Assembly (NCBI GenBank): GCA_000091205.1
Contig: AP006497.2
Reading direction: 5' to 3' (one strand)
Length of the DNA: 64,000 nucleotides
Origin: Cyanidioschyzon merolae
Taxonomy: Eukaryota
The position numbers and the translations under genes are program-made. The notes under the pieces were generated by a model. That model saw nothing but the letters and a program-made list of their open reading frames with translations, was not told the DNA's origin and searched no databases. This document shows positions 1 through 64,000 of the stretch, one piece after another; position 1 is the stretch's first letter, and every line of letters begins with the position of its first letter.

Positions 1-424
1 CGCTCTGAAAACGCTCAGACCGAATTGCAAATGAACGATAGTTCCCGTTCTTGCTCGCATGCATCTACCAATGATTCGTATCAAAAGGCTCGGGTAAAAG
101 GGGGACGCTTCGAGCTCACCTTTTAACAAGGATGACTAGACTTTGCAAGGCACCGGCTCTTCCGGCCTGCTCTGTTTCTCACCAAACGGGATTTCGATTC
201 GAGCGTACCGCCACCGAGCACCACCCGTAGTGCCGCGAGATAACGTGGGTGCTGCCTCACGTGAAGTCTTCCGTCCATGGGCAGTCTAGACACCCAAATG
301 GAGTTTGCTTGATAACATAGGAAAGCAAAGATTCGAATTCGGGATCTGTTCGCTCTACTTGAATCTGTGCGCGCGAGCCCTTCACGCGCACGCATCTTGA
401 CACGCTGGTTGGTGCGTGTCTCGC

Positions 425-462
425 CGCACGCATGCACGCACGCATGCATGCATGCGTGCACC
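425..462. repeat. (GCAC/GCAT)n tetranucleotide-like simple repeat.
   Basis: cgcacgcatgcacgcacgcatgcatgcatgcgtgcac. Confidence 0.85.
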
Positions 463-598
463 GATCATCGCATATTAGCCGCCATGCATCAAATCATGTC
501 GATTTTCGCAGCGCTTTTGGAGTTCTTCACACTGCTTTCGCTCGTCGAGTGCGAGGGTCATCTGGGGAAGGGTCCATGAACAGAGAACGGCCAGCTGG

Positions 599-2623
599 AT
601 GCAAATCGATGCTGAGAGATACAAGGTGACTCTTACGAGCCCGAGGTCCCTCTTATCACCACAAAACATCAAGCTGGCGTTCACACTCCCTGAACAGCAC
701 GCTGCTGAGCATTCCTGTTCTCGCTCAGTAATCGCGCGCCACCGTTATTACGCTTTGACTGCGAATGGGGGAGCTGCGGACCAAAACATCGGCGATTCCG
801 AGGACACACGCAAGGTGGGTGACGCTGTGCCTGACGTCGCAAATATCACCGGTGCACTGGCCTCTGGCGGTACGGCTCACGCTCGCGAGCGCTGCTACCA
901 TGTAGCGTCTGCGATGCGGATACCCGCTAGACCAGATAAATCCGTCGTGTTATTCCGCGATCGATACGTCACACAGGACTCGTGGAAGATCTTCAACTGG
1001 GCGCCTCCATTGGCGAGCTCGTCCAAGTTTCATCTCTATACGCGAGCATCTCCTCTTCACGCAAAGCAAGTATGGACTGCGTCAGCATCCCGTCTCGGAA
1101 TGCATTGGAACGAGAACGACCCACCAGTGAGCCGCACACCGGCACCGCCCGATGCACACGAGCGCCGATCTCAAATTACCCAGGTTCTGGCGGCCGCGAA
1201 GTCGAGCCGCAGCCCCGCAAAACCTCATCCGGAGCCACCTGCGAGCGATCTTCGCTCGCCAGAATGCAGAGCGGGTGCCTTCGCAAACGCCGCGGAGCCG
1301 TTGTGGGACCAGGATGCTCGGATAAGCGCTGGTTCGAACCACGATCACATGTCACCATCCCAGGAAAGTGAGGGCATGCACGCCACGCATCCCATGGGAA
1401 CCGATGAACATATCGAGAAAGGCGCTGATCCGCTGCTTTTGGCTATGCCCATGACTCGCGCCGTCGCGAAACAGCGTCGAGCTGCGTCTCCAATGCGCGC
1501 TGAGAACGCTCGTCAGCGTGCGAATCGACTATGGGTTCCAGCGAGAATATCGCACAAGGCTTCGAAGCGGCGATCCAGTGCGGATTCGAGACAGAGGAAC
1601 GGACCTGGTTTTTCTCAAACTCGACCTGCTGAGCTGCTGATCCCCGTTGGAAAATTGCGGCCCGAATCGGAGCACCACGAAGATCCAGGACGTGTCATCA
1701 AGCCGGAAGAAATGGCTCGTATGGGTAGAGTTTTTCGGGAGCGCTTTCCAGAGCCTCCATCCGCCTTGAGCAGCATCCCATCGAGTGGCTGGTGTCTAGA
1801 GCGCATTACTGAAGAAGCAAGCGCTTGGTGGCGGCGCAACTACAGCGAGCAATCCGAGACGTGGTTCCAGCGCTGGCATGCGTACGTGCGTTTCGTGCGG
1901 CAGCGTCTCAGTCGGAGCAGGTCGAAAACCGCTCGAATTTCTGCTGGGTGCGCCCGCCGCTGGCTGGCTCAATTCCTTCGATCGAACGTCGCGGTGGATG
2001 CACACAGCGCGCCATCGAGCTCGTACACCGATCAGTCGGATGCCGCCGCTGAACGGCCAGCACAGACGCACCCAGTACCACTATCCGTGCGCAACGGTTC
2101 CATGATGAAGCGCTCGTTTGCGACGTACCCAAGTTATACACCGCAAACCAGAGCGCGATACCGCCGCTACCAGTACAGAGAATGCGATATGATCTCGCTG
2201 CCGGTGGGTTGCGATGCACGCACACTGCTGCGCTGCTTCAGCGAGGACGCACCTTTGCGCCAGGCACAGGCACTGCCTGCCAAAGAACCAGTGTGGATAC
2301 GAGGTCTGCCGGGCCAGGGCACACGACGATGGCCGGGTTACATGCTGGGCACACTGGACAGACGCCTCATTGATGTCGATGCAGGCGTTTCGCTGGTTGC
2401 AGTGCAAGCCGCTGACGGGAATCCAGAGTACGTCGCAAATGCGCAGATGTACGTTCTGCCGCAGCACCAAATAGAACCATTTCGTGCCTCCGAAGTGAAG
2501 GCAACGTTTGCAGCAGAGCTTGCTCTTCGACGGCCAGCGTCCCGCCAGAGCGCTCGATTCGAACATGCGTTCAGCGAGGTGTACGCTTTGTTTCTGCAAA
2601 ATGCTGGTTCACAATGCGTGTGA
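599..2623 (+). CDS. Hypothetical protein, 674 aa, mostly low-complexity. The C-terminal about 90 aa (VWIRGLPGQGTRRWPGYMLG...YVANAQMYVLPQ) has a Tudor/chromo-barrel-like look.
   Basis: ATG at 599-601 checked. Long uninterrupted ORF with no recognisable catalytic motifs. The domain guess is weak. Confidence 0.4.
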   Translation: MQIDAERYKVTLTSPRSLLSPQNIKLAFTLPEQHAAEHSCSRSVIARHRYYALTANGGAADQNIGDSEDTRKVGDAVPDVANITGALASGGTAHARERCYHVASAMRIPARPDKSVVLFRDRYVTQDSWKIFNWAPPLASSSKFHLYTRASPLHAKQVWTASASRLGMHWNENDPPVSRTPAPPDAHERRSQITQVLAAAKSSRSPAKPHPEPPASDLRSPECRAGAFANAAEPLWDQDARISAGSNHDHMSPSQESEGMHATHPMGTDEHIEKGADPLLLAMPMTRAVAKQRRAASPMRAENARQRANRLWVPARISHKASKRRSSADSRQRNGPGFSQTRPAELLIPVGKLRPESEHHEDPGRVIKPEEMARMGRVFRERFPEPPSALSSIPSSGWCLERITEEASAWWRRNYSEQSETWFQRWHAYVRFVRQRLSRSRSKTARISAGCARRWLAQFLRSNVAVDAHSAPSSSYTDQSDAAAERPAQTHPVPLSVRNGSMMKRSFATYPSYTPQTRARYRRYQYRECDMISLPVGCDARTLLRCFSEDAPLRQAQALPAKEPVWIRGLPGQGTRRWPGYMLGTLDRRLIDVDAGVSLVAVQAADGNPEYVANAQMYVLPQHQIEPFRASEVKATFAAELALRRPASRQSARFEHAFSEVYALFLQNAGSQCV

Positions 2624-2842
2624 ACCGCATGCAAACCCTCCCGATACTGCGAAATGCGATCAAGGTCTCCGCTGGGTAGCCAGCAGCATCATTCAGCAAA
2701 ATTCGATCGATGTGGTTCGCTGCTTCTCAGCTATACAATGCTTTGCTATCCGATTCGACACAGCAATAACATCTACAGGATACTAGATGCCGCAAACATC
2801 CGTCCCTCATCACGCTGCTCGGAAATAAGTCGAGCGCTGCAA

Positions 2843-5239
2843 CTAGGGCGCTGGACATGGCCCGGCTTCACACGGAAATGCCTCTACGATTTCGACCGAT
2901 TCCGCCTGCAGTGCCTCCCTGATGGATTCAATGACTGATCTGGCCTTCAAAAGGGTTTCTTCGTACTCGTCTTGGGGGTCGCTGTGTGCAACAATAGCGC
3001 CGCCAACTCCGATGCTGACGCCCCAGGAGTCTTCTGGCGCATCCACACCATTGGCGTTCCGACGGCGTTCCCATACTGCAGTGCGGATGATGACGTTCCA
3101 GTCCGCATGTTGGCCGTTTGCTGAGACGTAGCCGATGCTACCACTGTAGATGCCCCGGGGCCTCTTCTCCAGCGCCTCGAGAATTTCCAGGGTTCGTTGC
3201 TTTGGCGCCCCCGTCATGGATCCCATGGGAAAACAAGCTCGAAGGACGCGCCCCAGAGGTGCAGCCCAGGTGTTATGTGGGCCCGTGTTGCGCATGGGAG
3301 ACGGCAAACGTCCCTGCACGATACTGACCAGTTGATGCACGCTAGCGAAGGTTTCGAGCCGCATGAGTTGCGGCACTTGAACGGTACCAGGTTTGCATAA
3401 TCGACCAAAGTCGTTGCGAACCAGGTCGACGATCATCAGATTCTCCGCTCGATCTTTCCGGCTGGTGCTAAGTTGGAATGCGAGGCGCGCATCCTCAGCT
3501 GGGTCAGCGCTGCGTTGTATGGTCCCCTTGATGGGTCTCGACTCCAGCATTGTTCCGTTGCGTAATAGTAAGAAACGCTCCGGCGACGCGCTGCAGATGA
3601 CTGTATCGGGGCCGAGCTGCAAGTACGCAGCGAATGGCGCCGCGTTCACACGACGTAATACCAAGTAATGGGTTAGAGGATGAAACTTGGGAGGCAGCTT
3701 CGTTGGTCGTAGTCGAAGAAGATTGGTGAGGCAGATTTCGTAGCTCTCGCCATTACGAATATATTCCAGACACGTTCGAATATCTTTGAGATACTGATCA
3801 CGAGAGCGACTCCATTCGAACTGGATAATCTTCTGGGGTGCATTCGATGACTGATCACATGGAGCATTCCTTGGTGTCTCCTGATTCCTGATTCGATCTG
3901 ATACCTGAAGATCAACCCGATTTGGCGCAGAATCCGGTGTCGTTAGGGCGCATTCGACTCGTTCTATCCACATGGCGGCGTCGCTCGGATCTGCGGAAGC
4001 CGCATCATTCGTGACGAGCAGCACCGAACCCGTCTGATGATCAAAGATCGCAAGTCGATGCACCCAACCTAGAAAAGCATCAGCCGGGTTTCGACGCCCG
4101 CTCTGACCTCCATGGGGAGCATCGAAGCTCTCCCTCTTCAGTTCGAATCCAAGATATCCAAGGTAACCTCCAATGAAAGGCGGCAGCTCATCGGATGTTT
4201 CCAGCTCCGGCCACGAAGCGGCACTGGTCGAGAGCTCTTTGTCAAGCGCTTCCCAAAACGGAAAACGAGACCCGTCCAGTGCATGACTTGACTCCCATTC
4301 GCCGATCATGCTCCAGCGCACTGCCGGCCAGCGTTCTTGTCGATACTCGTAACAAGAATCCAACCAGAACACTTGCCGATTGGGATCATTTCCATACAGA
4401 CGCAAAAACGCTTGTGCCGGTTGCGCACAGACTCGTTTTGCCTCCAGACGGTGCATCTGAACGCAACGCTGCGGTCGATGAAGCTTACCCATGACTTCTT
4501 CGTATACTGCTTGGAAACGACCTGCGTTTCCAGGGTCAGTGCTGTGGGGCACGCGCGGCGCGAGGCGCTCTACTGGGTATCCACGCTCGAGGCGATACCT
4601 CTGGGCGATACGCAGAAAATTGCGAAGGATCTGGTCACCATATTCAGTGCCTGCAGATTCTATATGAAACTGGACGCCGAAAATCGGAAACTTTTGATGC
4701 CGCACAGCCATAAGGATGCGCTCTTGCGTGTCGACATCCGTGCACCAGGCCAGTGGCTCGAGGCAGGACGGCAACGAGGCCGTCTCCGCAACCAGGGAGT
4801 GGTAGCGCACGGCGCGGAAACGAGTCGATGGAAGACCAGAAAACAGGGCCTTCTGGCTTGAGCGCTGCTCGGTTTTCTCAACGATGGCGACCTCTCCGTG
4901 AACGGGTCGCTGGGCGTGAACAACACGCCCCCCGAACGCGTGCACGATGCCCTGGTGGCCGAGACAAACGCCCAAGATGGGCGTCTGATGAAGAGAAAAA
5001 CATTCGATGACTTTGCAACAGAAGCCAAAGTCGTTCACGCGTTCAGGACGGCCTGGGCCCGGTGAAACGATGATGGCGTCAAACGGACTGGGTCCCTGTT
5101 CGCAGGTCGTAATCGACGCCAGCACCGTAGCGTCGTCGTGCCGAACGACAACTGGAAGTTGGCCTCCATCTACAATGCCGACTAACTGGCACAAGTTGTA
5201 GGTATAAGAGTCGTAGTTATCAATTATAAGAACGCGCAT
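2843..5239 (-). CDS. Aminodeoxychorismate (PABA) synthase, a PabA-PabB fusion: N-terminal class-I glutamine amidotransferase plus C-terminal chorismate-binding domain.
   Basis: ATG (cat at 5237-5239) checked. N-terminus MRVLIIDNYDSYTYNL...GVCLGHQ is typical of GATase-I including the catalytic Cys context. C-terminus has ...PERFLL..., SGSIGYVSANGQHADWNVIIRTAV and FPMGSMTGAPK, chorismate-utilising enzyme signatures. GATase-first domain order matches eukaryotic ADCS rather than anthranilate synthase. Confidence 0.85.
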   Translation of the reverse strand: MRVLIIDNYDSYTYNLCQLVGIVDGGQLPVVVRHDDATVLASITTCEQGPSPFDAIIVSPGPGRPERVNDFGFCCKVIECFSLHQTPILGVCLGHQGIVHAFGGRVVHAQRPVHGEVAIVEKTEQRSSQKALFSGLPSTRFRAVRYHSLVAETASLPSCLEPLAWCTDVDTQERILMAVRHQKFPIFGVQFHIESAGTEYGDQILRNFLRIAQRYRLERGYPVERLAPRVPHSTDPGNAGRFQAVYEEVMGKLHRPQRCVQMHRLEAKRVCAQPAQAFLRLYGNDPNRQVFWLDSCYEYRQERWPAVRWSMIGEWESSHALDGSRFPFWEALDKELSTSAASWPELETSDELPPFIGGYLGYLGFELKRESFDAPHGGQSGRRNPADAFLGWVHRLAIFDHQTGSVLLVTNDAASADPSDAAMWIERVECALTTPDSAPNRVDLQVSDRIRNQETPRNAPCDQSSNAPQKIIQFEWSRSRDQYLKDIRTCLEYIRNGESYEICLTNLLRLRPTKLPPKFHPLTHYLVLRRVNAAPFAAYLQLGPDTVICSASPERFLLLRNGTMLESRPIKGTIQRSADPAEDARLAFQLSTSRKDRAENLMIVDLVRNDFGRLCKPGTVQVPQLMRLETFASVHQLVSIVQGRLPSPMRNTGPHNTWAAPLGRVLRACFPMGSMTGAPKQRTLEILEALEKRPRGIYSGSIGYVSANGQHADWNVIIRTAVWERRRNANGVDAPEDSWGVSIGVGGAIVAHSDPQDEYEETLLKARSVIESIREALQAESVEIVEAFPCEAGPCPAP

Positions 5240-5655
5240 GTTTTCGTGAATCGGGCTCGAGGTTCCTCGTCATTGTCCGTGGGGGGCGCGTTCGTGTTCA
5301 CCGCGGGTCTCTTTCAGACAGCCTTGGCTCAAATGTTGGTGAAGCGCAGCCAGTATAAGAAGCCTGGCTTGCGGTCGCCCTTCAATCCCGATAGTGAACT
5401 GCCTCGGCAACTGATCCCGACAAGTGAAGGCTCCGGTGCTGCACCAGCTCAGGTGAAGCGCTGCGACTCGAATGCCGCAGGCGCCGCATCCACTGCCCCG
5501 CGCGTGGCGTTTCGTTGCTGGCGGCAATCTGCGCTGCGGCACGGCGCAACGACTCTACAGACTAGGTGCTTCGCTCTGCACACGGCAGCCTGCGGGTTTG
5601 GCCTGCGCTAGGCTAACTTGGGCTAGCCAGCTCTACAACCGCTCCACCGCGTCTC

Positions 5656-6825
5656 ATGGTAGGTCAAACAGAGCTGGAAGTGCTCGCCGCAGAGCGTCAG
5701 CGCAAGGCGCTCCGACGAACACCCAAGCTCCGAGCGCGGTCTCACGCAGTGCTGGCCAGCACTGGCTCTGTTCAAGGTCATGCCACCGACACTACGACTT
5801 TCGGGACTCTCTATGGAGTGCTGGTTGACTTTGGTAGCACCGTATCCGCGAGTTGTGAGAAGATTGCGTCGGTTTGCAGTGCGCTGCCTGGCTTCCGGTC
5901 GGATAGTCTGGGATCGGAGGAGCTCGCGTCGAGCAACGCCCTGGAGCACGTGCGGGATAGTTTGCAGTCCTTGTTGCGATCATTGGCGAAACTTTTCGCT
6001 AACCTACGAGATGCACAAGTTCGTCATCGACTTGATTCCGTGGAGCTTCCTGCTTGCATCGTTTCGGATATGCGACAGATCCAGAATAATTGGCTCGATC
6101 TGAGTTGCCGCATCGCAGCCAGCATTGTTTGTGTGCAGCAAGCAAACCAGTGTATCGGGGACCCGCAGAGCCAGAGCTTCACAGCTCTCCATAGCGTACT
6201 ACAGAAACATCTCTACCTCTGTCGCAGAGAATGCATGCTTCTGGAAAGAATTCGTACCATTCAAAAGGAGTTGCGGCTGCGGGAAGCCCGCATCGACGCC
6301 CCCAACCGCCGAGAGGCGCCTGCCCCCGAAGCGTTTCAAGGATGCAGCGGCGTGCTCCGGCAGATTAGGTCGATGCAGAACGAAGAGCGAACCTCCAAGA
6401 GCCCGAAGAGATGCGCTGTGAGAACCAGGCTTGAAATTAGCGCACCTACGACACCGAACTTGCCAACTGCGGGACGCGAGGCGTTTTTTGTCGGCGCTGT
6501 AAATGAAGCCGCTTCTCGTTCGCGTTGTTCGGAAGCGCTTGCTCCAACGCCGTGCCTTTTTCGTCTGTTCGAGCGCAGCAGCGCCACTCGACAACATCCT
6601 GGAAGCGTTGGCGAACACTTGGACGGATCGCGATGGACGTCGCTACTCCATCATTCAGCATTGAGTAGCCAGTGGCAAATATTGCGTTTCCGGTCAGAAG
6701 GTTTCCACGATGAGGGTAGTTTGCAATGCTCGCATGGATCAGGTAGCCTTCGTGTCCTCGCAGACTCATTGCGTACGGATGCCTATCATTACGCGGCAAA
6801 CTTTGTGGGCTCACCGTGCTCGTAA
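5656..6825 (+). CDS. Hypothetical protein, 389 aa, no recognised domain.
   Basis: ORF length only. Partially overlapped by antisense ORFs of similar size, so coding status is uncertain. Confidence 0.3.
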   Translation: MVGQTELEVLAAERQRKALRRTPKLRARSHAVLASTGSVQGHATDTTTFGTLYGVLVDFGSTVSASCEKIASVCSALPGFRSDSLGSEELASSNALEHVRDSLQSLLRSLAKLFANLRDAQVRHRLDSVELPACIVSDMRQIQNNWLDLSCRIAASIVCVQQANQCIGDPQSQSFTALHSVLQKHLYLCRRECMLLERIRTIQKELRLREARIDAPNRREAPAPEAFQGCSGVLRQIRSMQNEERTSKSPKRCAVRTRLEISAPTTPNLPTAGREAFFVGAVNEAASRSRCSEALAPTPCLFRLFERSSATRQHPGSVGEHLDGSRWTSLLHHSALSSQWQILRFRSEGFHDEGSLQCSHGSGSLRVLADSLRTDAYHYAANFVGSPCS

Positions 6826-7789
6826 GCATTCGCAGACGCAATGGAATGCTTTCCATTGTACGTATTTCTCATCGAATACCGGTATGATGTCCATAACAGT
6901 TGTGCGCTCGTGGATTGCAACTCTTGAATGAGCAAATTCTCCATAGAAATCAATTTACAGGTCTGATTTTTTGCCTCGTAGCTTGGCACTGCATAGCGTC
7001 TATCGGCATGACGCAAGGAGGATGCGTCGTTCGGCGTGATGAAGCCTCGGATAATCGCCGTGTGCTGGTTGAGTATTCGAATCGAGTATGCGCTGGTAAC
7101 CTTGAATGGGTAGTTCCATCGTATCACTGCAAACGACTCTCCGTGCAGCTCTGGTTATATGGTATCGCAAGCAACCGGCATTCGACCAGGTATCTCAGAG
7201 TACACAGCGGCTGCCTGCACAGAATCCCGAGACGTTACGGAACGCTTTCCCCAGGTGTGATCTTTTGTGCCTGATCCATGCGATACTGGGTAGCGCTGGC
7301 TGGCGCTCAAAGCACGAAACTGCATCGATAATGACGATTCCCTTCACTTGATCCATATGGTGCAATGCCCTGATGATTTGCGCCCAAGGTACGAATCTGC
7401 TTGTCATGTAAGCCTTGATGGATGTACATGAGCAGATGCGACACCTGTTCGAGGCAGGTTCTCCATCGAGCGCTCGAGAACACGAGCGGGTCAAGGCGCA
7501 CTCTGGTCGGCAATGGAAACGACCCGAAGGGTTCGCTCAATGCTGGACCCTTCTTGAATCCGACATGACTTGTAGATCATGGATACGGTATACGGAATTG
7601 CACAAGGTACCACATTGCGTGGCGCAAACGTCAGATTCTTCAACTTATGAGCATATCGTCATTACTGCCCTTCTGCGTTGGCACGCTGAGCATAAAGTCG
7701 TATTGAGCACGCGTGCCACGACGCCTGTGCACTGCTTGGTCGGTAGATCCGGCTCGTTCAAGGACGCGTGTATCGACATCAGGCGCTCT

Positions 7790-8956
7790 TCAAATAGCCC
7801 GAGATAAATACCGCAAAAACTCCTTGAGCATTTTGCGCTCGCCGAACGTTAGCCGCGGTTGCACCGTCGATACCAGTTCTTGCTGCTCAGTCTCGGTTAG
7901 GGCCAATACAACGCGACCGTCGACGAGCTCGCGTGCTAGCCACTTGCATACTCGAGGAGGCAGACCAAAGCTTTTCGCCGCCTCAGCTACATCACGCTCG
8001 GTCCATCGCTCGACCTCCTTTCGCGAGACACCCCAAATCTTCTTAGGGGACTCCTGTGCCAGGCGCAAGGGAAACGGTAACTTGGTATTCTCCCGTGTTT
8101 CCGTCAGCATGTCAGGAGCGCTTGCTCCATATAAGCGCGCATCGAATTGGGCCAAGTCTTCCCGGACGCGCTGCAGATAGGATTCCTCGGGTGAGGTCTC
8201 GCCAGGAGTGGGTAGCTGAATGTCGTCTGCGGCTTGCAGATCCACACGCTGTCTGCGTCGGCGTGAAAACAGCCAGTATGTGCCTACAGACGCGATGCAG
8301 AGCGCTGGCCATGCCAGCACTGAAACCGACCCACTCAGGGCCAGCACCGGCATCACGACCGCTCCGGTAAGAGCGACTCCACTGATACAGAGCAGTCCAC
8401 CCAAGCCGAGGAACGATACAGCACCGAGCAGGAACACTGGAACGCCAACCACCAGTGCAAGCATCATGAGCTGCGATGCCACTGCAAGCAAAACAAGAAA
8501 AATTGGAATGACCAGCGCCATAATTGCAATCAAAAACAAACCAAGGATAGCAGTGGAAGTAGGAGGATGTCGCACTCCTGTTGTCGACCAGGCAAAGTAC
8601 TCGTCTTGGAACAGAGTTCTGAACGGCTGCTGCCATAACCGTTGCCAGCGCGCGCGAGTCTCTACTCGATTCCTGAACAAGTCGTCAGCAGGCCCTTCGG
8701 AACCTCTGCCTGAACCCGAACCCGGACCATTTCTGCTACCACCTCCCCAAGCGCAAGAGATGTCGCATAATCGCCGCGTGCTACCCCAGTGCACTATTCG
8801 AGAGCGTTTCTGGAGCGCAGCGCCGGTCTTCGACCACGAGGTGCCCCGGTTACAGTGCCCAACAAGTTTGCCGCTAACCCGACTACCATACCTGCACCGA
8901 CAATGCAACCACTGTACTGGAGTGCCAATCCAGCACAACCGTGCGAAACTACTCAT
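7790..8956 (-). CDS. Multi-pass membrane protein with a C-terminal SAM (sterile alpha motif)-like domain.
   Basis: ATG at 8954-8956 (cat on the + strand) checked. Central hydrophobic block (ILGLFLIAIMALVIPIFLVLLAVASQLMMLALVVGVPVFLLGAVSFLGLGGLLCISGVALTGAVVMPVLAL) predicts 4-5 TM helices. C-terminal ...WTERDVAEAAKSFGLPPRVCKWLARELVDGRVVLALTETE...ERKMLKEFLRYL resembles a SAM domain. Confidence 0.5.
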   Translation of the reverse strand: MSSFARLCWIGTPVQWLHCRCRYGSRVSGKLVGHCNRGTSWSKTGAALQKRSRIVHWGSTRRLCDISCAWGGGSRNGPGSGSGRGSEGPADDLFRNRVETRARWQRLWQQPFRTLFQDEYFAWSTTGVRHPPTSTAILGLFLIAIMALVIPIFLVLLAVASQLMMLALVVGVPVFLLGAVSFLGLGGLLCISGVALTGAVVMPVLALSGSVSVLAWPALCIASVGTYWLFSRRRRQRVDLQAADDIQLPTPGETSPEESYLQRVREDLAQFDARLYGASAPDMLTETRENTKLPFPLRLAQESPKKIWGVSRKEVERWTERDVAEAAKSFGLPPRVCKWLARELVDGRVVLALTETEQQELVSTVQPRLTFGERKMLKEFLRYLSRAI

Positions 8957-10019
8957 ATCAAGTTAAAGAGCCGCAACGCGGGGCTCGTCAGCGCGAAGGC
9001 AAGTCCGTAAAGTGACGAATCTGGCCGCACGATATCGTTGCGCGACTTGCTGGCGACACACCTGGGCATAGAGACGCTGTCACTGGGTGTAGGATATACG
9101 GTGCTTCCACTGCAACAACTGTAAACGAGGCTCACTGTATGAATGGGTCGATAAACCGAGGCAAAAGGTTGTCCCTGTGCGATTGTAGTTTCCAGCTTGG
9201 TAGGAGAAGGGAACTCGGCGCTAAAATCTTGAAGCAGCCTCAGCCACTGCATGAACCTGTCAGGATGCGTTCCTGCGGGCTCCAGGAGCAGTGCACGTCG
9301 GTCGACCCAGCAGCGCCTAGACTTCCAGGCGGCAACGCGTTTGTGCATGAGGCATGCACCCGATCTGTTTGGGGCACTCAAAGCTCTGATATTTCGAGTA
9401 GCTGCTCCGAAGCTTCCAGAGTGGCCGTGTTCCGCACGAGACGTGGATCAACCTTTTCCGCACCTGTAACAAAGAGAGAGAGATTCTCGGGTAGAGAATC
9501 CCGCGAAGCGCGGCGCATCCTCGCCTGTATATCCTTAGCGCCACGGGTTTCGGACAGCTGAGTCGCCTACGGTTATTGGTGTACGACGCAAAAGCCAGTA
9601 GTGTGGAAGAAGCTCATGCGAGATGTTGCCCGCTACAACGGCACCTTGCTGAGCCAATTACCGCCTTGTCGGCTCCGAGGTAACAAAGCATGCCGTTTGG
9701 ATGCATAAGTATTTCGGTTGCTGGCGTCGCTCTTATGCGCTGTCATCTGTTCACGCTTGTGGTACATCGTTCTATGACGTACCGCATGGGCATCTTCAGT
9801 CGATGTGCACGCTTGCAAACACGCACCTGAAGCCCTAAAGACAGTATCCAAGCCAGTGCCGCATCGGATACACTTTGAAATATCAAATAAGGGAGCATCG
9901 TTGTCGTGCACCAGGTGCCAGGGACACCTCTCCCTGGTGTACATACGAGACGCTCTAGCTCTCCTGAATGGCTGCACAATGCGATACGCCTGCTGCGCTC
10001 CCGGAGGAAACCGAATGCC

Positions 10020-10318
10020 CCGCACGCTTCCGGTTTTTTTTTTCATTGGCGAAACGTTTACGTAGGCCAGCGCTCTCTGATTCTGCGCTTTTTCTCTTCT
10101 TTTTGGGTTTTTTTTTCAGTGCGCGTTGAAGAATCCATCAACCCCCTACCTCCAAGTTACATGACCTATACTTCTTCTCGGGTCTTCTGGTCGTTTCATA
10201 CGTCTGGTCGTGTGTCAAGCCTGATGAAAGCGACAGCAATAGCGTCTTTACCGTTGGTACTGTTGCATCACGGAGACAGAACGGCGTTGCCGTACCACAG
10301 AGGGCGTCCGCTCGAGGC
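10020..10318 (+). repeat. Dispersed repeat family R, copy 1 (about 300 bp). It has T-rich tracts near the 5' end and an internal hairpin.
   Basis: About 80% identical to 18267-18593 over the full length (for example ...ggccagcg(c/t)tctc(t/c)gatt(c/a)tgcgc..., ...ggagacagaacggcgttgccgtaccaca...gggcgt(c/g)cgctcg). Confidence 0.8.
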
Positions 10319-10918
10319 ACGCTCTCGGTTCATGAGTATTTTCTCATCAAAAGTCCTCAGCTGTTCCGCAAAATACCCACACTGAGCACCAAACGATTCC
10401 TTCGAAAATTCGCTCAGTACAAAGCCGCTCGAGGCCCAGAAGCACAGGGGCATTCCGAATGTTGATCGAAGGGGTAAAGTCTTGGCGCAGCGCCTGTCTG
10501 CGCCTATGTTTGCCGGTGGAAATACGCCATGTAAAGCCTCTGACATTTGATTAGCTCGCCGTCCGACGTTCGCTCACCTAACCATACAACGTCTTGTGCA
10601 TCCCGCCCGATTTCACGCACATTCTCCATTCCTGTTACAGCGTGCTCCCGCGCGCTACGAAGCCACCTGTTGCCGCCACACACGCACCTGTCCTCTACGT
10701 GGCCATGGATGGCCATGCTTCACAGCGACGGCATTGCGGCGGTTCCAGCGAGTTATGAGCGACGCACTGGAGCGACCCTGCTGGTCGCAGCCTACCGTCT
10801 CGATCAACGCAACCCTCGACCAGAATGCGAAACAAGGCGGTGCTTCTGGAATCGTTTCCTACAGTCGCAAGCAAGCGCTTGCGCAGCTAAAGCGCATACA
10901 GGATTCTGCAGGCATGCT

Positions 10919-12433
10919 TTACGAACGATGGACGAATGGTACCAAAAGCGTGCTTAATCCGACCATGATCGCGCCCGAGGTGAGTACCCGATTATGCTGG
11001 ACTGCGACGGAAGCGTGGCGCCCCAATACTGGGCTCAGTAGAGCAACTGCAATCTCGGGGAAACACTGACTCGCGTTGAAGAGCGTCGCAAATGTACCAG
11101 CAGCGTCTCGTGCATTGCTATTCGCAACGGATGCACCGACAAGGGCCCAGGGAATCGTGATGCTCGTTGCCCACGAGATACCAAGGACAGCCTGCAGGCA
11201 CACCGCGAGTACCACATTCCGAGCGCCAATGGTTGCCAGCGCGAGTAAAACGGTGGCCTGTACCACCAGAGAGAACCCGTACTTCACCTGCATTGGTGAG
11301 AGTCGCCAAACTCGATACTGGATCTGCGGCATGAGCATGGCGTACAAGAATGCGATGATGCTCTGCAGCGCTAGAGCGACATTCGCGTGACGTATTCCCG
11401 CTTCGTAGCGTTCCCTCGCGATGCTCCCCGCGAGGGCATGCGGATCACCACCGAAAACATTGACCCCGAACCAGGAGCTACCGAAAACGAACAACGAGAA
11501 CCATCCGTACCATGTACCGAGTTGTATCAGGAAAACAACCCAAAATGTCGTGGACGCAGTCTTCAGTGCTCTCCGGCAGTGCTGCACAAGGCTCAGCAAC
11601 TGGCTCGCCACTGGCTTTAGCGTCAGTCCAGTCGCGCGCATCATTCCGGGCGATCGAGAGGCGAGTTCGCGGCAGTTATCGCTTTCCGCTTCGTCCATTG
11701 ATTCGGTATCAGGTATCGGTAGGCGTACGTTATCACTTTCGGGTACGGTCCATGGTGTCGTCTGGGCTGGGCAGGAACGGTTGCGTGCTAGCGGCGCGCT
11801 GGCGACCCAACAGACTGCTGCAGTTCCGAGAACAAGCACAGCACCGATAGTGTACAGCGCTTCTGTATCAGTCGAGAATACATGCCGCAAAAATGTGTCT
11901 CTAGTTAATGCCGCACCTGCCATAGCACTGCCAACGAGGTTTCCTATCGCAATGTAGACCGCTATGGCCACATTACCGCGTTCCTGCTCAGCGGCTTCGA
12001 CGTGGTCGAAAATCAAGGCTCTCAAAGGCCCTTGCATGGCATTTATTGAAAAGTCTAAGCACCAGAAAGCGGAAACAGCAACAAAAAGCGGCGTCAAGAA
12101 GCGAGAGCGGCGCGCTATCGGCACCGCGTAGGCGAATGCAAGTAGCGAGGCTGACGTGAGCACCGCACCGACCGCTACAAACGGCCTGCGTTTTCCGTGC
12201 CGACTGGAGCTCCTGTCCGAGAGCAGGCCTACGAGCGGCTGTACAACTAGGCCTGCAATTGGTCCTGCCAACCACGCCAGTGAGACCCAACGTGCAGTCA
12301 TGCCAAGTTCCAGAAGTACCGCCGTCGTCACCCCGACTTGCACCGCCCACGCGTACTGGATGCCTAGCATGGCCGATGTCACCAGGTATAGACGTAGGGT
12401 ACTGAGTTTAGCGGCTTGTTCCTCCATGCTCAA
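10919..12433 (-). CDS. Sucrose/H+ symporter-like MFS transporter (GPH family; plant SUT / animal SLC45 type).
   Basis: N-terminal GIQYAWAVQ...LGM and RRPFV motifs match the SUT/SLC45 signature (G-x-Q-x-G-W-A-L-Q ... RRRPFI). About 12 hydrophobic segments. The first in-frame ATG is at 12425-12427 (the ORF-track start at 12433 is TTG). Confidence 0.75.
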   Translation of the reverse strand: MSMEEQAAKLSTLRLYLVTSAMLGIQYAWAVQVGVTTAVLLELGMTARWVSLAWLAGPIAGLVVQPLVGLLSDRSSSRHGKRRPFVAVGAVLTSASLLAFAYAVPIARRSRFLTPLFVAVSAFWCLDFSINAMQGPLRALIFDHVEAAEQERGNVAIAVYIAIGNLVGSAMAGAALTRDTFLRHVFSTDTEALYTIGAVLVLGTAAVCWVASAPLARNRSCPAQTTPWTVPESDNVRLPIPDTESMDEAESDNCRELASRSPGMMRATGLTLKPVASQLLSLVQHCRRALKTASTTFWVVFLIQLGTWYGWFSLFVFGSSWFGVNVFGGDPHALAGSIARERYEAGIRHANVALALQSIIAFLYAMLMPQIQYRVWRLSPMQVKYGFSLVVQATVLLALATIGARNVVLAVCLQAVLGISWATSITIPWALVGASVANSNARDAAGTFATLFNASQCFPEIAVALLSPVLGRHASVAVQHNRVLTSGAIMVGLSTLLVPFVHRS

Positions 12434-13029
12434 GAATATACGGTTCCTATTGCAATCTAGTCCTAGATGTTGGCACCATAGCCTCTGTGACTCGCGATAG
12501 TCGCGTTGGAGTGCAGCTCCCTACTCCGGCTGCGTTCCGCGAAGCACAATGTTGAGCGGCAAGACGGTGCTGACGCCCGCAGCTGCGGCATGGAGCGCGC
12601 TGCAACAGAGGCGAACTGTGGAGAAAAGAACAGAAACGAAGCTCAAACGACCAACGAAATAGTACGGTCTATCGTCGTCTAGGGTCAACGGTAAGAGCGG
12701 GAAAGCTTTGCTTATCGTCGAAAGTTTACTTTATAGGCGGAAGGTCCCGCGAGTCCGACGAGTCTGCAGGGCACACGCTCTGTGCGACTCTGCAGTGTTT
12801 GTCGGGGTGCTTTAGTGAGAGAGCTACGCAGCTCGTCCGCAACGCGCTTTATCCTGGGACGACGAGCGGGTACGCTGCAACTAGGCATCATGCTGGTCAC
12901 CGGTTTATTCTAGTATGTCGCTTCGCGGTGCCACGGTGAGTACGTTCGTCTGCGCATCTTGCTGGCTCCTTCAACGATGATGGACTCCGATTCCATACTG
13001 AATGAACCACGCATCGAGCCGACGCACTC

Positions 13030-13115
13030 ACTGGTATGGCAAAGCCGTTCTGTCCCTGCGATGCATCCGTACCAGCGCTATAAGCGTTACGGTGGGTACT
13101 CGAGGCACGCTCTCT
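13030..13115. repeat. Fragment of repeat family R, containing the core in inverted orientation plus a short piece in direct orientation.
   Basis: ctggtatggcaaagccgttctgtccctgcgatgcatccgtaccag matches the reverse complement of ...ctgtggtacggcaacgccgttctgtctccgtgatgcaacagtacca.... tactcgaggcacgctctc matches 10313-10330. Confidence 0.6.
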
Positions 13116-14491
13116 GCGAACGATAGAACGTACGGAACGACCAGTACATCAGAAAGGAACTATAAGTTATAGAACCTGGAGACAGGGTGCAACAGCATGA
13201 TGGACGCTTTTTCGATCAACAATATCCACCCATCCGGCAATCTGCGATCCACGGTGAATGGGAATGTTTTGTCAGACCAGAAAAATCGTCCACCGGCACT
13301 GGAACCGGGCGCAGGGGCATATGCTCCGAGCCAGTGTTCAGTTCTCGAAGCGCTTCTGAACACGAACGTGAAGCGTTCTCAATAGAACTCTGGCGTTCAA
13401 ATGAATAGGTTCAATCAACGCAACGTCCGTGCACGACGGATCTTGCACGGCGACTCAGAATGATGACGACACAGGCCCGACGGTTCCTGCGAACCGGGCC
13501 GGGCACGAGCATGAGCACCCCACGTCCGTCGTCACTGAGCCCCGTTTGTTGTAGGGCATCGTATTCCAAGAGCGCCAGCCAAGAACGCTTTGCAGCACCT
13601 CTATCCAACCGGGGTATACCGGAAGCTGCTGCCGCAAACTGGTTGTTATGAATGAGGCACCATGGGGGAACAGGTCTCCGTCATACGCGTTATGGACTGA
13701 CGCGTCGGGTTCAATACGCGACTCGCGCTTCGATCCGAGAGCGCATACTGGCATCGGATAGCAGATGTGGAAGCGATTTGCTTTTTCATTCAGTAGAAAT
13801 GTATCTGTTTACGTGAAACGATGAGAGGAGGCGGCAAGAAGCGATCCAACTGGACATACGTGCCTGGTACCATTTTTGGCACAAATGTCCAACAGATGTC
13901 CTCGCGCAACGCACGCATCCATGGAGACACGTGTACCTTTCCGTGTGATTCTCATTGATTTCGAGATGGTGTTCATGCTTCTCGTTGGAAGCGTTGAATT
14001 CTCGTGTAAGTGATAGCGTGGCTGGCTATGCTTCGGCGTTTCAACCAGCCAGTAGTTATGGTTTAGCTTTCGTGCGCAGGTTCTAGCGGCGATCTCTGCA
14101 CATCGGAAAGCTCTGCGCTCCTCCAGCGAGAACCATGTACGGATTCAAGTCGCACTGTCTCGAGTCGGAACGCATGTTTCGTTACAGCAGGCGACGCAGG
14201 GCCAGGCCTAGCTCTCGCGGTTGCTTTGGTTGCGATATACATAGCGAGAAGTGCGCTGGTGTGTCGGTAAGTCTAAACCAGTAGGGGCTCTATCCGCGAA
14301 CGCATCTTTTCTTGGAGCATGCGTCGACCAGCGCATACTTACCGGAGAAGCGCGCGGGTCTTCTCGCGGCCCGTACTCGCACCCATCAGGTCGAAATCGT
14401 GTTACTGGGGCAGGATTCTGCGCCTGCGCAGCACCGTACAGATCCGGTGTTCTGAGTTCCCTCGTCAGGCTCTATGCGGTGCATACGGATG

Positions 14492-17485
14492 CTATGCTGC
14501 AGCGTTTGCAGTCGGTGCCTGCGGTGTCCCAGTGCCCGTCACAGACGCCGAATCCACATTCTGGTCGGTTTCAGCGCGCGTATCGCGCAACAGTGCCCGG
14601 TACAGGCGCCAGAGCGGATACCACCAGTCTGATTCGTCTGGGCTGGAGATATCAACGCCACGAGCTTCCAGGCGACTATACAAACGGGTTGCCGCTCCGA
14701 CACAAACCTCCGGTTTCAGACGGCTCGTGAGAGCCATCCCGGCAGCTTCGGCGAGCGCTGGATTCGCTGGAATATCAGCACGGAAGCCGAGCGCCGCGTC
14801 GATGACGGCATCAAGCAATGCCTCCACACCGTCGCCGGATGTAGCGAAAGCGTATCGAGCGGACAATGCGCTTGCCACCCGGCGAGCGCCATCGTGGCCG
14901 TCTACATCAAACGACATCTGGAGCGCAGCGAGCTCCACCGCAACCCGCTGGCTCAGCGTGCGACGCTCGCGGATGCGCTGATGCACCCAGCGTGCCGCGA
15001 CCGCGAGAATGTCGTTGCCAGTCGACCGGGGCTGGAGGAAAAGGAGAGGAATGGCTTCCATGGCCACTGAGGCTGGTCCAATTAGGATGCGTTGGCAAAG
15101 CGCAAGCACGGCATTATCGCAGACAGCGCGTGCGCGAAGCAGATCCCGGAACAGGTCGCGAACACTGATGCTGAGTGTCTCTTCGGTTTCCATGCCGAAT
15201 GCCCAGCCGCGCCCGAACGCGATGCTCCACAGTGAAAGCAGCACTTCGAGGCCGGTCGTCACGATTTGGGCGTCCTCGTCATGCTGCGCAACATGCCATA
15301 TTGATCGAAACGCTAGATCCCAATGCTCATATGCCGATTGCGGTTCATTGTCAGCGGAGGCGTCGTTTGAATAGCTCGCATGCCACAATACATCGAGAAA
15401 AAGAATTCGACAAACGAGCGACGCCACGGTGGCGGGAATTTTCGCTGACCCAGCTTGGCGCTGGGCCAAGACGATGTAGAGGACCCGTCGCAGGCCATCC
15501 ATCGAAGCGGAGTCTTTCGGCGATATCCACTCGAGCGCGGCGAGCAACTGGTTGCAGCGAGTTTCTGTGCACACGTCTAAAGTGTGCATGCAGCATGTAC
15601 TGAGGAGTTCCTGCAACCGGATAGGGATGCTGTCGCTGTCGTTTTCCGTCCTGTTCTCGAGCGCGTAGAGCGCCCGAACGATCGCCCGCATCGCTTCTAG
15701 GCTCTGGGCATGACGGTGGAACGCGTCCATAAGGAGCGGCTCGATGACCTCTTCATGAGCGTGGAAAGCGTCACTGCAGAGCCGAACAAGCTGTGCGAGG
15801 GCGGCAACAAGCGCCGGATCTGACTGGAACCTGCGCATGAGGCGCGGAAGCGCTTCGCGACATGCTGCAATCAGGAGCGTGCTTGCGACAGCAGGCTGGA
15901 AGGTCCCCTCTGGATTCGTTGAACACCGCGCGCTGGACTCTTCCAGGCACTGGACGCGCTCCGCCACAGCGACCCAGAGACGAATCAGCGCCAGCCGGTC
16001 AGCATCGGTCAACGGCTCCGACCCATCATCTGGTTCTCCTTCCTCCAGTAGTTCCACGTATGCGTTCCAGGTGCAGAGCGCCGTGATGGCTGCATCGTGC
16101 CAGAGCGCCTCACAGACTCGTGTGTAGGAGTTTTGATTTGCCGTCAAGATTAGAAAAACGATTTCTCGTAGCATCGCTTTGGGGGCATGTTCTACCCCGA
16201 ATCGCTGAATATAGGCGCTATTGGCGAGCTCTATGTAGGTGATGGAGAGAGCGCCAGCAGCAGCTCGGACGGGTGCTCTCGGATCCTCGGTAATGAGGTC
16301 TAGTACGCCTTCGAGCTCGGCCTTGCCCAGCCAGTCCGCAGGGAGCAGCGTCTGTGCGAGTCGAATGGCTTGAATTGCAATCTGCTCCTCGCGGTCGCGA
16401 GTCATTTCTACGAGTCGCACACGAAAACGTTGCAAAAACGCCTGCATCGGTACCACATAATTCGGATTGGATACGAGCTGTAAGATAGCATCCAAGGCAG
16501 CGTGCCGAACCTTGCTGTCCTTGTCGTAAATCATCCATCCGAGATACTTGAGAAAGCGATCTTCAAGAAATCGAGCAGGAGCGGAGCGAATCCAGCGGCC
16601 CAGGGCGCTAATGCAATGGAAGCGGATGTCAGCGAAAACGTCACGGTAGCGCTTTGCAAATACCGTCTGAACAAGGTGCTTCACCAGATCCTGCGTGTCA
16701 CTGGTTTGGAGCCGGATTTTCTCGAGTGCTGATCGATTCCGCACGACATTCCGTTGCACGGCAGCAGCCTGATCCTGTAGCGCTCGTTCTACAGCGAGCA
16801 ACCCGTCCACCGTATGGAGCGCTGCAACGACCGCGGCGAGCCGCACCGCTCGCAGACGACTCTCTGTCAGGTAGGCCAGCCATGAGACCCAGGCATCGAT
16901 CAAATCGGAGTCCATCCAGACGGACTCTGGGCAAGTCTGCACAAGCTGCTGGAAACAGGTCTCATATTTTTGCGTAAAGCGACGAGCATCCCGCGTTGTT
17001 GCACTTAGCGGTGGGATGAGAGCTGCACGTCCGAGTTCGCTCTCCGAAATGCGCGGCAAGATCGCCGTACTAAGGGCATCCACGAGTACTTTGGCGTTCT
17101 CGGGGGTAGCTACCCGATCGGGGCCCTCGATGACGCTATCGGCCAACAGTTGAAGAATCTCCGAGCGGCAGCTTGGCTCTTCGGCAAGCGTCACTGGATG
17201 CGCGGCGAGCACAACCAACTCTAACAGTTCGCAAATCGTCCACTTGAAATCCGTACTCGCTCTGCTCCAGAACTCACTCAGTGGCCGACTCAAGTCCGCG
17301 GAACGGAGTCTCAACGCATCGTAGAGGAAACCGCCGCCCGAGTGCACCTGATGGGTGAATGAAGCAGAGCGCGGGCTGCACGGGCTTGTTGTCAGGTCCG
17401 GGACGCGCGTCTGCTCAATAGGTTCTTCATCAGTACGAAGTTGGTGTACCGGATCGACGAGAGCAGCCTCCATCCGTTTCAACAA
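14492..17485 (-). CDS. SCC3: Cohesin subunit SCC3/SA (STAG family), carrying the stromalin conservative domain.
   Basis: ...FAKRYRDVFADIRFHCISALGRWIRSAPARFLEDRFLKYLGWMIYDKDSKVRHAALDAILQLV... matches the STAG SCD block (F-x-RYRD-x-IR-x-C-x-LG-x-W...YLKY-GW-L-D-VR). The rest is helical HEAT/ARM-like sequence. The first ATG is at 17471-17473 (the track start is TTG). Confidence 0.75.
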   Translation of the reverse strand: MLKRMEAALVDPVHQLRTDEEPIEQTRVPDLTTSPCSPRSASFTHQVHSGGGFLYDALRLRSADLSRPLSEFWSRASTDFKWTICELLELVVLAAHPVTLAEEPSCRSEILQLLADSVIEGPDRVATPENAKVLVDALSTAILPRISESELGRAALIPPLSATTRDARRFTQKYETCFQQLVQTCPESVWMDSDLIDAWVSWLAYLTESRLRAVRLAAVVAALHTVDGLLAVERALQDQAAAVQRNVVRNRSALEKIRLQTSDTQDLVKHLVQTVFAKRYRDVFADIRFHCISALGRWIRSAPARFLEDRFLKYLGWMIYDKDSKVRHAALDAILQLVSNPNYVVPMQAFLQRFRVRLVEMTRDREEQIAIQAIRLAQTLLPADWLGKAELEGVLDLITEDPRAPVRAAAGALSITYIELANSAYIQRFGVEHAPKAMLREIVFLILTANQNSYTRVCEALWHDAAITALCTWNAYVELLEEGEPDDGSEPLTDADRLALIRLWVAVAERVQCLEESSARCSTNPEGTFQPAVASTLLIAACREALPRLMRRFQSDPALVAALAQLVRLCSDAFHAHEEVIEPLLMDAFHRHAQSLEAMRAIVRALYALENRTENDSDSIPIRLQELLSTCCMHTLDVCTETRCNQLLAALEWISPKDSASMDGLRRVLYIVLAQRQAGSAKIPATVASLVCRILFLDVLWHASYSNDASADNEPQSAYEHWDLAFRSIWHVAQHDEDAQIVTTGLEVLLSLWSIAFGRGWAFGMETEETLSISVRDLFRDLLRARAVCDNAVLALCQRILIGPASVAMEAIPLLFLQPRSTGNDILAVAARWVHQRIRERRTLSQRVAVELAALQMSFDVDGHDGARRVASALSARYAFATSGDGVEALLDAVIDAALGFRADIPANPALAEAAGMALTSRLKPEVCVGAATRLYSRLEARGVDISSPDESDWWYPLWRLYRALLRDTRAETDQNVDSASVTGTGTPQAPTANAAA

Positions 17486-18266
17486 GCTCCCAGAAACGGA
17501 GTTATGCTTGCCAAGGAAACCCCGAAAGTCGCAGGCACTGCGGGACGTCTAGAGTTCCAGGAATCAACCGCGCGTTCAACGACTTGTTCTTCTCAAAGTA
17601 GATTGCTTGCGTATACAAGTGTGCTGCCGCACCGTTTCTGTTCGAGAAGCAAAGTCGCGTCCACAACACGCCTCTATGTACGGCCAGTGAGCACCGTTCG
17701 AACAGGAGGCGCGCAACCTCGTTGCTGTGAAACGCAAGGCAGTACCGAGGCGCTCGATCCTCAAGTCACATTGGCGCCAAATTCGTAGCGGGCAGCATCA
17801 GGATCGTTTTGTTCAGAATTCCGCGTTGATGGATCGATGTTGCTTCGTGAACGCTGTGGAATCTCCGAGTGTCCATACTTTCTCATTCGATTCTTTATGT
17901 ACGTTTCGCGACCTCCGGACCAGTACCGGCCGTGGAATGCCTGGGACTCCGGGTGCGTGCATGGATGCTGTGTCCATGAGCGGCGGGATGACCGCGTGTC
18001 ATCTAGGCTGCATGGGCATCTCACGATCTGGGCAATGGTGTGCGTTTTTCGCTGTCTGCAGCACATGACCCCCTTTGGCGACCACGTTCTGTTCGGGCAA
18101 ACTGCTCGCCGCAACGCAAGGCCATCGCGTGCGCCACGTGCGTTCTCTGGCGGAGAGCTCACTAGCAACGGGTGCTTTGCATGAACAGACTGTTTCGTTG
18201 GGCACTCGAATGCGAATCCAGCCGCTCTTGCGCGATGGATGAAAGCAGAGGCGTCCGACGATGTCT

Positions 18267-18593
18267 GCGTGCGCTCGTTGCCGGATTGCTTTTCTTTTTC
18301 ACTGACGAAACGTTTCCATAGGCCAGCGTTCTCCGATTATGCGCATTTTTCTTTTCTTACTTTTTTTTGTGTTTTTTTCAGTGCGCGGTGAGGTATCCAT
18401 CAAACGCCCTGCCTCCAAGTCACATTACCTATACTTCATCTCGGATATTCTGGTCGTTTCATACGCCCTATCGTGTGTGCCAAGTACCTGCCGAAAGCGA
18501 CAGCAATAGCGCCTACAGCGTCGGTGCGATCGCTGCACGGAGACAGAACGGCGTTGCCGTACCACAACGGGCGTGCGCTCGTTGCCGGATTGC
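18267..18593 (+). repeat. Dispersed repeat family R, copy 2, bounded by a 23-bp terminal direct repeat.
   Basis: gcgtgcgctcgttgccggattgc occurs at 18267-18289 and again at 18571-18593 (304 bp apart), flanking the element. The internal sequence is homologous to 10020-10318. Confidence 0.8.
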
Positions 18594-19346
18594 ATGCCGA
18601 TGCCGTTCGTCGCCGAACACGGCAACAGAAGCCGCAGCGAGATCGGAACAAAGCTGCTGTGGGAGCGTTAGCGGAGGCGTACCCGTCTCAAAAGTTTTGA
18701 CATCAGTGGTTTCACGACTGCTCACCCGGAAGAAGCAACTTCCAATTGGTCCGAAAGCTTTTTCGGTACGAATGCTTCCTTTGCTTTGCGGGACGGATCG
18801 AGTTAAATATCAAAGCATGTTTTTGTTCTGATCACGAGGCGGGAGTGTCTGACAAGAGGTACCTGCTTGAGTCGTCTTGCAGCGTGCTTGGAATCGTCCA
18901 AATCTTCACCTATACTCGGTAAGAATCATCGTCGTCACTTGCTTGCCGTAAAACTTGACACAAAACAGGGGTTTCGCTGGCGTCCACAACGGTGCTCCTT
19001 CTCCTGCCGTGGCATCAGAAACGGCGATTATCGCAACCAGTTCCATGCTGCTGGCCGAAGCCCCAAACTGAGCCACTCGGTCGCGAGACGCGAAGCCTCA
19101 GTAGTGGCATCCTGGTTCCACGCTCGGTGGAGTGCTGTCTGGGAGCGCCCTGCACAAGGGAAAGACGCCCAGCGCAGCTCGGATGCAGCCAAACCGTTAA
19201 TGCGTCGACCTCCGAGTGCTTACAGTCTCTAGATGAGGCTCGGTGGAGCGCGGGGCATTCTAAACCCGTGACCCACTCCAGCGTTCCTGTTGTCAGCGGT
19301 GATGGTGAACGCTTCCGATGTCGAGTGCTTCAAAGCACAGCTATAT

Positions 19347-20177
19347 TTATGGAGGAAAGCGAAGTATTGGCGGTTCAAGTCTAGCAAGACCTGAACCCGA
19401 CCGTCCGGGTGACAGGTGCGCCTTTTCAGTCACCGGCAAGTGATCCTCCTCCGGGAAAGGCTCCTCGTCAAATGGCATGAGAAGTGGTGTTTTCTCGCGC
19501 GGCAGACCGCTTGGAGATAGCGAGCACAGCATCCCATGGACCAGGCGGTGCTCTCTACTTGGATCCAGATCTATATCCTGTTCGGCGAACGAAACAAGCG
19601 GCTCGTAGAAGAGCGGATCCGTTTCTGGCACGGAGATGGCATTCGGAACGATCTCTGGTTCCGGAATACCGTCGTCGTGATCCAGTAGCCTCGCATCCAG
19701 AGCCACGACATCCGGTGAAGCGAGTTGCGCATCCAGGTGCCTCCGCGAGGCATCGCTGGCAAACTGCGAAAGCGGTTCATAGAAAGCTACCTCCGCAGCA
19801 CCGGGCGGCGGTTGCGTGGCGAGACCCCAGGATGTCCTGCTCGTCGGCGTCGCCTTTCGACCAGTTTCTGGAGACTTTTCACGCGCTCTCCGGCCTCGCG
19901 GTGTCCGGTGCACATAGTGCTTCTTCTGCTGAACTTGCCCATCGATTCGTGGAATATTCGCAGCGTCACCCAGGGGTCGACGCCGCGCTCTGACCTCCGA
20001 GGCTGCCGCTACGTTCTGCCCGAGCTTGCTGGTCGCTACCTGTTGCCAGTTTTCTTTTTCCGTCGCCTCTCTTTCTCGAGAAAGGTGTGTGTCACTATCA
20101 GAACTCCAAACTGCAGCGCTTGCTGGTCGTTCCCTCATGCGCGCAGTCTTCCCCGTACCCTGAACACACACACACAC
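19347..20177 (-). CDS. Hypothetical low-complexity ORF, 276 aa; coding status doubtful.
   Basis: The ORF begins inside an (AC)n microsatellite and is overlapped by a + strand ORF (19484-19993). No motifs. Confidence 0.2.
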   Translation of the reverse strand: MCVCVQGTGKTARMRERPASAAVWSSDSDTHLSREREATEKENWQQVATSKLGQNVAAASEVRARRRPLGDAANIPRIDGQVQQKKHYVHRTPRGRRAREKSPETGRKATPTSRTSWGLATQPPPGAAEVAFYEPLSQFASDASRRHLDAQLASPDVVALDARLLDHDDGIPEPEIVPNAISVPETDPLFYEPLVSFAEQDIDLDPSREHRLVHGMLCSLSPSGLPREKTPLLMPFDEEPFPEEDHLPVTEKAHLSPGRSGSGLARLEPPILRFPP

Positions 20178-20182
20178 ACACG
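20164..20182. repeat. (AC)9 dinucleotide microsatellite.
   Basis: acacacacacacacacac. Confidence 0.95.
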
Positions 20183-20350
20183 CAAGTCACCACTGCTTCA
20201 GGTGACTACTTGACGCAGTCGCAGTTCCAAGAGCGCTGCCCACAAGGATGCGGCCCGTAAAACGCCGCGCGATACACGAGCAGGCGTCTCGTGCTCGGCC
20301 GCCGCGTCACCACCGAGCGCTCGCTGCAGAATACAGGGCTCCTGGATCTG

Positions 20351-20391
20351 CCGCTGCGGCTGCTGCGGCTGCTGCGGCTGCGGCTGCGGCC
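20351..20391. repeat. (GCTGCG)n hexanucleotide microsatellite.
   Basis: ccgctgcggctgctgcggctgctgcggctgcggctgcggcc. Confidence 0.9.
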
Positions 20392-20972
20392 GTCCGTTTC
20401 AGCATTCCGCCACCGTTACGAATGATCGCGATGCCGCGCTGGCATTCGTGGCGATTTGAATTTGGAAAGCACGGGACCAAGATAGTACAATAATGAATTA
20501 TAAGGTACAGTTATATACCTGTTCAAGGTGAGCGCTTGCGATCGGACAGTATCCAGGCGGCAGCCATGTGTGCGTCCACGAAACGGTCGCCGCAAGCAAG
20601 CTGCAAACACTTTGCTGTGCCTAACTTGCCGCAGTTCCGCGTTGTGCGACGACGTCTTGCGATAGACTAGTGCTTCATCAGGCTGCACTAGGTCTTGCAG
20701 TTGGCGAACAAGCAAACGAAGCGCTGCTTTCCAGAACGAACAATACTACATTGCAAGTCGACTCCTGGTGTGGAACGGCTCGGAGCGGACGCTCGAGTCG
20801 CGGGCGGCCTTAGTGTGTTGGAGTGCAGGTCCGAGTTGCTGCGCATAGCACTGACCGAACGTACTTACGTATTGCGCATCGGTTCAGCGGGAATCTCTTG
20901 GTGGTCGCACTGCACTCGAGCCGCTTCTCACAACCGTTAGCGCACCTGCTTTGACGCACAGAGTCTGCGCAG

Positions 20973-22832
20973 GTGCCGAGTGCCCGCGTACGACTCGACG
21001 TGCACTGTTGTCAACCGGCAGGCTGCATTTCTCGCAGCATCAACGTGCCATTTCAGGACGGTCAGAAATTCCAACGGACTAGACGGAACGTTGGCACTGC
21101 ACCGCCACGTGGTTGCTTGCAGCTGATACGCACTGGCACACAGCGGCCTTCTCGCAGGCCTCGTTTTCGGTCGCTTCCGTCGAGAACACTCAGACTGGAG
21201 GCTGGGTGTGATTCTTCCGATTCCTCGTTTGCTCATTCTAGCTTGCTACTAATGCTTGGGAACACAAGACGCTCGCGAGGTTCGTTCTCTATACAGATTC
21301 CACCTTACATGCAGCAGTTCCCGCTCTGGTGGTTATGCAGTCTCGCCAGCGGATACCCCGAATGCCCAGAGAATCCAGGGTCCAGCCTCCAATACCTCTG
21401 GCATCGTGTGCAGCTCTCCGCTGCACCATGGAACCAGTTCATGCAGCAGCAACTCTGTGCGCTGCAGGACTCGTGGATATTTTCGACGCTGCAAGCCACC
21501 GGCGATAGCTTCTCGAATCCCCCAGCGGTATCCTGGCCACTAGCTCGAGGTTTGAGCGTTGCGCTCGACTCCCAGTGGACTCAAATTCGAAAACGAATCA
21601 CCGAATACGTCAAGCCGTTGACGCTGGAGTCGATACCCACCCGCGTGCCGTACTTGGCGTCGCTTGAGGAGCGCCTCCGTCCTTCTCGTATGCTCGAGTG
21701 CCAAAAGCATCTCTGGGGACGGATTCAGTCAAGATCCGCGCAGTCTAACTCGGAGTCGCGGAGTTCCGTGCGAGCCACCTCGGACAACAGCAACCGCTAC
21801 AGCGAGTGGCTTGCCATCGTGTTGACCATCGGTGCTACCGCGCTCTTTCTCCGCTGGATCTACATGGGTGTGCATCGATATCCAACCGCCGCGCATCTGC
21901 CTCCTCATTATCTGGCACTGCGAAATCCCCGAACCGGGAAAATCGATGCGGGTCGACAGCTTCATGGTCTCGTCGTGCATGTTGGTGATGGAGACAACTT
22001 TCGCGTACTGCATACACCGTGGCTTCTGCGTTGGTGGATCCGTCTGCGTTGGCGTCTGAGTGGCGGGCAGCTGCCCTACAAGGGGAATCTCTCGAGTCAG
22101 ACTATTCATGTTCGCCTCGCTGGAGTTGACGCACCAGAGTGCGCTCACTTTGGGCTTGCTGGACAGCGGTTCGGACCTCAGGCACGAGCATGGCTACAAC
22201 GCACCCTATTAAACCAGCCGGTGAAGCTCTTGCTGTACCAGCGCGATCGGTATGGACGAATCGTTGCGCACGTCTGGCGTCCGCGACGCATACCGCTGCT
22301 CGGGCCGTTGTTGCCCGGACTTAACGTCAGTCTCGAAATGGTTCGTGCCGGCTACGCGGAAGTTTATCGGGGAGCTGGCGCCTGCTACGGTCATCTCCGG
22401 GAAGCGCTCGAGTTGGCTGAGCGGCAGGCCCAAAAACGTCGTCTGGGCATGTGGGCGCGCTCGGGTAGCCATTTTCTCTCGTGTGCTGGTCACGTTGCCA
22501 TCCAGAGTACGCGGAAACTACGTAGCTCGCCATGGCAGCAGCTCATGGGCGCCCTCACTCGACCCAGTGCGTACAAACGACTCGTACAGGTAGTCAAACA
22601 ACCGTGCGGCTCTTCCCCGGACTGGAAAACAGCCCCGGCATCTCGAGTGGCAACTGCGATTGCCGTATCTGCGTCTCGCACTCCACACCAGCAGGGGCGA
22701 CTCTTGGCGAGTAGAATCCCCCCGAAAACGACCTCCTCATCAGTCCTTCAGATCAGGCCGCGTCTGCTGCTTCGAGCGCTCAGCACCGCGCTGTGTCAAC
22801 GATCAAGAAAGCGCCACATCCTCGGATCCTAG
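20973..22832 (+). CDS. LCL3: Staphylococcal-nuclease-like endonuclease, LCL3-like: a TM anchor followed by an SNase fold.
   Basis: Hydrophobic WLAIVLTIGATALFLRWIY is followed by LVVHVGDGDNFRV...IHVRLAGVDAPE...GQRFGPQARAWL...VKLLLYQRDRYGRIVAHV, the SNase/thermonuclease core. The ORF-track start is GTG at 20973. A plausible real start is ATG 21690 (MLECQKHLW...), about 45 aa before the TM helix. A C-terminal extension of about 140 aa follows. Confidence 0.65.
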   Translation: MPSARVRLDVHCCQPAGCISRSINVPFQDGQKFQRTRRNVGTAPPRGCLQLIRTGTQRPSRRPRFRSLPSRTLRLEAGCDSSDSSFAHSSLLLMLGNTRRSRGSFSIQIPPYMQQFPLWWLCSLASGYPECPENPGSSLQYLWHRVQLSAAPWNQFMQQQLCALQDSWIFSTLQATGDSFSNPPAVSWPLARGLSVALDSQWTQIRKRITEYVKPLTLESIPTRVPYLASLEERLRPSRMLECQKHLWGRIQSRSAQSNSESRSSVRATSDNSNRYSEWLAIVLTIGATALFLRWIYMGVHRYPTAAHLPPHYLALRNPRTGKIDAGRQLHGLVVHVGDGDNFRVLHTPWLLRWWIRLRWRLSGGQLPYKGNLSSQTIHVRLAGVDAPECAHFGLAGQRFGPQARAWLQRTLLNQPVKLLLYQRDRYGRIVAHVWRPRRIPLLGPLLPGLNVSLEMVRAGYAEVYRGAGACYGHLREALELAERQAQKRRLGMWARSGSHFLSCAGHVAIQSTRKLRSSPWQQLMGALTRPSAYKRLVQVVKQPCGSSPDWKTAPASRVATAIAVSASRTPHQQGRLLASRIPPKTTSSSVLQIRPRLLLRALSTALCQRSRKRHILGS

Positions 22833-23166
22833 TCGCTTTTCGGGCATCGCAAGCACGTCATGAGCGTCGATGCGCATTGGGTCTCATGAGCGCATTCGCT
22901 GCCGCATGTACGCATCTGTGCATCTGCGTATACGAAAGCACCCCAGCACACACGCAAGTGCACAGGGTACTCGCGTGCAACCAGCCGTGCAGTATAGGGC
23001 TTTCCTCGGCACATAAACACGCACAAGTGCTGGAGACTTTCCAGCTGTCGTTGCTGCCGCCTTCGCTTGGGGATTGCATCGGCTCCGCGTGTCGAATGAC
23101 GCGCACTTCGCTGAAGACGCACACCTGGGGCATGGTTCATCCCTGGTTTCCCGTCCATGGAACGTC

Positions 23167-24936
23167 CTAGGGCACCGCCGTCTCAGCGTCGCCGGTGCCC
23201 GAGTCTGCAGCTGGAACGGTTGTACGCGATGGATTCGGCGCCTGCAAAAGCTGTTCGCTGCGCTCGGCAACGCGGAAGAGACGAGCCGCCAAATCCTCAT
23301 GCGCTCGCTGATAGTGCGGTGGCGCCTCTTCGTAGAACACCTCCGGGGAAGAGGCAGCGGCCGCACTCGGAAACATGCGGTCTGTCTTGCGGAGCACCAG
23401 GAGGTACCGTCGTAAATCGCCCCGCATGCGCTGACAACAGGGTACTCCGATGTACTCGAACGATGCATGGCGTGGGAGGTCGTATGCCGTTAGCGCCGCT
23501 ACCGCCGGTAACCAGAAAACCAGGCGACCTCCTGGACAGAGCACTCGCGCTGCCAACCTGAAAAGTGCTTCTAGATGGGCAGCAAAAGGCGCCCGACGCC
23601 GTCTCATGGTTCGGGAGGTGCGCTCCTCGTCGGAGTCGCCAGCACACGCTCGCGATGCCTGCCGAGTGCCCTCGCGGATACCGTACGGAGGATCACACAC
23701 GATCGCATCACACCAGCCGAAGCGTTCCGGACGTGCCGGGTCCGGGACTGCCCAGGCGGGCTCCAGCAAGTCCATGCGCACGAGCTCCGGCCACTGATGC
23801 CGTGGAATCCCATAAAAGCGAAAGTTGTCCAGGATATGGTATCGTTGAGCGATGTTCCGATCATGCGTACGAGCCTCTAGAGCGTGCACACGATTCGTTG
23901 CGTTTGCTGGATGCTCTTCGATGGTACTGGTGGTGCAGGTTCGCCCCGGAGACGCCCGCAGCAGCGTTATCTGCGAGTCGGATTTTGTCTGGGATTCTCG
24001 CCCAGCAGTACCGTTCCTATGCCTTCGTCGTGCCGTATGACTGGTGCCGTACAGCACCCAGCGATCGAGGTCGGAGCCGAGGACCTGGCTCGCACCCAGT
24101 ACTGCACTAGCAATCAGGATAGAGCCGGTTCCCACGTACGGGTCCAGAACCGTCTGACCGGGTCCAATGCCAGCCACATTGGCCATGAGAAACGCTAATT
24201 CTGCGTCCATGGACGTCGTTCCGATAAACGGTCTCGCCGACAAGCGGTATCGATGAACGGGGCAGAGCTGGCCGCCGGGGGCGAGTCGGCGTCCCACAAG
24301 GACGCGAGCTCCACAGTCGGCAGCCAGCTCGTGATCCTCCAAGAGTGCAATGCGCTCAACGTCGTCTCCAGAGAGTTGAATAGTCCTCTGTTCCACAGTT
24401 GTCCAGTGGTCAAGCAGCTTTGCGTATATCTGAAGGTTTCGTTGCTGCTGTGTCATGGAAAGACGCTTCCCATGGCTCGCCTGCTCGAAGCGAAAATAAG
24501 ACGCGTCTTTCGGCAATGCATATTTAAGACCGCCCGCTTTACAAAGAGAATCGAGAAGTGCAGCGCAGTCCGCATGCGACGTGCCACTGCACCATAGGCG
24601 ATAAACTGCGTGCACGAGAACAGCTCGACGGGCCACTGCTCGAGCTTCTGCGTCTGTGAGACCGAGACTCACAGCGAATGCGCTTTGTTGATGTCGATGT
24701 AATATGCACTGCTCCGTAACACCGAATACGCGGTGACTGAGGTCTCCACCGGAGTGCTCTGGCGAGCTGCTAGCCGCGGAGGCGTCCAGGGCTTCCGGTG
24801 CGCGCACCGTGTCGAACAGGCACTGGAGCTCGAGATCCGCAAACGTTTTCGGGTGGTTTGAACGACGCCACCATATGTGGTACGTCCTAACATTATCATT
24901 GGTGTCCAGATCGCCCCGGCGAAAGCAGTTGCACAT
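23167..24936 (-). CDS. TRM11: tRNA (guanine10-N2)-methyltransferase TRM11/TRMT11 homolog.
   Basis: ATG at 24934-24936 checked. SAM-binding motif I VLDPYVGTGSILIASAVLGASQVLGSDLD and motif IV CDPPYGIREG reproduce Trm11's DPFVGTGS / DPPYG signatures. The N-terminal 170 aa are THUMP-like. A C-terminal extension of about 70 aa follows. Confidence 0.8.
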   Translation of the reverse strand: MCNCFRRGDLDTNDNVRTYHIWWRRSNHPKTFADLELQCLFDTVRAPEALDASAASSSPEHSGGDLSHRVFGVTEQCILHRHQQSAFAVSLGLTDAEARAVARRAVLVHAVYRLWCSGTSHADCAALLDSLCKAGGLKYALPKDASYFRFEQASHGKRLSMTQQQRNLQIYAKLLDHWTTVEQRTIQLSGDDVERIALLEDHELAADCGARVLVGRRLAPGGQLCPVHRYRLSARPFIGTTSMDAELAFLMANVAGIGPGQTVLDPYVGTGSILIASAVLGASQVLGSDLDRWVLYGTSHTARRRHRNGTAGRESQTKSDSQITLLRASPGRTCTTSTIEEHPANATNRVHALEARTHDRNIAQRYHILDNFRFYGIPRHQWPELVRMDLLEPAWAVPDPARPERFGWCDAIVCDPPYGIREGTRQASRACAGDSDEERTSRTMRRRRAPFAAHLEALFRLAARVLCPGGRLVFWLPAVAALTAYDLPRHASFEYIGVPCCQRMRGDLRRYLLVLRKTDRMFPSAAAASSPEVFYEEAPPHYQRAHEDLAARLFRVAERSEQLLQAPNPSRTTVPAADSGTGDAETAVP

Positions 24937-25520
24937 GAACAGAATGGAGCACGGTGGATACCGTTCCCAGCGGGCACGCAGACGGGTTGGTGTGGCGGGT
25001 GTGCGCTGCCGACTTGAGTGGAAAAGCTGCAGTGGCCGTTTTGTTTGAATTGTCGCATAAGTAACGCTCGCGCTTATGGCCGATCATCTGCAGGCGTCGT
25101 CTCAGCGCTACAACGGTCTCGTGCAGCGCTGCCGAAACCCCGCTTCCACGTGCTGCAAGTTGCGCTTTGCGTGCTTGATACTGGTGTGTTGGCTCGATTG
25201 CGGTATTCTGGGTGCTGTTCCTGTGTCCGAAATACGATTTGCGAGGCGGCAGTCTATCGTCGGGTTTGTTCCGCTGGCCCATCTATAACGCTAGCGAGCT
25301 GAGCACCGTGTAGCGCCGGTGTACCGCGTGCCCCAGTAACGTGCAACGCGATTGCTCCTGGTGCGTCCTGATAGACGCTTGGGTACTGGGTTCGATTACG
25401 GTATCTCCTGTGTACTCGCAGTAGTGGCTCAAATCGTAATCAGCTGAAAATTCGAAAGTGAAGTGGCTTGCCGCGCAGGTGCACGCCTATTCTTGGTACT
25501 TTTGTTCGTGATCCTCGACC

Positions 25521-26741
25521 ATGGTTGGTGTCGTCAATAGGAGCATCACATCGCAACCGTCCCTGATGCACGCTGAGGCGGGAGACGCGTCGCCGGATGC
25601 TGATGGGAGTTCTAGTACGCCGGACGCGACGGTAACGGATACACTGCGACGGACGGTGTTCGTTGGCAACGTTCCAGCTACCATACGCAGACGCAAACTG
25701 GAGGCGCTGTTTCGTTCCTGTGGCAAAATTGTTTCATCCCGTCTCCGGTCGTTCACACCTGCAAAGCCGAACCTGCCTCGAAAGGCGGCCATGAATCAAG
25801 GCGCCATCCATCCTACCAGGCGAACATGCAACGCGTTTTTAGTTTTCGAGGATGATGTTGCGGTGGAACGTGCCTTGCTCCTGAATGGTACCCCACTCGA
25901 GACAGACGATGGTAGTCAAGTGCACATGCGCGTTGATCGTTGTTACCTTGCCCCGCAAAAGATGCGTGAACAGCGTACGACACGAGCGGATACCGGCACC
26001 GGCGATGCCGCGGCACCATCGTACACGTCGCCAGACGCTCTGAGTGCGAAAATCGCCTGGGATCATCGACATTCTATCTTCATCGGAAACGTACCATTTA
26101 CTGCAAACGAAGAAGAGATTCGGAGCGTTTTCAGTGACTGTGGTGCAATTTTGAACGTGCGCATTGTTCGAGATGCCCAGACTGGAATGGGAAAAGGTTT
26201 CGCATATGTGACGTTTGCCCCAGAGGCCAATATGGACCTTGCTCTGAGTCGTCACGAGACTGTGCAGCTGCACGGACGCCTTCTTCGGGTAGAGCGTTCC
26301 GTTGAGCGTCTGGCGAATCGACGTGCGCAGCATGGCAAAACCGACAGCCGCAGCAATGCAGGAAACGGCGCTAGAACGGCTGATTCGCGACGGAAACAAA
26401 CGCCGCGTCATAAGGGTAGAGGAGCTGCTCGCGATTCGCAGACTACCTCGAAGCGTGCGAAGCGGGAGCGATCAGCGAAACGGGCTATGATACCGAAAGC
26501 AGGTCGACGCAAGGGCGCCAAGCGTCGCGCTGGGTCTAACTTGGGTTCACCAGTGAAAGAAGTCGCCGCAGATGCGCTGCCGCCCTTTGCTGGCCGGGTT
26601 GCTGATCCGAGTACCACACCCTTCTCGCGACCGAAGCACCGACGCCGAAAACGGGGCCCGGGAGTCTCAGGCAATGCAGGTGTCTCGAAGCGTGTGCGAA
26701 AACAAAGCAAAATAGGCAAGCCGAGGAAGCGGGTGCGCTAG
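25521..26741 (+). CDS. Nucleolar RNA-binding protein with two RRMs and a Lys/Arg-rich tail (NOP12/RBM34-like).
   Basis: ATG at 25521 checked. RRM1 RTVFVGNVPATIRRRKLEALF (RNP2-like) and RRM2 SIFIGNVPFTANEEEIRSVF ... KGFAYVTFA (RNP1). The C-terminal about 100 aa are K/R-rich. Confidence 0.75.
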   Translation: MVGVVNRSITSQPSLMHAEAGDASPDADGSSSTPDATVTDTLRRTVFVGNVPATIRRRKLEALFRSCGKIVSSRLRSFTPAKPNLPRKAAMNQGAIHPTRRTCNAFLVFEDDVAVERALLLNGTPLETDDGSQVHMRVDRCYLAPQKMREQRTTRADTGTGDAAAPSYTSPDALSAKIAWDHRHSIFIGNVPFTANEEEIRSVFSDCGAILNVRIVRDAQTGMGKGFAYVTFAPEANMDLALSRHETVQLHGRLLRVERSVERLANRRAQHGKTDSRSNAGNGARTADSRRKQTPRHKGRGAARDSQTTSKRAKRERSAKRAMIPKAGRRKGAKRRAGSNLGSPVKEVAADALPPFAGRVADPSTTPFSRPKHRRRKRGPGVSGNAGVSKRVRKQSKIGKPRKRVR

Positions 26742-28548
26742 CTTGCAATGGCCCTTCAGAAGGACGTCATCCTTGTGTGTGCACAGATGCTCGGCGTGCT
26801 GGAGATGCAAATCACCAGGGTGGAAGCACCCGGTGACTTGCAGCCAGATCCAGTGATGAATCCATAGGTCATACGAGAAATCGATCTGCACAGCTATAAC
26901 GCTCATTCGACTCGCAACTTGTCAGTGATTCTTTCGAAAGCGTCCCAGGAAAACGTGGACATGGAGTCGAAACCGCATGATACCCCAAAAACAAATCCGT
27001 TTCATAACACCAGACCTCTAGATCCATGGCGTGTCTGTGTCCGTCATCGATGCACTCAGCGACGAAGGATCGTTCAAAACTGGTCCGCGAAAAACGCTAC
27101 CGACGATTGTTCTAATTCACAGACGGAGACCCACTCATGTCCGATTGAGTGCGAGGTCCCTTGCTTGACCTCAGATTCGTGTGTCTCACGCGTGAACGCC
27201 AAGAAATACCCTGGTCAGGGGGCACCCCAAAGGCACGTGCAATCTGCATGGTGCACTTGTTGTAACGCTAGCGAAATCGTCGCTGGGATGCTTTCATGAT
27301 GTAGCCAGCGGTTCGTTGCCTTGTCTCTGAAGCGTTCTCGAGAAAGCTCCCGACGCTTTGTCCTTGGGTCTGATGGCTCGCATGCTTCGAGTATTCATTC
27401 TCGCTGGTGTGGAGCACCAAGCCGAATGGCATTTCGGTGCGAAGGGCCAGCATGATTCGAGCGTTTGTGCCGCTGCGCAGTATCAGCGGCAGAGGCAGTG
27501 TCCTCTGGAGGCCAGCACCTATCCGGCAACGAAGAATGCCACACAAGTGAATGACAGCACTTGATCGTATTCCAAGATATGCTTTCGTGCGCTCTGGGTG
27601 AACCGTGCGCCGCCCAGGGAGAACGCTCATGACGCGCGTACTCGCTCCCTCGCTCACGACAATTCTGGAGGCCGATGCTTGCTGATCGGAGGCGAGGCGC
27701 CCGCTGCGTCTCGACAAGTGCCAAAACCTTGGGTCGTAGGCTGCACAGGGAAACATATTGAGGTTCGCTTGGCGCCGCTTCAAACGGAAACGGCACGTCT
27801 AGTGCGTTGAAATATGTGCAAGGAGCTTGGTGCTTCTGAAAAGACGCGAACTCGATTGCGCTTTGTACTGTCGCTGGTGCTCAGCGCAAACGGGAGCACG
27901 TAGCATACGCAGCATATTGTTGCAAGATGAGGGTGCTCGGCACAGGTCTATGGCGGGTTCGGGAACGGCCACCATGCTGTGGTGACCAAACTCATGACGA
28001 GGCGTTCTGTTGAGGCTTGTAGACTTGGCTGGCCTCCTTGAAATGTTTTTTCCTTCCTGCGATTCTCTACAATATCGAATTATGGAATACCATGATGCCT
28101 CATAGATTGTCCGGGAAAATCGGAACCATCATCAGACATATGGATATATGCAGCGCTCCAGCTGCTCTGCAAGTGCTGAACCGTACCGTCGCAGTGCCTT
28201 GCAGCACCAAGCACGAGTCGAAACCTGCTTCCAATGGTCACTGTCCTTTTTCCAGTTTACGACTGCAACGATTTACGATCATGTCCACATTGAGTACGAA
28301 AGCATTCCCGCCGAACGTTCGCTGGATGCAAAGCTGTTGGACGCTCCGAGAGCACGGGAACTTTCCATATCTTGATCGGGGCGCTGAGCGCTCGGTGCAG
28401 AGACAGCAAGCGCACGTGTTTGCTGGTTGAATCGCACCGCGGAAAGCCTCTCACCTTGCATTGCCTCGCTATCTGAGGTTCGTTCAGCTCACCGTGCACC
28501 ATCTCTTGCATCCGTCACTGTTTCATACGCTTTGCTCAACCGGTTTCA

Positions 28549-28566
28549 GTGTGTGTGTGTGTGTGT
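28549..28566. repeat. (GT)9 dinucleotide microsatellite.
   Basis: gtgtgtgtgtgtgtgtgt. Confidence 0.95.
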
Positions 28567-29529
28567 CTTGTCTTGAACCCAGCGTTGGGTATCGCACGGA
28601 ATCGATTCCTGCATTCATTGTATGCGCTTGTCAAAGGCAGAGGAGTGCAGTCCTCACGTTGGATCGTACGTCCAAGGAAATCGACAACCAGGAGAGACGG
28701 CACGACTTGTTAGTCATCTCTTTTTTCAACGCATGGGACAAGGTAGCGAATGCGTGCTGCTTGCCACAGTAGAATCGCGGTCATTGGCGAACCTTGCGCT
28801 GTCTCATGTACGACCGGCCAAGATCGTCCACATGAGTCATGTAGATGCTCGTGCACGCTCGGAACGAAGCGTATTTTGCATCCCGCCTCTGCTCGATACG
28901 CTACGCAGAGCGTCGAGATACCTCCTCACGCCAGCACTCGTCTTGTACGCTCGCCTCTGGGCGCTCATCATGTATGGTGCCCAATGATGCAGGACCCTGG
29001 ATTCATTGTACAGCTTCATCTGCTTTCTTTTTCATCCATTCGGCTGCGGTCTCTTGATTTAGAGGTACGGCATCGGGCGTGACGCACATGAGCTGGGGAT
29101 CCACGCCCCCAGCAAAGTCTCCCTCTTTATCTACCTTGAACAGTTTAGAAAAAGCTACGTTGCCTGACTGAGGTCGAGGTTTCACAAGAATGCCTGCAGA
29201 TGCATCGTCCTTCCGTATCTATCGTCACTGTGAACCGCTTTCCAATTCAGTCCGCGAACGAGAAAACCTGGCATGAGCTCCGCCAATGTCTTTTGCGAGC
29301 TTGTTCGAAGGCTCCTCGCTTGTTCGTGCGGACGAGCCGCCGCCATGACGGAGGCCATTCACTACATTCCACAGGTATCCATTGGATTACAAAAGGACTT
29401 GATGTGGCATACAGAGACCGTCTCGAATAGACGCTTGGAGAAGCTGTGGCACTCGCACTGGGTAAGCGAGTCTGCGTTGCTCTAAAGGGATCTGTACGAG
29501 ACAAAATTGCAGCGCAAGACTGAAGCAGG

Positions 29530-30159
29530 CTAGGCATCACGCTCCAATGATCCTTCGCGTAAGACGTCCGTCTGTCCGAAGCCCACACCAACACCATGAG
29601 CTCGGACGATCTGAAGCAACGCTCGCTCTCGTTGCAACATCTGTGCTGAACTCGTTACCACGCCGAGCTCTTCCTGCATCAGCTCCTCATTTGTGTCCAT
29701 CGACACGCTGAGGGTGCCTTGTAGCAGTGCCCCCGTTCTGTGCCAGTGCGTTGAGCAACGCTCGGGTACACCGCTCACGGGGCATACCGCATGAAGCGCA
29801 CGAGACTGACCCTCGATATCGTTTACGAGGTTGGTTTCTTGTTGCTGGCGCCTGCGCTTTCCAAGTCCTGACCGGTGACGTGCGCCACGACGACGCGTCA
29901 CCGTATTCCAGGAAGCTTCTGCGCGAATCTCTGATCCTATCATGAGGCTGTATTGCGTCTCCTGCTCCCAAGCATCGGTGTATGAACGACGTTTGGATTG
30001 CATTATGCCAAACGAATGAGGATAGCTAAGAGCCTTACGGCGGTACCTCGTACAAACAGTTGGTTGATGAGATGCTTCGATTCGAGGGAAGCGAAGCGAG
30101 AATTCCTCGATTAGGAAGCGATCCAAATCCTGATTGCGTGCTGCATGTTTCGTTATCAC
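29530..30159 (-). CDS. Hypothetical ORF, 209 aa.
   Basis: ORF only. Confidence 0.15.
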   Translation of the reverse strand: MITKHAARNQDLDRFLIEEFSLRFPRIEASHQPTVCTRYRRKALSYPHSFGIMQSKRRSYTDAWEQETQYSLMIGSEIRAEASWNTVTRRRGARHRSGLGKRRRQQQETNLVNDIEGQSRALHAVCPVSGVPERCSTHWHRTGALLQGTLSVSMDTNEELMQEELGVVTSSAQMLQRERALLQIVRAHGVGVGFGQTDVLREGSLERDA

Positions 30160-31242
30160 GTGTGCGAACGACTCTTCTCTTGATCACTGGGCGAAAGCAT
30201 CACGTGCGGCCATAGAGAATACGACTTTGACCGGACTGAACCTGGAGCCTGAAGGCGCCATACAGGGCAGCTCGACGCTCATCACAGCTTCGTGCTCCAT
30301 GACGGCTTTTGAGTGATAAAAAGCGACGTAATCCAAGAGCGAACCAGATGAATGTGGGAATCAGAAGCCGCGAAGAGTACCTCGACGAACCGCGAGCTCT
30401 TGATCGCTGCTACCCGAACGGTAATTTGGATACATCCACCCGATAGAATCGCCAGTCGCGTTGATCTTGTCGTCAATACCGCGTTTCGCTTCGTAACGAC
30501 CAAATACTTGTCCCGCTTTGAGTCCTCGTGTTCGGCTCTAGCGTTCCTCCCCAATAAACTACCATTGGCTGAGACGAACCTCCGTCCATACTGCCAAAAG
30601 CGTTCGCAGTCCATTTCGAAATCGATTGTAGGCTGAGCAACGCACGACGGTCTCCGACAGAAACACCCGTTTTTGTCTGTCCATCGGTGTTTCTTCATCG
30701 CCGCTGGTATCAAAGGGAGAAAGCTTTACATGATGTGGCTGTTTTGTTCGTATTTTTAACAAGAAAACGTATGCAGTGGAATGGATTCACGACGAGGCAG
30801 CCGTTCAGATTCCGTTTGTAAAGTTCTGTTTTGCGTAAGCGCCCTTCGGGGTAACGACAAAGAGACGATTGGTTCATCCACCTGCTAACCATCGAATGTC
30901 TGAGTCGCAGAACCCAAGAGGCTTTTCTCGCAAGCTACCAATGACATTGTAACGTACTTCACCGACTCTTCTGTAAATCCACGGACATGCCTTCCATGCT
31001 GCACAGGAGAGAATCCAGTGAAAGCCGAGAATCACCAGCTGCTACAAGCATTCCAAAGTGCACCTCTCACAGAGCACCGTTGTGGGACGACCACCAGTAC
31101 CAACAACAGCTCTTTCCGCCAAGCGCTACGAGCACGTTTCCCGAGCTTCACTCCGAACTTTGGACAGGGTTTTTGCGGTGCTCGCGTATCAGGCGCTCAC
31201 TCTAGTACATCGACCAGTTCGCGTCTAATACCGAGTACCTCC

Positions 31243-31270
31243 TGTGTGTGTGTGTGTGTGTGCGCGCGCC
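31243..31270. repeat. (TG)10 followed by (CG)4; a purine-pyrimidine alternating tract.
   Basis: tgtgtgtgtgtgtgtgtgtgcgcgcgcc. Confidence 0.95.
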
Positions 31271-31563
31271 ATGGAGCGCCCATACCTACCAGCTGGCTTG
31301 GAAGACGCCAAGTCCAACCAATGCTCAGGTTGCGGGCAGCGCCTTCCGTGCCTGTGCCCAGCACGTCCAATACCACCTCAACCTGTAGCTGCACACGAAA
31401 GTCTGCCAAAGCCCCTGGACGACAACTGCAGGTTCCAGGCGTTTCACGGGTTCAATGTAGCGACGTTCACGCCTGGAGATCGTATGTCCGACACTTGCTG
31501 AACGTGTGTCTCAACTGGAGTTAGCCATAGCTCCGAACCCCCCAGCGCTCGCTGCTGGACGCC

Positions 31564-33771
31564 GTGGGTTCCGGCGCTATCGACGCCGCCTCCGTCGCCC
31601 TTCGAGGCCTGCGACTGGCCTCGTTGACGGTTTCACATGCCATGGATGAGGAGCAACAAGGTCAATCGAGCGCTGTTGTCGATGAACACCCCGAGCTACA
31701 ATATTACACTGTGCTAAACCTTTCGCCTGACGCTAGTCGTGAAGATGTGCGTGCTGCATATCTGCGTCTGAGTCAGCTGTACCATCCGGATCGCCAACCG
31801 GACCCGGTGCTCAAACAGCGGGCAACAGAGCTCTTCACTCGCATCAGGGAGGCCTACGAAGTGTTATCGCATCCTCTGAAACGCCAGGTCTATGATGCGT
31901 ACGGCACGGAGGGCCTTCGCTTCCTCGAGTCCACACAAGTTACCACTTACGCCGCAGTACGTGCGTACTTTGGTGAGCGAGGCAGCCAGCCCCAGCGGCG
32001 TACACGAGGTAAGAGGAAGCCACACTCAGCGCGTCATGAGAACACCGACGAGCTCACTGCGGAAACACTCTTGGCTGTAAACCATGCGGTGCAGGTCACG
32101 GTGGACGGCACCGGGCTGGTGCAGCTGCTTCCGGACCTGGTGGCCGGCGAGTCACTCTACTGGCGCTCAGCGATCGTCGTTCGCGGGGCTGCACTAGATA
32201 CCCAGGGTTCGTGGTACCTGACTCCTAAGGACTGCTTGTCATGGCAGTATCAGGTCGCAACCAGTAGGTCCGCGGGCGTCATGAGCGACGACGACGACGA
32301 CGATGATGATGATGACGAAGACGACGACGACGATATGGACGACGACTTCGGCGAGGACGGCCAAACTGACGAACACAACGAGAATCAGGACCCCCATACA
32401 AGTACTTGGGAGTCGTCAACAGTCGACTCGGCACATGAGCGGCGCTCTAGCGCAGCCTATGCGTCAGGCTCGACCAATGCGACCAGCAAATCGTCATCTA
32501 GAGCGCCCGGGACGACTTCTCGGGATGATGACGCCCATTTGCGAGGCACACCGCCAATGTTGAAGCACGCTCGTGATGAGCCTTTATTCCGGAAGCTAAC
32601 GCAGGTACAATGCCGGGGTATCAGCGTCTCGTATCGGCGCCTTGTGTCTTCCGAGCAAATGATGGAAGCTGGCCTAGCCTGGGCTGGATCACCGTCTCGC
32701 ACTGGTGCGACGCTCTTTGCCGATGATTCATGGACAGCACGTCCACTGCTTTCGGGAAAGCTGTGGCGTCGTGTGAGTCCGCACGCTTCGCTTGCGCTTG
32801 AGGCGTCGTACGCTCTTGGGCGCGACCAGCGACCCGAGCTGGTGCTGAGTCACGCTCGTCAGATCTCGGAGAGGTGGCAGGGCCATCTAGCCTGGGCCGC
32901 TGGACCTGCACCCGGCTACATGGCTTCTTTTGTCTACGGAGCGGAACAGTGGAATGCAGCTTTTACCGTGAACCTGGGTCTTGGCGCCAGCGGCATCAAG
33001 TTCACCCTCCGACGGCTCTGTGATCAGGCTCAGACGATCATTGCGCGACTGCGAGCGCACTTGTCGTTATCGGGCTGGTCCCTGGAGACCGGACTTGCCA
33101 AAGAACTCGCTTTGGATAGTTATGTGGCAGTTGCAGCGCGCGTATCGCATGTTGGCGTGGCACTGCGACTGAGACTAAGTCGAGCCGGTCACCGCCTAAC
33201 GGTGCCGATCCTTTTGTTTCCGAACCCGGACCCGTTGGCGTTTGTCGCTGTGGCGAGCATTGGGGCAACAACTGCAGCTGCAATTGAATACCTGGCGCTT
33301 CGACCGCTGCGGCGGCTAGCACAGGAGCGCAACCGACGTCGAATACGCGAACGTGTCTATCAAAAACTCGTTGAACGGCGGCGTCAGGCACTTGAGGAGC
33401 GCGAGTTGTTGCGACCACAAGCGGCTCGTTCGCGAGCACTCGAGCAGCAGCGCAACGGTCTGGTGATTGTTCGAGCGCTCTACGGTGCCGCAGAAGTCGT
33501 ACGGCGAATGCATTCACCGGACGTGCCAGTTGCAGTCATCGATGCACTCGAAGACGTCTGTGATGTCACCGATGCCCTGCAAGCGCTGGTTGACGATCGG
33601 GATTCGAGTTTGCGGCTCTACGCTACGAGCAAGGCAGCGCTGACGGGATTCTTCGACCCAACCATGGGCGATGCTGAGCTTGCCTTGCGTATTTGGTATT
33701 TGCTGCGTGGGGAGCCTCTCCAGGTGACCATCGGGGATCTGGATCCGCTCTATATAGGCGCAGATACCTGA
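31564..33771 (+). CDS. DnaJ (J-domain) protein, DNAJC11-like, with an internal poly-Asp tract and a DUF3395-like C-terminus.
   Basis: J domain YYTVLNLSPDASREDVRAAYLRLSQLYHPDRQPD...IREAYEVLSHPLKRQVYD, including HPD. The C-terminus LVIVRALYGAAEVV...LQVTIGDLDPLYIG resembles the DNAJC11 DUF3395. The first ATG is at 31642 (the track start is GTG). Confidence 0.75.
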   Translation: MGSGAIDAASVALRGLRLASLTVSHAMDEEQQGQSSAVVDEHPELQYYTVLNLSPDASREDVRAAYLRLSQLYHPDRQPDPVLKQRATELFTRIREAYEVLSHPLKRQVYDAYGTEGLRFLESTQVTTYAAVRAYFGERGSQPQRRTRGKRKPHSARHENTDELTAETLLAVNHAVQVTVDGTGLVQLLPDLVAGESLYWRSAIVVRGAALDTQGSWYLTPKDCLSWQYQVATSRSAGVMSDDDDDDDDDDEDDDDDMDDDFGEDGQTDEHNENQDPHTSTWESSTVDSAHERRSSAAYASGSTNATSKSSSRAPGTTSRDDDAHLRGTPPMLKHARDEPLFRKLTQVQCRGISVSYRRLVSSEQMMEAGLAWAGSPSRTGATLFADDSWTARPLLSGKLWRRVSPHASLALEASYALGRDQRPELVLSHARQISERWQGHLAWAAGPAPGYMASFVYGAEQWNAAFTVNLGLGASGIKFTLRRLCDQAQTIIARLRAHLSLSGWSLETGLAKELALDSYVAVAARVSHVGVALRLRLSRAGHRLTVPILLFPNPDPLAFVAVASIGATTAAAIEYLALRPLRRLAQERNRRRIRERVYQKLVERRRQALEERELLRPQAARSRALEQQRNGLVIVRALYGAAEVVRRMHSPDVPVAVIDALEDVCDVTDALQALVDDRDSSLRLYATSKAALTGFFDPTMGDAELALRIWYLLRGEPLQVTIGDLDPLYIGADT
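32287..32346. repeat. (GAC/GAT)n trinucleotide tract encoding about 20 consecutive Asp/Glu residues in the DNAJC11-like protein.
   Basis: gacgacgacgacgacgatgatgatgatgacgaagacgacgacgacgat... Confidence 0.95.
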
Positions 33772-33992
33772 ATTCGCGGGTTCGCACGATGTGATTGGGG
33801 GTTGCGCATCGCGAGCTGCACGTAATTCGAACGAGGCAGACTTGATGCAGCTGGGCACACGGGCTCTAGGCAAAACGTGAACGACTGGTGCATCGGGACG
33901 TCCGTAAAAGTCACAGAGCGCACGGCGCTCGAGACGGCGTTGCCCGCGAACAACATCGAATGCGGCATACACGAAGCAATGACCTGCTCTAT

Positions 33993-35135
33993 TTACAGGG
34001 AAGTATCATCAAGGTCAATAAGTTGCAAGATCGCGCGTTCTTTGCGGCGTTTGAAGCGACGCGGCAACGAATGCGGTCGAAGCGAGGCTTCGGCTGATGT
34101 TGTTGTTCCTCCTTGCACCTGATCTGCGACGGCAGACCAGCTAGGTGCCGATGCACGCGGCCGAGAGTCTGACGGTACGGTCGCGTGCAACGTCCGAAGA
34201 CCACCACCACCACCACCACCACCACCACCACCACCACCGGTGTCGCCGCTGTCGTCATCGTTGTATTCAGGCCAGTGACAGCTGGACGCCTCTACGAGCT
34301 TATAGTGCTCCACCACCATGCGGTTGATCGGCGTTGTCTCTTTGCCTGGAGACCAGGTAGCGCAGCGGACGGAGGCACGTGGCACGGATGTCGTATGCTC
34401 ACGGACATCGTTTCGCTCAGTCGAGCGCTTTTGCCAATATCGATAGCATCGTTGCAGGAACAGCATACAGTGATGCAAAGCGGGATATATCCATTGTTGC
34501 ACGAGACATCTCGCAAGAAGAACCAGCGCCGCCACCAACCCAAAGATGCTCGTAAACAGCTGCGTGAATGCTTGCGTAAGCTCTGGACCTAGTGCACGCA
34601 CAATCACTTGACGCAAGAAAATACCGAGTCGTTTCAGTTGCCTGAGCAGTAGCTGTGCGATGTCGCAAAAGCTGCGGTACACGCGCCATCGCACTGCCCG
34701 CATATAGCGATGTCGCCAGAGCGCTCCGAGCTGCTTTGCAACCAGCTTGATGAGTTGCAGGCTTAGGCTGCCGATGCTCATCAACAGATGGCGCGATACC
34801 ATGAGCTGTTTACGAAACCTAGATGACAGGTACAGTTGCCAACCTGCGGCCTGTCGCAGCAAAGCGCCAGAGCTCGCCTTCACTGCAAGTTTCTCGTAGA
34901 TACCCGTGGTAGACGTTGTGAGCGGTTCATTCGCGAGCACCGTGTGCTTCTTGCCTTGCAAACGAGCTCGCACAGTTTCCTGAAGCAACCTAGCCTCAGC
35001 AGAGCGCTCTGAGGAACCCAGCGAGCTCGTACTGCAGCTGCTGCTCGCCGGGTGCGTCACCGATCGTGTAGAGTCGTTAGCTCGAGGGTGAGCCTCGCGC
35101 TCCATTCGGACTCTGCGATTTTTAAAGATGTACAA
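33993..35135 (-). CDS. Hypothetical protein, 380 aa, with one or two predicted TM/amphipathic segments and a poly-Gly run.
   Basis: ORF only. The poly-Gly is encoded by the (CCA)13 microsatellite. The start appears to be TTG; my check of the track coordinate was off by 1 nt. Confidence 0.3.
   Translation of the reverse strand: MYIFKNRRVRMEREAHPRANDSTRSVTHPASSSCSTSSLGSSERSAEARLLQETVRARLQGKKHTVLANEPLTTSTTGIYEKLAVKASSGALLRQAAGWQLYLSSRFRKQLMVSRHLLMSIGSLSLQLIKLVAKQLGALWRHRYMRAVRWRVYRSFCDIAQLLLRQLKRLGIFLRQVIVRALGPELTQAFTQLFTSIFGLVAALVLLARCLVQQWIYPALHHCMLFLQRCYRYWQKRSTERNDVREHTTSVPRASVRCATWSPGKETTPINRMVVEHYKLVEASSCHWPEYNDDDSGDTGGGGGGGGGGGGGLRTLHATVPSDSRPRASAPSWSAVADQVQGGTTTSAEASLRPHSLPRRFKRRKERAILQLIDLDDTSL
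34201..34238. repeat. (CCA)13 microsatellite, encoding poly-Gly on the minus-strand ORF.
   Basis: Perfect ccaccacca... run. Confidence 0.95.
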
Positions 35136-36420
35136 GCCCTATGGTGTTCTTCGTTATCTGAAAAGCGGTCCTATGTGCTTTCGTTGGTTTCCCGGAGCAC
35201 CAGCAGCACCGTGGGCCAAGCAACGGCACGCCGAAGACTCGACAACCCCGGACCGTATACACGCTCTGCTTGAACAGCAACAGGAGCCCGTCTAGTTCTC
35301 CTACTTAACGCTAGCAGAATAAGCGCGAGTCCCAGTGCCACGCGGGTTGCAGGGCACCCCACGCATACGCAACGTCAGTACAGCACGAGCGTATACCCGC
35401 TCGGGTTCGGTAACGACTAGACGCGCGTCGTACGCGAACGCGAACGGTGCGCGCCATATCCCTGGGCGCATGGTTGGCGCTTCGGCGCTGCAACGCTTTC
35501 CATAGGGATGGCGATCATTTTAGAACGAAACTGTATGTTTTCGATCAAAATTTGAAGAAAATGCCTCGGGTACAGATCGTGCACGGCATCCCCGATCCAT
35601 GCAGTGTGACCGCTGTGCCAGCGTGACCCCCGGCGCCGGATCTGCGACTCCTTGCCAGTGATGAACGCGTACCATGGAACAGGTCGACGGGTACCGGTGT
35701 ACGAGGGAAGTTTTTGGTCTCTTCCCACTGGCATCAACAGGGGTCTTGAGTGGACTGTTTTTTCTGTAGGTGCTTTGGTTTGATCTTTTTCCTATGTCTG
35801 GTTTTCTAAACGCTGATCTCTCGATTCCCTATCGCTCCGTTGCATGCAGTCGAGGTATGTAGTTGACACCCAACGTCCGGGTATCGCTGCGATTGACGCT
35901 TCGCTTGTCTGTCTCATTTTCAGTTGGTAGGGATTTGGTGTACCGTTGTGCAGCGATGGTACCCTAATTTCGTTCAGGAGTTCTCATTTGTCCATCACGC
36001 CTCCTCTCCCGTGCACCGCATGGTGGCAAGTGCGTGCGCTCGGCACATGCGCTTCGTGGGTTCAGTAGGTTCGCCTCGATGCCCGCGTTGGCTTTCAGCG
36101 CCCGGTGCCGTAGCCCAGGATCATGGGCTTCTGTGCAGCGATCCCCTGGTCGAGGATGCTGTCCGGTGCGTACGCACGCAAGTGCAGCTCGTCCGATATG
36201 ATGCACGATTTCTGGATAGTGATACTGTCCATGATGAAACAAGTACAGAGAGGAAAATCTAGGCTCAAGTCGAGTTATCCCGAACCGTCTGCGCTCCATT
36301 CTTGAAAAATGGTGACGCATGCTGCACTGGATATGAACGCTGCGATGATTCACGTCCGAGTACAAAGCGCTTTTCTGTGCAAACACAGGAGGCGGGAACT
36401 TTTGGGAAAATACCCATGAG

Positions 36421-36780
36421 AGGCATCCTGCTTGTTTAGATACCGTTTTGTAGATCGCCACAGAATGAGAGTGACTTGGCTTTCAAACGGAATCGATGCA
36501 TTTTTGTGAAAAGTTCAACGATCTTTTGGTATGCGCTTGTGTACAAAACGTCGAGAGACGACACCCGGTTTTCTACGTGGATGCTGTGGCGAGCATACCT
36601 CGTCCCACGAGTTACCTCGAAACGCAAAGCTCGAGCTCTTGAAGCATGCTTGATTTGCACATGGAAGCCGTAGTAAAACGGGAAGCATGGATGCTTCCGC
36701 GTATATGCTGAATCATGGTTTCCATTAGTTTGCGCTCCGTTACATGAACGCGTCACGAATCATATCGATTCCGATGATGT
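36421..36780 (+). repeat. Dispersed repeat family L, copy 1 (about 350 bp). Possible MITE-like or ncRNA-like element.
   Basis: Shares a collinear series of conserved blocks with 57916-58265 (same strand) and 52925-53290 (opposite strand): ctgctt(g/c)t.tagat.ccgtttt.gtaga, ctttcaaacggaatcgat (18/18 in all three), catgaaaagtt, gc(a/g)(t/a)g(a/c)gcttg(a/t)g(a/t)aca(a/g), cctcgaaac, agcatg(c/t)ttgatttg, (g/t)gaatcatg(g/a)tttc, gaacgcgtc.cgaatcat. Copy 1 has a 10-bp terminal inverted repeat cggaatcgat / atcgattccg (36488-36497 and 36766-36775). Confidence 0.75.
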
Positions 36781-37634
36781 AACGTGTTCCCGCAGCAGAG
36801 TGGCAGACCAGCCACTCGGAAAATATCGCCGAGAATCCCTCAGCACGAGCACCTGGGCATGGAGTGTCGATGCAGTGCGTCTAGAAGGAAAAAAGTTCGA
36901 ATAAAAATCTCACACCAGCAACAGAGTGAACAAATCAGTGTTCCACTCTCATCTGAAACGGGTAGAGAGTCAGCGCCATTCTTGCGAAAGCGCTTTCGTG
37001 AATGTGGTCGCGTACCCGCAAACCTGCAAGCATACGTAAAACCTGCATACTTCCCGGGCGGATACTCAATATGTGAATACATGGCTTCGCTGGCCGTTGC
37101 TCCTTCAGATGCACACTCTAGCTGGTGACCGGACCACTAGTTCGGAGACTGAAGTCGCCCGCAAGCGGTACGCTCGGCGTGCCATCTGCTCGGAAACTCA
37201 CTGGAGCCAGCACCCACACAGGCTAAAGCAAAGCTGGTCTTTGTTCGTACGTCGTCCGCAGCGCCATTCACCAGGCACAGTTGTCGATACTCGATGGATC
37301 CATGCAAGACACCCGCGTGCATCGCATGAACGTACCATGATCACGAAGCAACTTCTGGTCTTGGATCCATGGTACACACGAGGTCCGGAAGCGCATAGCG
37401 GGCGCTTCTCTACCTGCCGATCGTAGTCGTGCACACGGGTAGACTGCGGTCAGGTTTAACGATCCCTAAGGATATGCAATAAACTCGTTCGAGCGCATCG
37501 TGCGGAGCTTTTCCCCCCGTGACCTACCGGAAGACTAGTCTAATAAAGCATGCTCTTCCAGTCACATCGATAGATTAGAATTCCATAGGGCACGAGCGGT
37601 CGTTCTTCGCCAGCACATTGCCCACTCTGCGGCG

Positions 37635-38155
37635 CAAGGTGCTGCCTCGTGCGACACGCTGAACCGATCCTCCGTTGATCAGCGTACACAGGGACGTTCC
37701 TCAGTGGATGCTTGTACACCTCTGCTTCGAAGAACGCAGACACCCAAAGCTTCGTGACTCGTTTCAAGGTGCTGCCTCGTGCGACACGCTGAACCGATCC
37801 TCCGTTGATCAGCGTACACAGGGACGTTCCTCAGTGGATGCTTGTAGACCTCTGCTTAGAAGAAAGCAGACACTCAAAGCTTCGTGACTCGTTTCAAGGT
37901 GCTGCCTCGTGCGACACGCTGAACCGATCCTCCGTTGATCAGCGTACACAGGGACGTTCCTCAGTGGATGCTTGTAGACCTCTGCTTAGAAGAAAGCAGA
38001 CACTCAAAGCTTCGTGACTCGTTTCAAGGTGCTGCCTCGTGCGACACGCTGAACCGATCCTCCGTTGATCAGCGTACACAGGGACGTTCCTCAGTGGATG
38101 CTTGTACACCTCTGCTTCGAAGAACGCAGACACCCAAAGCTTCGTGACTCGTTTC
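37635..38155. repeat. Tandem minisatellite A: 130-bp unit, 4 copies, in variant order A-B-B-A (units 1 and 4 identical; units 2 and 3 identical).
   Basis: Unit starts at 37638, 37768, 37898 and 38028, each beginning ggtgctgcctcgtgcgacacgctgaaccgatcc.... Variants differ at cttgtaCacctctgcttCgaagaaCgcagacacCcaaagc versus ...G...a...a...t. The array ends 1 bp before the SelO ORF. Confidence 0.95.
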
Positions 38156-38156
38156 T

Positions 38157-40316
38157 TTGCAACGTAGAGGCGTTCGACGGAAAGCAACTCACAGCTCAGG
38201 AAACGTTGCCCCGCCGCAAGCAGCGCGGCGCAACGGCATCCTCAGACGCAAGGCGTCGGGACTCGGAAACCAAAAATGTTGTTGGTTCGAGAACTCGACT
38301 ATGACTTTTTGGGCCTGGATTGCGCTCACGGGACACAGCGGAATTCATTCGAGGTCGAGTCTGAGAACGCTCCCACGAGAGACAGCGCGAGTACGTAGGG
38401 TGCTGTGGCGGTTGTCGCCTGAACACCCACATCTCGGGCGCAGTGTGTTTACACCATCCCGTACCACGGCGCGTCCGTCAGAAGCGCGTGAGCGACTACC
38501 GCGTAGCGCTTTGCCACACCTCCGCTCAAACTACTCCTTACCTGAAACAGCGATGCTCGGGAGCGGTACTGGACACGGAAGTTCTGATGGAAAGGGAGCA
38601 CCACTACCAGCAACGACGACGACGACGACACACCAGAGTGACGAGCGCCTGCTCACACTCGACGAACTAGTGCTGAGTGCGGGGTTCGCCAGTCGTCTAC
38701 CCGCGGACCCGGAAACTGCAAACTACGTCCGCGTAGTGCGCGGTGCGGCACTTTCGTTTGTGCACCCGTCACCGACCTGGACGGAGCCGGTGCTTGCTGT
38801 CTGGTCAGACAGGTGTGCGCGTGCTTGTCTTGACCTCGAGGTGAGGCCCTCAGAGCGAGACTATGCAGCACGTGTGTTCAGTGGCCTCGCGATGTTGCCC
38901 GGATCGCGACCCTATGCGCAGCGCTACGGCGGACACCAGTTTGGCGTCTGGGCAGGTCAGCTTGGCGACGGTCGTGTCATTGTGTTGGGTGAGTACCAGA
39001 ATCGATGCGGCGAGACCTGGACCTTGCAGCTGAAAGGCGCAGGCAAGACGCCGTTTGCTCGTTTCGCTGACGGGCGCGCTGTCTTGCGCAGCAGCGTGCG
39101 AGAGTTTCTCGCCAGTGAAGCGCTACATGCGCTGGGCATCCCTACCAGTCGTGCGTTGTCCCTTGTGGTCACTGGTGACAAAGTCGTGCGGGACATGTTC
39201 TACGACGGCAATCCACGCGAGGAGCCTGGCGCTGTCGTTTGCCGTCTAGCTCCTTCATGGGTGCGGTTCGGAACGTTTGAATTGGCAACGGACTGGAATG
39301 AGCTGGAGCTTCTTCGACAGCTTGCGGACGATACGATTGTACACCACTACCCGGCATTGCTGGCACATGAGCGTTCTCACGGCAAGCGCACATCCGCAGA
39401 CTCGAGCCGCAGCGCAAGAAATGAAGAGTCCCAGAACCCAATGCCGTATCGAGCGCTTTTACTCCAAGTCGCTGAACGAACAGCTGCGCTAGTTGCCGGC
39501 TGGCAAAGCGTCGGTTTCGTACACGGAGTCTTGAACACCGACAATATGAGTATTCTGGGGATCACCATAGACTATGGTCCGTTCGGCTTCCTGGACGCTT
39601 ACATGCCCGAGTACACGCCGAATACCACAGATCTTCCGGGTCGACGCTATTGTTATGCGTTACAGCCGACCATCTGTTTGTGGAATCTGCTTCAACTAGT
39701 GCGTGCATTCGAGCCGCTCACTGGTACTAATCTCTCGGAGGAAGTGAGTCAGACCTACGAGACCAAGTTTCGCGAAGAGATGTCCGCACGCCTGCGAGCC
39801 AAACTCGGTTTCCAAACCTGGAACTCGGATGCAGATAATGGACTTGTGCGGGACCTGTATGAGCTCATGCGTCAGGATCGAGCGGATTTTACACGCACCT
39901 GGCGAGCGCTGTCCTGGTTAGAGCCCGTTGCTTGTCTACAGAAAAGCGACGCCTCGCTCGAGCCGCTGCTTCGCGTACTCCCAGAGCCGGTTCGAAAGAA
40001 TCCGGACCGACTTGAAGCTTGGCGACTTTGGGTGCAACGTTACGCAGAGCGTACGCTGGCCGAAGACAACTTTGATGGGACTGCACGGCGCAAGCAAATG
40101 CAAGCCGCGTCTCCCAAGTACATTCTACGGAATTACATGGCTCAGGTGGCAATTGAAAAGGCGGAAAATGAACAGGATTTTTCGGAAATCGAGCGACTGC
40201 TCAAGTTACTCGAACATCCGTACGCAGAACAGCCCGAAATGGAGGCACTCTACGATCGGGAGCCACCGACATGGTCCCAGCGCCTTGGAGTGTGCATGAA
40301 CAGCTGCTCTTCCTAA
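38157..40316 (+). CDS. Protein adenylyltransferase SelO (SELENOO/YdiU, UPF0061).
   Basis: HGVLNTDNMSILGITIDYGPFGFLD and GDGRAVLRSSVREFLASEALHALGIPTSRALSLVVTGDKVVRDMFYDGNPREEPGAVVCRLAPSWVRFGTFE are near-verbatim SelO family blocks. The track start is TTG 38157. In-frame ATGs are at 38301 and 38553. The 38157-38552 extension is Arg-rich with no acidic residues, so it could be a mitochondrial presequence. Confidence 0.85.
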   Translation: MQRRGVRRKATHSSGNVAPPQAARRNGILRRKASGLGNQKCCWFENSTMTFWAWIALTGHSGIHSRSSLRTLPRETARVRRVLWRLSPEHPHLGRSVFTPSRTTARPSEARERLPRSALPHLRSNYSLPETAMLGSGTGHGSSDGKGAPLPATTTTTTHQSDERLLTLDELVLSAGFASRLPADPETANYVRVVRGAALSFVHPSPTWTEPVLAVWSDRCARACLDLEVRPSERDYAARVFSGLAMLPGSRPYAQRYGGHQFGVWAGQLGDGRVIVLGEYQNRCGETWTLQLKGAGKTPFARFADGRAVLRSSVREFLASEALHALGIPTSRALSLVVTGDKVVRDMFYDGNPREEPGAVVCRLAPSWVRFGTFELATDWNELELLRQLADDTIVHHYPALLAHERSHGKRTSADSSRSARNEESQNPMPYRALLLQVAERTAALVAGWQSVGFVHGVLNTDNMSILGITIDYGPFGFLDAYMPEYTPNTTDLPGRRYCYALQPTICLWNLLQLVRAFEPLTGTNLSEEVSQTYETKFREEMSARLRAKLGFQTWNSDADNGLVRDLYELMRQDRADFTRTWRALSWLEPVACLQKSDASLEPLLRVLPEPVRKNPDRLEAWRLWVQRYAERTLAEDNFDGTARRKQMQAASPKYILRNYMAQVAIEKAENEQDFSEIERLLKLLEHPYAEQPEMEALYDREPPTWSQRLGVCMNSCSS

Positions 40317-41430
40317 CAAATTAGGCGAAAAGGTGAGGTGTCTGGTTCGTGTACCCGATCGCATGGATAGACATCCACGGATGCCTATTGAAGCACCTGT
40401 AGGAATACTCCTACGAATACCTGCGCGGATACGGCTATGGACACAGGCATGTTCATGGGTGGCAATGGTTGAAGTGCACGATTCGTGCTGGAAACTGCCT
40501 GCAACCTGTCACGTTCACAGTGTGTTGTTGCAACTTGTTTCGCATGCGTCGCCAATGCCGCGTCCCGAGTTTTCTTTTTGTAAAGAACCGCTTTCACCGA
40601 ATACGGTTGGATGCGAATCTTGATGCTCTGGTGGATCATACGCCAGAGACTAGTGGGACCGCTGCAACTGTATATATTCTCAGGACGGCGCTGTTCGTCG
40701 ATCGCGTTTCCAGACACCACACCCGAGCAGTCCATATGATCAGTTCGCATCTATGGGTTCGCCCCGGAGACGCAACGCGGGAGACGTCTTTGCACCCGAT
40801 CCCATGGGTGAATCTGCATCCACCGAGAAAACCGAGTTGAGCGCTTACCTCGTACCGTTTAGGCGATCGCTTTTGAGATCCGATGCTAGCGGGGGTCGGG
40901 GTATCCGCTGACCTTTCTACGACTGGATGCCAGCGCTATGCAGCCTGAACCTCGTCGGAGCTGCTGCTTCGATCGCCATATGAAAACGTGAGATTCGATT
41001 CGTGCAAAGCCAACAAAGAGTCCATATGCAGAATACAAACTTTTCCTTCAGCAAAAGCAGCCTCTTGCAAGTAAGGATCTACGCGAGGTTTGTGGTGTAG
41101 GACCCGTACCTCATTCGCGCTGGGGCGTCTAGAGTGCTGGGGGTCTCCGAGGTGCCCCCGCTGCACGCTCCTGCCCTGCCGCCTGCGCTAAACAACACCT
41201 TTCATATACTGGGCACTCGCGCTCTCTCTACAGGTCCTTCGCTTCATTCATCAGCAAATATCCGCCTGAACGTTTGCCGGCACTGCAACACCAGACTTGG
41301 ATAACTGCATTCAATGAAAGAGTGACGCTCTTTTTCCAACGTAGAGCGCCACCAACCTACAACCGCGTCCTAACCTGCAGCTGTTGCAAGACGCCCTAAC
41401 GAGAGCATCTTCTGTACCGAACAATTTCCA

Positions 41431-41851
41431 TACCAGTGCTGCTCCCTAAGCGCTATCCTAACCCAGCGCACAGTGTCTTGAACGGTTTTGTGGTACGCAC
41501 TCGGAAACAGTTGGCGTACCAGTGCTGCTCCCTAAGCGCTACCCTAACCCAGCGCACAGTGTCGTTAACGGTTTTGTGGTACGCACTCGGAAACAGTTGG
41601 CGTACCAGTACTGCTCCCTAAGCGCTACCCTAACCCAGCGCACAGTGTCGTTAACGGTTTTGTGGTACGCACTCGGAAACAGTTGGCGTACCAGTACTGC
41701 TCCCTAAGCGCTACCCTAACCCAGCGCACAGTGTCGTTAACGGTTTTGTGGTACGTACTCGGAAACAGTTGGCGTACCAGTACTGCTCCCTAAGCGCTAT
41801 CCTAACCCAGCGCACAGTGTTGTTAACGGTTTTGTGGTACGTACTCGGAAA
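41431..41851. repeat. Tandem minisatellite B: 86-bp unit, about 4.9 copies.
   Basis: Unit taccagtgctgctccctaagcgctatcctaacccagcgcacagtgtcttgaacggttttgtggtacgcactcggaaacagttggcg starts at 41431, 41517, 41603, 41689 and 41775. It lies immediately 5' of, and overlaps, the CtpA-like ORF extension. Confidence 0.95.
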
Positions 41852-43946
41852 CGCTCCAGTGGCCGCGTCAGCGTTCGCTGTCCACCTGTGTGCCAGCCCG
41901 TTCAACGAGTGCAGTTCTCTTTTTGAAGATAGAGGCTTCTTTATGCTTCTATTCCAGTCTACACTGGTTCGAGTTTATGTTGTCCGGAGCCCGCCTCGCA
42001 ACCGACAACTGTGTCTCCGCGCTGACTCGAGTCAAGGACGACACCTCCTGGGAGCACGACCTGCACAGCAGACGACGACGACGACAACAACCACTACAAC
42101 TACAACTGCTGCGGCGTCGAGACCGATAACCAAGCTAACAGTATTGCGAGTACAGCAGCGTTTCTGGGAGCGCCATGGAAGCGCTCCAGCGCTGGCTTGT
42201 TCGCAGAGCCCGTTGCAGCCGCACCTGGGCGTCGGTGCAGAGGCTTGCACCCGGCAACGAATCTCAGACCTCAAGCCGAGCGTCGGTGAGCGCCTCCATT
42301 CAGCCTATTATACACGATTGCGGCAAGCTGTGGCGGTAGTTAGAAACTGGGTTTGTGTTGCAAGCGCGCTTCTCTTTGTCTACCTGAGTACCAGCGACCA
42401 GGTGGCCCTGGCGGCTGCCTCACTCGCCAATGGCATGCCTCAAGACCGTCTGGCTCTGGCAACGAGTACGCCCGTTCCAGATCGCTACCGAATTCTTTGG
42501 GAGCAGGCACTGGACATCATCACGAACCTTCACTACCAACCCGGTCAACATATCCATGCAGCCTCGTTAACCATGCCTTCGCACTTGCCGCCTACGCGTG
42601 CGTCCACGATCCCATGGGGATGCTCTCTGGGAACACGTGCCTCGACCTACGATGCCATTCGGATCCGACTCAGTGAATTGAATGATCCCTACTCACGTTT
42701 CCTGGAGCCGGATGAATTTGAGGCGGAACTGAATCCTTACCGGCGAGCTCGGAAGCTCAGCGGGGTCGGCATCATACCGGAGCGCAGTCCAAAAGGCCAC
42801 GGCACGCTGCGCGTTATAGCCGTTATTCCCGAGTCACCGGCTGAGGAGGCCGGAATCAACCCCGGCGATGAACTCGTTATGATTGACGATATTGTCGTCG
42901 AGCCTTCACCTTTGAACCCGATTCCTGTGACCCCCGATGAAGCGTTGGCGTTGCTGCGCGGCCCAGCGGGTACGCGGGTTCGTCTCACTGTGCGACAAAC
43001 GACAAACTCGTTGTCGTACGCTGATGCATCGCTGCAAGTAGCGTCAGCGTCCACAGCGCCGACCTCTATGATGCGTACATATACATTAACGCGGAGACCG
43101 CTTCTGGTAGCTCCGGCTGTCTACGGCCTTGTCGCCGCGGAGCCCACTTTCGGTTACATTCGCCTCCATACCTTCAACGCCGAAGCGACACGTATCGTCT
43201 TCGAGGCTCTGAACGCATTCAAGAATTCTAGCGATCGTTCGGCAGCGGCTGGTGTTATCCTAGACCTGCGCAACTGCCGAGGTGGCGTCTTCCAGGAAGC
43301 ACTGGTGATTGCTTCGATGTTCATCGCAAACCCCGATGCCGTACTCGTCTACACCGTCGACAGTCGGGGTATCGAGCGCGCACACCGGGTGCGTGACCAG
43401 TGGAACGGTTGGCCTGAAGCTCCTGCTGCCGCTGCTCGTACTCCTCGTACTCCTCCTGAGACGCTCGGGAGCGCGGCGTCGGCCCGGCATCCGCTGTACA
43501 ATGGCCCACTGGTGGTGCTCGTCAATGGTGCCTCAGCTTCCAGTAGCGAAGTGCTTGCGATAGCCTTGCGCGATCACGGACGAGCAGTGCTGTTGGGCAT
43601 GCCAACTTTTGGGAAAGCCCGCATCCAACACTACTTCCCGCTTTTGGACGGCTCGGCGATCGCGCTCACTGTCGGGGAGTTTCTCGGCCCGCAGCACGAA
43701 CGCCTCGCGGACCACGTCGGCTTAGTGCCGCAGGTCTCCTGCAACGCTGCACCCCGGAACTTTGCGCTCCTAGAGAGACACACGCCACCAGATGCCTGCA
43801 TCGCAGAGGCAGCTCAGCTGCTAAGCGAAGAACCCACGGGGTCATCGGCTACAGAGCCGGTGCCGGTCGGTGGCTCCGTGCGGTCTGCGTTCACATCCCG
43901 AAGCAGGTCCACTGAAACGACACTGTTGCCTCGGATCCAAACCTGA
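41748..43946 (+). CDS. Carboxyl-terminal processing peptidase (S41, CtpA/tail-specific protease-like) with a PDZ domain.
   Basis: PDZ region GVGIIPERSPKGHGTLRVIAVIPESPAEEAGINPGDELVMID. S41 catalytic region ILDLRNCRGGVFQEALVIASMF ... VVLVNGASASSSEVLAIALRDHGRAVLLGMPTFGKARIQ (Ser/Lys dyad context). The track start is GTG 41748, inside an 86-bp tandem array. The first ATG beyond the repeat is 41943. Confidence 0.8.
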   Translation: MVRTRKQLAYQYCSLSAILTQRTVLLTVLWYVLGNAPVAASAFAVHLCASPFNECSSLFEDRGFFMLLFQSTLVRVYVVRSPPRNRQLCLRADSSQGRHLLGARPAQQTTTTTTTTTTTTAAASRPITKLTVLRVQQRFWERHGSAPALACSQSPLQPHLGVGAEACTRQRISDLKPSVGERLHSAYYTRLRQAVAVVRNWVCVASALLFVYLSTSDQVALAAASLANGMPQDRLALATSTPVPDRYRILWEQALDIITNLHYQPGQHIHAASLTMPSHLPPTRASTIPWGCSLGTRASTYDAIRIRLSELNDPYSRFLEPDEFEAELNPYRRARKLSGVGIIPERSPKGHGTLRVIAVIPESPAEEAGINPGDELVMIDDIVVEPSPLNPIPVTPDEALALLRGPAGTRVRLTVRQTTNSLSYADASLQVASASTAPTSMMRTYTLTRRPLLVAPAVYGLVAAEPTFGYIRLHTFNAEATRIVFEALNAFKNSSDRSAAAGVILDLRNCRGGVFQEALVIASMFIANPDAVLVYTVDSRGIERAHRVRDQWNGWPEAPAAAARTPRTPPETLGSAASARHPLYNGPLVVLVNGASASSSEVLAIALRDHGRAVLLGMPTFGKARIQHYFPLLDGSAIALTVGEFLGPQHERLADHVGLVPQVSCNAAPRNFALLERHTPPDACIAEAAQLLSEEPTGSSATEPVPVGGSVRSAFTSRSRSTETTLLPRIQT
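42071..42106. repeat. (ACG)5(ACA/ACT)n tract, encoding poly-Thr in the CtpA-like N-terminus.
   Basis: gacgacgacgacgacaacaaccactacaactacaact. Confidence 0.9.
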
Positions 43947-45308
43947 CCGAGTTGCGCACCCGTTCGGCAGTCTAGAGCATCCGACAGCACCAGGTTCGCG
44001 TAGTGATCAAAACCGCTGAGTTTTCCGCGCACGCACCTGTTCGCGTTCAGGTACACTTGGACGGAATGAAACAGCAACGCTTCGAGTTCCGCAGTATCGA
44101 CCTCGTCTTTTGCCATAAACCAAGCTGATCAACAACCAACACGACGCTGGTCAAATGCTTGGACGCACGCGGGTTTCCCACAGCCTGCCAAGACGCCGTC
44201 GCAGGGTACCGGCAAACGCACTTGTGTGTATGTTGCTGAGTTGCGCGACGTTTCTGTGCATATCCGAAGCAGGAGCAGCAGTAGTTCCAGCCCAGGAAGC
44301 CTTTCGTTTCGACCTTTCAGGAACGTGTAGTGCGCACGTCGTTTTGACGAAAAGTCACCTTCCCTGCGATAACCGACGACTCAACCTGGACTGCAGGGTA
44401 AAGTCGTTGCAGCGCGTTCGGGTGTACGCGCGAGCTCCACGAGTCGCCAGTGAGTGCCTCGGCATACCTCGACCTCGACGGTGTTCGTTGAACCCAGAAC
44501 ACGAATTCGGGAGCTTGGTTGCCTCAAGGCGAAAGCGAGCGACAGGCACTTCTCGGAGTCTGTGGGTGTTTCTGGTGCCTATCCCAGTCTGTGGCCGGAG
44601 TGTGTCCGTTCGTCCAGTTCAAGCGGAGGTGTACCGAGTGTCTTGAGCAGCGTGCGGACGTCTGGGTGTCACGGTGGCTCTCTGTGGTGCGTCCTGCCTT
44701 CACGGGCGTGATTCAGACTGCACCCGCGAGCATGCGCTACTCACTCGTGCTGCAAACGCCCGCCACCTGCGCAGTGTTGCAGGCGAGAGACAGCGGAACC
44801 TACCGCTATGCGACTTGGCGTTAGGTGCGTAGGTATATGCGTTTATGCGACGGAAGCAACGTTGTTGTCGAGTACCTGCCCGCGGGTTATCTGGGACCGT
44901 GTTGAGATTCACGTTTACGCATTCTCTATATATGCTGCCTTTAGATGAAGCTGCCGCCTAGCCTAGCCAAGCGCATCTCTTCCTAGGCACCAGAACCCGC
45001 TCTGGTCCAAGATATGCACGCGTATCCATTCCCGGCTTTTTGGTGACGCTCAGGGAGTATTCCTTGTCCGGCTGGGTATGCCACTACTTGATCAGCGCTT
45101 TCAAAAGCAGATGCCAGCCCCGCGCACCAGCGCGTCCAGCGTTTACATTACAGGCTTGCACACCGCCGCTACCCGCTGGTATCATACGCCGGTTTGTCTT
45201 CATCGTGAAGCTCTTCGTTCCACGACTTGCTCTACCAGAGTCTCCGATGCCGCGGTAGCATGTCTGGGAATGCTCTACCTCCGGCAAACGCACACACACT
45301 CACTCCTT

Positions 45309-45329
45309 CACAACAACAACAACAACAAC
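45309..45329. repeat. (CAA)6-7 microsatellite.
   Basis: cacaacaacaacaacaacaacc. Confidence 0.9.
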
Positions 45330-45362
45330 CAATGGGAATCGAACAAGGCACAGATGCACGCC

Positions 45363-48300
45363 TCAGGTGCCGCTTTCAAGTGCATCCAATCCACGAACGA
45401 CGTGAACGGACATGTGGACTTTGGTGACGCACGAGTTCGCCAACAGGTGCACTGCTCGCCAAACAACATCCGGCTCGATGTCGCCCAGGTGTTGTACTGG
45501 TCGCCGCAACGCCAGCGCATGCGTATGAGAGAGCAGCAGCGACGGGTGCTGCTGCAGCTCCGAACGGATCCTCTGCAGCGCCATGAGTCGACAAGTGTGG
45601 CACGAATGATCGCCCTGGTCAGCAACGTGTCCATCTTGGGGCGTCTGCTGCTCAGGCGAGGCATCGACGGTATCGCGATCCGCATAGAGTTGGAAGTAGC
45701 CGCGGTAGAGGTGTGCATCCAGGGCCGTGCGAAATGCCTCATCCTCAATGGCTTCCGCGACGCTCAACAGACCCACTACGGCTGCGGGTTGAGAGCCGGT
45801 GATCAGATTCGGCTCTCGATAGTACTTGTGGCGATTGGCAATCACATTTTCGTTGAAAACGGGCGCCCGTGAAATAGCTGTCGCTGTGAAATGCGAAAAC
45901 TCAGCGATGCCGTAGAAGAACAGGGGGTTCGTCGTTCCCGTCTGCAGGTACAGATCATTGAGTACACGTGACCACGGCAGGCCTGCTGGTATTTTCTTGG
46001 AGCCAGCATTGGTACCCTGAACCCCGGTAGGCAATTGCACGCCGGGCGCCTCGTATGATACGTAAAAGTCGGGTACAGCACCCTGGGGCATGCCCAGGAA
46101 CGCGACACTCGAGAGGTACCGTCCACGCACCGTGCGGTAGTACTCGGCTGGTGGCGCCTCAGGCGCTTCCGCTGGGCTTTGCTGCTGATTGCTGGTCCCG
46201 TCGGACGTCGCTGGAGACGTTGCTGCTGGCAGTTCACCGGTCAGCGTACAATACGCAGTCCCGTGAACGATGATGGCTTCACCCATGGTCTCCGGCGGAC
46301 GACCGTCCACGGTGCCCAGCTCAAAACCCGCAATATAGTCTTGGGAATCGATTGGAATCCGCGACAGCGCCTCTACGGACGGTATCTTACCCTCGATGAG
46401 GTTCCGCACGGAGCCCAGCGCTCGTGCTCGGCTGCCTGGCGGTTGTGGTGCATGTGGATGCAGGTTGTAGACCTTGACCGGGCTCTGGTTGGAATCCGGA
46501 CTGGACTCCAGCGGCTCTACCAGGAGTTTCTGGGAGGCGATGCAACCGAAAAAGTCGCCACTGCGCAGTAGCTGCAAAAGATATTCGCGATCCTCAGTTG
46601 ACAACGCGGCGCTCGCGGCAACATCCTCCGTTTCGCCCGCGGATTCAGCGTCCATCCGCTGACGCTGTCGATGCACCATGATAAAGCTGTCGAAAACCTG
46701 GCGGGCAATCCGCATCTCTTCGGGTGAGATGAGTCCGTCGTTGTCCAGGTCAAAGATACTCAACAGCTCCATGTCGCTAGCAGTGAGCGCCTCGGTAGGC
46801 AGGTATTCGGCAATCAGACGCAATACTGGTACCCGGTTGCTTTCCACGGTGGCGTACTCGGCCTTGAGCTCAGGGCTCTCGACCAGATCGATGAGGAACG
46901 AGTGCCGGGCATCGCCTCGTTGCTGTGCAGCAAGAGCGGACTCCAACGCCGCCGGTGCTTCCGCTGGTCGCTGGACGCGGGCGAAGCCCATACGGTACGC
47001 CTGGGCGAGTCGCTGCAAGTCTGGAAGGATGATTTCGTCGCCAGCGACGCCAGTATTCCCAAAGCGTACCCGTCCCATAACGCCGTTGCGGAGGACAATC
47101 ACGACAAGGTTATCGAGGCCCTGCTGCAGGGCAGTTCCAAGTTCCTGTTCAGCCATTTCGAAACCGCCATCGCCAGTGATGAGGTAGACGACACCCTCGC
47201 TTTTGCGTCTCTTCAGCGAGACGCCCATCGAAACGGCAGCCGGAACCGCGTACCCCATACTGCCCATGTTGATGCTGGAAAGCAGACGCGTTCCCTGCCC
47301 ATCGAAACAGAGGCAGAGACCTGCCCAGATGGTAACATCTCCGATATCCACAACCACAACATCGTCTGGACCAAGTTTCGCGGACAAGGCGGTGAGCAGG
47401 TGGCGCGGATGACAGAAGCCGCGTACCTCATCATCGCCCTCGTCAGCGGTATCGTCTGTGTCCAGCATGGAGCGCCTGCCAGTGACCATAGCGTGTGGCG
47501 TTTTGCTCAAAACTGCAGCACGACGCGGCGATGAAGGCAATGAAGCTTGACGCTCACGCCATTCACCGTCTAAAAAGTACTTCCAGAGCCGGCTCGAGTA
47601 GTCCCGGGCCTGTTGAGGGCCCGGCGGCAGCATGCGCTTTGATTGCATCTCCCGCACGCTCGCTGTTAGTGCGCTCAGCAGGGCCTCCAATTCAGGATCG
47701 ATAAGCATACACTCCACATGGTAGTAGACCTGGAGGCGCGTAGCCAGTGTATCGTCTACACCGAATACTCGGACCTGCTGTTGACCAGTAGAATCGAGCA
47801 CGACTGGATCGCAACGATCGACGCCTATCGCCAGAATACACTCGGCAGTGCTGACGAGGGCCCGCGGCGCTGCCATGCCGGGGTTCCCAAAGATCCCGTC
47901 AACACCGAGTACCAGCGGGTGATGCTCATCGACGGCACCCTTGGCGTCCAGTGTGGTAATCACCGGCGCACAGAGCGTTTCTGCGAGTTTCAAAATCGTA
48001 CTCGAGCAACGAGCCTGTGCTGCACGCAACCCGCACAGAATGACGACGCGATGTCCCAGCAGAAGGCGTCCAGCGTGCTCCACGGAAACGGCAGCGCAGC
48101 GCGGTACCTCGGCAATATGAAAGGGAAGGCGAGCCAGGGCGCTCTCGTCTGAGGGCGACGTCTGCACATCTACTGGTATCGCCAGATGTGCTGCTGTGCT
48201 TCGCTCCAGGGCGAAGCGGATAGCCGAGTCCAGCAGAGAAAGGAAGCGATCGGCAGTCATGGGGGCCTTGGCAAACTGGACGCCTGCTCCGTGCATCAGT

Positions 48301-48695
48301 TGTGCTGTTCGGGTGTCCTGGAAGCCCTCGTGTCCGATGTTACTCCGCGACACGAGGCCGCTGAGTAGGAGCACCGGCACAGAGTCCGCAAGCGCATCCA
48401 CCATGCCGCACACGGTGTAGGCGGCACCCGGACCCGAGGTGGTAACGCACACACCCAGCTTCCGATAATACTTGGCGTATGCAGATGCGGCAAACGGTGC
48501 GGCAGTTTCGTTTCGAACGAGAACCCAGTGCAGACGTGGATGCTGCACAATCGCTGTGATAAGAGGACTCGCAGCTGCTCCGTGTCCACCGAACACGAGC
48601 TCCACGTTTGCCGCCGCAAGCCGGTCTGCAATCAGGTTCGCAATGGTGTACGTGCTACCACGACTCGCTGGCATCTTGGAGGTGGTACTATTCAA
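45363..48695 (-). CDS. Multidomain protein: acetolactate-synthase-like ThDP-dependent enzyme (three domains), then a canonical EF-hand, then an uncharacterised C-terminal region of about 350 aa.
   Basis: N-terminal TPP_enzyme_N block VELVFGGHGAAASPLITAI...TTSGPGAAYTVCGMVDALADSVPVLLLSG. C-terminal ThDP motif YLITGDGGFEMAEQELGTALQQGLDNLVVIVLRNGVMG (GDG-x24-N). Then SIFDLDNDGLISPEEM, a 12-residue EF loop (D1 D3 D5 G6 I8 E12). No stop codon between the modules. The first ATG is at 48672-48674. Confidence 0.7.
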   Translation of the reverse strand: MNSTTSKMPASRGSTYTIANLIADRLAAANVELVFGGHGAAASPLITAIVQHPRLHWVLVRNETAAPFAASAYAKYYRKLGVCVTTSGPGAAYTVCGMVDALADSVPVLLLSGLVSRSNIGHEGFQDTRTAQLMHGAGVQFAKAPMTADRFLSLLDSAIRFALERSTAAHLAIPVDVQTSPSDESALARLPFHIAEVPRCAAVSVEHAGRLLLGHRVVILCGLRAAQARCSSTILKLAETLCAPVITTLDAKGAVDEHHPLVLGVDGIFGNPGMAAPRALVSTAECILAIGVDRCDPVVLDSTGQQQVRVFGVDDTLATRLQVYYHVECMLIDPELEALLSALTASVREMQSKRMLPPGPQQARDYSSRLWKYFLDGEWRERQASLPSSPRRAAVLSKTPHAMVTGRRSMLDTDDTADEGDDEVRGFCHPRHLLTALSAKLGPDDVVVVDIGDVTIWAGLCLCFDGQGTRLLSSINMGSMGYAVPAAVSMGVSLKRRKSEGVVYLITGDGGFEMAEQELGTALQQGLDNLVVIVLRNGVMGRVRFGNTGVAGDEIILPDLQRLAQAYRMGFARVQRPAEAPAALESALAAQQRGDARHSFLIDLVESPELKAEYATVESNRVPVLRLIAEYLPTEALTASDMELLSIFDLDNDGLISPEEMRIARQVFDSFIMVHRQRQRMDAESAGETEDVAASAALSTEDREYLLQLLRSGDFFGCIASQKLLVEPLESSPDSNQSPVKVYNLHPHAPQPPGSRARALGSVRNLIEGKIPSVEALSRIPIDSQDYIAGFELGTVDGRPPETMGEAIIVHGTAYCTLTGELPAATSPATSDGTSNQQQSPAEAPEAPPAEYYRTVRGRYLSSVAFLGMPQGAVPDFYVSYEAPGVQLPTGVQGTNAGSKKIPAGLPWSRVLNDLYLQTGTTNPLFFYGIAEFSHFTATAISRAPVFNENVIANRHKYYREPNLITGSQPAAVVGLLSVAEAIEDEAFRTALDAHLYRGYFQLYADRDTVDASPEQQTPQDGHVADQGDHSCHTCRLMALQRIRSELQQHPSLLLSHTHALALRRPVQHLGDIEPDVVWRAVHLLANSCVTKVHMSVHVVRGLDALESGT

Positions 48696-49868
48696 TGCTT
48701 CAGCACGCGCCCAGTCAAGTTCTTGGTGCTGGTCGAGCGTCTGTCTCTGGAGTTACCGCTTGTGTGAGGCGTTACGGGTAGCCTGCGGTGGCAACTTGAT
48801 CGAACCGTGCGCTCTCTGAGCAAAGCCTCCACTGGATACCTTCGGGCAACGCGAGCTGAGCGAAATGCAGCCACAAACTATCGTCTACGAACTTTGAAGC
48901 GACTCTGAGATAGGACCTAGCGACGCAGTTCACCCTGAAAAGTCGATGTTCGGTTGCGAGCAGGCAGAGCAGCTTGTTCAGTCTGATACGTCAGCAACTG
49001 CCTCTCTGGAATACACCTTTTATTGGCAGCGCTCCCTGATTATAAACACTGTTTGCAATCACCTCTCCAGATTTATGGGATGCACTCGTCACACTGGTTC
49101 TGTGGAGTCGCGTTCAGGCCGGTGCGCCAACAAGTGCCTCCCTGGACCAAACCGGTTATTGAGGGTGCTCGCCGATGAAACACACCGTTCGCAGTCGCTT
49201 TTCCAGATCTATAAGATGCACTTGTCAAACCTGTTCCCTCGAGTCGCGTTTCGCGCTGTGGCACTCCCTCGAGGAGGCAAGTGGTTGCGTAGGACACGAG
49301 GCCGCCTGCCGGTCGTTGCAACGTCTGGTACCCCGAGCGCGATACGATGCGTCTCGCGTGGCTCTGGAGCCGTGTGGAGCACCCGCCACCCAGCGACTGT
49401 GAGGCCGAAAGCCCAGCGATGCAGATCATCAGGAGTGCCGCTCAACCGGGATCATCGAACTTCATCTGATTCCGCTTCAGCTCAGTTAACTCCAATGAAT
49501 TCCAGTTTATCTCTTCTGACCTCATTCCATCTCAAATGATCCCACTCGTTGGGATAGCAAGGACGCTTGGTAATTTTGCAGGGTACGCATCAGGAATATA
49601 AGAGCTATCATGAATACTCATCACGAGAGGCACTTGGCGCTGGGAGAGTCCCACGAACGAATGAAAGGATCACCGGAGGCAAGTATAGGTCATGGCGAGT
49701 GGTCAGCAGAACGCTCGGGAGAGATCGTGAGGCGTCATCACGACTGCCTGCCCGGAAACCGATACGCGTCGTGCAGTTGGGAATCCCTGTTTGCTCTACG
49801 CGATGCAACGTCATGGTTATCCATCGAGGGTGGCGCTCGGGCTGGTCTACTGGAGCGCGTGCACGCAC

Positions 49869-49883
49869 GCACACACACACACA
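49869..49883. repeat. (CA)7 microsatellite.
   Basis: cacacacacacacac. Confidence 0.9.
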
Positions 49884-50205
49884 CTTCGCAGTTTACCGCC
49901 TGATGATCATCGCCCAGGTACACCGTCAACCATCTACGTAGCGTGCACTTGCATCCGATTTCTTTCGTTTCCATACCCCATGACGCCTTTTCGAATGCAT
50001 TCTGCATCGACAACGACGAGCACACGAGTGACTGCAGCTGACGTTTCTCGCTTCCTATAACCCGAAACGCTCGGCAACGACGCATCTCTCGAGAGCATCG
50101 CCCGCAGCCTCGGAGCATCGCAGAGGACCTGATTGCATGCAACGATGCTAGTCCATAAACCGATGGAAAAGAATTGACCCTGTGTATGGGAGCATCTGCA
50201 GCTTG

Positions 50206-50436
50206 CAGCTCATATCCATCACAAGCATCTGTACGAACACCACCGGGTTGACTGCCACACGAAGCTCTCGGGGGTGCGCGGGCAGCTCATATCCATCACA
50301 AGCATCTGTACGAACACCACCGGGTTGACTGCCACACGAAGCTCTCGGGGGTGCGCGGGCAGCTCATATCCATCACAAGCATCTGTACGAACACCACCGG
50401 GTTGACTGCCACACGAAGCGCTCGGGGGTGCGCGGG
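50206..50436. repeat. Tandem minisatellite C: 77-bp unit, 3 copies.
   Basis: Unit cagctcatatccatcacaagcatctgtacgaacaccaccgggttgactgccacacgaagctctcgggggtgcgcggg at 50206, 50283 and 50360. It lies about 200 bp 5' of the ALDH gene. Confidence 0.95.
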
Positions 50437-50640
50437 CGCTCGCGCTTTGCGTCCCGATCCGGCTGTGTGAAGCGAGGCGCTCGCGGGCGATACGCACGAC
50501 TGCCGAGTGTATCTCGACGGCTCGGGTGAGCGCGTGGAGCACTGTCGACCGCAGGTGACCATCGGGTGCAGCTTAGACCTGGTCAAAGTGTACGACGCAT
50601 ATACTCCATTACGCGTAGCGGTTGACGCTGACGGAATAAG

Positions 50641-52245
50641 ATGCTGACGTCAGCAGCTGACGACTTGTCGTCGGGATATCGGGAGGTAAGGGCGGAGCTG
50701 GGCGAAGCCTTTCGGAGTGGGGCAACACGCTCGCTTCGTTGGCGTGCAGCGCAGCTGGAAGCCCTGAAGCAGGCGCTAGTGGAACAGGAGCGCGCAATCA
50801 TCGCGGCATTAGCTGATGATCTCGGGAAGAGTGCTGAAGAGAGTCAGCTTACCGAGCTACAACCCGCACTCCAGGAACTAGCGTTGGCGCTGGGGAACCT
50901 GAAGCTCTGGGCTGGGCCCCGCACGGTAGAACCCTGCTTAGCACCCAAGTATCTGGCGCCGTGGTTCTGGTTGCAACGTGTTTGGCGCGCGGTGCTTCCT
51001 CGAGTACTGGGCGGTGGCAACCCGCCGGTGGCAAGTTACGGCGGCGTAGCACTGGCGACGATACTGGAGCGTCGCTGGGTCGTTCCTGAACCACTGGGCG
51101 TGGTGCTGATCATCACAGCCTGGAACTATCCTCTACTGCTTGCGATTTGGCATATGACAAGTGCTATCGCCGCTGGGAACTGTGTCGTCTTGAAACCAAG
51201 TGAACGTGCTCCTGCAACAGCAAAACTGCTGGCAGAGCTGGTGCGCACCTATCTCGATGCTCGCTGCATCCGAGTCGTGCTGGGCGATGCCAGCACTGTT
51301 CGGCGTCTGCTTCATCTGGATACCGAGTGTCCGGCGGATGTTGCGTTCCGCGTTTGGGCACAGCAGCGCCCTTTTGATGCGGTGCATTTCACGGGCGGCT
51401 GGAGGATTGGGCGTGAAATCGCACGCGCTTGTGCGGCCTACCTGATACCGTGCACGCTCGAACTGGGCGGTAAGAATCCGCTTGTGGTGGACTGTGCATC
51501 GCTGTCCGAGCGAGACTTGGCTCGGGTTGCCCGAACGACCGCATGGGCCAAGTTACTGAACGTGGGTCAGACGTGCATCGCCCCGGATTATGTGGTTCTA
51601 TGCGGTGCAGACCGGGCACAGGAGGCGTTCTTCATAGAAGAGATGTGGAAATCGATTGAAGCATTCTACGGGAGGCCAGTGGAAAACAGCACGACCTTCC
51701 CACGGATCGTGAGCAAGGCACATACCGCCCGTCTGGCGGACCTGCTCCAACAAAGCCGTGGTGAGGTTGTGTTCGGTGGAACCCACCGAGAGAATGACTG
51801 CTTTTTCACGCCGACCATTGTGCGCAATGTGACTCTGGATGATGCGCTGATGGCGGAGGAGATTTTCGGGCCGATACTGGTTGTTCTGCAGCCGTGTGCT
51901 GGTACCGAACAAGCGCTCGAGGTGATCGGGAGTCTACCATCTCCGCTGGTAGTCTATCTAATGTCTCGTGACGCTGCTGTGGTGCAGCGTTTTGAACGGG
52001 CATCCACCTCTGGATCGCTTGTCGTGAATGATCTGCTGGGTCAGGTAATCTCGCCGGGTCTTCCGTTTGGCGGGGTCGGCGCTTCTGGATACGGCAAGTC
52101 CAAAGGTCAAGCGGGGTTCGATGCGTTCTCGAACCTCAAGAGTGTCCTCTGCAAACCGATATGGATAGAGCGAATAGCGAGTGATCGCTACCATCCACTA
52201 ACCGCTACCAAGATCAGTCGTTTTCGTCGCTTAATCGCGCTCTGA
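50641..52245 (+). CDS. Aldehyde dehydrogenase, class-3 / fatty-aldehyde dehydrogenase type.
   Basis: ATG 50641 checked. Glu-motif LELGGKNPLVVD and catalytic Cys motif VGQTCIAPDYVV, plus FTGGWRIG. The length of about 530 aa fits ALDH3 with a C-terminal hydrophobic tail. Confidence 0.85.
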   Translation: MLTSAADDLSSGYREVRAELGEAFRSGATRSLRWRAAQLEALKQALVEQERAIIAALADDLGKSAEESQLTELQPALQELALALGNLKLWAGPRTVEPCLAPKYLAPWFWLQRVWRAVLPRVLGGGNPPVASYGGVALATILERRWVVPEPLGVVLIITAWNYPLLLAIWHMTSAIAAGNCVVLKPSERAPATAKLLAELVRTYLDARCIRVVLGDASTVRRLLHLDTECPADVAFRVWAQQRPFDAVHFTGGWRIGREIARACAAYLIPCTLELGGKNPLVVDCASLSERDLARVARTTAWAKLLNVGQTCIAPDYVVLCGADRAQEAFFIEEMWKSIEAFYGRPVENSTTFPRIVSKAHTARLADLLQQSRGEVVFGGTHRENDCFFTPTIVRNVTLDDALMAEEIFGPILVVLQPCAGTEQALEVIGSLPSPLVVYLMSRDAAVVQRFERASTSGSLVVNDLLGQVISPGLPFGGVGASGYGKSKGQAGFDAFSNLKSVLCKPIWIERIASDRYHPLTATKISRFRRLIAL

Positions 52246-52924
52246 GACTCGAGCGCGGACTCGCGGTAAACACGCGATGTGCTCAGGATACGTCCGAGAG
52301 CGCCCGAATGTTTTCGTCGGTGGACAATATCGGGGACCTTGGTGGATGGAAACGGGTGCATTGACAAATCGAGCTACACGTATCGCCGCGGCATCGATTC
52401 TGAATCGTTTGGGCTGCACTGCGGCCATCGGGTCGTTACGTTGTGCGAAATACCGGTGTGTATGGCGTCGATGACGGACTACCGCGTCGCTTAGGGCGTA
52501 TTCGAAGACGGTCTGTTCTGATGCGCCACTGGCATCCGGTCTTGCGGTGTCGTTCCAGCGGGAGCACTTCGAGCGCCATCTAGCGTTTCACGCGAGCTGC
52601 ACCGCATGCTTCCTCATCCTATCGTCCATGCAGCGTTTACGCATTCTTCCGAAACTGTTGCTGCTGCGCTGCTGAATGCCATTTTCGTGAGACGACGCTG
52701 TGGGTATCGCGCACCGCTCCACCCGTGTCGGATGAAAATGGAAGCCTGAACTGCTGGCGCCTTGCCTGCTTATCGGTTTTTTCCCGATTGCACATAGATC
52801 TACAACCTTGACGTTCGATATGCAGCAATCAGGGTATACGATTGCATTTGTAGTTTGAGGATTCTCGGTCGTTTTTTTTCGGAGACGCTCCTTCGACGCT
52901 TTGCCGCTGCCGTTGGTGACGTCG

Positions 52925-53290
52925 TCGCCATCACGATGATTCTCGACGCGTTCGAACGAGACTTTTTAAATTCAATGACGTCTTTGTCGAATTCATATGT
53001 GCAAGCCTCGACTTGTCTCGTTTTCTCGCGCATGCGATAATCAAATCAAACATGCTATCAGTTTTCGATTCTTCTGTTCCTGTGCAACTCATGGGTGCAG
53101 CAATTCGCGCCGATGAACTGACGACGAAGAAAAAGTCGACGCTGTCCCATGGTCACTTGTTCACAAGCTCTTGCCAACGGTTCACTGAAGTGTTCATGTC
53201 AAAAAATCGATTCCGTTTGAAAGAAAAATCCTCTTCTCAATGTAACCATTGACGGAGCTGCGTTCAACATCCATAGGATATCTCTAACGG
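52925..53290 (-). repeat. Dispersed repeat family L, copy 2, in inverted orientation.
   Basis: The reverse complement aligns block by block with copies 1 and 3 (see 36421-36780). Confidence 0.7.
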
Positions 53291-53525
53291 GATTCGCAGG
53301 TAAAGAATCCGGTCCTTCGGACTTGTATGTAAGCTGGTGCAGAACATGAGTCATCGCGGTGATCGCTTGCAGTCGAGTGTGCATCATCGCTTTTGAGCGA
53401 AGGGTGCGCCAACGGATCGAAAGTCCTCGACGTGTTCCCCAGCCGTGAATTGCAGTTCGGTACTAGATTCATCACGATTCACATCGTGCGCCATGCATGC
53501 TTTACCGAATGGCATAGCGTTCTGT

Positions 53526-54467
53526 TTACACATGCAACCTGAAGAGCATGCGCAGAGCGCGCTCGCCCAGGAGCAGCACGTCATTGCAGGAGACGGCTCT
53601 GGGCATGGAAACGGAGCAAGGCATGGTAGGGAGCCCTCTGGATCCGTCAAGGGCATGTAACGAGCGATGAAGCGAGCCTTGACGTGCTGCAGGACGGCGC
53701 TCGAAAGATGAAGAGGTGTGTTGGATACATAAGTGCACTTGACAGCATGCACATGTTACCGCTTTGAAGCGCGCACCGGGCTCTACACAAAAGGAAACGA
53801 AAACGACAAGCGAAGCGTAACGCAACTTTCGTCTGTGTATAAAATGCGCCGTTGACAGCAACCGGAATCGGGGAAAGCGGAGCTTGAACGCCTCCAGCAA
53901 CATGCTTCGACTGCTGACAACGGAGCTTGAGGAAAACCCGAAACCAATGTATTCAGACCTTGATCTATGAGAGCACGAAAAGGAAGCACTCACAGCACAG
54001 TCCCGCAACATCTGGTTTTGATGACAGCCGCAAGAGCCCTCGACTTGCGTGCATACGCCCGAGATCGCCGCGTGCACCTCTTCCAAGTTCACGCTGACAC
54101 AGGCGTCGTCTAGGTGCTCGAGGACGGCATTGCTCTGCCCGCAAGCCGCATGCCCATGCAGTGCATACAAGCTCTTCCAAATCGTCACCTGTACGTAAAA
54201 ACAATACCAGCATTTCTCTATGGAGATTACGGTCACTATCGTTTCCGAGGCAAGTGCGTTGTCTCCATCTGCAGGAACGCTGGGGGCGCTCCCTTCTGGC
54301 TGCTCGATCGCTCGCCTCGCCCGGTGCGGGAAACTTATACCGGCCGCTTTGGCAACCAGCGGCGCGAGCGCAGCCCAACGTCGCCGCTGGCGTTGCGCTT
54401 GCTGCTGGTCAGGCCTGGAACTACTTCCAGGCAGCGGCACGAACCTCCGGGCGCCTGCAGAAGACAC
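53526..54467 (-). CDS. Hypothetical ORF, 313 aa, low complexity.
   Basis: ORF only. Overlapped by + strand ORFs. Confidence 0.2.
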   Translation of the reverse strand: MSSAGARRFVPLPGSSSRPDQQQAQRQRRRWAALAPLVAKAAGISFPHRARRAIEQPEGSAPSVPADGDNALASETIVTVISIEKCWYCFYVQVTIWKSLYALHGHAACGQSNAVLEHLDDACVSVNLEEVHAAISGVCTQVEGSCGCHQNQMLRDCAVSASFSCSHRSRSEYIGFGFSSSSVVSSRSMLLEAFKLRFPRFRLLSTAHFIHRRKLRYASLVVFVSFCVEPGARFKAVTCACCQVHLCIQHTSSSFERRPAARQGSLHRSLHALDGSRGLPTMPCSVSMPRAVSCNDVLLLGERALRMLFRLHV

Positions 54468-54687
54468 GCATCACTATCGTTCGTCTTCGTAAGTCTTTTA
54501 TTGGATATAAAGGCATCAGATCAGGCGTGCGCAGGTGATTACTGTACATAACGGCCATATGTGATGCTGGTGCGCGCACGCGTTTTTCCAGCAGCGCTCC
54601 TTCGCCGCCGTTTGACGATACCGGCCGCTGACGGGCGCGACACGTGTCCACAAGCGCTCAGGGAGCGCGTGTCCATACGACCTGGCG

Positions 54688-55797
54688 GTGCCGATTTACA
54701 GGGCGCGCGTTCATGCTGCGGCAGGTGAGAGCGCTTTAGAACAATCCTCGTGTGCTGCGTCCGAGGTCCTGCGTTCGAGTCGTGGACAGCGTGCGTCAAT
54801 GACAGAGTGCTACACACTAACACGGCGCGTAGTCCGTGCACACAACCATGAAAACGACGCCTGGGTGATCGTTCGTGGTGGTGTCTATGACGTGACGGGG
54901 TTCTTGCGGTACCACCCGGGCGGGCGGGACGTCCTCTTGAAGCGTTTGGGCGAGGACGTCACCAGTGTTATGAACGGCGAGCTCAAAGGTGGTCACGAGC
55001 ACTCCAGTGCGGCGTATAAAATTCTGCAGCAGTACTACGTAGGCCCGCTGGCTGACGCGGACGCTTCTCCCGCAGAGGCAGCCGCCCTAGACGGCACGCT
55101 GGACGAGCACGGTAGACCGCTGGTCGACTTTAGTAAGCCGCTTCTGGACCAGGTTGGTAAGCTTGGGGATAAGTATCACCGCTGGGTGCATTCTTTTCCG
55201 ACCAGCGACCATCATGTGGCCCTTTTCGCGAACCCGACGCTCGAGTCACTGACAAAGTGTCCCTGGTACGTGCCGCTAGTGTTCTGGATTCCGATCTTTG
55301 TCTGCGGGCTGTGGTTTGTGTTTGCGCGCCTCGGTTGCTCGTTTGTTCGAGATTTCCTACCGTTCACGACGTTTGGCTATATATTTTGGATGTTCTTCGA
55401 ATATCTGTTACATCGATATGTATTTCACGTGCGGACCGGGACGTACTGGTCGAATATCTTTCATTTTCTTATTCATGGACATCACCACCTGGCGCCGATG
55501 GATTATGATCGACTCGTGTTTCCACCGATTCCCGCAGCGCTCGTCTCGATGCCGGTATGGCTGACTGCACCTCGAGTGTTTGGTCTCGTGCGCGGACTGT
55601 GCTTCCTTTTTGGATTCGGTGTTGGGTACCTTCAGTACGACATGACACACTTTCTGGTGCATTATGGAACGCTACGTACGGGGTTCTTAGCCGCTCAGAA
55701 ACGGCGGCACATGATACACCATTTCAAAGCACCAGGGGCGAATTTTGGTATCAGTGTTCCCGTGCTGGACATTGTGTTCGGGACATTGCACCGGTAA
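54688..55797 (+). CDS. FA2H: Fatty acid 2-hydroxylase (FA2H/Scs7-type): N-terminal cytochrome b5 fused to a di-iron fatty-acid hydroxylase.
   Basis: Cyt-b5 HPGG motif (VYDVTGFLRYHPGGRDVL). Four His boxes (HRYVFH, HGHHH, HYGTL.../HMIHHFK) in a 4-TM hydroxylase domain. The first ATG is 54799 (the track start is GTG). Confidence 0.85.
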   Translation: MPIYRARVHAAAGESALEQSSCAASEVLRSSRGQRASMTECYTLTRRVVRAHNHENDAWVIVRGGVYDVTGFLRYHPGGRDVLLKRLGEDVTSVMNGELKGGHEHSSAAYKILQQYYVGPLADADASPAEAAALDGTLDEHGRPLVDFSKPLLDQVGKLGDKYHRWVHSFPTSDHHVALFANPTLESLTKCPWYVPLVFWIPIFVCGLWFVFARLGCSFVRDFLPFTTFGYIFWMFFEYLLHRYVFHVRTGTYWSNIFHFLIHGHHHLAPMDYDRLVFPPIPAALVSMPVWLTAPRVFGLVRGLCFLFGFGVGYLQYDMTHFLVHYGTLRTGFLAAQKRRHMIHHFKAPGANFGISVPVLDIVFGTLHR

Positions 55798-57915
55798 CAA
55801 CCACTGGTTTTCGCACACGCCTGCATGGACGAGCATGCCAACGAGAAGTGCGGTATTTCTGGACGGCGCGTCGAGCGCAGCGTGATGGATACCCACGGGC
55901 GGCTTGCGATGCTCGTATGGAGTCAAGCGTGCCTTGAAAGAGAGGTGTTTTTCTGGTTTGCTTGGTAACATCCATACGAAAACAAATTCATGATACAAAC
56001 GCACCTGAGTGTTAGATAGCTGATGAGCTGCTAGCAGACTGCTTTTGTATTCTTGCGAGCTGCGTTCCGCGCGGGCCCGTGCACCTGCACAGTAATTAGC
56101 CTCTCCTATGGGCGTGTGGTCCCCGCTCCACGTGCGACATACAGCCTGCGCGCTTTGGGCATTGCGGTTGCGGGTATCAGTTTGCTTGGTGGTGCCTGTC
56201 CGGAGACTTGCTTCTCGGGTATGGTGAGGTAACGCAGGTTTTCACCTGCTTCTGCCGCCGCTGTCGCACACCAAGGATGGACGCTACAATCACATCTTTG
56301 TAAAAGATTTGCTGTGCCCGATCACCGCGGACCTCGTTGACATGGTGCTTTGGAGTAATGACAGAGGAATCCACGCTGTTGTGGACGCCGGGTTCTGCAG
56401 CCCCTCCGAGCGCCTGCTGTTGGCCGGTCGCTGGAACGAACGCGCAGAAGCCGCTAGCCTTGGCGGGCCCATAGTTGGACAGCTTCTTGTCAGTCGATTC
56501 GTCGCTAAAGATGCCAGCATTCTCGAGTACGCGAGAACCTCGCATCGATATCCATGGGCGTTTATTACCGGCGACGATTCTGCTGAACAGGGCTGGTGGG
56601 ACTTGTTCCATGTCCCAGTATCGTACCACCAAACAGTTGAATTTCTCCTCGTACTGCTGTTCATGTGCAGATACAGCTCATTGACTCGGATGATCCAAGC
56701 AGATGTGCACCCGCGCGAGCACCTCGTGGAGTGGAAGAATAGGGGAAACCCCCAGCACATGTGCTCGCGACCCTATGTAAACCCGAGGGATGGGTGCAGC
56801 GATCGACGCTCTTCACCAGCGCCGAACGCTCCCTTGAACCTAGGATAAATACACAGCGGTGTTCAGAAGAGACTGGATCTGGGTTCTAGTGATTGATAGC
56901 GTCTCCGCACGCGTTCCATGCCAGCTCGTTTCCTCGGTGCGGTACGTGGAGAGAAGATCGCCACGATCGCTTGCAGTGGTGGTATCGGCGGCGCGCCTGC
57001 GGATAGACTCGGGTGAGGTCGCTGCGAAAAGCTCGAAAAGTCGCGCGTTGCTACCCGGCCCGTTGCCGCAATCCCGTACCGTGGTGTGAGACGTCGTCTA
57101 GACTCGTGTCAGAATCAAATGGAAGAGGTCCTTTTTTCGCGAAAACTAAGGTGTGCACGCTAAAATTTTGGTCTCTTTCCATTGTCATGAACAGAAGTCT
57201 TGTTGGCTTTTTCTGCAACTGCTTGCTGTTCCCCTCTCTGCTCCGTGGCTCTGAATACACCGCGATCTGCTCTGCCTTCAGCTCCGTTGTACGTTGTCGA
57301 AGGATATTGCTCGAAACGATCATGTCCCGATATCGCCATGTTCAGCTGTTGTCGACGCTTTACACACATAGAGAAATGTTACGATCCTCGCATTGCTTTC
57401 CATTTTCAATTTTGGTTGTATAGGGCACCGGTATGCGCTTCGCGGCGGTCGCATTTGGCCGTGGCCAGGTGCTCCCGGATGTTCAAGGATCCTCCTACTC
57501 CGCCTCCGAGCGCAGCCCCGTAACGCGTGAACTCTTGCATCAGCGCTCGGTACTTGTCACGGAGAGGAAAAGAAGGCCTCCGGCGATTTGCCCCTCAAGT
57601 GCGGCGCCCGGTGCCATAAACCACGTTCATGAGCGTATCCTAGTCGAACTCTTCGACGGGTACTCTGTCCGGTGCACTTGCAAGCGCACGTTATTCGCTT
57701 CGATGGAGCATTTGCGCATCGCGATCTTGTCGCTGGCGAAACAAACACCCGCAGGAAAATCCAGACATGAGCAGGACCCGAGCTGTTTCGATCGTTCAAT
57801 GCTCGCTTGATGCAAAGCGGTGTCGCACGCGCAGCTGGAAGCAGCTTCCGTGATGACTGGAGTCCGAGTTCATAATGCATTCCCATGAAAGCAGAACAGA
57901 TAAAAGCTTCTGGAG

Positions 57916-58265
57916 GCATGTCCCGTCAGCGATATTCTGCTGCTTCTAAGTTCGGTTTCGTAGAAAGCCAAAAAGACAGGAAGAAATATCTTTCAAACGG
58001 AATCGATGATTGAGCATGAAAAGTTTCACGAACATGCGGCATGAGCTTGAGAACAGGTAGTCAAGACCGATGTAGAGGTTTTTTGCTTTGCAAGCCCAGC
58101 GACCCCAATTGCTGCGCCCACAAACTGCCTCGAAACAGACAGGTCGAATACTTGGAAGATTCATGATTCGAGCATGCTCCACACAACGAAAGGAGAAGAG
58201 CGGATTCTCGCACATTTGAACTGGATCATGATTTCTTTGATTTTACGAACCCTAGTTCTCGGATA
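57916..58265 (+). repeat. Dispersed repeat family L, copy 3.
   Basis: Aligns block by block with copy 1. It lies about 230 bp upstream of minisatellite D. Confidence 0.75.
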
Positions 58266-58491
58266 TCGCGACTCTTGTTGGTTCTGGTGACGTTCCGTTC
58301 TCCTGTACCAATGCATCGAAACAGGCACTCCGCGAACACGACAGAGAATACTAGGGAACTACGTATCAGTGCATAGGTCCTCATCATTACATGATGGAAG
58401 TCCAGGATGTCCTTCTATAAAGCTATGAAAACATTCTACTTGCAACAAAGAACACCCTGCTCCGTGTTCCATTTTAAACTGGCACAGTAGG

Positions 58492-58728
58492 AATACTAGC
58501 AAGCAATGGGATGCTTCTCGGCACCTTATAGCGCACCCGAGTACCTCACCTGCCATGATCCAGTCACCGCAATACTAGCAAGCAATAGGATGCTTCTCGG
58601 CACCTTATAGCGCACCCGAGTACCTCACCTGCCATGATCCAGTCACCGCAATACTAGCAAGCAATAGGATGCTTCTCGGCACCTTATAGCGCACCCGAGT
58701 ACCTCACCTGCCATGATCCAGTCACCGC
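58492..58728. repeat. Tandem minisatellite D: 79-bp unit, 3 copies.
   Basis: Unit aatactagcaagcaat(g/a)ggatgcttctcggcaccttatagcgcacccgagtacctcacctgccatgatccagtcaccgc at 58492, 58571 and 58650. It lies about 120 bp 5' of the MYSM1-like ORF and is followed by (GC)10. Confidence 0.95.
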
Positions 58729-58768
58729 AACAGCGTCGTCGCTGCCCTGCGCGATGCTGCACCAAAGA

Positions 58769-58788
58769 GCGCGCGCGCGCGCGCGCGC
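58769..58788. repeat. (GC)10 alternating tract, a potential Z-DNA former, about 55 bp upstream of the MYSM1-like ORF.
   Basis: gcgcgcgcgcgcgcgcgcgc. Confidence 0.95.
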
Positions 58789-58845
58789 GGATCGCCTTAC
58801 TACTGCGCGCTCGCTTTTACCTAGACCCAAGGCGAAACTAGTGAG

Positions 58846-60789
58846 GTGTTCGCTGGGAGGCGAGATCGCCTTATGGTGCAGGACCCGGTAGTCGGATCTG
58901 AGACTGAAAATGATGCGCTTCTAGCGCAGCTGCTTTCGGCGGAGGAAGAGACGGCAGATGCGTTATACTACGCGAACGGCAACGACTGGATAGATGCGTT
59001 CTCGTGGGCGAGTCCCGAAGGTCTGGAGGCAGAGCGCAGCCAGCGCAAGGGACGGCACAAACGGAACGGCAGGCGGCGGAGGTTCAGTAACATTGACGAA
59101 TACGATGAAGATGGTGAAGACGACGACGATGAGGACTGGATTGAAACGGTAAAGAACCGGAGACCGCGCTCGACAGCAGTAGGTCGGAGGCCGACGGCTA
59201 GCGCGCCAACTGCCGGCGCGCAGCCTGTCTCCAGTGAGCGAGAGCGAGGCGACAGCCGCGACAATAGTGTCGGCCGCGACAGGAACCCTTCAGAGGATAG
59301 CCCGGAACGGGGTCGGAAGCGCCCCACGGCCTGGAGTCCCGAGGAAGAGCAGCGTTTTCTCGAGGCCCTCGAGCTCTACGGACGCGACTGGCGACGAGCG
59401 GCGGCGCACGTCGGAACCCGGAGTGCGAGCAACTTCCGCTCACACGCGCAAAAGTATTTCATTAAGCTGTACAAGGAAGGGCGGCCTGTGCCGCCCAAAG
59501 TTGCTGAAACTGGTGCGGGTCACACGTTGAGTGGAAAACCTTTGGATCCAAATAGTGCAGCAGCGCGTGCATACTTACAGGGCAGTGTCTACCGCAAAGA
59601 GCTACGTAGCCGCCACAAGTCGAGCGGTGCCGCAGAGAGCCCGGCAGGGTCAGAGGAACCCGACTTGAGCACACCAAAAACGAAGCATGCGTCACCAGAG
59701 GCATCCGTCGCTGCACCAACCTCAGATATTCATGAAGATGAAATTTTCCAGCAGATGCAGCTCGACGCACAGCTGCAGGCTGAGGAAGCGAGCGCTCCCT
59801 ACGACGAGTACGCCAAAGAGAATGCCCATCAGGATCCAGAGTATACGGTAAGGGCACCCTCGATGCCGGGACCTGCGGCTGCTGCGGAGCCTCCGGAGTA
59901 CGCGAAGCGGAGACCGAAGCGATCGACCGCGGGGCGACGGAGCATTCGTTCACTCTACAACATCGCGTCCGCTGATGATGAGCTGCGGTTTGTGAGCTGC
60001 CTATCGTACGAGCCCGACGCCCAGCCATTTCGAATCGTTGTTCAGCCTCGCGCCTTGTTCATGATGGACCTGCATGCGCATCTCGATCTACGAGAAGTCA
60101 TCGGCTTTCTGGGCGGCCGCTACGACACCACACGCAAACAACTCGAGATCATTGACGCGTTCGCCTGTCGAGCTGCCCAAGGGCGGGCCGGTCACCTAGA
60201 CGTGGAGCTGGACCCGGAGTCAGCGGTAGAGGCGCGGAACACCATCGAGGTATCCGGTCTCGCCGTTGTTGCCTGGTATCACTCCCACCCGACATTTCCT
60301 CCTGAGCCATCCGTTCGTGACTTGGATAATCAACGAAATTACCAGAAACAATTTGAAAGCGAGGGAGCGCCTTATCCGTTCCTTGCCGCAATCATTAGCC
60401 CGTACGATCCGAACTTGCCGAGTGTGCGGTCTGCGATTCAGTGGTTCCACGTTGGCCTCAGTCCAGCCGAGGATAGCTTTGCTTTCCGTTTACAATGGGA
60501 ACCGGGGCCGGTTCCTCTGCTTGCTCCAGCGGTGTCGTCGCCTGCATCCCATGCGACGTCCGAGAAGCTGTCGGATGAGCTGCAGAAACGAGTTCAGCAG
60601 TTGCTGGACAACCGTTCAGTGAAGCTTGATACAAACTGGAGCCTTCGCAACGGCGAACGCGGTGAGAGATCGACGCTTCGTCGCGGGGAGAAGCTTTTAC
60701 GAAGTCTCCGATCACGGGTATCGGAAACGGACGCCGACGGCCTGGCTCTGTTGGAGGAGCTGAAACCCGCTCTCCTCGCTGCAACCTGA
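58846..60789 (+). CDS. MYSM1-like histone deubiquitinase: SANT/Myb (SHAQKYF-class) domain plus MPN+/JAMM metalloprotease domain.
   Basis: SANT WSPEEEQRFLEALELYGRDWRRAAAHVGTRSASNFRSHAQKYFIKL. JAMM motif VVAWYHSHPTFPPEPSVRDLDNQ (H-S-H-P-x7-P-S-x2-D) with the upstream Glu-containing MPN core. The first ATG is 58873 (the track start is GTG). The N-terminus has an acidic poly-D/E tract. Confidence 0.75.
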   Translation: MFAGRRDRLMVQDPVVGSETENDALLAQLLSAEEETADALYYANGNDWIDAFSWASPEGLEAERSQRKGRHKRNGRRRRFSNIDEYDEDGEDDDDEDWIETVKNRRPRSTAVGRRPTASAPTAGAQPVSSERERGDSRDNSVGRDRNPSEDSPERGRKRPTAWSPEEEQRFLEALELYGRDWRRAAAHVGTRSASNFRSHAQKYFIKLYKEGRPVPPKVAETGAGHTLSGKPLDPNSAAARAYLQGSVYRKELRSRHKSSGAAESPAGSEEPDLSTPKTKHASPEASVAAPTSDIHEDEIFQQMQLDAQLQAEEASAPYDEYAKENAHQDPEYTVRAPSMPGPAAAAEPPEYAKRRPKRSTAGRRSIRSLYNIASADDELRFVSCLSYEPDAQPFRIVVQPRALFMMDLHAHLDLREVIGFLGGRYDTTRKQLEIIDAFACRAAQGRAGHLDVELDPESAVEARNTIEVSGLAVVAWYHSHPTFPPEPSVRDLDNQRNYQKQFESEGAPYPFLAAIISPYDPNLPSVRSAIQWFHVGLSPAEDSFAFRLQWEPGPVPLLAPAVSSPASHATSEKLSDELQKRVQQLLDNRSVKLDTNWSLRNGERGERSTLRRGEKLLRSLRSRVSETDADGLALLEELKPALLAAT

Positions 60790-62259
60790 ACGATATTTCC
60801 ATACCCTACCATGTCCCGTGGCAGAAGTGCGAGTGACGCGTGTGACTGCGATATCCACTGGAGCAGCCCCAGAGACAGGTGTGGGTTCTTTGTGGATGCA
60901 CCTCCACGGATACGTCGATGAACTCTAAAGTGATGCGCTGGCATTCAGGTGCAGTGCGTTCGTGAAAGCGTGGGTTTTCTTTTACGATAAAGCGGTTCCA
61001 TGCTTACAACCCGATACCTGGCTATACCTGCATGCGAATACGATGGGCAGCGATCGCTCTTGTCTTTCTCATGAGCATCAAGTTCGGTTCATGCGATATC
61101 ACTCACACCAGTGTCTATGCGGTATCGAGGCAGCCCATCTGGAACCGCATGAACGCCTGCCCAGCTGAACGCCCGTGATGAAGTATGCGGAAGGTCACGG
61201 GCTCCCCGAACACCTCCTGTGACGTTATGCGAGGTTGAAAGACGCCTTGGCTAGCCACGAGTACGAACCGACGACGTGCGCGCCGTTGAGAGTGCAACGC
61301 TTCGGCGACCGCTGACGCGCGCCCTGGGCACTCGGTCCGCAGCTTGTCTCGGCTACAGTGCCCAGCGAGCGGCACGGTTAGCAGCGTTCAAGTCTATCCA
61401 GACTAGTTGAAGCGTTACGGAGCAACGTTCGGAGGTGCTCGCTCGAGAAACTCCTCCGGAAGCCGTCGGTCGCTAGTGCAAGCGCTATGTCTGACAGAGG
61501 GCATGTGGTCCATGAATGAAGGATACGACGCACTCCCCTCGGCTTGCTTCGGTGCTCTGAGCGTCTAGATGGGCGCTGACGCCATCATTGCATTCGTTGG
61601 TTCGTCTGGGGGCGTCCATAACGAGCACTGGAAAAGTTGAGAACCTGTATCTGCTTTCCGTTGAGGTCTTTGGCTCCGATCTCTTGATTTACAGGTGTGG
61701 TGACAGCCATGATGTCCTTAAACCCAACGTCCATGCCAACGCTAACGTCATTCTCATCATCCATACGGAACAGACGAGCATGAGTTCTGTCGCTTGGCCC
61801 AGGTCTGGGTACCACACACTGCATGCAAATGAATATTTCGTCAGTCACTTCTGTCCGCGTAAAATGCATTCCATTTGCTCCTTGTAAACGAGAAAACTTG
61901 AATGAGCTCTGTCAACGCCCATGGCGAAGCTGCTCGGATGCTTCCTCCTCTCTAGCGGAGACCAGTGGTAGCTCACTGAGGACACCAGCCAGCGCACTGC
62001 ATAAGTTTCTACACTGATACCATGAGCCTTGCTCTGCAAGATGGTGGCCACGTATCGACGTTACGCTTCCAGATGGCGAAGGTATTCGGTTTCGGTGGAC
62101 GGAATCTGCTTTGCTCCCGATGACTCTTTTCGGGGACACCTTGTAGCATGAGGTGCTCCAAAGACAGGCATCACGTTCAAAAGATCGTTGGAGTATCACG
62201 TTCACTGGTCTAATACCCAGACCATCATACTACGCATGGCCAATCTGGAGCGATGCTTG

Positions 62260-62525
62260 CTCTCGTTGCGACATCTCTTCCGAACTCGTAACCTTCTCGA
62301 TCTTTTCCGACACCAGCTCGTCATTTGCCCTTATCGACACACTAGGAATCGGTTCTATCAGTATGGGACTCGGAAACCTCTTTATCTCTACTGATACCAG
62401 CTCGTCATTTGCCCTTATCGACACACTAGGAATCGGTTCTATCAGTATGGGACTCGGAAACTTCTTTATCTCTACTGATACCAGTTCGTCATTTGCCCCT
62501 ATCGACACACACAAGGAATCCTTTC
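62260..62525. repeat. Tandem minisatellite E: 84-bp unit, about 3 copies, with degenerate flanking units.
   Basis: Unit ccagctcgtcatttgcccttatcgacacactaggaatcggttctatcagtatgggactcggaaacctctttatctctactgata at 62313 and 62397, partial at 62481, with a degenerate copy upstream. Confidence 0.9.
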
Positions 62526-64000
62526 GACATGTCGCTGATTTCTGCGCCAGCCAGATTCTGGTGCAATTCGTAGAAAGCATGCCTCATGAAGCGCTCTATT
62601 TTAACCCGCATTCGTTTCTGGTTCCCGTAGTTCGTTTGCTGCCTGTCGGTACCGGCACTGGCGCATGTTTCTTCGGTGGCCGACGTGGCAGCACCACGCG
62701 TCAAGTTATGCCAGCAAGCGTTTGTGCAAACCCCGCATCCTACACTGACGCAGCGATGCATGTACCGCGCAGCACTCCAGTTCCCGCATGAGGGTTTGAT
62801 CGAGAAATTTCAGAGGAAGATGGATAACTGGTAGCGCTGTGTCGGAAACTCCTCTGCACAGTTGCTCGGCGAGATGCATCATGAAAGAGAGACTGGACGT
62901 GGCTTGCCTGCGTAACGAGCTACATGATGTGGGGCGGTTTTCTATATTCCTTGTCATCGAAGTTGCTCCCGATTTGCGTGTTTTAGCATAGAAGCCTTGA
63001 GAATGTTTTGAGTTTGGTTTTTCGGCTCCGACGGTTTTTCCTTGCTGAGATTTCTCGTCATGTCTTCTGGAGGATCGTTCGCTTCTTTGTGTGGCTCGGT
63101 TCAACGCCTTTTCGTTTTCTCGGCAAAAGTCGTATGGACGTGGTCCCGGGAATCAAGCACCGTTTCTTTTATTCAGACGCAGACGCGTTCGGTGGCCGTG
63201 CACCTCAAACGCTTCTACGATCTGTACGTATCTTCTCCTTCGACCGCATATTTTCGTCATCCGTCTTCGTCGCGCGCACGCCGACGTCCCGCAGCACTGC
63301 TTTCCGCTCCGCACAGCGCACGAGAGCAGGCAAGCAACATACGAGTTCAGTGCTGCTGAATATAGAGAACGACCTGTCGAAGCACGGGGTCGTCTATTTG
63401 ATCGACTTTTCAATGGATCCATGATTGTGCATATGGTGTTTGCCGACAAAGAACACGCCCTCGACTGGACTGAATCAGGGAGGCTGAGCTAGCCCGTAGA
63501 GCAGCGCATCCCATGCTGCAGCTGCGTACACCTTGACCGCTTTTGAGTGATGGAAACCGACGCTTCTCAAAGCCGGACATAGCAATATGGGATCATGGAG
63601 CCACCGAGTGCTTCACTGAGGGATAATCTTTTGTGCGATCCTTCCGTTTGAGCAAATCACAGGCGACTACATGATTGCATTGCCGCCAGCGCTGATACAT
63701 CGTGAATTTCGCTTGCCGCTCCCGCGCGAAGAGCGGTTCGCTCTTCTTTGCGTACCAGTGAACAAGTCTACCATTGGTCGTGAGTGAGGTCTCATCGGCT
63801 GAGACGGACGTCTGTCCCTCTTGTGATAAGCGTTCGCGTTTCAGAGCGAACTCCGTGGTGTCTTGTTTATGGTGCGATAGTCTCCCGTAGAGGCCTGCAT
63901 ATTTTCTTTGACGTTTGCATCATTTCATCACTGTTCCGGTCAACGATAGGAAAACTTCATATCCTGTATCATCTTTGATCGTATTTCTTAGAGAATAGTA

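Follow-up and report, generated by a model that had tools for sequence, protein, structure and literature searches.

The model alga Cyanidioschyzon merolae is well known for its near lack of transposons. In its genome, 26 non-LTR-like retroelements and no LTR elements were counted by Nozaki et al. in 2007 (PMC1955436). As for other repeats, Bao and Jurka described in 2013 (PMC3627910) a Fanzor1-encoding element of ~3 kb, CMe-1A, with about 150 copies ~80% identical to their consensus, whose 5' ~635 bp also make up a separate short repeat of about 70 copies, TE-N2_CMe. They reported neither inverted repeats nor duplications, drew an analogy with HAL1 for CMe-1A and left its class unknown. Overall, CMe-1A is reported to reach about 150-250 copies, or about 5% of the C. 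merolae genome.

Here we describe a repeat family, denoted R, found in a stretch of 64,000 nucleotides of C. merolae 10D nuclear DNA (contig AP006497.2; hereafter the window). We propose that R is very probably the ~290-bp 3'-terminal module of a C. merolae LINE, spread by the LINE reverse transcriptase (RT) via target-primed reverse transcription. R would thus resemble LINE-derived retroposons devoid of a pol III head, such as RIME/ingi and NARTc/L1Tc of trypanosomes and mammalian HAL1, in being derived from an autonomous element and dependent on its RT. However, RIME retains the two ends of ingi, and HAL1 retains ORF1, whereas solo R corresponds only to the 3' ~290 bp. A second group of relevant elements is that of SINEs with the 3' tail of a LINE, as exemplified by UnaSINE1/UnaL2 and, more generally, by tRNA-derived SINEs. 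Like them, R is short and non-autonomous and has a discrete 5' end, the tail of a partner LINE, an A-rich end and duplications of variable length. In contrast with these SINEs, it has no pol III-type head with A and B boxes and consists entirely of LINE-tail sequence.

Three copies of R in the window

Two direct R copies of ~285 bp, at 10034-10317 and 18290-18581, are about 81-82% identical, which bears out the original prediction of two full copies with about 80% identity. Both are solo elements of the B, or LINE-type, subfamily on the minus strand. Copy 1 (284 bp) reads 5'-CCTCGAGCGGACGCC...GCCAATG(A)10-3' on that strand, and its 5' end is the one common to 11 of 13 solo copies of the family (GGCTCGAGG on the plus strand). 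It is flanked on its tail side by cacgcttccgg (10023-10033) and on its 5' side by cacgctctcgg (10318-10328), a degenerate partner matching at 9 of 11 positions. Both halves of this target-site duplication abut the element ends, and the degenerate flanking repeat predicted at this copy is thus present.

Copy 2 (281-292 bp) is bounded by an exact 23-bp direct repeat, gcgtgcgctcgttgccggattgc, as predicted, at 18267-18289 on the tail side and 18571-18593 on the 5' side, which we read as a target-site duplication. The 11 nucleotides at 18571-18581 belong both to this repeat and to the consensus 5' end of the copy, where they match the family consensus at 9 of 11 positions, while 18582-18593 (ttgccggattgc) lie outside that consensus. 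This overlap indicates microhomology at the 5' junction of copy 2. The true 3' end of both copies on the minus strand is an A-run adjoining the flanking repeat (10034-10043 in copy 1 and 18290-18299 in copy 2). The claim that the element ends in A-rich sequence therefore holds for this run, but not for the tract gaaaaaaaaacccaaaaagaag quoted in its support, which is internal. A look-alike of a 3' splice site on the plus strand, with a polypyrimidine tract and CAG, is merely the complement of this internal tract.

The third locus had been considered to retain the core hairpin only. Its inverted alignment with copies 1 and 2 spans the whole R module, and we therefore describe it as a diverged copy of about 665 bp on the plus strand, inverted relative to the other two. 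Because its similarity to longer family members extends up to about 700 bp from the tail, copy 3 is placed at about 12620-13285, with the R module at about 12990-13285 and a tail reading ...gttttgtcagaccagaaaaa. It belongs to the A subfamily, the type present in the Fanzor-like 3-kb repeat discussed below and in its 635-bp relative, and the one part that it lacks, the internal A-rich tract, is missing because it is of this different subfamily. No clear target-site duplication was found around it.

The best-conserved part of R, as deduced from the family alignment, is a core containing a small palindromic hairpin, ACGGC-GTT-GCCGT, at 10275-10297 on the minus strand. The same core is found at 18542-18564 and, inverted, at 13032-13054; this 23-nt sequence, GACAGAACGGCKTTGCCRTACCA, thus occurs three times in the window, against zero expected. 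All three copies are intergenic. Copy 3 lies ~190 bp upstream of the start of an MFS gene, which is on the other strand, in a cohesin-MFS spacer of ~2.06 kb, compared with ~0.4 kb and ~0.7 kb in two related algae. R has no match in the syntenic intergenic regions of three related algae. R insertions account for differences in intergenic size, the 2-kb cohesin-MFS spacer being an example.

Two other identities were considered for these sequences and discarded. R is unlikely to be a coding sequence, as the substitutions between its copies are non-periodic and the indels measure 6, 1 and 4 nt. An ORF reading from the RT sequence into R was observed elsewhere in the family and looks accidental. 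A relationship with trypanosomatid SIDER/Pr77 elements, prompted by the GC content and the runs of genes, was set aside since the host is C. merolae.

Dispersal, partner retrotransposon and element ends

Copy number was counted on metagenome contigs of a near-identical strain rather than on the C. merolae genome itself; these contigs match the window at 99.4-99.5% identity over 7.7-10.8 kb. The 23-nt core was found in 85 metagenome stretches, and a search of the contigs with an R profile yielded 116 matches. The copies fall into 43 clusters, 39 of which have full flanks, and represent about 40 distinct loci. R is thus a dispersed family and not a segmental duplication restricted to this region, an outcome that the original prediction had named as one that would argue against it. 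Copy 2 is 90% identical to locus L022 and 88.7% to L063, in both of which R adjoins LINE-type RT-element sequence, whereas its identity to copy 1 is only 81%. That it is closer to these distant copies than to its neighbour points to separate insertions.

In RT-encoding copies of the partner element, R forms the 3' end in sense orientation, as shown by module maps and by the Pfam RVT_1 domain (E = 1.3e-13). The region common to solo R and to the RT element is the terminal ~295-330 bp, and all of R is present in the latter. Its RT shares 81-85% identity with proteins of C. merolae 10D that are annotated as 'retroelement, alive' (Nozaki et al. 2007, PMC1955436). R is 3'-terminal in such metagenome copies, and its link with the annotated 10D ORFs comes from this sequence likeness. 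The window itself differs in that it has no RT sequence and holds tail-only copies. The RT copies that we saw are decayed and frameshifted, and no endonuclease domain was identified in them. One 5'-truncated RT-type copy of 785 bp (L056) ends in R and an A-run and is flanked by an exact duplication of 11-12 bp, ATCGATCACGCG; it is the single example of a truncated partner copy with a duplication.

The ends of R were examined across the family. A sharp boundary at a T/A-run of about 6-16 nt is found in 39 distinct copies. Solo copies are 281-320 bp long, and 11 of 13 have target-site duplications scoring at least 4, compared with 10 of 156 non-cognate flank pairs; the mean score is 6.15 for cognate flanks versus 0.2 (sd 2.3) for non-cognate ones. 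The duplications of solo copies are 9-14 bp long. Both features that the original prediction proposed to look for, duplications and variation in tail length, are therefore present. Variable duplications directly after an A-run are a hallmark of target-primed reverse transcription. Copies of ~650 bp have weak or ambiguous duplications, with microhomology in L053b and 8 of 10 matching positions in L031.

According to the explanation that we favour, an RNA ending in R and a short A-run would be copied into nicked chromosomal DNA by the RT of the LINE, and the target-site duplication generated by such target-primed reverse transcription would vary in length. The first two window copies would then be independent, dead insertions of the shortest form, R alone, with their sense strand on the minus strand of the window. 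For copy 2, the 'terminal direct repeat' of 23 bp would correspond to its target-site duplication. Copy 1 would be an older insertion whose duplication has decayed, and copy 3 would also be older, inserted in the opposite orientation and representing a longer sister form of ~665 bp.

The short form has a discrete 5' end, located at GGCTCGAGG to within about 3 nt in 11 of 13 solo copies. A start shared by this proportion of short copies is not expected from random 5' truncation of a LINE. A specific start or a processing step is therefore needed. Most short copies start at CCTCGAG, which might reflect a discrete transcript start, processing of the RNA or a preferred stop of the RT, and in the last case the stop would be situated just 3' of a hairpin. 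A common start would give the short form SINE-like behaviour, although it is not a SINE.

A different origin, in which R would be a solo LTR from a retroelement of the LTR or Penelope-like type, was prompted by its position downstream of RT sequence and directly upstream of further repeat sequence, the latter in at least five loci, and by locus L083, which harbours two direct R copies 4 kb apart. We regard it as extremely unlikely. The duplications are 9-14 bp long instead of a fixed 4-6 bp, TG...CA ends are absent, and in those loci R is followed by a Fanzor-like unit and not by gag or pol. In L083, the sequence upstream of the second R is not RT sequence. Furthermore, the Rfam search detected no hammerhead ribozyme, and the C. 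merolae genome has no reported LTR elements (PMC1955436). A hammerhead or other ribozyme had also been suspected from a CTGATGA...GAAA motif in copy 1, but this motif is not kept in copy 2 and has no Rfam match.

Absence of a pol III head and fate of the hairpin

The original prediction described R as a SINE-like retroposon in minus orientation. The retroposon part of this description is supported by the A-run, the variable duplications and the location of R at the 3' end of an RT element, while the SINE part is not. A true SINE would be transcribed by pol III, have a tRNA, 5S or 7SL head with internal A and B boxes, and be mobilised by the LINE through their common tail. Several features are compatible with such an element: R is short, has a discrete common 5' end, duplications and a tail that it shares with the LINE, and the sense strand of its consensus lacks a T4 terminator. 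However, ARAGORN found no tRNA in the window, and Rfam returned nothing at gathering score in the window, L067 or L017; with a threshold of E<=1, the sole match on copy 1 was a snoRNA, by chance. The segment thought to resemble a tRNA A-box did not withstand scrutiny, as R has no match to the A-box or B-box consensus within two mismatches. Since all of R is also part of the RT-encoding element, it contains no separate head. We therefore hold the SINE reading to be very unlikely.

The hairpin was the other feature to which a function had been ascribed, with a compensatory stem extension at the third locus taken as a hint. R would then be a non-coding RNA or cis-regulatory module under selection, with an active hairpin, and its spread between genes would be secondary. 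Consistent with this, the 23-nt core is the best-conserved segment (0.92 column identity), nearly all copies have the small hairpin ACGGC-AAC-GCCGU, and the three window copies are intergenic. Nevertheless, the folding energies are no better than those of shuffled sequences (z = -0.43 to +1.37). In an alignment of family copies, which had been suggested as a way to reveal covariation, the hairpin as first proposed pairs in 69.8% of cells. After shuffling the figure is 69.5%, with 208 of 500 shuffles reaching the observed value, and the central pair of the hairpin is found in 3 of 36 copies. The RNAalifold consensus for the whole element is -6.3 kcal/mol. With indels between them and identities of 62-82%, the copies reveal no position-specific constraint outside the core, and nothing matching R is present in the syntenic loci of the three related algae. 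The compensatory change at the third locus is thus not part of a structure kept across the family, and a functional RNA is highly improbable.

R is an ordinary transposon family represented by old insertions, neither a tRNA-type SINE nor a functional hairpin. For annotation purposes, ~290-bp R blocks are best treated as fossil retroposons and masked, rather than screened for RNA genes or regulatory hairpins.

Relationship with the Fanzor-like 3-kb repeat

In its A-subfamily version, R also constitutes, in inverted orientation, the outer 5' terminus of a 3-kb repeat encoding a TnpB/Fanzor-like protein. R followed by about 350 bp is found alone in window copy 3, L031, L053, L059 and L082, and elsewhere it is followed by the TnpB-like ORF. 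The latter has the motifs GADPGNTN, EFRTSYTHHE and NRDFNAAINI and 258 homologues; sequence and profile searches of Pfam, NCBIfam and PDB gave no match, and its AlphaFold2 model is poor (pLDDT 34). From the agreement between this architecture and the published description, the 3-kb repeat with inverted A-subfamily R most likely corresponds to CMe-1A / TE-N2_CMe of Repbase, which come from the same organism and have the same arrangement of R plus about 350 bp, alone or with a TnpB-like ORF. Our results differ from that description in showing that the outer ~290 bp correspond to an inverted LINE 3' tail, and in identifying a shorter ~290-bp form (copies 1 and 2; B subfamily) with clear duplications. 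Part of the main C. merolae repeats, of unknown class since 2013, can now be given a probable class and mechanism, because the module at their end is a 3' tail belonging to the alga's own non-LTR retroelement and tail-only copies have duplications.

The same architecture allows the reverse scenario, in which the 3-kb CMe-1A with its Fanzor1 gene would be a DNA transposon and R its left end; the short copies would have arisen by deletion and been mobilised by a transposase, and the RT elements would simply have picked R up. The terminal position of A-subfamily R fits this idea, as do the internally deleted derivatives that keep both termini (L014 and L035a), and an 11-mer, AGAACGGCGTT, is common to the R core and to the opposite terminus of the 3-kb element. 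Full 3-kb copies also have no duplications that we could find, in agreement with Bao and Jurka (2013, PMC3627910). However, the duplications of solo R are variable, at 9-14 bp, and come right after the A-run, including a 9-bp one at an A-subfamily solo copy (L068). The 5'-truncated RT-type copy, with its perfect duplication, ends in R. Terminal inverted repeats are absent, the consensus ends CCTCGAGCC... and ...GTCAATGAAAAAAA not being complementary. We consider this scenario improbable. An origin of R as a MITE or other cut-and-paste DNA transposon was rejected, as there are no terminal inverted repeats and the duplications are not of fixed length. The existence of L014, an internal deletion with both ends kept, likewise led us to reject a 5'-truncation series of the 3-kb element.

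Returning to R as a LINE tail, it is conceivable, if rather unlikely, that the CMe-1A Fanzor1 repeat is physically built on a LINE-tail retroposon, its outer 5' ~635 bp being an inverted R-type retroposon. In at least five loci, the Fanzor unit is situated directly downstream of RT sequence, R and an A-run, in the same orientation and with differing LINE 5' extents. This recurrent physical linkage between a LINE tail and a TnpB/Fanzor-like gene provides a lead in a tractable organism. A 2026 review states that evidence for a Fanzor-retrotransposon link is lacking (PMC13565253). Should the Fanzor unit spread together with the LINE machinery or by means of it, or specifically target LINE tails, this would be the first case of a functional tie between a Fanzor and a retrotransposon. 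We also considered that L090 might represent a full LINE with an antisense Fanzor gene in its 5' region, and discarded this, as four other loci continue as LINE where L090 switches to Fanzor sequence. In several loci, homology runs past the A-run into Fanzor-like sequence, and the A-run is thus not the end of every unit.

Copies of R and their dispersal

The two full-length minus-strand copies of the repeat module R, copy 1 (10034-10317) and copy 2 (18290-18581), share 81-82% identity with three small indels, in agreement with the original prediction of about 80%. The predicted 23-bp repeat bounding copy 2 is exact, and the window contains a 23-nt core three times where none is expected. As for the third locus, which had been thought to retain only a core hairpin, it aligns in reverse over the full element with both sensitive BLAST and MAFFT, and comparison with longer relatives sets the extent of this copy 3 at about 12620-13285.

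Dispersal was surveyed in JGI metagenome contigs. Some contigs bearing the core are the window locus, with 99.4-99.5% identity across 7.7-10.8 kb, so that the contigs derive from a near-identical strain. A core-motif scan returned 85 stretches (loci outside the window carry L-numbers below), and a profile built from the three window copies gave 116 matches. Grouped by their flanks, these matches make 43 clusters, 39 of which have complete flanks. Copy 2 shares 90% identity with a copy at a different locus versus 81% with copy 1. As judged from these comparisons, R is a dispersed family whose members in the window were inserted separately, not a duplication restricted to this locus. Members are often grouped by two or three within a few kb, frequently nested or abutting (L016/L083, L015/L066, L014/L030, L026/L053, L035, L037, L041/L076, L072, L029, L086 and the window, where three members lie within 8.5 kb and none in the remaining 55 kb). 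New insertions may favour existing copies, or the groups may be transposable element islands.

Probable tail of a non-LTR retroelement

In the alignment of the 39 copies with flanks, the T-run (window plus strand) forms a sharp boundary. At the opposite end, about one third of the copies terminate within a few bases of GGCTCGAGG, and the others extend further as two classes, A and B, that have only the terminal 295-330 bp or so in common. Class B copies have, ahead of R, a decayed reverse transcriptase (RT) ORF that points to the A-run (Pfam RVT_1, E = 1.3e-13), with 81-85% identity to C. merolae proteins annotated 'retroelement, alive'. Two subfamilies of R were distinguished: an internal A-rich tract marks subfamily B, to which copies 1 and 2 belong together with solo and RT copies, and is missing from subfamily A, comprising copy 3 and the Fanzor-type copies described below. 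In one subfamily A member (L014:2160-2200), a (GGAT)n / (ATCC)n microsatellite expansion replaces the segment before the tail. Most solo copies share one start base, a pattern not accounted for by random 5' truncation; in long forms a stem-loop lies immediately upstream of this base. The common start could mark where transcription begins, where the RNA is processed or where the RT stops.

For 13 solo copies, we scored the 26-nt flanks of the two ends against each other, in cognate and non-cognate pairs. The mean score was 6.15 for cognate versus 0.2 (sd 2.3) for non-cognate flanks, and scores of at least 4 were reached by 11/13 and 10/156 pairs, respectively. The target-site duplications of solo copies are 9-14 bp long and begin directly after the A-run, itself of variable length. 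The degenerate repeat predicted around copy 1 is such a duplication (cacgcttccgg / cacgctctcgg). In the 23-mer of copy 2, 12 bases lie outside the family consensus and 11 are also the 5' end of the element itself, which indicates that target and element share microhomology there. Such microhomology amounts to 11 nt at copy 2 (18571-18581; 9/11 to the consensus) and to AACAGAG at a second copy (L053:4277-4576). Being unusually long for chance, it suggests annealing-mediated 5' joining. A 785-bp 5'-truncated RT-type copy in L056, whose 3' end is R plus the A-run, has an exact ATCGATCACGCG duplication at both flanks.

A variable A-run, variable duplications, a partner with RT and the lack of inverted repeats are together the hallmark of target-primed reverse transcription, by which the partner RT would copy R into the genome. 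The family probably comprises copies, tail-only or tail-plus, of a non-LTR retroelement (LINE) of C. merolae. The original prediction was right about a retroposon and its minus-strand orientation; its SINE-like reading, with a tRNA A-box-like head, did not hold. No tRNA gene or Rfam family was found in R, nor any A or B box when up to two mismatches were allowed, so R does not qualify as a SINE sensu stricto. Nor did the compensatory, perhaps functional hairpin withstand scrutiny: folding z-scores range from -0.43 to +1.37, the proposed hairpin pairs in 69.8% of cells versus 69.5% when shuffled, its central A-U pair is present in 3/36 copies, and the element was not found at the syntenic loci of three related algae. 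The whole-element consensus fold has -6.3 kcal/mol. The core retains only a 5-bp palindromic hairpin, whose substitutions are one-sided. As a transposon family, R is real but ordinary, and what is new is modest: a probable class and duplications for repeats earlier left unclassified, and an unexplained linkage to a Fanzor-like repeat.

Linkage to a Fanzor-like repeat

Class A copies consist of an inverted R, about 660 bp and an ORF of about 680 aa with TnpB/Fanzor-like motifs (GADPGNTN, EFRTSYTHHE, NRDFNAAINI). Pfam, NCBIfam, PDB and AlphaFold yielded nothing usable for this ORF, which we regard as Fanzor-like on the basis of its motifs and the literature. By description, these copies match both CMe-1A, a 3-kb element whose 5' 635 bp is TE-N2_CMe (Bao & Jurka 2013, PMC3627910), and the 3.2-kb repeat with 253 copies in C. 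merolae (Nozaki 2007, PMC1955436). No duplications were found around full 3-kb copies, and their deletion derivatives retain both ends, as expected of a DNA element.

A recurrent junction in at least five distinct loci (L035:9358-12740, L083:2389-5836, L005:5881-8659, L029:1-3643 and L039:98-3152) joins, in a single orientation, RT, R and the A-run to a 45-120-bp spacer and the Fanzor unit, represented by the last 230 bp or so upstream of the ORF, the ORF and the 3' end. The 5' extents of the LINE vary among these loci, from solo R to 862 bp and to at least 1-2.5 kb. A LINE with an antisense Fanzor gene was suggested by one locus and refuted by four others; according to a 2026 review (PMC13565253), no retrotransposon is known to encode Fanzor. 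The 11-mer AGAACGGCGTT occurs both in the conserved R core and at the Fanzor unit's far terminus. This terminus is sharp, ending in AGAACGGCGT(T) (L067:2890-2933, L005:8637-8677, L035:5545-5590 and others). The hairpin just before it, with two sequence variants (CGTTC-gagttta-GAACG and CGTTTTTC-tttt-GAAAGGCG), resembles either a conserved subterminal hairpin, as at the ends of rolling-circle or IS200/605-type elements, or the end of an omega-RNA.

Intergenic setting in the window

The three R loci occupy three successive intergenic spacers within a run of minus-strand genes. The ORF at 14492-17485 (997 aa, minus strand) matches the SA subunit of cohesin from Cyanidioschyzon merolae 10D at 100% identity, and nearby ORFs encode an MFS transporter, a PABA synthase, an SNase-domain protein and a methyltransferase. 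The cohesin-MFS spacer that holds copy 3 (12434-14491) is about 2.06 kb long, versus about 0.4 kb (L002:12977-13378) and 0.7 kb (L004:12991-13670) in related algae, an excess that the 665-bp copy 3 only partly accounts for.

Elsewhere in the window, four minisatellite arrays, all different, with 3-6 copies each at 92-100% identity, lie immediately 5' of a long plus-strand ORF or across its start: 37505-38284 (130-bp unit, ORF 38157), 41420-41935 (86 bp, ORF 41748), 50205-50437 (77 bp, ORF 50641) and 58492-58730 (79 bp, ORF 58846). A fifth array of 84-bp units (62284-62535) lies within an ORF (62153-62791).

Follow-up and report, generated by a model that had tools for sequence, protein, structure and literature searches.

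Family L, a set of dispersed, non-coding repeats of ~1.4 kb in Cyanidioschyzon merolae, is quite probably the remnant of a non-autonomous terminal inverted repeat (TIR) transposon (class II-like) that spread in Cyanidioschyzon after the split from Cyanidiococcus and Cyanidium and has decayed since. We assign it to this kind because its copies lie on at least four chromosomes, because the orthologous sites are empty in related genera, and because the reconstructed family ancestor has a significant 32-bp TIR. The family was recognised in a window of 64,000 nt from chromosome 15 of C. merolae 10D, for which a sequence-only reading had proposed either a non-autonomous DNA transposon family or a family of structured non-coding RNA genes. 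The first proposal was right in kind (dispersed copies, empty orthologous sites and a TIR in the ancestor), but not in anatomy, as regards size, a 10-bp TIR and the label of a miniature inverted-repeat transposable element (MITE). Family L is old and now immobile.

Three full-length copies in the window

As previously claimed, the window holds three homologous copies, two in plus and one in minus orientation, and their ORF-poor setting was confirmed as intergenic DNA in all three cases. Instead of ~350 bp, however, the homologous unit measures 1.33–1.42 kb: nhmmer delimited units of 1326–1416 bp (35642–36967, 57078–58493 and 54126–52716), and the shorter interval is merely the best-preserved core of the unit. 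Between copies, nhmmer E values ranged from 1e-57 to 1e-84 over ~1.2–1.4 kb. The edges of homology are sharp on both the 5' and the 3' side and are the same two in every full copy, and most copies of the family are full length with a common 5' end. A sensitive L profile found no further relatives in the remaining ~60 kb of the window.

Copy P1 (35650–36970, plus strand) is full length including its decayed terminal repeats, has inner termini TGTCAG..CTGACA at 35662–36958, and neighbours a 380-aa gene (33993–35135, minus strand) and SelO (38301–40316, plus strand). Its interior leaves no space for an annotated protein, the 10D protein accessions being consecutive, and three strain copies (L003, L007, L026) are 98% identical to it. 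P2 (57095–58496, plus strand), likewise full length and with the best-preserved TIRs, has as neighbours the FAH gene (54799–55797, plus strand) and a Myb-MPN gene (58846–60789, plus strand), and is directly adjoined by a 79-bp tandem array at 58492. P3 (52714–54111, minus strand) is full length, inverted with respect to P1 and P2, and has its inner termini at 54099 and 52726; the 3' end of ALDH (52245) lies on one side and an SRP-like RNA/the FAH gene on the other.

Dispersed copies and empty orthologous sites

With the copies found outside the window, the total comes to at least ten, on at least four chromosomes (3, 5, 15 and 19). This number is a lower bound, as both discovery routes, one based on a shared 18-mer (see below) and one on ORFs, are biased; the metagenome scan with the 18-mer errs on the low side, given that the ORF-based search gave four more copies without the motif. 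On chromosome 5, P4 and P6 adjoin BAM79265 and CME038C, N2–N4 adjoin BAM78971–78975 on chromosome 3, and N1 adjoins BAM82783 on chromosome 19. Copies form local clusters (three in 22 kb, three in 12 kb and two in 8 kb), with both orientations inside a cluster, and the divergence between cluster mates is as large as that from copies on other chromosomes. Such tight clustering of equally diverged copies is unusual, and we counted it against the transposon reading. P5 has a convergent 3' end on either side, and P3 is convergent with ALDH, which excludes that L serves a downstream gene as promoter or UTR.

The L insertion is absent from the orthologous gaps of relatives, namely from three of three in Cyanidiococcus, from two in Cyanidium and, for P1, also from that of the relative L001, and no traces of L, its TIR or the 18-mer were found in these gaps. 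The intervals of C. merolae are longer: the P1 gap spans 3165 bp versus ~1.2 kb in two relatives, the P2 gap at least 3048 bp (Cyanidiococcus, 1088 bp; Cyanidium, 134 bp), and the P3 gap 2553 bp, where relatives have 1344 bp and 446 bp. The SRP-like RNA beside P3 is still alignable in the relatives' gaps and serves as a positive control for the absence of L. Family L is specific to Cyanidioschyzon, whose intergenic regions have been enlarged by repeat expansion (12.7% of the genome, as compared to 0.59% in Cyanidiococcus; PMC9812998).

Terminal inverted repeats and target sites

The termini were fixed by end alignments of eight to nine copies, which supersede an earlier, stricter TIR and target-site duplication (TSD) scoring on fuzzy ends that had been negative. 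The consensus TIR of the L ancestor is 32 bp long and gap-free, with 26 of 32 positions matching (score 20; null mean 6.2, maximum 13 in 3000 trials with two nulls). Among individual copies, it is significant in P2 (P=0.004), P3 (P=0.003) and P4, and not significant singly in P1, P5, N2 and N4; that the TIR is strong merely in the consensus and three copies was counted against a transposon. In P2, the 5' TIR (ancestral consensus GCTTTACACTCATGTCAGCGTAAAATGGAACA) lies at 57095–57126 (plus strand) and the 3' TIR, supported by pattern search and repeat detection, at 58465–58496 (minus strand). In P3, the 3' TIR at 52714–52745 reads as the TIR on the plus strand of the window and matches the pattern, while the 5' TIR (54080–54111, minus strand) comes from end alignment and TIR scoring. 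The pattern search matched L termini only, facing inward (57107–57125, plus strand, and 58466–58484, minus strand, in P2; 52726–52744 in P3), where 0.05 matches were expected, and a separate repeat detection placed the P2 arms at 57106–57124 and 58467–58485. By the same pattern search, no other TIR-bearing element was found within the window. That neither a transposase nor an autonomous partner with this TIR was identified was counted against a transposon, too, and leaves L without an assigned superfamily.

The 10-bp inverted repeat of P1 that had been taken as terminal (36488 and 36764) is internal and private to this copy. The hairpin described there (36681) does exist, but is also internal and not present in any other copy; repeat and hairpin are only marginally unusual (P=0.04). 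A TSD was not detectable when copies were pooled and scanned at boundary offsets of 0–21 and lengths of 2–11, a procedure whose power is limited by a decay of ~27% per site per copy; the best pooled signal, 8 bp at the outer TIR edge with 22 of 56 matches, reached p=0.03 uncorrected over 220 tests. That no TSD was detected was likewise counted against a transposon origin.

Neutral decay and an invariant 18-mer

Over their full length, L copies share 55–59% pairwise identity, compared to 42 ± 3% for unrelated intergenic pieces under the same alignment procedure. The ~70% once assigned to the core was not reproduced, as 56–60% was measured within the very limits to which it referred. The copy tree is a star phylogeny with every pair at 55–59%, and the invariant fraction of 0.393 in the three-way and 0.228 in the five-way alignment compares with 0.39 and 0.21 predicted by a homogeneous decay model; the copies have diverged in agreement with homogeneous neutral decay. 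Between strains, variable sites make up 1.64% of L, 1.48% of other intergenic DNA and 0.69% of coding sequence, and no purifying selection on L relative to other intergenic DNA was seen at this level (p=0.52). Paralog-invariant columns do vary less between strains (0.71% vs 1.92%, p=0.02), which we counted against the reading of L as a dead transposon.

The 18-mer CTTTCAAACGGAATCGAT is exact in all three window copies, as had been noted from the sequence (P1, 36480–36497, plus strand; P2, 57990–58007, plus strand; P3, 53206–53223, minus strand, reading from 53223), and there is no other match to it in the window with up to three mismatches allowed (chance expectation 0). It is the longest invariant run in both the three-way and the five-way alignment, where 5000 shuffles gave at most 15. 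The exact 18-mer persists in five copies, which together are not a clade, and is decayed or deleted in four others; a second invariant block, GCTCCGTTG (35834–35842 in P1 coordinates, plus strand), is identical in P1–P5 and decayed in N1–N4. What had been described as a series of conserved blocks hence holds for one real outlier, the 18-mer, plus this 9-mer, whereas the rest fits neutral decay, and the U-tract seen 3' of the 18-mer is not conserved among copies. Within 60 nt of the 18-mer, between-strain variation is not depleted. Neutral decay does not account for the retention of a perfect 18-mer in five copies.

Alternative explanations

It is improbable that the L copies are paralogous genes for long non-coding RNAs, or cis-regulatory modules, maintained by selection with the 18-mer as functional core, their transposon likeness being incidental or ancestral. 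Such a role could explain the perfect motif in five non-clade copies and the lower strain variation of paralog-invariant columns, and it would agree with the reported transcription of C. merolae repeats (PMC1955436) and with every copy having its own space whatever the orientation of the neighbouring genes. Yet secondary structure is conserved on neither strand (RNAalifold z-scores of -1.8 to +2.3 with a mean of ~0 against column-shuffled alignments; 54 windows of 150 columns, both strands), the window has no Rfam match at the gathering threshold, and the sole match of a permissive Rfam scan of five copies is an SRP fragment outside L. Since, in addition, overall divergence fits neutral decay and strain variation equals that of other intergenic DNA and is not depleted within 60 nt of the 18-mer, we reject the structured RNA gene family of the sequence-only reading, a structured RNA as such being rejected on account of sliding RNAalifold and Rfam. 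Moreover, the motif was lost or deleted in four copies of the same species, relatives that keep the real neighbouring non-coding RNA lack L, and a shared promoter role does not suit all copies, given P5 between convergent 3' ends. An association with Pol III genes was dismissed as well, as only P3 adjoins the SRP-like RNA and no tRNAs lie near other copies. The same is true for a SINE or a tRNA- or 7SL-derived retroposon: ARAGORN found no tRNA-like sequence, a terminal A-tail is missing, most copies begin at a common 5' end and are full length, and the SRP match falls outside L. Least probable of all is segmental duplication of intergenic DNA instead of transposition. While tight local clusters on three chromosomes could be taken that way, homology breaks off sharply at two edges common to all full copies, without ever taking in flanking genes, these edges are mutual inverted repeats, cluster mates are no closer than copies on other chromosomes, and both orientations occur inside one cluster.

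A derivation from an extinct protein-coding gene, such as that of a viral insertion or the coding portion of some old mobile element, is very improbable, even though the reverse strand of the 5-copy consensus shows just two stops in a window of 349 codons (P=0.008) and a 201-aa ORF (P=0.05), and reverse-strand ORFs of 229–280 aa are open in N1 and N4. Both stops persist after four copies are added, a different 282-aa ORF then emerges on the opposite strand, and codon-usage scores of the two candidate ORFs are zero or negative, as are those of all frames (log-odds negative in six of six, versus positive in 14 of 14 real genes). Besides, L copies have stops in all frames and indels that are not in threes, tblastx scores are alike across frames, Pfam and PHROG matches are lacking, and among 5.8 billion proteins searched the only homologues of the consensus translation are ORFs inside other L copies. 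A relic ORF in the consensus, marginal at first, thus failed the added-copies, codon-usage and database tests, and stops in every frame together with equal tblastx scores exclude a paralogous gene plus its 3' flank. We hold it unlikely, albeit less so, that L is a part or an internally deleted derivative of the known interspersed "WSV repeat" of C. merolae, which has 253 copies of 3.2 kb on average, is transcribed, covers ~5% of the genome and contains a truncated ORF weakly similar to WSSV WSV486 (PMC1955436, PMC5405695). This reading is compatible with a transposon origin and alters only whether the family was already known. The published description agrees with an intergenic repeat that is old and diverged, a family of ~10 would be expected to have fewer than three copies in a 64-kb window, L copies carry ORFs of 160–280 aa that gene callers take, and the reported BLASTX similarity (1e-5 to 4e-2) is weak enough that possibly no real protein is defined by it. 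Against it, the L unit has sharp edges at 1.33–1.42 kb, not 3.2 kb, its ORFs are unstable between consensus builds and negative in codon usage, the other ~60 kb of the window hold no additional relatives by sensitive profile, and no WSSV protein was hit at E up to 10 (consensus translation, one strand and frame, shared 5-residue words needed, 5.8 billion proteins). Compared by description only, L and the WSV486-like element (Nozaki et al. 2007, PMC1955436) are both interspersed, intergenic, old and diverged repeats of the same genome, with spurious-looking truncated ORFs and an unclassified origin, but differ in length (1.4 vs 3.2 kb on average) and number (at least ten copies on at least four chromosomes vs 253 on all).

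Family L among known elements

With non-autonomous class II TIR transposons, L shares a defined unit with ~32-bp TIRs and no coding capacity, dispersed and lineage-specific copies in both orientations and local clusters, empty orthologous sites, and a star-like phylogeny compatible with a burst and subsequent decay. It differs from them in that no TSD was detected, that it lacks an identified autonomous partner and hence a superfamily, that it is very old (55–59% identity), and that an internal 18-mer is kept far better than the TIRs. MITEs, usually under ~800 bp, are likewise non-autonomous, non-coding, TIR-bounded and intergenic near genes. However, L at 1.33–1.42 kb is about twice their usual upper size, has ~10 known copies instead of hundreds or thousands and is not AT-rich (consensus GC 51%), so that the earlier MITE label, which moreover relied on a TIR that is not the real one, is not warranted for units of 1326–1416 bp. 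A survey of MITEs in 41 plant genomes lists none for C. merolae (PMC3964958). As in a solo LTR, an inner TGTCAG...CTGACA is present, yet inverted repeat and homology reach ~12 nt further out, a TSD was not found, and no paired direct copies around a coding core were seen. LTR elements have not been reported in C. merolae (PMC1955436); Ensembl masks some in this genome.

Under the transposon reading, an autonomous element would have provided in trans the transposase that recognised the TIRs and moved L by cut-and-paste, and frequent moves to nearby sites would account for the local clusters. Activity would then have stopped, with almost neutral loss of roughly one quarter of the bases in each copy since, and L insertions together with tandem arrays might make up much of the extra intergenic length of C. 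merolae. This minimal model eukaryote has been described as almost transposon-free (0.7% of the genome; only eight transposase-related elements in the literature, PMC1955436). Family L suggests that part at least of its unusually long intergenic DNA stems from an old burst of TIR elements that standard homology-based annotation is unable to classify, and lends support to the idea that the 16.5-Mb genome differs from the 8.8–12 Mb of its sister genera by repeat expansion instead of gene content. In practical terms, L copies are candidate neutral integration sites for transgenes, and a caveat where intergenic conservation is read as regulatory.

The 18-mer and possible exaptation

The 18-mer probably represents a protein-binding site, used by the active element or by the host since. 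More specifically, though we regard this as a tentative and rather doubtful proposal, CTTTCAAACGGAATCGAT may be a transposon-borne protein-binding site on which strict purifying selection by the host has acted in at least five dispersed copies (chromosomes 15 and 5, one unplaced), with decay in sister copies. In that case, a few functional sites, be they regulatory, chromatin-boundary or replication-related, would have been seeded by a dead transposon family in a highly streamlined eukaryotic genome. Judged from sequence alone, L resembles exapted transposon-borne binding sites of mammals (MIR- and SVA-derived) in that a short motif is preserved in a subset of copies of a neutrally decaying repeat, but its copies occupy various positions with respect to genes, one of which is between convergent 3' ends. 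The motif offers a small, testable case of possible exaptation, and homologous recombination in C. merolae eases precise deletions. By eye only, the 18-mer did not fit an LTR primer-binding site, a Pol III B box, a snoRNA guide or a heat-shock element. Likewise by eye only, the motif shows an AACGG Myb-like core and an ATCGAT palindrome.

Family L: unit, copies and genomic spread

The window contains three exact matches to the 18-mer CTTTCAAACGGAATCGAT, at 36480(+), 57990(+) and 53223(-), and no other match at up to three mismatches; by chance none would be expected. BLASTN and nhmmer confirmed that the three copies of repeat family L that carry it (P1, P2 and P3) are homologous, as the sequence-only reading had proposed. 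The dimensions proposed there had to be revised, however: instead of a ~350-bp unit, sensitive BLASTN and nhmmer align ~1.2-1.4 kb, and instead of ~70% overall identity, the copies share 55-59% over their full length and 56-60% within the originally delimited segments (unrelated intergenic pieces gave 42 +/- 3% in the same alignment procedure). A five-copy nhmmer profile places P1 at 35642-36967 (+), P2 at 57078-58493 (+) and P3 at 54126-52716 (-). The edges of the unit are sharp, with 30-50% invariant columns inside and ~15% outside in the three-way alignment, and a sensitive profile search of the rest of the window (~60 kb) gave no further L relative at E up to 10.

To estimate family size, JGI metagenome contigs were scanned for exact 18-mer matches, yielding 31 loci from which chance matches were sorted by profile search. 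Upon clustering, the three window copies recurred in other strains at 98-99% identity, and new paralogs (P4, P5, P6) emerged, each sharing 55-64% identity with the others. Besides, the consensus translation matched only three ORFs in a protein database, all lying within further copies (N1-N4) in which the exact 18-mer is absent. Flanking genes placed P4 and P6 on chromosome 5 (neighbours BAM79265 and CME038C), N2, N3 and N4 on chromosome 3 (BAM78971-78975) and N1 on chromosome 19 (BAM82783). Together with P1-P3 on chromosome 15, L thus numbers at least 10 copies, spread over at least four chromosomes, the copy number being a lower bound from two biased searches (18-mer scan, ORF search) and the chromosome count covering placed copies only, that is, all but P5. 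Copies occur in both orientations, and their clustering is striking: three lie inside 22 kb, three inside 12 kb and two inside 8 kb. N4 (L036 10427-11423; same locus in L037 6719-7715), whose chromosome 3 locus holds three L copies inside 12 kb, has lost ~415 bp from its interior (profile positions 770-1184), including the 18-mer region.

Terminal inverted repeats and the nature of the element

An initial test on single copies, whose ends were still fuzzy, found neither terminal inverted repeats (TIRs) nor target-site duplications (TSDs). When the termini were fixed by aligning each end of eight to nine copies on its own, the consensus 5' end (GCTTTACACTCATGTCAGCGTAAAATGGAACA) and the reverse complement of the consensus 3' end (GCTCTCCACCCGTGTCAGATTAAAATGGAACA) matched gap-free at 26 of 32 positions and hence form inverted repeats. 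The consensus TIR scored 20, whereas null scores averaged 6.2 and never exceeded 13 in 3000 trials, with the same outcome for shuffles and for random pairs of internal segments. The TIR is kept in the single copies P2 (P=0.004; pair also recovered by a standard repeat finder), P3 (P=0.003) and P4 (P=0.011), and a pattern search of the window for its inner part found three sites against 0.05 expected, all of them inward-facing L termini. A pooled scan for TSDs was not significant, the best candidate being a length of 8 bp at the outer edge of the TIR (22/56 matching, p=0.03 over 220 tests).

L is most simply explained as an old family of non-autonomous DNA transposons bounded by TIRs. The earlier suggestion of such a transposon (MITE) was right in kind, yet not in anatomy, for which a 350-bp MITE with a 10-bp TIR had been envisaged: that 10-bp inverted repeat (36488/36764) does exist in P1, but internally to the real element, as does a hairpin (36681) that is private to this copy. 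Both are missing from every other copy and only marginally unusual (P=0.04). L would have spread within the Cyanidioschyzon lineage, frequently to nearby sites, and then have become inactive, with near-neutral decay since. As repeat families go, L is ancient and unremarkable, and its host genome is known for few transposons, with eight class II elements reported.

Other readings of L were weighed alongside this one. A protein-coding reading was rejected, with tblastx matches containing stops in all frames and none favoured, and with indel lengths that are not multiples of three. The five-copy majority consensus did hold a 349-codon stretch of the reverse strand interrupted by two stops (P=0.008), but both stops remained when four copies were added, and a 282-aa ORF arose on the other strand instead. 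When the window's own genes were used to train a codon-usage log-odds score, 14/14 real genes scored positive in frame, whereas each of the six frames scored negative in both consensuses; Pfam and PHROGs gave no match in L, and a large protein search recovered no intact relative. The second proposal of the sequence-only reading, a family of structured ncRNA genes, failed each test applied: RNAalifold on the five-copy alignment (sliding 150-column windows, both strands, against column shuffles keeping conservation and gaps) returned z-scores of -1.8 to +2.3 with consensus energies near zero, and Rfam, even with the E limit relaxed to 1, had no match within L.

Another question is whether L may belong to the "WSV486-like" repeat of C. 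merolae, described in 2007 with 253 copies (PMC1955436; PMC5405695). Both the unit size of L and its lack of a WSSV match speak against membership; the large protein search, made with one strand and frame of the L consensus translation, recovered no WSSV protein. Other dispersed intergenic repeats in the window, at 10034-10603, 13011-13187, 18290-18593, 28285-28513 and 29532-29709 / 30285-30328 (paired with 62166-62343 / 63519-63562), may include this published repeat. They show 82% to 66% identity, are in part inverted and, by profile search, are unrelated to L.

ORFs of 100-313 aa lie in or across L copies and a neighbouring SRP-like RNA (53526-54467 (-), 35964-36461 (-), 57013-57810 (+)). 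These ORFs are artefacts of composition: their codon-usage scores are negative and they lack homologues, although metagenome gene callers label such ORFs hypothetical proteins.

Absence from related genera

The window has ~56% GC and carries intron-less genes on both strands, about one per 3.3 kb, with no tRNAs and no Rfam matches at the gathering threshold. Its SelO is identical to XP_005537699.1 of C. merolae 10D (671/671) and its ORF 599-2623 is CYME_CMO323C, which identifies the window as chromosome 15 of that strain. Since its genes carry consecutive protein accessions (BAM81651-81667), the gap holding P1 has no space for an annotated protein.

Synteny is kept in Cyanidiococcus yangmingshanensis at all three L sites, in Cyanidium caldarium at two, and in a further metagenomic relative at P1. 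The gap between a 380-aa gene and SelO (P1) measures 3165 bp in C. merolae, ~1190 bp in the metagenomic relative (L001) and ~1214 bp in Cyanidiococcus; that between ALDH and FAH (P3) 2553, 1344 and 446 bp in C. merolae, Cyanidiococcus and Cyanidium, respectively; and that between FAH and Myb-MPN (P2) at least 3048, 1088 and 134 bp. No L profile match, TIR or 18-mer was found in the relatives' orthologous gaps. The missing signals carry weight, since a non-coding gene next door can still be recognised in these gaps: the SRP-like RNA beside P3 aligns to the Cyanidiococcus gap at 70% over 240 nt and to Cyanidium at 87% over the helix-8 core (39 nt), and Rfam picks it up in both C. merolae and Cyanidiococcus. 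The empty gaps agree with the published enlargement of Cyanidioschyzon intergenic regions by repeat expansion (12.7% of the genome vs 0.59% in Cyanidiococcus; PMC9812998).

The SRP-like RNA is itself a probable SRP (7SL) RNA gene at 54245-54475 (-) (core 54290-54331), in the spacer between P3 and FAH. It matches helix 8, the SRP54-binding core, of Rfam Metazoa_SRP at 27.8 bits, under the gathering score, has a fold z-score of only -1.86 and overlaps the spurious 313-aa ORF at 53526-54467(-); the syntenic Cyanidiococcus site has its own Protozoa_SRP match (32.3 bits, L038:7384-7591). The gene order RRM protein-DnaJC11-SelO-S41-TPP enzyme-ALDH-FAH-Myb-MPN is shared by Cyanidioschyzon and Cyanidiococcus and, in part, by Cyanidium (Myb-MPN: 58846-60789 vs L038 10088-11959 and L039 9146-10738), and intergenic lengths along it fall stepwise (e.g. 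3048, 1088, 134 bp). Conserved order with shrinking spacers makes this a clean local case of genome-size change via intergenic DNA alone.

Neutral decay and a retained 18-mer

Comparing the five full copies pairwise gives ten identities, all of 55-59%, and a neighbour-joining tree of nine copies is star-like. A homogeneous star model with ~0.73 retention per site per lineage reproduces the invariant fractions (three-way 0.393, model 0.39; five-way 0.228, model 0.21), and between strains L has 1.64% variable sites, compared with 1.48% in other intergenic DNA (p=0.52) and 0.69% in coding sequence. Most of L is thus decaying neutrally. There are two departures: the longest invariant runs, the 18-mer and a 9-mer (no run >15 in 5000 shuffles), and a lower between-strain variability of paralog-invariant columns (0.71% vs 1.92%, p=0.02).

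P1-P5 keep every base of the 18-mer, while in N1-N4 it is down to 15/18, 11/18 or ~9/18, or deleted. Copies with an intact 18-mer form no clade. The sequence on either flank diverges at once, which argues against gene conversion. The region has no local RNA fold, and strain variants within 60 nt are not depleted (7 observed, 6.0 expected). Under the decay model, one copy retains all 18 bases with a probability of ~0.0035, and a shared run this long has p ~3.5e-5 from the three window copies alone. Given this improbable retention, the 18-mer looks like a discrete protein-binding site; such a candidate site may have been needed by the element while active, or the host may have exapted it at some copies. 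Its retention is one small testable puzzle in an otherwise ordinary repeat family.

Tandem arrays

The window also contains tandem arrays of two to five copies each, with mutually unrelated sequences, at 37635-38155 (unit 130 bp), 41420-41852 (86 bp), 48976-49250 (138 bp), 50205-50441 (77 bp), 58492-58730 (79 bp) and 62284-62520 (84 bp), sitting just upstream of several genes (SelO, S41 protease, ALDH, Myb-MPN). Between strains no other class of sequence varies as much (4.5% variable sites), and the number of units differs too; two 130-bp units, for instance, are missing from the strain loci L003, L007 and L026. Together, these arrays and L would explain much of the added intergenic length relative to the sister genera.

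What the first reader, a model, noticed from the sequence alone, without database searches (positions are those of the whole stretch)
37635..58728. Four unrelated minisatellite arrays each sit immediately 5' of a plus-strand gene (SelO, CtpA, ALDH, MYSM1-like)
Arrays A (130 bp x4, 37635-38155), B (86 bp x4.9, 41431-41851), C (77 bp x3, 50206-50436) and D (79 bp x3, 58492-58728) have completely different unit sequences. All four end within 0-200 bp of the start of a + strand ORF. A and B run straight into the in-frame upstream extension of the ORF. Such a consistent promoter-proximal position across unrelated repeats suggests a function. They could be repeat-based promoter or 5'UTR elements, an insulator or nucleosome-positioning role, or the locus may preferentially generate and retain minisatellites at 5' ends. 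All four units share a short GCGCAC-type core (cagcgtacacag in A, cagcgcacagtg in B, agcgcacccgag in D, ccgcgcacc on the complementary strand of C). This could be a common factor-binding motif or could be chance.
Basis: seen in the sequence. Interest (0 to 1): 0.6.

Follow-up and report, generated by a model that had tools for sequence, protein, structure and literature searches.

The report
Variable minisatellites near red-alga gene starts
Their closeness to gene starts is suggestive but unproven, and nothing points to a shared function.

Summary
All four arrays are confirmed at the stated coordinates. A fifth, E (84 bp x2.4, 62312-62510), was missed. The window is Cyanidioschyzon merolae 10D, chromosome 15.

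The arrays are unrelated local amplifications of unique intergenic DNA. They are non-coding and show no excess folding and no RNA-family match.

They behave as VNTRs:
- Wild strains about 99% identical carry different copy numbers and different orders of variant units.
- Cyanidiococcus has none in the syntenic 21 kb.
- A sister lineage has seven unrelated arrays: three within 200 bp upstream of a start codon, three within 130 bp after a stop codon, and one 456 bp upstream.

The 'GCGCAC core' is chance. Of random sets of four window segments, 88% share an equally good degenerate 6-mer. E lacks the motif, and it is mutated in natural D alleles.

A-D end 146, 91, 200 and 143 bp before the first in-frame ATG. 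E is mid-intergenic, inside a dispersed repeat. Uniform placement would rarely give 4 of 5 within 200 bp of an ATG (P about 0.001, post-hoc threshold). The sister lineage gives 3 of 6 (P=0.10).

Verdict: ordinary intergenic VNTRs, possibly biased towards gene boundaries. This is a new example of a known kind.

The parts
37635..38155 (.). Array A: 130 bp x4.0, variant order a-b-b-a. Ends 146 bp before the SelO ATG, in a divergent interval.
   Evidence: TRF; sequence; unit listing. One copy in strain contigs L008 and L010 (assembly collapse is possible).
41431..41852 (.). Array B: 86 bp x4.9. Ends 91 bp before the first in-frame ATG of CtpA and starts 1115 bp after the SelO stop.
   Evidence: TRF. 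Alleles with 2.9 and 1.9 copies and different variant units in L008 and L010.
50205..50441 (.). Array C: 77 bp x3.1. Ends 200 bp before the ALDH ATG, in the divergent interval between the TPP-enzyme gene (-) and ALDH (+).
   Evidence: TRF. 2.0-2.1 copies in L001, L008, L009 and L013; one copy in L010, L012 and L014. Four metagenome contigs begin at or just after it.
58492..58730 (.). Array D: 79 bp x3.0. Ends 143 bp before the MYB/MPN gene ATG and starts exactly where dispersed repeat R2 ends.
   Evidence: TRF. Strain alleles have 3 or 4 copies with reshuffled variant units.
62312..62510 (.). Array E (not in the finding): 84 bp x2.4. Mid-intergenic, 1523 bp after the MYB/MPN stop and about 1.9 kb before the photolyase ATG, inside dispersed repeat S.
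   Evidence: TRF. Its paralogue at 29650-29733 has one copy of the unit. The next annotated gene is BAM81670, 6-4 photolyase. About 2 to 2.7 copies in strains.
38301..40316 (+). SelO gene (BAM81663.1, 671 aa)
   Evidence: Pfam SelO E=1e-120; exact look-up.
41943..43946 (+). CtpA-like S41 peptidase ORF counted from the first in-frame ATG. The start is not confirmed; the next ATG is at 42435.
   Evidence: Pfam Peptidase_S41 and PDZ. The exact look-up of the 667-aa form failed. The N-terminal 160-180 residues are not conserved.
45363..48674 (-). TPP-dependent enzyme gene (BAM81666.1). Its 5' end faces array C across the divergent interval.
   Evidence: Pfam; exact look-up.
50641..52245 (+). Aldehyde dehydrogenase gene (BAM81667.1)
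   Evidence: Pfam; exact look-up identifies C. merolae 10D on a 902,900-bp record.
58873..60789 (+). MYB-related / MPN (JAB) protein gene (BAM81669.1)
   Evidence: Pfam; exact look-up.
57068..58492 (+). Dispersed, diverged repeat R2. Paralogues are R1 at 35646-36836 (+) and R3 at 52718-54133 (-), about 58-62% identical. It fills most of the interval upstream of array D.
61500..63950 (+). Dispersed repeat S, paralogue of about 28900-30700. It hosts array E.

Best explanation
The arrays are five independent, recently amplified, non-coding minisatellites (VNTRs) in the repeat-expanded spacer DNA of Cyanidioschyzon merolae 10D chromosome 15.

Each began as a tandem duplication of a unique local segment of 77-130 bp. 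Each then gains, loses and reshuffles copies by replication slippage, unequal sister-chromatid exchange or gene conversion. This mechanism is inferred from the allele structures, not observed directly.

The arrays share no sequence element and no common function. The '5' of a plus-strand gene' rule has three likely sources. First, the local run of plus-strand genes. Second, a small sample. Third, possibly a general tendency, seen also in a sister lineage, for such arrays to lie 90-200 bp outside coding-sequence boundaries at either gene end. Any effect on expression would be a by-product.
For: - Arrays are real and highly homogeneous, 97-99% between copies.
- Organism and gene starts are fixed by exact protein look-ups.
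- Units are unrelated to each other and to anything else in about 190 kb of sampled sequence.
- Periods of A-D are not multiples of 3, and every frame carries stops.
- DNA folding is no better than shuffles, z from 0.05 to 1.1. There are no Rfam or tRNA hits.
- Copy number in strains about 99% identical: A 4 vs 1; B 4.9 vs 2.9 vs 1.9; C 3.1 vs 2 vs 1; D 3 vs 4; E 2.4 vs 2.7.
- Alleles of D and B carry different orders of variant units. This is classical minisatellite behaviour and cannot come from assembly collapse.
- Two sister-lineage assemblies 99.96% identical differ by 3.0 vs 2.0 copies of a 110-bp unit.
- Cyanidiococcus has no minisatellite in the syntenic 21 kb. This fits the published repeat expansion in C. 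merolae intergenic DNA: 12.7% vs 0.59% repeats and mean spacer 1890 vs 930 bp (PMC9812998).
- Sister-lineage arrays are unrelated in sequence. They lie upstream of ATGs (15, 174, 196 and 456 bp), just after stops (57 and 130 bp) and in convergent intervals.
- Array E in the window itself is mid-intergenic.
- The shared motif is explained by chance.
- Ensembl lists 3335 TRF features for this 16.5-Mb genome (PMC11050394), so the window's density is typical.
Against: - Placement is not what a uniform model predicts. In C. merolae, 4 of 5 arrays end within 200 bp of an ATG (expected 0.64, P=0.0012). With the sister lineage the count is 7 of 11 (P=0.0007). Within 200 bp of any CDS end it is 9 of 11 (P=0.0005). 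A positional bias may therefore be real and is not explained by pure neutrality.
- In two intergenic intervals (SelO-CtpA and upstream of the MYB/MPN gene), both lineages carry an array of unrelated sequence.
- Copy numbers from short-read metagenome assemblies can be collapsed, so part of the polymorphism evidence is soft, especially the single-copy calls for A and C.
Confidence: 0.6

Rival explanations
1. Mutational hot spot. Minisatellites are preferentially born, or expand, at the edges of transcription units. These would be open or nucleosome-depleted DNA at promoters and terminators that is prone to double-strand breaks, R-loops or replication stalling. No function is needed. The position is a footprint of where tandem duplication happens.
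For: - 9 of 11 arrays in two lineages lie within 200 bp of a CDS boundary (P=0.0005). The independent sister sample alone gives 5 of 6 (P=0.024).
- Arrays of unrelated sequence recur in the same two intervals in both lineages.
- Both 5' and 3' ends are hit.
- A (CG)10 tract lies between array D and the ATG, and a (CA)n tract lies 320 bp upstream of C.
- A sexual cycle, and so possibly meiotic recombination, is now described for this algal class (PMC13353863).
Against: - Only 11 arrays were counted and the threshold was chosen after seeing the data. There is no enrichment at 100 bp or less.
- E lies 1.5-1.9 kb from both genes.
- Transcription start sites and chromatin maps could not be consulted here.
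- The first 37 kb of the window has many gene boundaries and no array.
Confidence: 0.25
2. Selected cis-regulatory repeats. The arrays would be multimerised promoter or 5'UTR modules whose copy number tunes expression of the downstream gene, as in yeast promoter repeats or the tandem-repeat enhancers in fungal cyp51 promoters.
For: - A-D end 91-200 bp upstream of the start codon, where a proximal promoter is expected.
- Copy number varies between strains, which is the raw material for such tuning.
- In humans, common minisatellite VNTRs are enriched in the 1 kb upstream of genes and some associate with expression (PMC8096271).
Against: - There is no shared motif beyond chance.
- The candidate core is mutated in natural D alleles.
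- The arrays are absent or single-copy in close strains and absent in Cyanidiococcus.
- The sister lineage has comparable arrays after stop codons and between convergent genes.
- The arrays are not AT-rich or nucleosome-excluding: GC 0.53-0.61 against 0.54 for intergenic DNA.
- No C. merolae promoter has been dissected, so no known element can be matched (PMC12770821).
Confidence: 0.12
3. Transposon-borne repeats. The arrays would be internal or terminal minisatellites of mobile or dispersed elements that happened to insert upstream of genes.
For: - E sits inside dispersed repeat S, whose paralogue has a single copy of the unit.
- D starts exactly at the end of dispersed repeat R2.
- C. merolae has 253 copies of a 3.2-kb interspersed element (PMC1955436).
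Against: - The units of A-D have no second copy anywhere in the window or in about 125 kb of related loci.
- R1 and R3 carry no D-like sequence at the matching end.
- No terminal inverted repeats flank the arrays.
- Even in E, the duplication is a local event inside one copy of the element.
Confidence: 0.03

Closest known systems
Hypervariable minisatellites / VNTRs (as in humans, with minisatellite variant-repeat maps)
   Same: Head-to-tail units of tens of bp and non-coding. Copy number differs between individuals. Alleles differ in the interspersion order of variant units (D and B). Turnover between lineages is fast.
   Different: Arrays are very short (2-5 copies). Units are not G-rich and have no shared core. 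The host is a haploid-phase unicellular red alga with a 16.5-Mb genome. Polymorphism was read from metagenome assemblies, not from typed individuals.
Promoter tandem repeats that confer expression variability in yeast (Vinces et al. 2009, recalled from my own knowledge), and TSS-proximal common VNTRs in humans (PMC8096271)
   Same: Located within a few hundred bp upstream of start codons, with variable copy number.
   Different: Yeast promoter repeats are mostly short-unit, AT-rich and nucleosome-excluding. These have 77-130-bp units of average GC content. No effect on expression has been shown. In the sister lineage, similar arrays also sit at 3' ends.
Tandem-repeat enhancers in fungal cyp51 promoters (TR34/TR46 in Aspergillus fumigatus, 126-bp x5 in Penicillium digitatum; from my own knowledge)
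   Same: A 34-126-bp unique promoter segment is tandemly multiplied just upstream of a gene, and the result is strain-specific.
   Different: Those are single loci under strong drug selection with a demonstrated dose effect. Here there are five unrelated loci in 25 kb next to housekeeping-type genes, with no sign of selection.
Dispersed 'WSV' repeats and repeat-expanded intergenic DNA of C. merolae (PMC1955436, PMC9812998)
   Same: Same genome compartment. Array E lies inside a dispersed repeat. The arrays add to the longer spacers of C. merolae compared with Cyanidiococcus.
   Different: A-D are local tandem amplifications of unique sequence, not copies of a dispersed family.

Membership tests
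VNTR minisatellite | Head-to-tail tandem copies of a unit of about 10-100+ bp | tested here: met
   TRF periods are 130, 86, 77, 79 and 84 bp, with 2.4-4.9 copies and 97-99% matches.
VNTR minisatellite | Copy number polymorphic among individuals or strains | tested here: met
   All five arrays differ in copy number among contigs of strains about 99% identical. D has 4 copies in L010 and L014 against 3 in 10D, which collapse cannot explain. Single-copy calls may be assembly collapse.
VNTR minisatellite | Alleles differ in the internal order of variant repeats | tested here: met
   D has four unit variants, arranged differently in L012, L013, L014 and 10D. B alleles carry different variant units.
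VNTR minisatellite | Non-coding | tested here: met
   Periods of A-D are not multiples of 3 and all six frames carry stops. All five arrays lie outside the CDSs that were matched exactly or located here (SelO, ALDH, MYB/MPN, photolyase and the TPP enzyme; the CtpA start is unconfirmed). E has an 84-bp period and one open frame, but it lies in an unannotated decayed repeat.
Functional promoter tandem repeat (yeast-type or cyp51-type) | Lies in the promoter, upstream of the transcription start site | tested here: inconclusive
   A-D end 91-200 bp upstream of the ATG. No transcription start site is known for any C. merolae promoter (PMC12770821). E is not promoter-proximal.
Functional promoter tandem repeat (yeast-type or cyp51-type) | Copy number changes expression of the adjacent gene | not testable with these tools
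   This needs expression data from lines that differ in copy number.
Functional promoter tandem repeat (yeast-type or cyp51-type) | Nucleosome-excluding (AT-rich) composition, or a recognisable factor-binding motif in each unit | tested here: not met
   GC is 0.53-0.61 (E 0.46) against an intergenic mean of 0.54, and no TATA-like hexamer is present. The only shared word, CGCAC/GCGNAC, is expected by chance and is mutated in natural alleles.
Transposable-element-borne minisatellite | The unit and its flanks recur at dispersed sites | tested here: not met
   The A-D units have no other copy in the window plus six related loci. E is a partial exception: it lies inside dispersed repeat S, and the paralogue has one copy of the unit.
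Nucleosome-positioning or insulator array | Unit length matching the nucleosome repeat (about 147-200 bp), or a conserved binding site | tested here: not met
   Units are 77-130 bp here and 44-117 bp in the sister lineage, with no common length or motif.
Structured RNA or known RNA family | Match to a covariance model, or folding stronger than shuffled sequence | tested here: not met
   The whole window has no Rfam hit, and unit folding z-scores are 0.05-1.13.

The most novel reading that the evidence does not exclude
In Cyanidioschyzon-lineage genomes, minisatellites are born preferentially 90-200 bp outside coding-sequence boundaries, at both 5' and 3' ends. They would then mark the open-chromatin edges of transcription units. 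These could be recombination or double-strand-break hot spots of the recently discovered sexual cycle. The arrays would also give wild strains a pool of promoter-proximal length variants that modulate expression.
Probability: 0.2. Interest if true: 0.45.

Novelty: new member of a known kind. Interest (0 to 1): 0.25.

Why it matters
C. merolae is a model alga praised for its 'simplest' genome, and no endogenous promoter has yet been dissected. Three practical consequences follow:
- Many upstream regions used as promoters or as homologous-recombination targets may contain strain-variable minisatellites.
- Such arrays break short-read assemblies. Many metagenome contigs start exactly at arrays C and D.
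- They offer ready-made VNTR markers for typing wild Cyanidioschyzon populations.

If the gene-boundary bias holds genome-wide, it would add a deep-branching lineage to the known link between tandem repeats and promoters. It would also give a sequence-only way to locate the edges of transcription units.

Tried and rejected
- Shared GCGCAC core: rejected by resampling and by allele comparison.
- Coding or N-terminal-extension reading of A and B: rejected.
- Hairpin or structured units: rejected. Known RNA families and tRNAs: none.
- Homology between C. merolae arrays and sister-lineage arrays at the same intervals: none found.
- Assembly artefact: rejected, because the arrays recur in independent metagenome assemblies.
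- Fetching more of the 10D chromosome failed. Four exact look-ups of 10D proteins (the MYB-related protein, cohesin SA, ADC synthase and the 674-aa ORF at 599-2623) found no gene on record in the position index. A scan of viral contigs for a dispersed-repeat word found nothing. A genome-wide positional test was therefore not possible.
- The third homologous-protein search was left unused. With no look-ups left it could not add sequence.
- A relaxed TRF run added mostly low-scoring noise (scores below about 110). It added one real sister array, s7.
- The promoter/terminator scanner was not used, because it models bacterial signals.


Full report
**Observation**

Tandem Repeats Finder on the whole window reproduces the four arrays almost to the base:
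- A: 37635-38155, 130 bp x4.0
- B: 41431-41852, 86 bp x4.9
- C: 50205-50441, 77 bp x3.1
- D: 58492-58730, 79 bp x3.0

Identity between copies is 97-99%. No comparable array lies in 1-37 kb.

The units are mutually unrelated. They have no second copy in the window or in six related loci, about 190 kb in all.

**Where the window comes from**

The ALDH ORF is exactly BAM81667.1 of Cyanidioschyzon merolae strain 10D, on a 902,900-bp record. That length is chromosome 15 (table in PMC11050394).

Exact look-ups also fix the annotated starts of four neighbouring genes:
- SelO: ATG 38301, BAM81663
- TPP enzyme on the minus strand: ATG 48674, BAM81666
- Fatty-acid hydroxylase: ATG 54799, BAM81668
- MYB-related/MPN protein: ATG 58873, BAM81669

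The next annotated gene is the 6-4 photolyase, BAM81670, which starts just beyond the window end.

The real gaps from array end to ATG are A 146, B 91, C 200 and D 143 bp. For B, I used the first in-frame ATG at 41943, which is not confirmed. The N-terminal 160-180 residues of CtpA are not conserved. If the next ATG at 42435 is the true start, B lies 583 bp away.

A and C sit in divergent intervals, where both sides are 5' ends. B and D sit in head-to-tail intervals.

E lies 1523 bp after the MYB/MPN stop and about 1.9 kb before the photolyase ATG. It is a counter-example inside the window.

**What the arrays are**

- Periods of A-D are not multiples of three, and all six frames contain stops.
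- GC content is 0.53-0.61, against 0.54 for intergenic DNA. There is no TATA-like hexamer.
- As single-stranded DNA, the units fold no better than shuffled sequence, z from 0.05 to 1.13.
- The window has no Rfam match and no tRNA.

The proposed common core reduces to the 5-mer CGCAC, or the degenerate word GCGNAC. Among 1000 random sets of four window segments of the same lengths, 50% share an exact 5-mer. 88% share some 6-mer with one free position. E lacks the motif.

In natural alleles of D, the core is changed in some units: TAGTGCGACACAG or TAGTGCACCCGAG instead of TAGCGCACCCGAG. The motif is therefore chance.

**Variation among strains**

JGI, ENA and Logan metagenome contigs about 99% identical to 10D cover the region. 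Copy numbers by array:

| Array | 10D | Strain contigs |
|---|---|---|
| A | 4.0 | 1 (L008, L010) |
| B | 4.9 | 2.9 (L008), 1.9 (L010) |
| C | 3.1 | 2.0-2.1 (L001, L008, L009, L013), 1 (L010, L012, L014) |
| D | 3.0 | 3.0 (L008, L012, L013), 4.0 (L010, L014) |
| E | 2.4 | 2.7 in six loci; about 2 copies in L012 (read directly); no TRF hit in L012, L014 or L018 |

Short-read assemblies can collapse repeats, so the low numbers are soft evidence. Two observations cannot be collapse. First, D has more copies in two strains than in 10D. Second, alleles of D and B carry distinguishable unit variants in different orders. That is the classical signature of minisatellite unequal exchange or conversion.

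In 10D, the D units are nearly identical (99%), whereas wild alleles are 91-93%. This implies recent homogenisation in 10D.

Many contigs begin at or inside arrays C and D. The arrays are therefore present, and break assemblies, in many samples.

**Other lineages**

The syntenic 21 kb of Cyanidiococcus yangmingshanensis has no minisatellite. This agrees with published figures: 0.59% repeats and 930-bp mean spacers there, against 12.7% and 1890 bp in C. merolae (PMC9812998).

A third lineage, known only from metagenomes and one NCBI assembly, has ALDH 64% identical to that of 10D. About 61 kb of its syntenic sequence was recovered. Its gene models are conserved orthologues of the window genes. 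Its spacers do not align with those of 10D, apart from one block.

This lineage has seven arrays of its own, all with unrelated units:

| Array | Unit x copies | Position |
|---|---|---|
| s1 | 81 x1.9 | 57 bp after the SelO stop |
| s2 | 75 x2.8 | 456 bp before the CtpA ATG |
| s3 | 44 x4.4 | 174 bp before the MYB/MPN ATG |
| s4 | 93 x2.0 | 196 bp before a DEAD-helicase ATG |
| s5 | 117 x2.1 | Convergent interval, 113 bp after a stop; seen in one assembly only |
| s6 | 110 x3.0 or 2.0 | Convergent interval, 130 bp from a stop; two assemblies 99.96% identical differ in copy number |
| s7 | 62 x2.1 | 15 bp before the LSM ATG |

So arrays arise and disappear quickly. They are not tied to particular sequences, and they also sit at 3' ends.

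**Is the position non-random?**

I placed each array at random in the intergenic DNA of its own lineage, using only conserved or annotated genes. For arrays ending within 200 bp of a feature:

| Sample | Within 200 bp of an ATG | Within 200 bp of any CDS end |
|---|---|---|
| C. merolae | 4 of 5 (expected 0.64, P=0.0012) | 4 of 5 (P=0.011) |
| Sister lineage | 3 of 6 (expected 1.23, P=0.10) | 5 of 6 (P=0.024) |
| Both | 7 of 11 (P=0.0007) | 9 of 11 (P=0.0005) |

- Including small unannotated ORFs as genes raises the C. merolae P value to 0.007.
- There is no enrichment at 100 bp or less.
- The threshold was taken from the finding itself, so it is post hoc, and n is 11.
- If the CtpA start is 42435, C. 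merolae drops to 3 of 5.
- I could not obtain more of the genome, because the position index does not hold the 10D record.

The fair reading is this. A bias towards gene boundaries is suggested. An exclusive 5' rule is not replicated. A genome-wide count is needed.

**Mechanism**

Shown:
- The arrays are independent local tandem amplifications of unique, non-conserved spacer DNA.
- Copy number and variant order change between close strains.
- Turnover between lineages is fast.

Inferred:
- Origin by tandem duplication, followed by slippage, unequal exchange or conversion.
- Near-neutrality.

If the boundary bias is real, the simplest cause is mutational: open DNA at promoters and terminators that is prone to breaks. 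It need not be functional, because arrays at stops and in convergent intervals look the same as those at starts.

A regulatory side-effect of A-D cannot be excluded. No C. merolae promoter has been mapped (PMC12770821).

**Comparison with known systems**

The arrays meet every tested criterion of VNTR minisatellites. They resemble promoter tandem repeats of yeast and TSS-proximal VNTRs of humans (PMC8096271) in position and variability. They differ in composition, they have no recognisable motif, and no effect on expression has been shown.

They are not transposon-borne. The partial exception is E, which lies inside a dispersed repeat whose paralogue at 29650-29733 has a single copy of the unit.

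Ensembl already lists 3335 TRF features for this genome (PMC11050394). I found no paper that analyses their position relative to genes.

**Verdict**

A shared function is not supported. The positional idea remains open.

This is a new example of a known kind of sequence, of modest interest. It has practical value as a source of VNTR markers and as a caution for promoter constructs and short-read assemblies.

Noticed in passing
window 35646-36836 (+), 57068-58492 (+), 52718-54133 (-): Three diverged copies (about 58-62% nucleotide identity) of a dispersed segment of 1.2-1.45 kb, family R, lie within 23 kb. None is annotated as a gene in 10D. R2 ends exactly where array D begins. Its nature (decayed gene family, old mobile element or part of the 'WSV' interspersed repeat) was not determined.
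   Followed up: partly
window about 28900-30700 and 61500-63950; also 10034-10603, 18290-18581, 13011-13187 (inverted), 28285-28513: Two further dispersed repeat families. Family S is about 70% identical in its best part. Family T is up to 82% identical. They fill spacers that are far longer in 10D than in the sister lineage. For example, RRM gene to DnaJ gene is 4.9 kb against about 1.0 kb, and MYB/MPN gene to photolyase is 3.6 kb against 1.2 kb. They may be pieces of the published 253-copy, 3.2-kb interspersed element (PMC1955436).
   Followed up: partly
window 54250-54475: This is the only intergenic block that still aligns between C. merolae, the sister lineage (L006 12618-12847, 67-78%) and Cyanidiococcus (L011 12382-12604). 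It lies 325-550 bp upstream of the fatty-acid hydroxylase ATG. It could be an unannotated small gene, an ncRNA or a conserved regulatory element. It has no Rfam hit.
   Followed up: no
window 58770-58789; 49861-49886; 20164-20181; 28549-28566; 31243-31269: Alternating purine-pyrimidine tracts lie in the spacers. A (CG)10 tract sits between array D and the MYB/MPN ATG, 84 bp upstream of it. A (CA)n tract lies about 320 bp upstream of array C. Several other (CA)n and (GT)n tracts are present. Such tracts can adopt Z-DNA and are recombination-prone, but no test was made.
   Followed up: no
window 43814-44116 (-) versus 41943-43946 (+): An LSM-domain gene on the minus strand overlaps the 3' end of the CtpA gene by about 130 bp, in convergent orientation. 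The same arrangement is found in the sister lineage (L026 11782-12084 versus 10001-11914).
   Followed up: partly
loci L002-L005 and L015-L021 (metagenome contigs): Contigs from many independent samples begin 116-199 bp upstream of the ALDH ATG or 123-366 bp upstream of the MYB/MPN ATG. That is at, inside or just after arrays C and D. The simplest reading is assembly breakage at the repeats. Some of the short contigs could instead be transcript assemblies whose 5' ends mark start sites.
   Followed up: no
window 38100-38300 and cluster of P0135: Several wild-strain gene calls for SelO are 738 aa instead of 671 aa. They start 201 nt further upstream, inside the A-unit sequence. This shows that the stop codon closing the frame in 10D is absent there. 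It is probably an artefact of gene calling, not a real extension.
   Followed up: no
window 32286-32346, 34200-34238, 38611-38630, 42073-42090, 20348-20390: Trinucleotide runs lie inside coding sequences. (CGA)16 and GAC/GAT runs sit in the DnaJ gene. (ACC)13 sits in the 370-aa gene. GAC runs lie near the N-termini of both SelO and CtpA, and a CTGCGG-type run lies at 20348-20390. They encode low-complexity acidic or Thr-rich tracts.
   Followed up: no

Follow-up and report, generated by a model that had tools for sequence, protein, structure and literature searches.

ThDP enzymes carry a GDG-X(24-27)-N(N) motif and a cofactor-activating Glu in the N domain, and EF-hands are found in metabolic enzymes such as the mitochondrial glycerol-3-phosphate dehydrogenase and the external NAD(P)H dehydrogenases. 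The Ca2+-regulated mitochondrial ATP-Mg/Pi and aspartate/glutamate carriers are EF-hand-regulated metabolic proteins as well (PMC6283063, PMC4250520). In the alpha-acetolactate decarboxylase (ALDC) of B. subtilis, Zn is bound by His191, His193 and His204, and the active site includes the catalytic Glu62 and Thr55 (PMC9090609); in the E. cloacae enzyme a conserved Arg (Arg142/145), found near the metal in ALDCs, points away from the active site (PMC9090609). In the literature, we found neither a ThDP enzyme nor an ALDC described as carrying an EF-hand, in agreement with a first-pass annotation of the locus studied here, which knew of no such enzyme in the ALS/ILVBL/HACL family.

This locus lies in a 64,000-nucleotide stretch of the Cyanidioschyzon merolae genome (hereafter, the window), where what in bacteria is a two-gene acetoin pathway appears to have been turned into one, possibly calcium-sensitive, protein. 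The features of this protein are listed in Table 1.

Table 1. Features of the C. merolae fusion protein, with positions in the window and residues in the 1110-aa numbering
Feature	Residues	Position	Strand	Basis
Probable CDS, 1103 aa		45363..48674	(-)	ATG at 48674 to stop at 45363-45365
ThDP N-terminal (pyrimidine-binding) domain	17-128	48312..48647	(-)	Pfam PF02776 TPP_enzyme_N, 1.2e-28
ThDP central domain	214-293	47817..48056	(-)	Pfam PF00205 TPP_enzyme_M, 2e-14
~100-aa insertion separating the ThDP central and C-terminal domains	~340-440	47376..47678	(-)	Alignment gaps
ThDP C-terminal (diphosphate/Mg-binding) domain	450-590	46926..47348	(-)	Pfam PF02775 TPP_enzyme_C, 1.3e-20
Eukaryote-specific linker module	608-741	46473..46874	(-)	Sub-threshold Pfam EF-hand, conserved pattern
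EF-hand loop DLDNDGLISPEE	649-660	46716-46751	(-)	PS00018-type pattern match
Second, degenerate helix-turn-helix 'LLRSGDFF'		46548-46571	(-)	Without Ca2+ ligands
Divergent ALDC-like (ALDC-fold) domain	742-1110	45366..46472	(-)	Fold match
'TMGEA', aligned with ALDC catalytic Glu (Glu62, B. subtilis)	Glu806	46275..46289	(-)	hhalign; Glu in 78/82
'SHTHAL', proposed Zn ligands, aligned with ALDC His191/His193	His1057, His1059	45513..45530	(-)	Extended hhalign
'RAVHLL', proposed third Zn ligand, aligned with ALDC His204	His1083	45441..45458	(-)	82/82; extended hhalign; model topology

A single conserved coding unit

The reading frame at 45363..48695 on the minus strand is uninterrupted over 1110 codons counted from a TTG (48695). 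Because the host is a eukaryote, we prefer as the start the ATG at residue 8, seven codons downstream, which is probably the one used; the product from this ATG is identical to the database protein P0001. Full-length orthologues from Cyanidiococcus (1108 aa, 72% identity) and Cyanidium (1064 aa, 58% identity) are collinear with it from end to end, and dN/dS is ~0.08-0.26 in each of the three modules, indicating purifying selection throughout. Therefore, we conclude that 45363..48695 is one conserved coding unit, and neither an assembly nor a read-through artefact. The composition given in the first-pass annotation is borne out: one frame encodes a complete ThDP enzyme of the ALS-like kind, a loop of the EF-hand type and, beyond these, a large C-terminal domain.

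In principle, an error in sequencing or assembly, or an intron that was missed, could have joined two neighbouring genes, or the downstream portion could be a decaying pseudogene. We found no support for this; the mechanically called frame does begin with TTG, yet an in-frame ATG follows. The unbroken architecture recurs in at least three other Cyanidiales, each assembled independently, as well as in many metagenome contigs. Every module has a dN/dS well below 1, and the distant fusions derive from unrelated samples. Together, these observations leave an artefact with a negligible chance. Neither an N-terminal extension before the ThDP fold nor a transmembrane-like segment was found in the C. 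merolae protein, which, having no such extension, would be cytosolic.

An ALS/pyruvate-oxidase-type ThDP module

The TPP_enzyme_N, _M and _C domains occur in this order and score 99.6, 53.9 and 74.2 bits, respectively, against gathering cutoffs of 26.8, 30.4 and 21.9. The ThDP/Mg motif is present, as had been reported, with a spacing of X26 rather than x24 (GDG-X26-N(G), aa 508-538, 47082-47174). The cofactor-activating residue is Glu63 within 'VRNETAAPF' (aa 61-67, 48495-48515), where a PDB alignment places 'RNET' opposite the 'RHEQ' of catabolic ALS. The ~100-aa insertion is common to the eukaryotic relatives of this ThDP clade and missing from bacterial AlsS, and it contains blocks that are conserved among orthologues (e.g., YSSRLWKYFL.GEW and KTPHAMVTG).

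The module falls below every curated equivalog cutoff among the NCBIfam/TIGR models, including those for the biosynthetic AHAS large subunit (TIGR00118, 188 bits against 538) and for catabolic AlsS (NF006378 and TIGR02418, 168 against 510 and 137 against 551 bits), and its identity to the bacterial AlsS partners is 23-26%. Its scores against pyruvate oxidase/PoxB equal those against ALS, and the carboligase reaction is therefore putative. Moreover, the same ThDP clade in Tetraselmis and other protists carries a cupin in place of the ALDC-like domain, suggesting that the product of the ThDP module may differ from plain acetolactate. The same architecture might thus serve substrates other than pyruvate and acetolactate: a longer 2-oxoacid or an aldehyde acceptor could yield another alpha-hydroxy-beta-keto acid, or an oxidase- or lyase-type ThDP reaction could be followed by Zn-dependent decarboxylation, isomerisation or hydrolysis. 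We consider such a different chemistry unlikely, at about one chance in four.

Among PDB chains, in a set without ILVBL, HACL/OXC matched the module with E values of 1e-16 to 1e-22, compared with 1e-30 to 1e-33 for ALS/PoxB/POX. We rejected a HACL/ILVBL (HACL2)-type lyase as the closest kin, as the HACL/OXC structures lie far below ALS/POX in this comparison, to which ILVBL is external. Genes for an ALDH, at 50641-52245, and for a cyt-b5/fatty-acid hydroxylase, at 54688-55797, lie nearby in the window. A HACL-like lyase of fatty-acid alpha-oxidation was suspected because an ALDH and a fatty-acid 2-hydroxylase are nearby; this cluster was also rejected, the adjacency being found in Cyanidiococcus-like genomes and absent from Cyanidium, and the HACL/OXC scores being low.

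A divergent ALDC-like domain at the C-terminus

The last ~370 aa have no sequence match in Pfam, NCBIfam or the PDB, the last of these searched with a family profile. Both C-terminal strings quoted in the first-pass annotation are present in this region, which it had rightly described as having no recognisable motifs. Fold comparison assigns the modelled domain to the ALDC fold at high significance. Pfam PF03306 does not match the C. merolae domain even at E<=10, and it weakly matches just 4 of the 82 family members (best E 0.019). Local hhalign against ALDC gives an E value of 2.4e-4, while the global alignment, or that of the C-terminal fragment alone, gives nothing significant; in a word-indexed homology search, the family alignment yielded one match. 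The domain, which has three lineage-specific low-complexity inserts, is an unannotated, divergent family that is invisible to Pfam and NCBIfam. It was identified only when a deep profile search was combined with a predicted structure and with the gene context.

Several residues of the ALDC active site can be followed into this family. In hhalign, Glu806 aligns with ALDC Glu62/65 and, just upstream of 'TMGEA', Thr795 in 'GFELGTV' aligns with ALDC Thr55/58 (Ser/Thr in 73/82), and the positions of His1057 and His1059 are occupied by His in 82/82 and 81/82 members, respectively. In the strand topology of the model, His1083 lies on the next beta-strand, past a hairpin 13 aa longer than that of ALDC. 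The triad was placed by a low-confidence extension of the hhalign alignment together with the collinear fold match, that is, from alignment and not from coordinates; on this basis, His1057, His1059 and His1083 are candidate Zn ligands. ALDC Arg142/145 is not conserved, the aligned position being Thr (41/82), with Lys/Arg four residues downstream in 63/82. Close to their C-terminus, many proteins of the family have an acidic residue (...LDALESGT in C. merolae), which has no reliable alignment to ALDC Glu251/253, the residue of the C-terminal tail that contributes to the ALDC active site.

Searched alone, the C-terminal region is found both standalone, in bacteria beside AlsS, and fused, in eukaryotes. 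The standalone homologues (~270 aa) are from Legionella, Chlamydiae-like and other bacteria, and in five of the six bacterial contexts the gene abuts or faces a ThDP gene of ~550 aa. The two ThDP partners tested score 761 and 790 bits and pass the NCBIfam AlsS equivalog cutoff of 510; the bacterial homologues share operons with genuine AlsS. Small ORFs beside the bacterial genes are homologous neither to each other nor to the eukaryotic linker, and other neighbours (a housekeeping pyruvate dehydrogenase complex and an Ahr-like ADH) are neutral evidence. A scan of GTDB genomes with a single-protein query, in which named bacteria are thinly sampled, returned only Legionella londiniensis itself. 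In eukaryotes, the ThDP clade, linker and ALDC-like domain also occur together in the fusions P0106, P0180, P0181, P0074, P0073 and P0063.

These results contradict the earlier proposal of a candidate new domain: the ALDC fold, the conserved His triad and catalytic Glu, and the AlsS-linked bacterial homologues reveal a known domain with a known partner, through structure rather than Pfam. The first-pass annotation had also considered a Ca2+-regulated carboligase to which the C-terminal ~350 aa would be tethered as a novel effector or targeting domain with no catalytic role; the missing Pfam, NCBIfam and PDB sequence matches could speak for this. However, the highly significant fold match, the invariant metal-site residues and the standalone homologues encoded beside AlsS make this very improbable. 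No hydrophobic segment of the membrane-anchor type is present, and with neither a transmembrane-like segment nor an N-terminal extension there is no sign of targeting.

The EF-hand linker

From 'PELKAEYA', the linker continues through a helix, the EF-hand loop, a long helix and an acidic low-complexity stretch to the degenerate helix-turn-helix. The 12-residue loop reported earlier was located (DLDNDGLISPEEM) and matches what we take to be the PROSITE PS00018-type pattern (12 residues, ligands at positions 1, 3, 5 and 12, Gly6 and a hydrophobic position 8), a match that only 0.2% of shuffles of the C. merolae protein contain. Each of the four Cyanidiales orthologues has the pattern at this site; at 58-72% overall identity, the ligands, Gly6 and hydrophobic position 8 are kept and the other changes are pattern-compatible. 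With the Pfam models EF-hand_1/5/6/7, the loop scores 17-19 bits, below their cutoffs of 25-30. Genuine EF-hand proteins match the linker part of the profile, and the linker is homologous to that of P0106 (E 5e-13). The second helix-turn-helix ('LLRSGDFF'/'LRTGQLF') follows the loop by ~36 residues in P0074/P0106 and by 61 in the C. merolae protein, because of its acidic insert. A model of the C-terminal 478 aa, including the linker, was built from four orthologues only, reached a pLDDT of 41 and was set aside.

The EF-hand could be a helix-loop-helix relic with a purely structural role, spacing the catalytic modules or docking them without sensing Ca2+, the enzyme being constitutive. Consistent with this, the Pfam scores are sub-threshold, the sole canonical loop has a partner ('LRSGDFF') without Ca2+ ligands, the loop is degenerate in P0106 and P0180 (His at position 3) and in P0063 (Gln at position 12), and the fusion P0125 lacks the module altogether. 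The constraint on the loop argues otherwise, as the ligand positions are kept across Cyanidiales and in the distant fusions P0073, P0074 and P0181, the pattern is rarely met by chance, and the linker dN/dS is ~0.12. We give a purely structural linker slightly less than even odds. The linker may bind Ca2+ and may regulate the enzyme; with a single canonical loop that is sub-threshold, and degenerate or absent in some fusions, the regulation originally claimed is possible, on a weaker footing than was stated.

Proposed function

Based on our findings, the best explanation, at a probability of roughly 0.6, is a three-module enzyme of the Cyanidiales, in which a fused alsS/alsD-type pair with an EF-hand linker would convert pyruvate via acetolactate to acetoin. 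We infer the substrates and products of both catalytic modules from sequence. The ALS/pyruvate-oxidase-type ThDP module would decarboxylate a 2-oxoacid, most likely pyruvate, and the hydroxyethyl-ThDP would be ligated to a second pyruvate, yielding alpha-acetolactate or a close alpha-hydroxy-beta-keto acid. Beyond a linker of ~130 aa, in which one canonical EF-hand would be paired with the degenerate one, the Zn-dependent ALDC-fold domain would decarboxylate this product to acetoin or a related acyloin. The protein would have originated by fusion of the two-gene alsS/alsD-type pair found unfused in Legionella, Chlamydiae-like and other bacteria, with the EF-hand linker added in eukaryotes, where it may make activity, or the coupling of the active sites, dependent on cytosolic Ca2+.

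More speculatively, and in our view doubtfully, the protein might be a Ca2+-gated, substrate-channelling eukaryotic 'acetoin synthase'. Here the linker would be a switch that docks the Zn domain onto the ThDP active site, and Ca2+ signals would make the acidophilic alga divert pyruvate to a neutral product. The ALDC-like domain would then belong to a large unannotated family, common to protists and amoeba-associated bacteria (Legionella, Chlamydiae), that underwent inter-domain transfer.

If the alsS/alsD-type reading is true, ALDC-dependent acetoin formation, held to be bacterial, would occur in eukaryotic algae as a single bifunctional protein. About 100 representatives of 50%-identity clusters that are now 'hypothetical', including Legionella and Chlamydiae proteins, would gain a function as a divergent acetolactate-decarboxylase-like family beside alsS. 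It would also be the first case of an EF-hand built into a ThDP enzyme/decarboxylase pair, through which a connection of Ca2+ signalling with the overflow or fermentative metabolism of pyruvate could be tested in an extremophile. Because engineered acetoin/2,3-butanediol pathways rely on both activities, a thermoacidophile in which ALS and ALDC are naturally fused would be of practical interest as well.

Comparison with known systems

As in AlsS/AlsD (BudB/BudA), a three-domain ThDP enzyme is paired here with a Zn-type ALDC-fold protein that retains the His triad, the catalytic Glu and the Thr/Ser, and genetic linkage has become covalent fusion. Unlike AlsS/AlsD, the pair forms one eukaryotic polypeptide with an EF-hand linker between its modules; the ThDP module belongs to a clade of its own, apart from AlsS, with low identity, the 100-aa insertion and no equivalog, and the decarboxylase-like domain, unlike AlsD, escapes PF03306 and has no conserved Arg. 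Relative to canonical ALDC (PF03306; PDB 4BT2, 5XNE, 6INB, 5YHO and 1XV2), identity is 8-14%, the hairpin that separates the second His from the third has 13 additional residues, further inserts are present, another residue stands in place of Arg142/145, and the standalone ALDC-like proteins are ~270 aa long compared with ~235-260 aa. The Zn-containing PTD012/C11orf54 (PDB 1XCR) has a related fold, is structurally less similar to the C-terminal domain than the ALDCs are, and has no known association with ThDP enzymes.

ILVBL/HACL2, HACL1 and oxalyl-CoA decarboxylase share the three-domain ThDP superfamily with the C. merolae protein, whose ThDP module nevertheless matches PDB chains of ALS, PoxB and pyruvate oxidase far better than those of HACL/OXC. 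Like the EF-hand carriers, the protein joins an EF-hand module to a metabolic catalytic or transport domain, for which a coupling of Ca2+ to metabolism is proposed. Whereas the carriers and dehydrogenases have multiple well-scoring EF-hands at a terminus, the C. merolae protein has a single canonical loop and a degenerate partner, set between two catalytic domains.

A three-module protein conserved in the Cyanidiales

The gene is most economically read as an acetolactate-synthase-like enzyme fused, through an EF-hand linker specific to eukaryotes, to an acetolactate-decarboxylase-like one. The reading frame runs without interruption over 1110 codons when TTG is taken as the start; the first ATG, codon 8 (48674), yields a 1103-aa protein identical to database protein P0001, found on numerous contigs from hot-spring metagenomes and from Logan. 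Its closest named relatives are two hypothetical proteins of red algae, KAK4530569.1 of Cyanidiococcus yangmingshanensis (1108 aa, ~72% identity) and KAK4536499.1 of Cyanidium caldarium (1064 aa, 58% identity), and a truncated model of the Cyanidiococcus orthologue bears the UniRef name 'EF-hand domain-containing protein'. Together with these relatives, a GC content of ~56% marks the window as nuclear DNA from the Cyanidiales, probably from Cyanidioschyzon or a near relative. Four Cyanidiales proteins align end to end, and dN/dS against two orthologues (Nei-Gojobori) is ~0.08-0.26, with similar values across the three modules, which are a thiamine diphosphate (ThDP) enzyme (aa 8-607), the linker (aa 608-741) and a C-terminal domain (aa 742-1110). 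We therefore conclude that the first-pass annotation was right about the single-ORF architecture, which is under selection. Several unsupported ORFs (130-264 aa) lie antisense to the gene or out of frame inside it and probably arise as by-products of its GC-rich coding sequence.

Features in and around the gene (aa positions counted from the TTG)
Feature	Coordinates	Strand	Remark
SelO ORF	38157-40316	+	
S41 peptidase gene	41748-43946	+	Ctp-type, PDZ-containing
LSm gene	43814-44116	-	
Unsupported ORF	45078-45872	+	
Three-module gene	45363-48695	-	
ThDP-enzyme insertion, ~100 aa	47376-47678	-	aa ~340-440, between central and C-terminal ThDP domains
Aldehyde dehydrogenase gene	50641-52245	+	upstream of three-module gene
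Cytochrome-b5/fatty-acid hydroxylase gene (FA2H/Scs7-like)	54688-55797	+	upstream of three-module gene

The C-terminal domain resembles acetolactate decarboxylase

The C-terminal region had been described as lacking recognisable motifs and proposed as a novel domain. The description was borne out, as Pfam, NCBIfam and PDB sequence searches gave no match; an AlphaFold model from four sequences, at a pLDDT of 41, was uninformative. A profile search against 1.84 billion cluster representatives returned 111 matches, ~95 of which cover aa ~742-1110 as three collinear blocks. As to whether the region occurs alone or always fused, most of these ~95 stand alone, with 260-275 aa that the match covers from end to end, yet it is fused in several other proteins. 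In an alignment of 82 family members two His are invariant, and another His, a Glu, two Tyr and a Pro are nearly so. The domain model built with this alignment (pLDDT 85.6, pTM 0.85) has alpha-acetolactate decarboxylases (ALDCs) as its top 14 PDB matches in Foldseek (E 2.6e-7 to 1.6e-4; TM 0.67-0.75, normalised to target), and the ALDC family AAL_decarboxy, weakly matched by four of the 82 members, is the sole Pfam family with more than one member matching. Comparison by hhalign with an ALDC alignment made from PDB sequences (E 2.4e-4) sets 'GFELGT..MGEA..HGTAY' against ALDC 'FGIGTF..LDGE..DGEFY'; in a greedier extension of low confidence, with a hairpin 13 residues longer, an H-x-H motif and a third His fall on the ALDC zinc ligands, suggesting that the domain may bind Zn.

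Conservation was counted at the ALDC active-site residues listed in PMC9090609. The three His are found in 82, 81 and 82 of the 82 members, the catalytic Glu in 78, and Thr or Ser at the ALDC Thr position in 73. In the three-module protein the putative Zn ligands are His1057, His1059 and His1083 and the Glu is Glu806, numbers that drop by 7 when counted from the ATG. The missing ALDC Arg142/145 speaks against the fusion reading: it is not conserved among the 82 members, the aligned position being Thr, and a Lys or Arg follows four residues later in 63.

Bacterial homologues are paired with ThDP-enzyme genes

The standalone homologue WP_058529649.1 of Legionella londiniensis starts at the last base of the gene for a 551-aa ThDP enzyme. 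Gene order is opposite in GCA_021772315.1, with an overlap of 10 bases; on one ENA contig the ThDP gene precedes the ALDC-like homologue, and on two further contigs the genes are divergent, 140-620 bp apart. The only exception is a short 6-kb Chlamydiae contig, which has no ThDP gene. The partners in Legionella and GCA_021772315.1 score 761 and 790 bits against the curated cutoff of 510 for the catabolic acetolactate synthase (AlsS) equivalog. Because the bacterial homologues pair with ThDP genes, two of which pass the AlsS cutoff, we conclude that in bacteria this unannotated ALDC-like family takes the place of AlsD in an alsSD-type pair. With an ALDC fold, conserved metal-site residues and bacterial homologues beside AlsS, the C-terminal region is not a novel domain.

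On a low-coverage metagenome contig (L009), the ThDP gene beside the ALDC-like gene is called in two pieces, the N domain (6302-6994) and then M+C (7029-8000), a split that may represent a frameshift, a pseudogene or a sequencing error. Standalone members come from Legionella londiniensis and from a Chlamydiae MAG; others sit on contigs that also encode proteins with ankyrin repeats, SET domains or Sel1, protein types typical of intracellular bacteria that associate with amoebae. The family is also found in dinoflagellate and algal sequences (one member is encoded by dinoflagellate transcript P0101), a distribution hinting that genes have passed between protists and the bacteria living inside them.

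A divergent ThDP module

As first annotated, the ThDP enzyme is complete in its three domains, with Pfam TPP_enzyme_N, _M and _C all above threshold and the activating Glu present; the ThDP/Mg motif is there as well, although its spacing is GDG-X26-N and not X24. The top PDB sequence matches are catabolic acetolactate synthase, PoxB, BbmA and pyruvate oxidase (E ~1e-30 to 1e-33), whereas HACL and oxalyl-CoA decarboxylase lie well behind. The divergence of the module counts against the fusion reading, as no curated NCBIfam equivalog is reached: the best, biosynthetic acetolactate synthase, gives 188 bits where 538 are required, and AlsS 168 where 510 are. The ~100-aa insertion, with the strongly conserved blocks YSSRLWKYFL.GEW, KTPHAMVTG and EGDDE.RG.CHP, is common to the eukaryotic ThDP clade, whereas bacterial AlsS lacks it.

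The EF-hand linker and other fusions

The loop DLDNDGLISPEE (aa 649-660) fits a PS00018-type pattern, which is contained in 0.2% of shuffles of the protein and is kept in every Cyanidiales orthologue with pattern-compatible changes only, such as DLSGDGMLTPEE. The canonical, conserved loop thus stands, but its 17-19 bits fall short of the Pfam EF-hand cutoffs of 25-30, and a sub-threshold, single-loop EF-hand is a further point against the fusion reading. The loop would be predicted to bind Ca2+ and could permit regulation.

Six proteins from unrelated samples (P0106 and P0180 (987 aa), P0181, P0074, P0073 and P0063) likewise join a member of the ThDP clade, a linker and an ALDC-like domain; their ThDP parts are 36-38% identical to our module, and the linkers are homologous (33% identity, E 5e-13). 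A canonical EF loop occurs in the distant fusions P0073, P0074 and P0181, and a degenerate one in P0106/P0180 and P0063; P0125 has no EF module. P0182 (827 aa, JGI/Logan), a close relative of P0106, turns into Arg/Ala-rich nonsense beyond ~residue 500, as if assembly or gene calling had introduced a frameshift; its annotation 'pyruvate dehydrogenase (quinone)/pyruvate oxidase' depends on this damaged model.

Sister proteins that carry a cupin-like domain ('LHAHPN.E...G'; weak Pfam Cupin_7/Cupin_2 matches) as alternative partner also argue against the fusion reading. This domain is C-terminal in P0185 of Tetraselmis sp. GSL018 (906 aa, annotated 'acetolactate synthase') and P0011 (MMETSP, 914 aa), and N-terminal in P0006, P0007 and P0186 (819-870 aa), which suggests a ThDP clade with alternative second-step partners.

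Neighbouring genes

A fatty-acid alpha-oxidation set comprising the aldehyde dehydrogenase and hydroxylase neighbours was considered and rejected; their adjacency, which the Cyanidiococcus-like loci L002-L004 share and Cyanidium (L001) lacks, probably reflects nothing more than synteny. The convergent LSm and S41 peptidase genes are packed unusually tightly, their coding 3' ends overlapping by ~133 bp in the window and in a Cyanidiococcus-like genome (L003, 14375-14677 versus 14545-16458) and by just 4 bp in Cyanidium (L001, 13500-13733 versus 13730-15430). The SelO and S41 ORFs, called mechanically from TTG/GTG, have N-terminal poly-threonine runs (TTTTTTT...), and their true starts are likely downstream ATGs.

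Expected function and relation to known systems

Under the fusion reading, two pyruvate would be converted to acetolactate and then to acetoin, or to a closely related acyloin. Because the ThDP fold starts about ten residues past the ATG and no transit peptide is apparent, the protein may possibly be cytosolic. Housekeeping ilvB/ilvH are encoded by red-algal plastid genomes, and bacterial alsSD limits acidification, its end product being neutral; we speculate that, in an acidophile, both would fit a role outside biosynthesis, in overflow or fermentative metabolism. Our literature search, in an incomplete library, found no description of a natural fusion of acetolactate synthase and ALDC, of this divergent ALDC-like family or, in agreement with the first-pass annotation, of an EF-hand-bearing ThDP enzyme. 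The fusion and the EF-hand of that interpretation are retained, and its novel domain gives way to a relative of ALDC. As the component activities are well known, the system is not categorically new.
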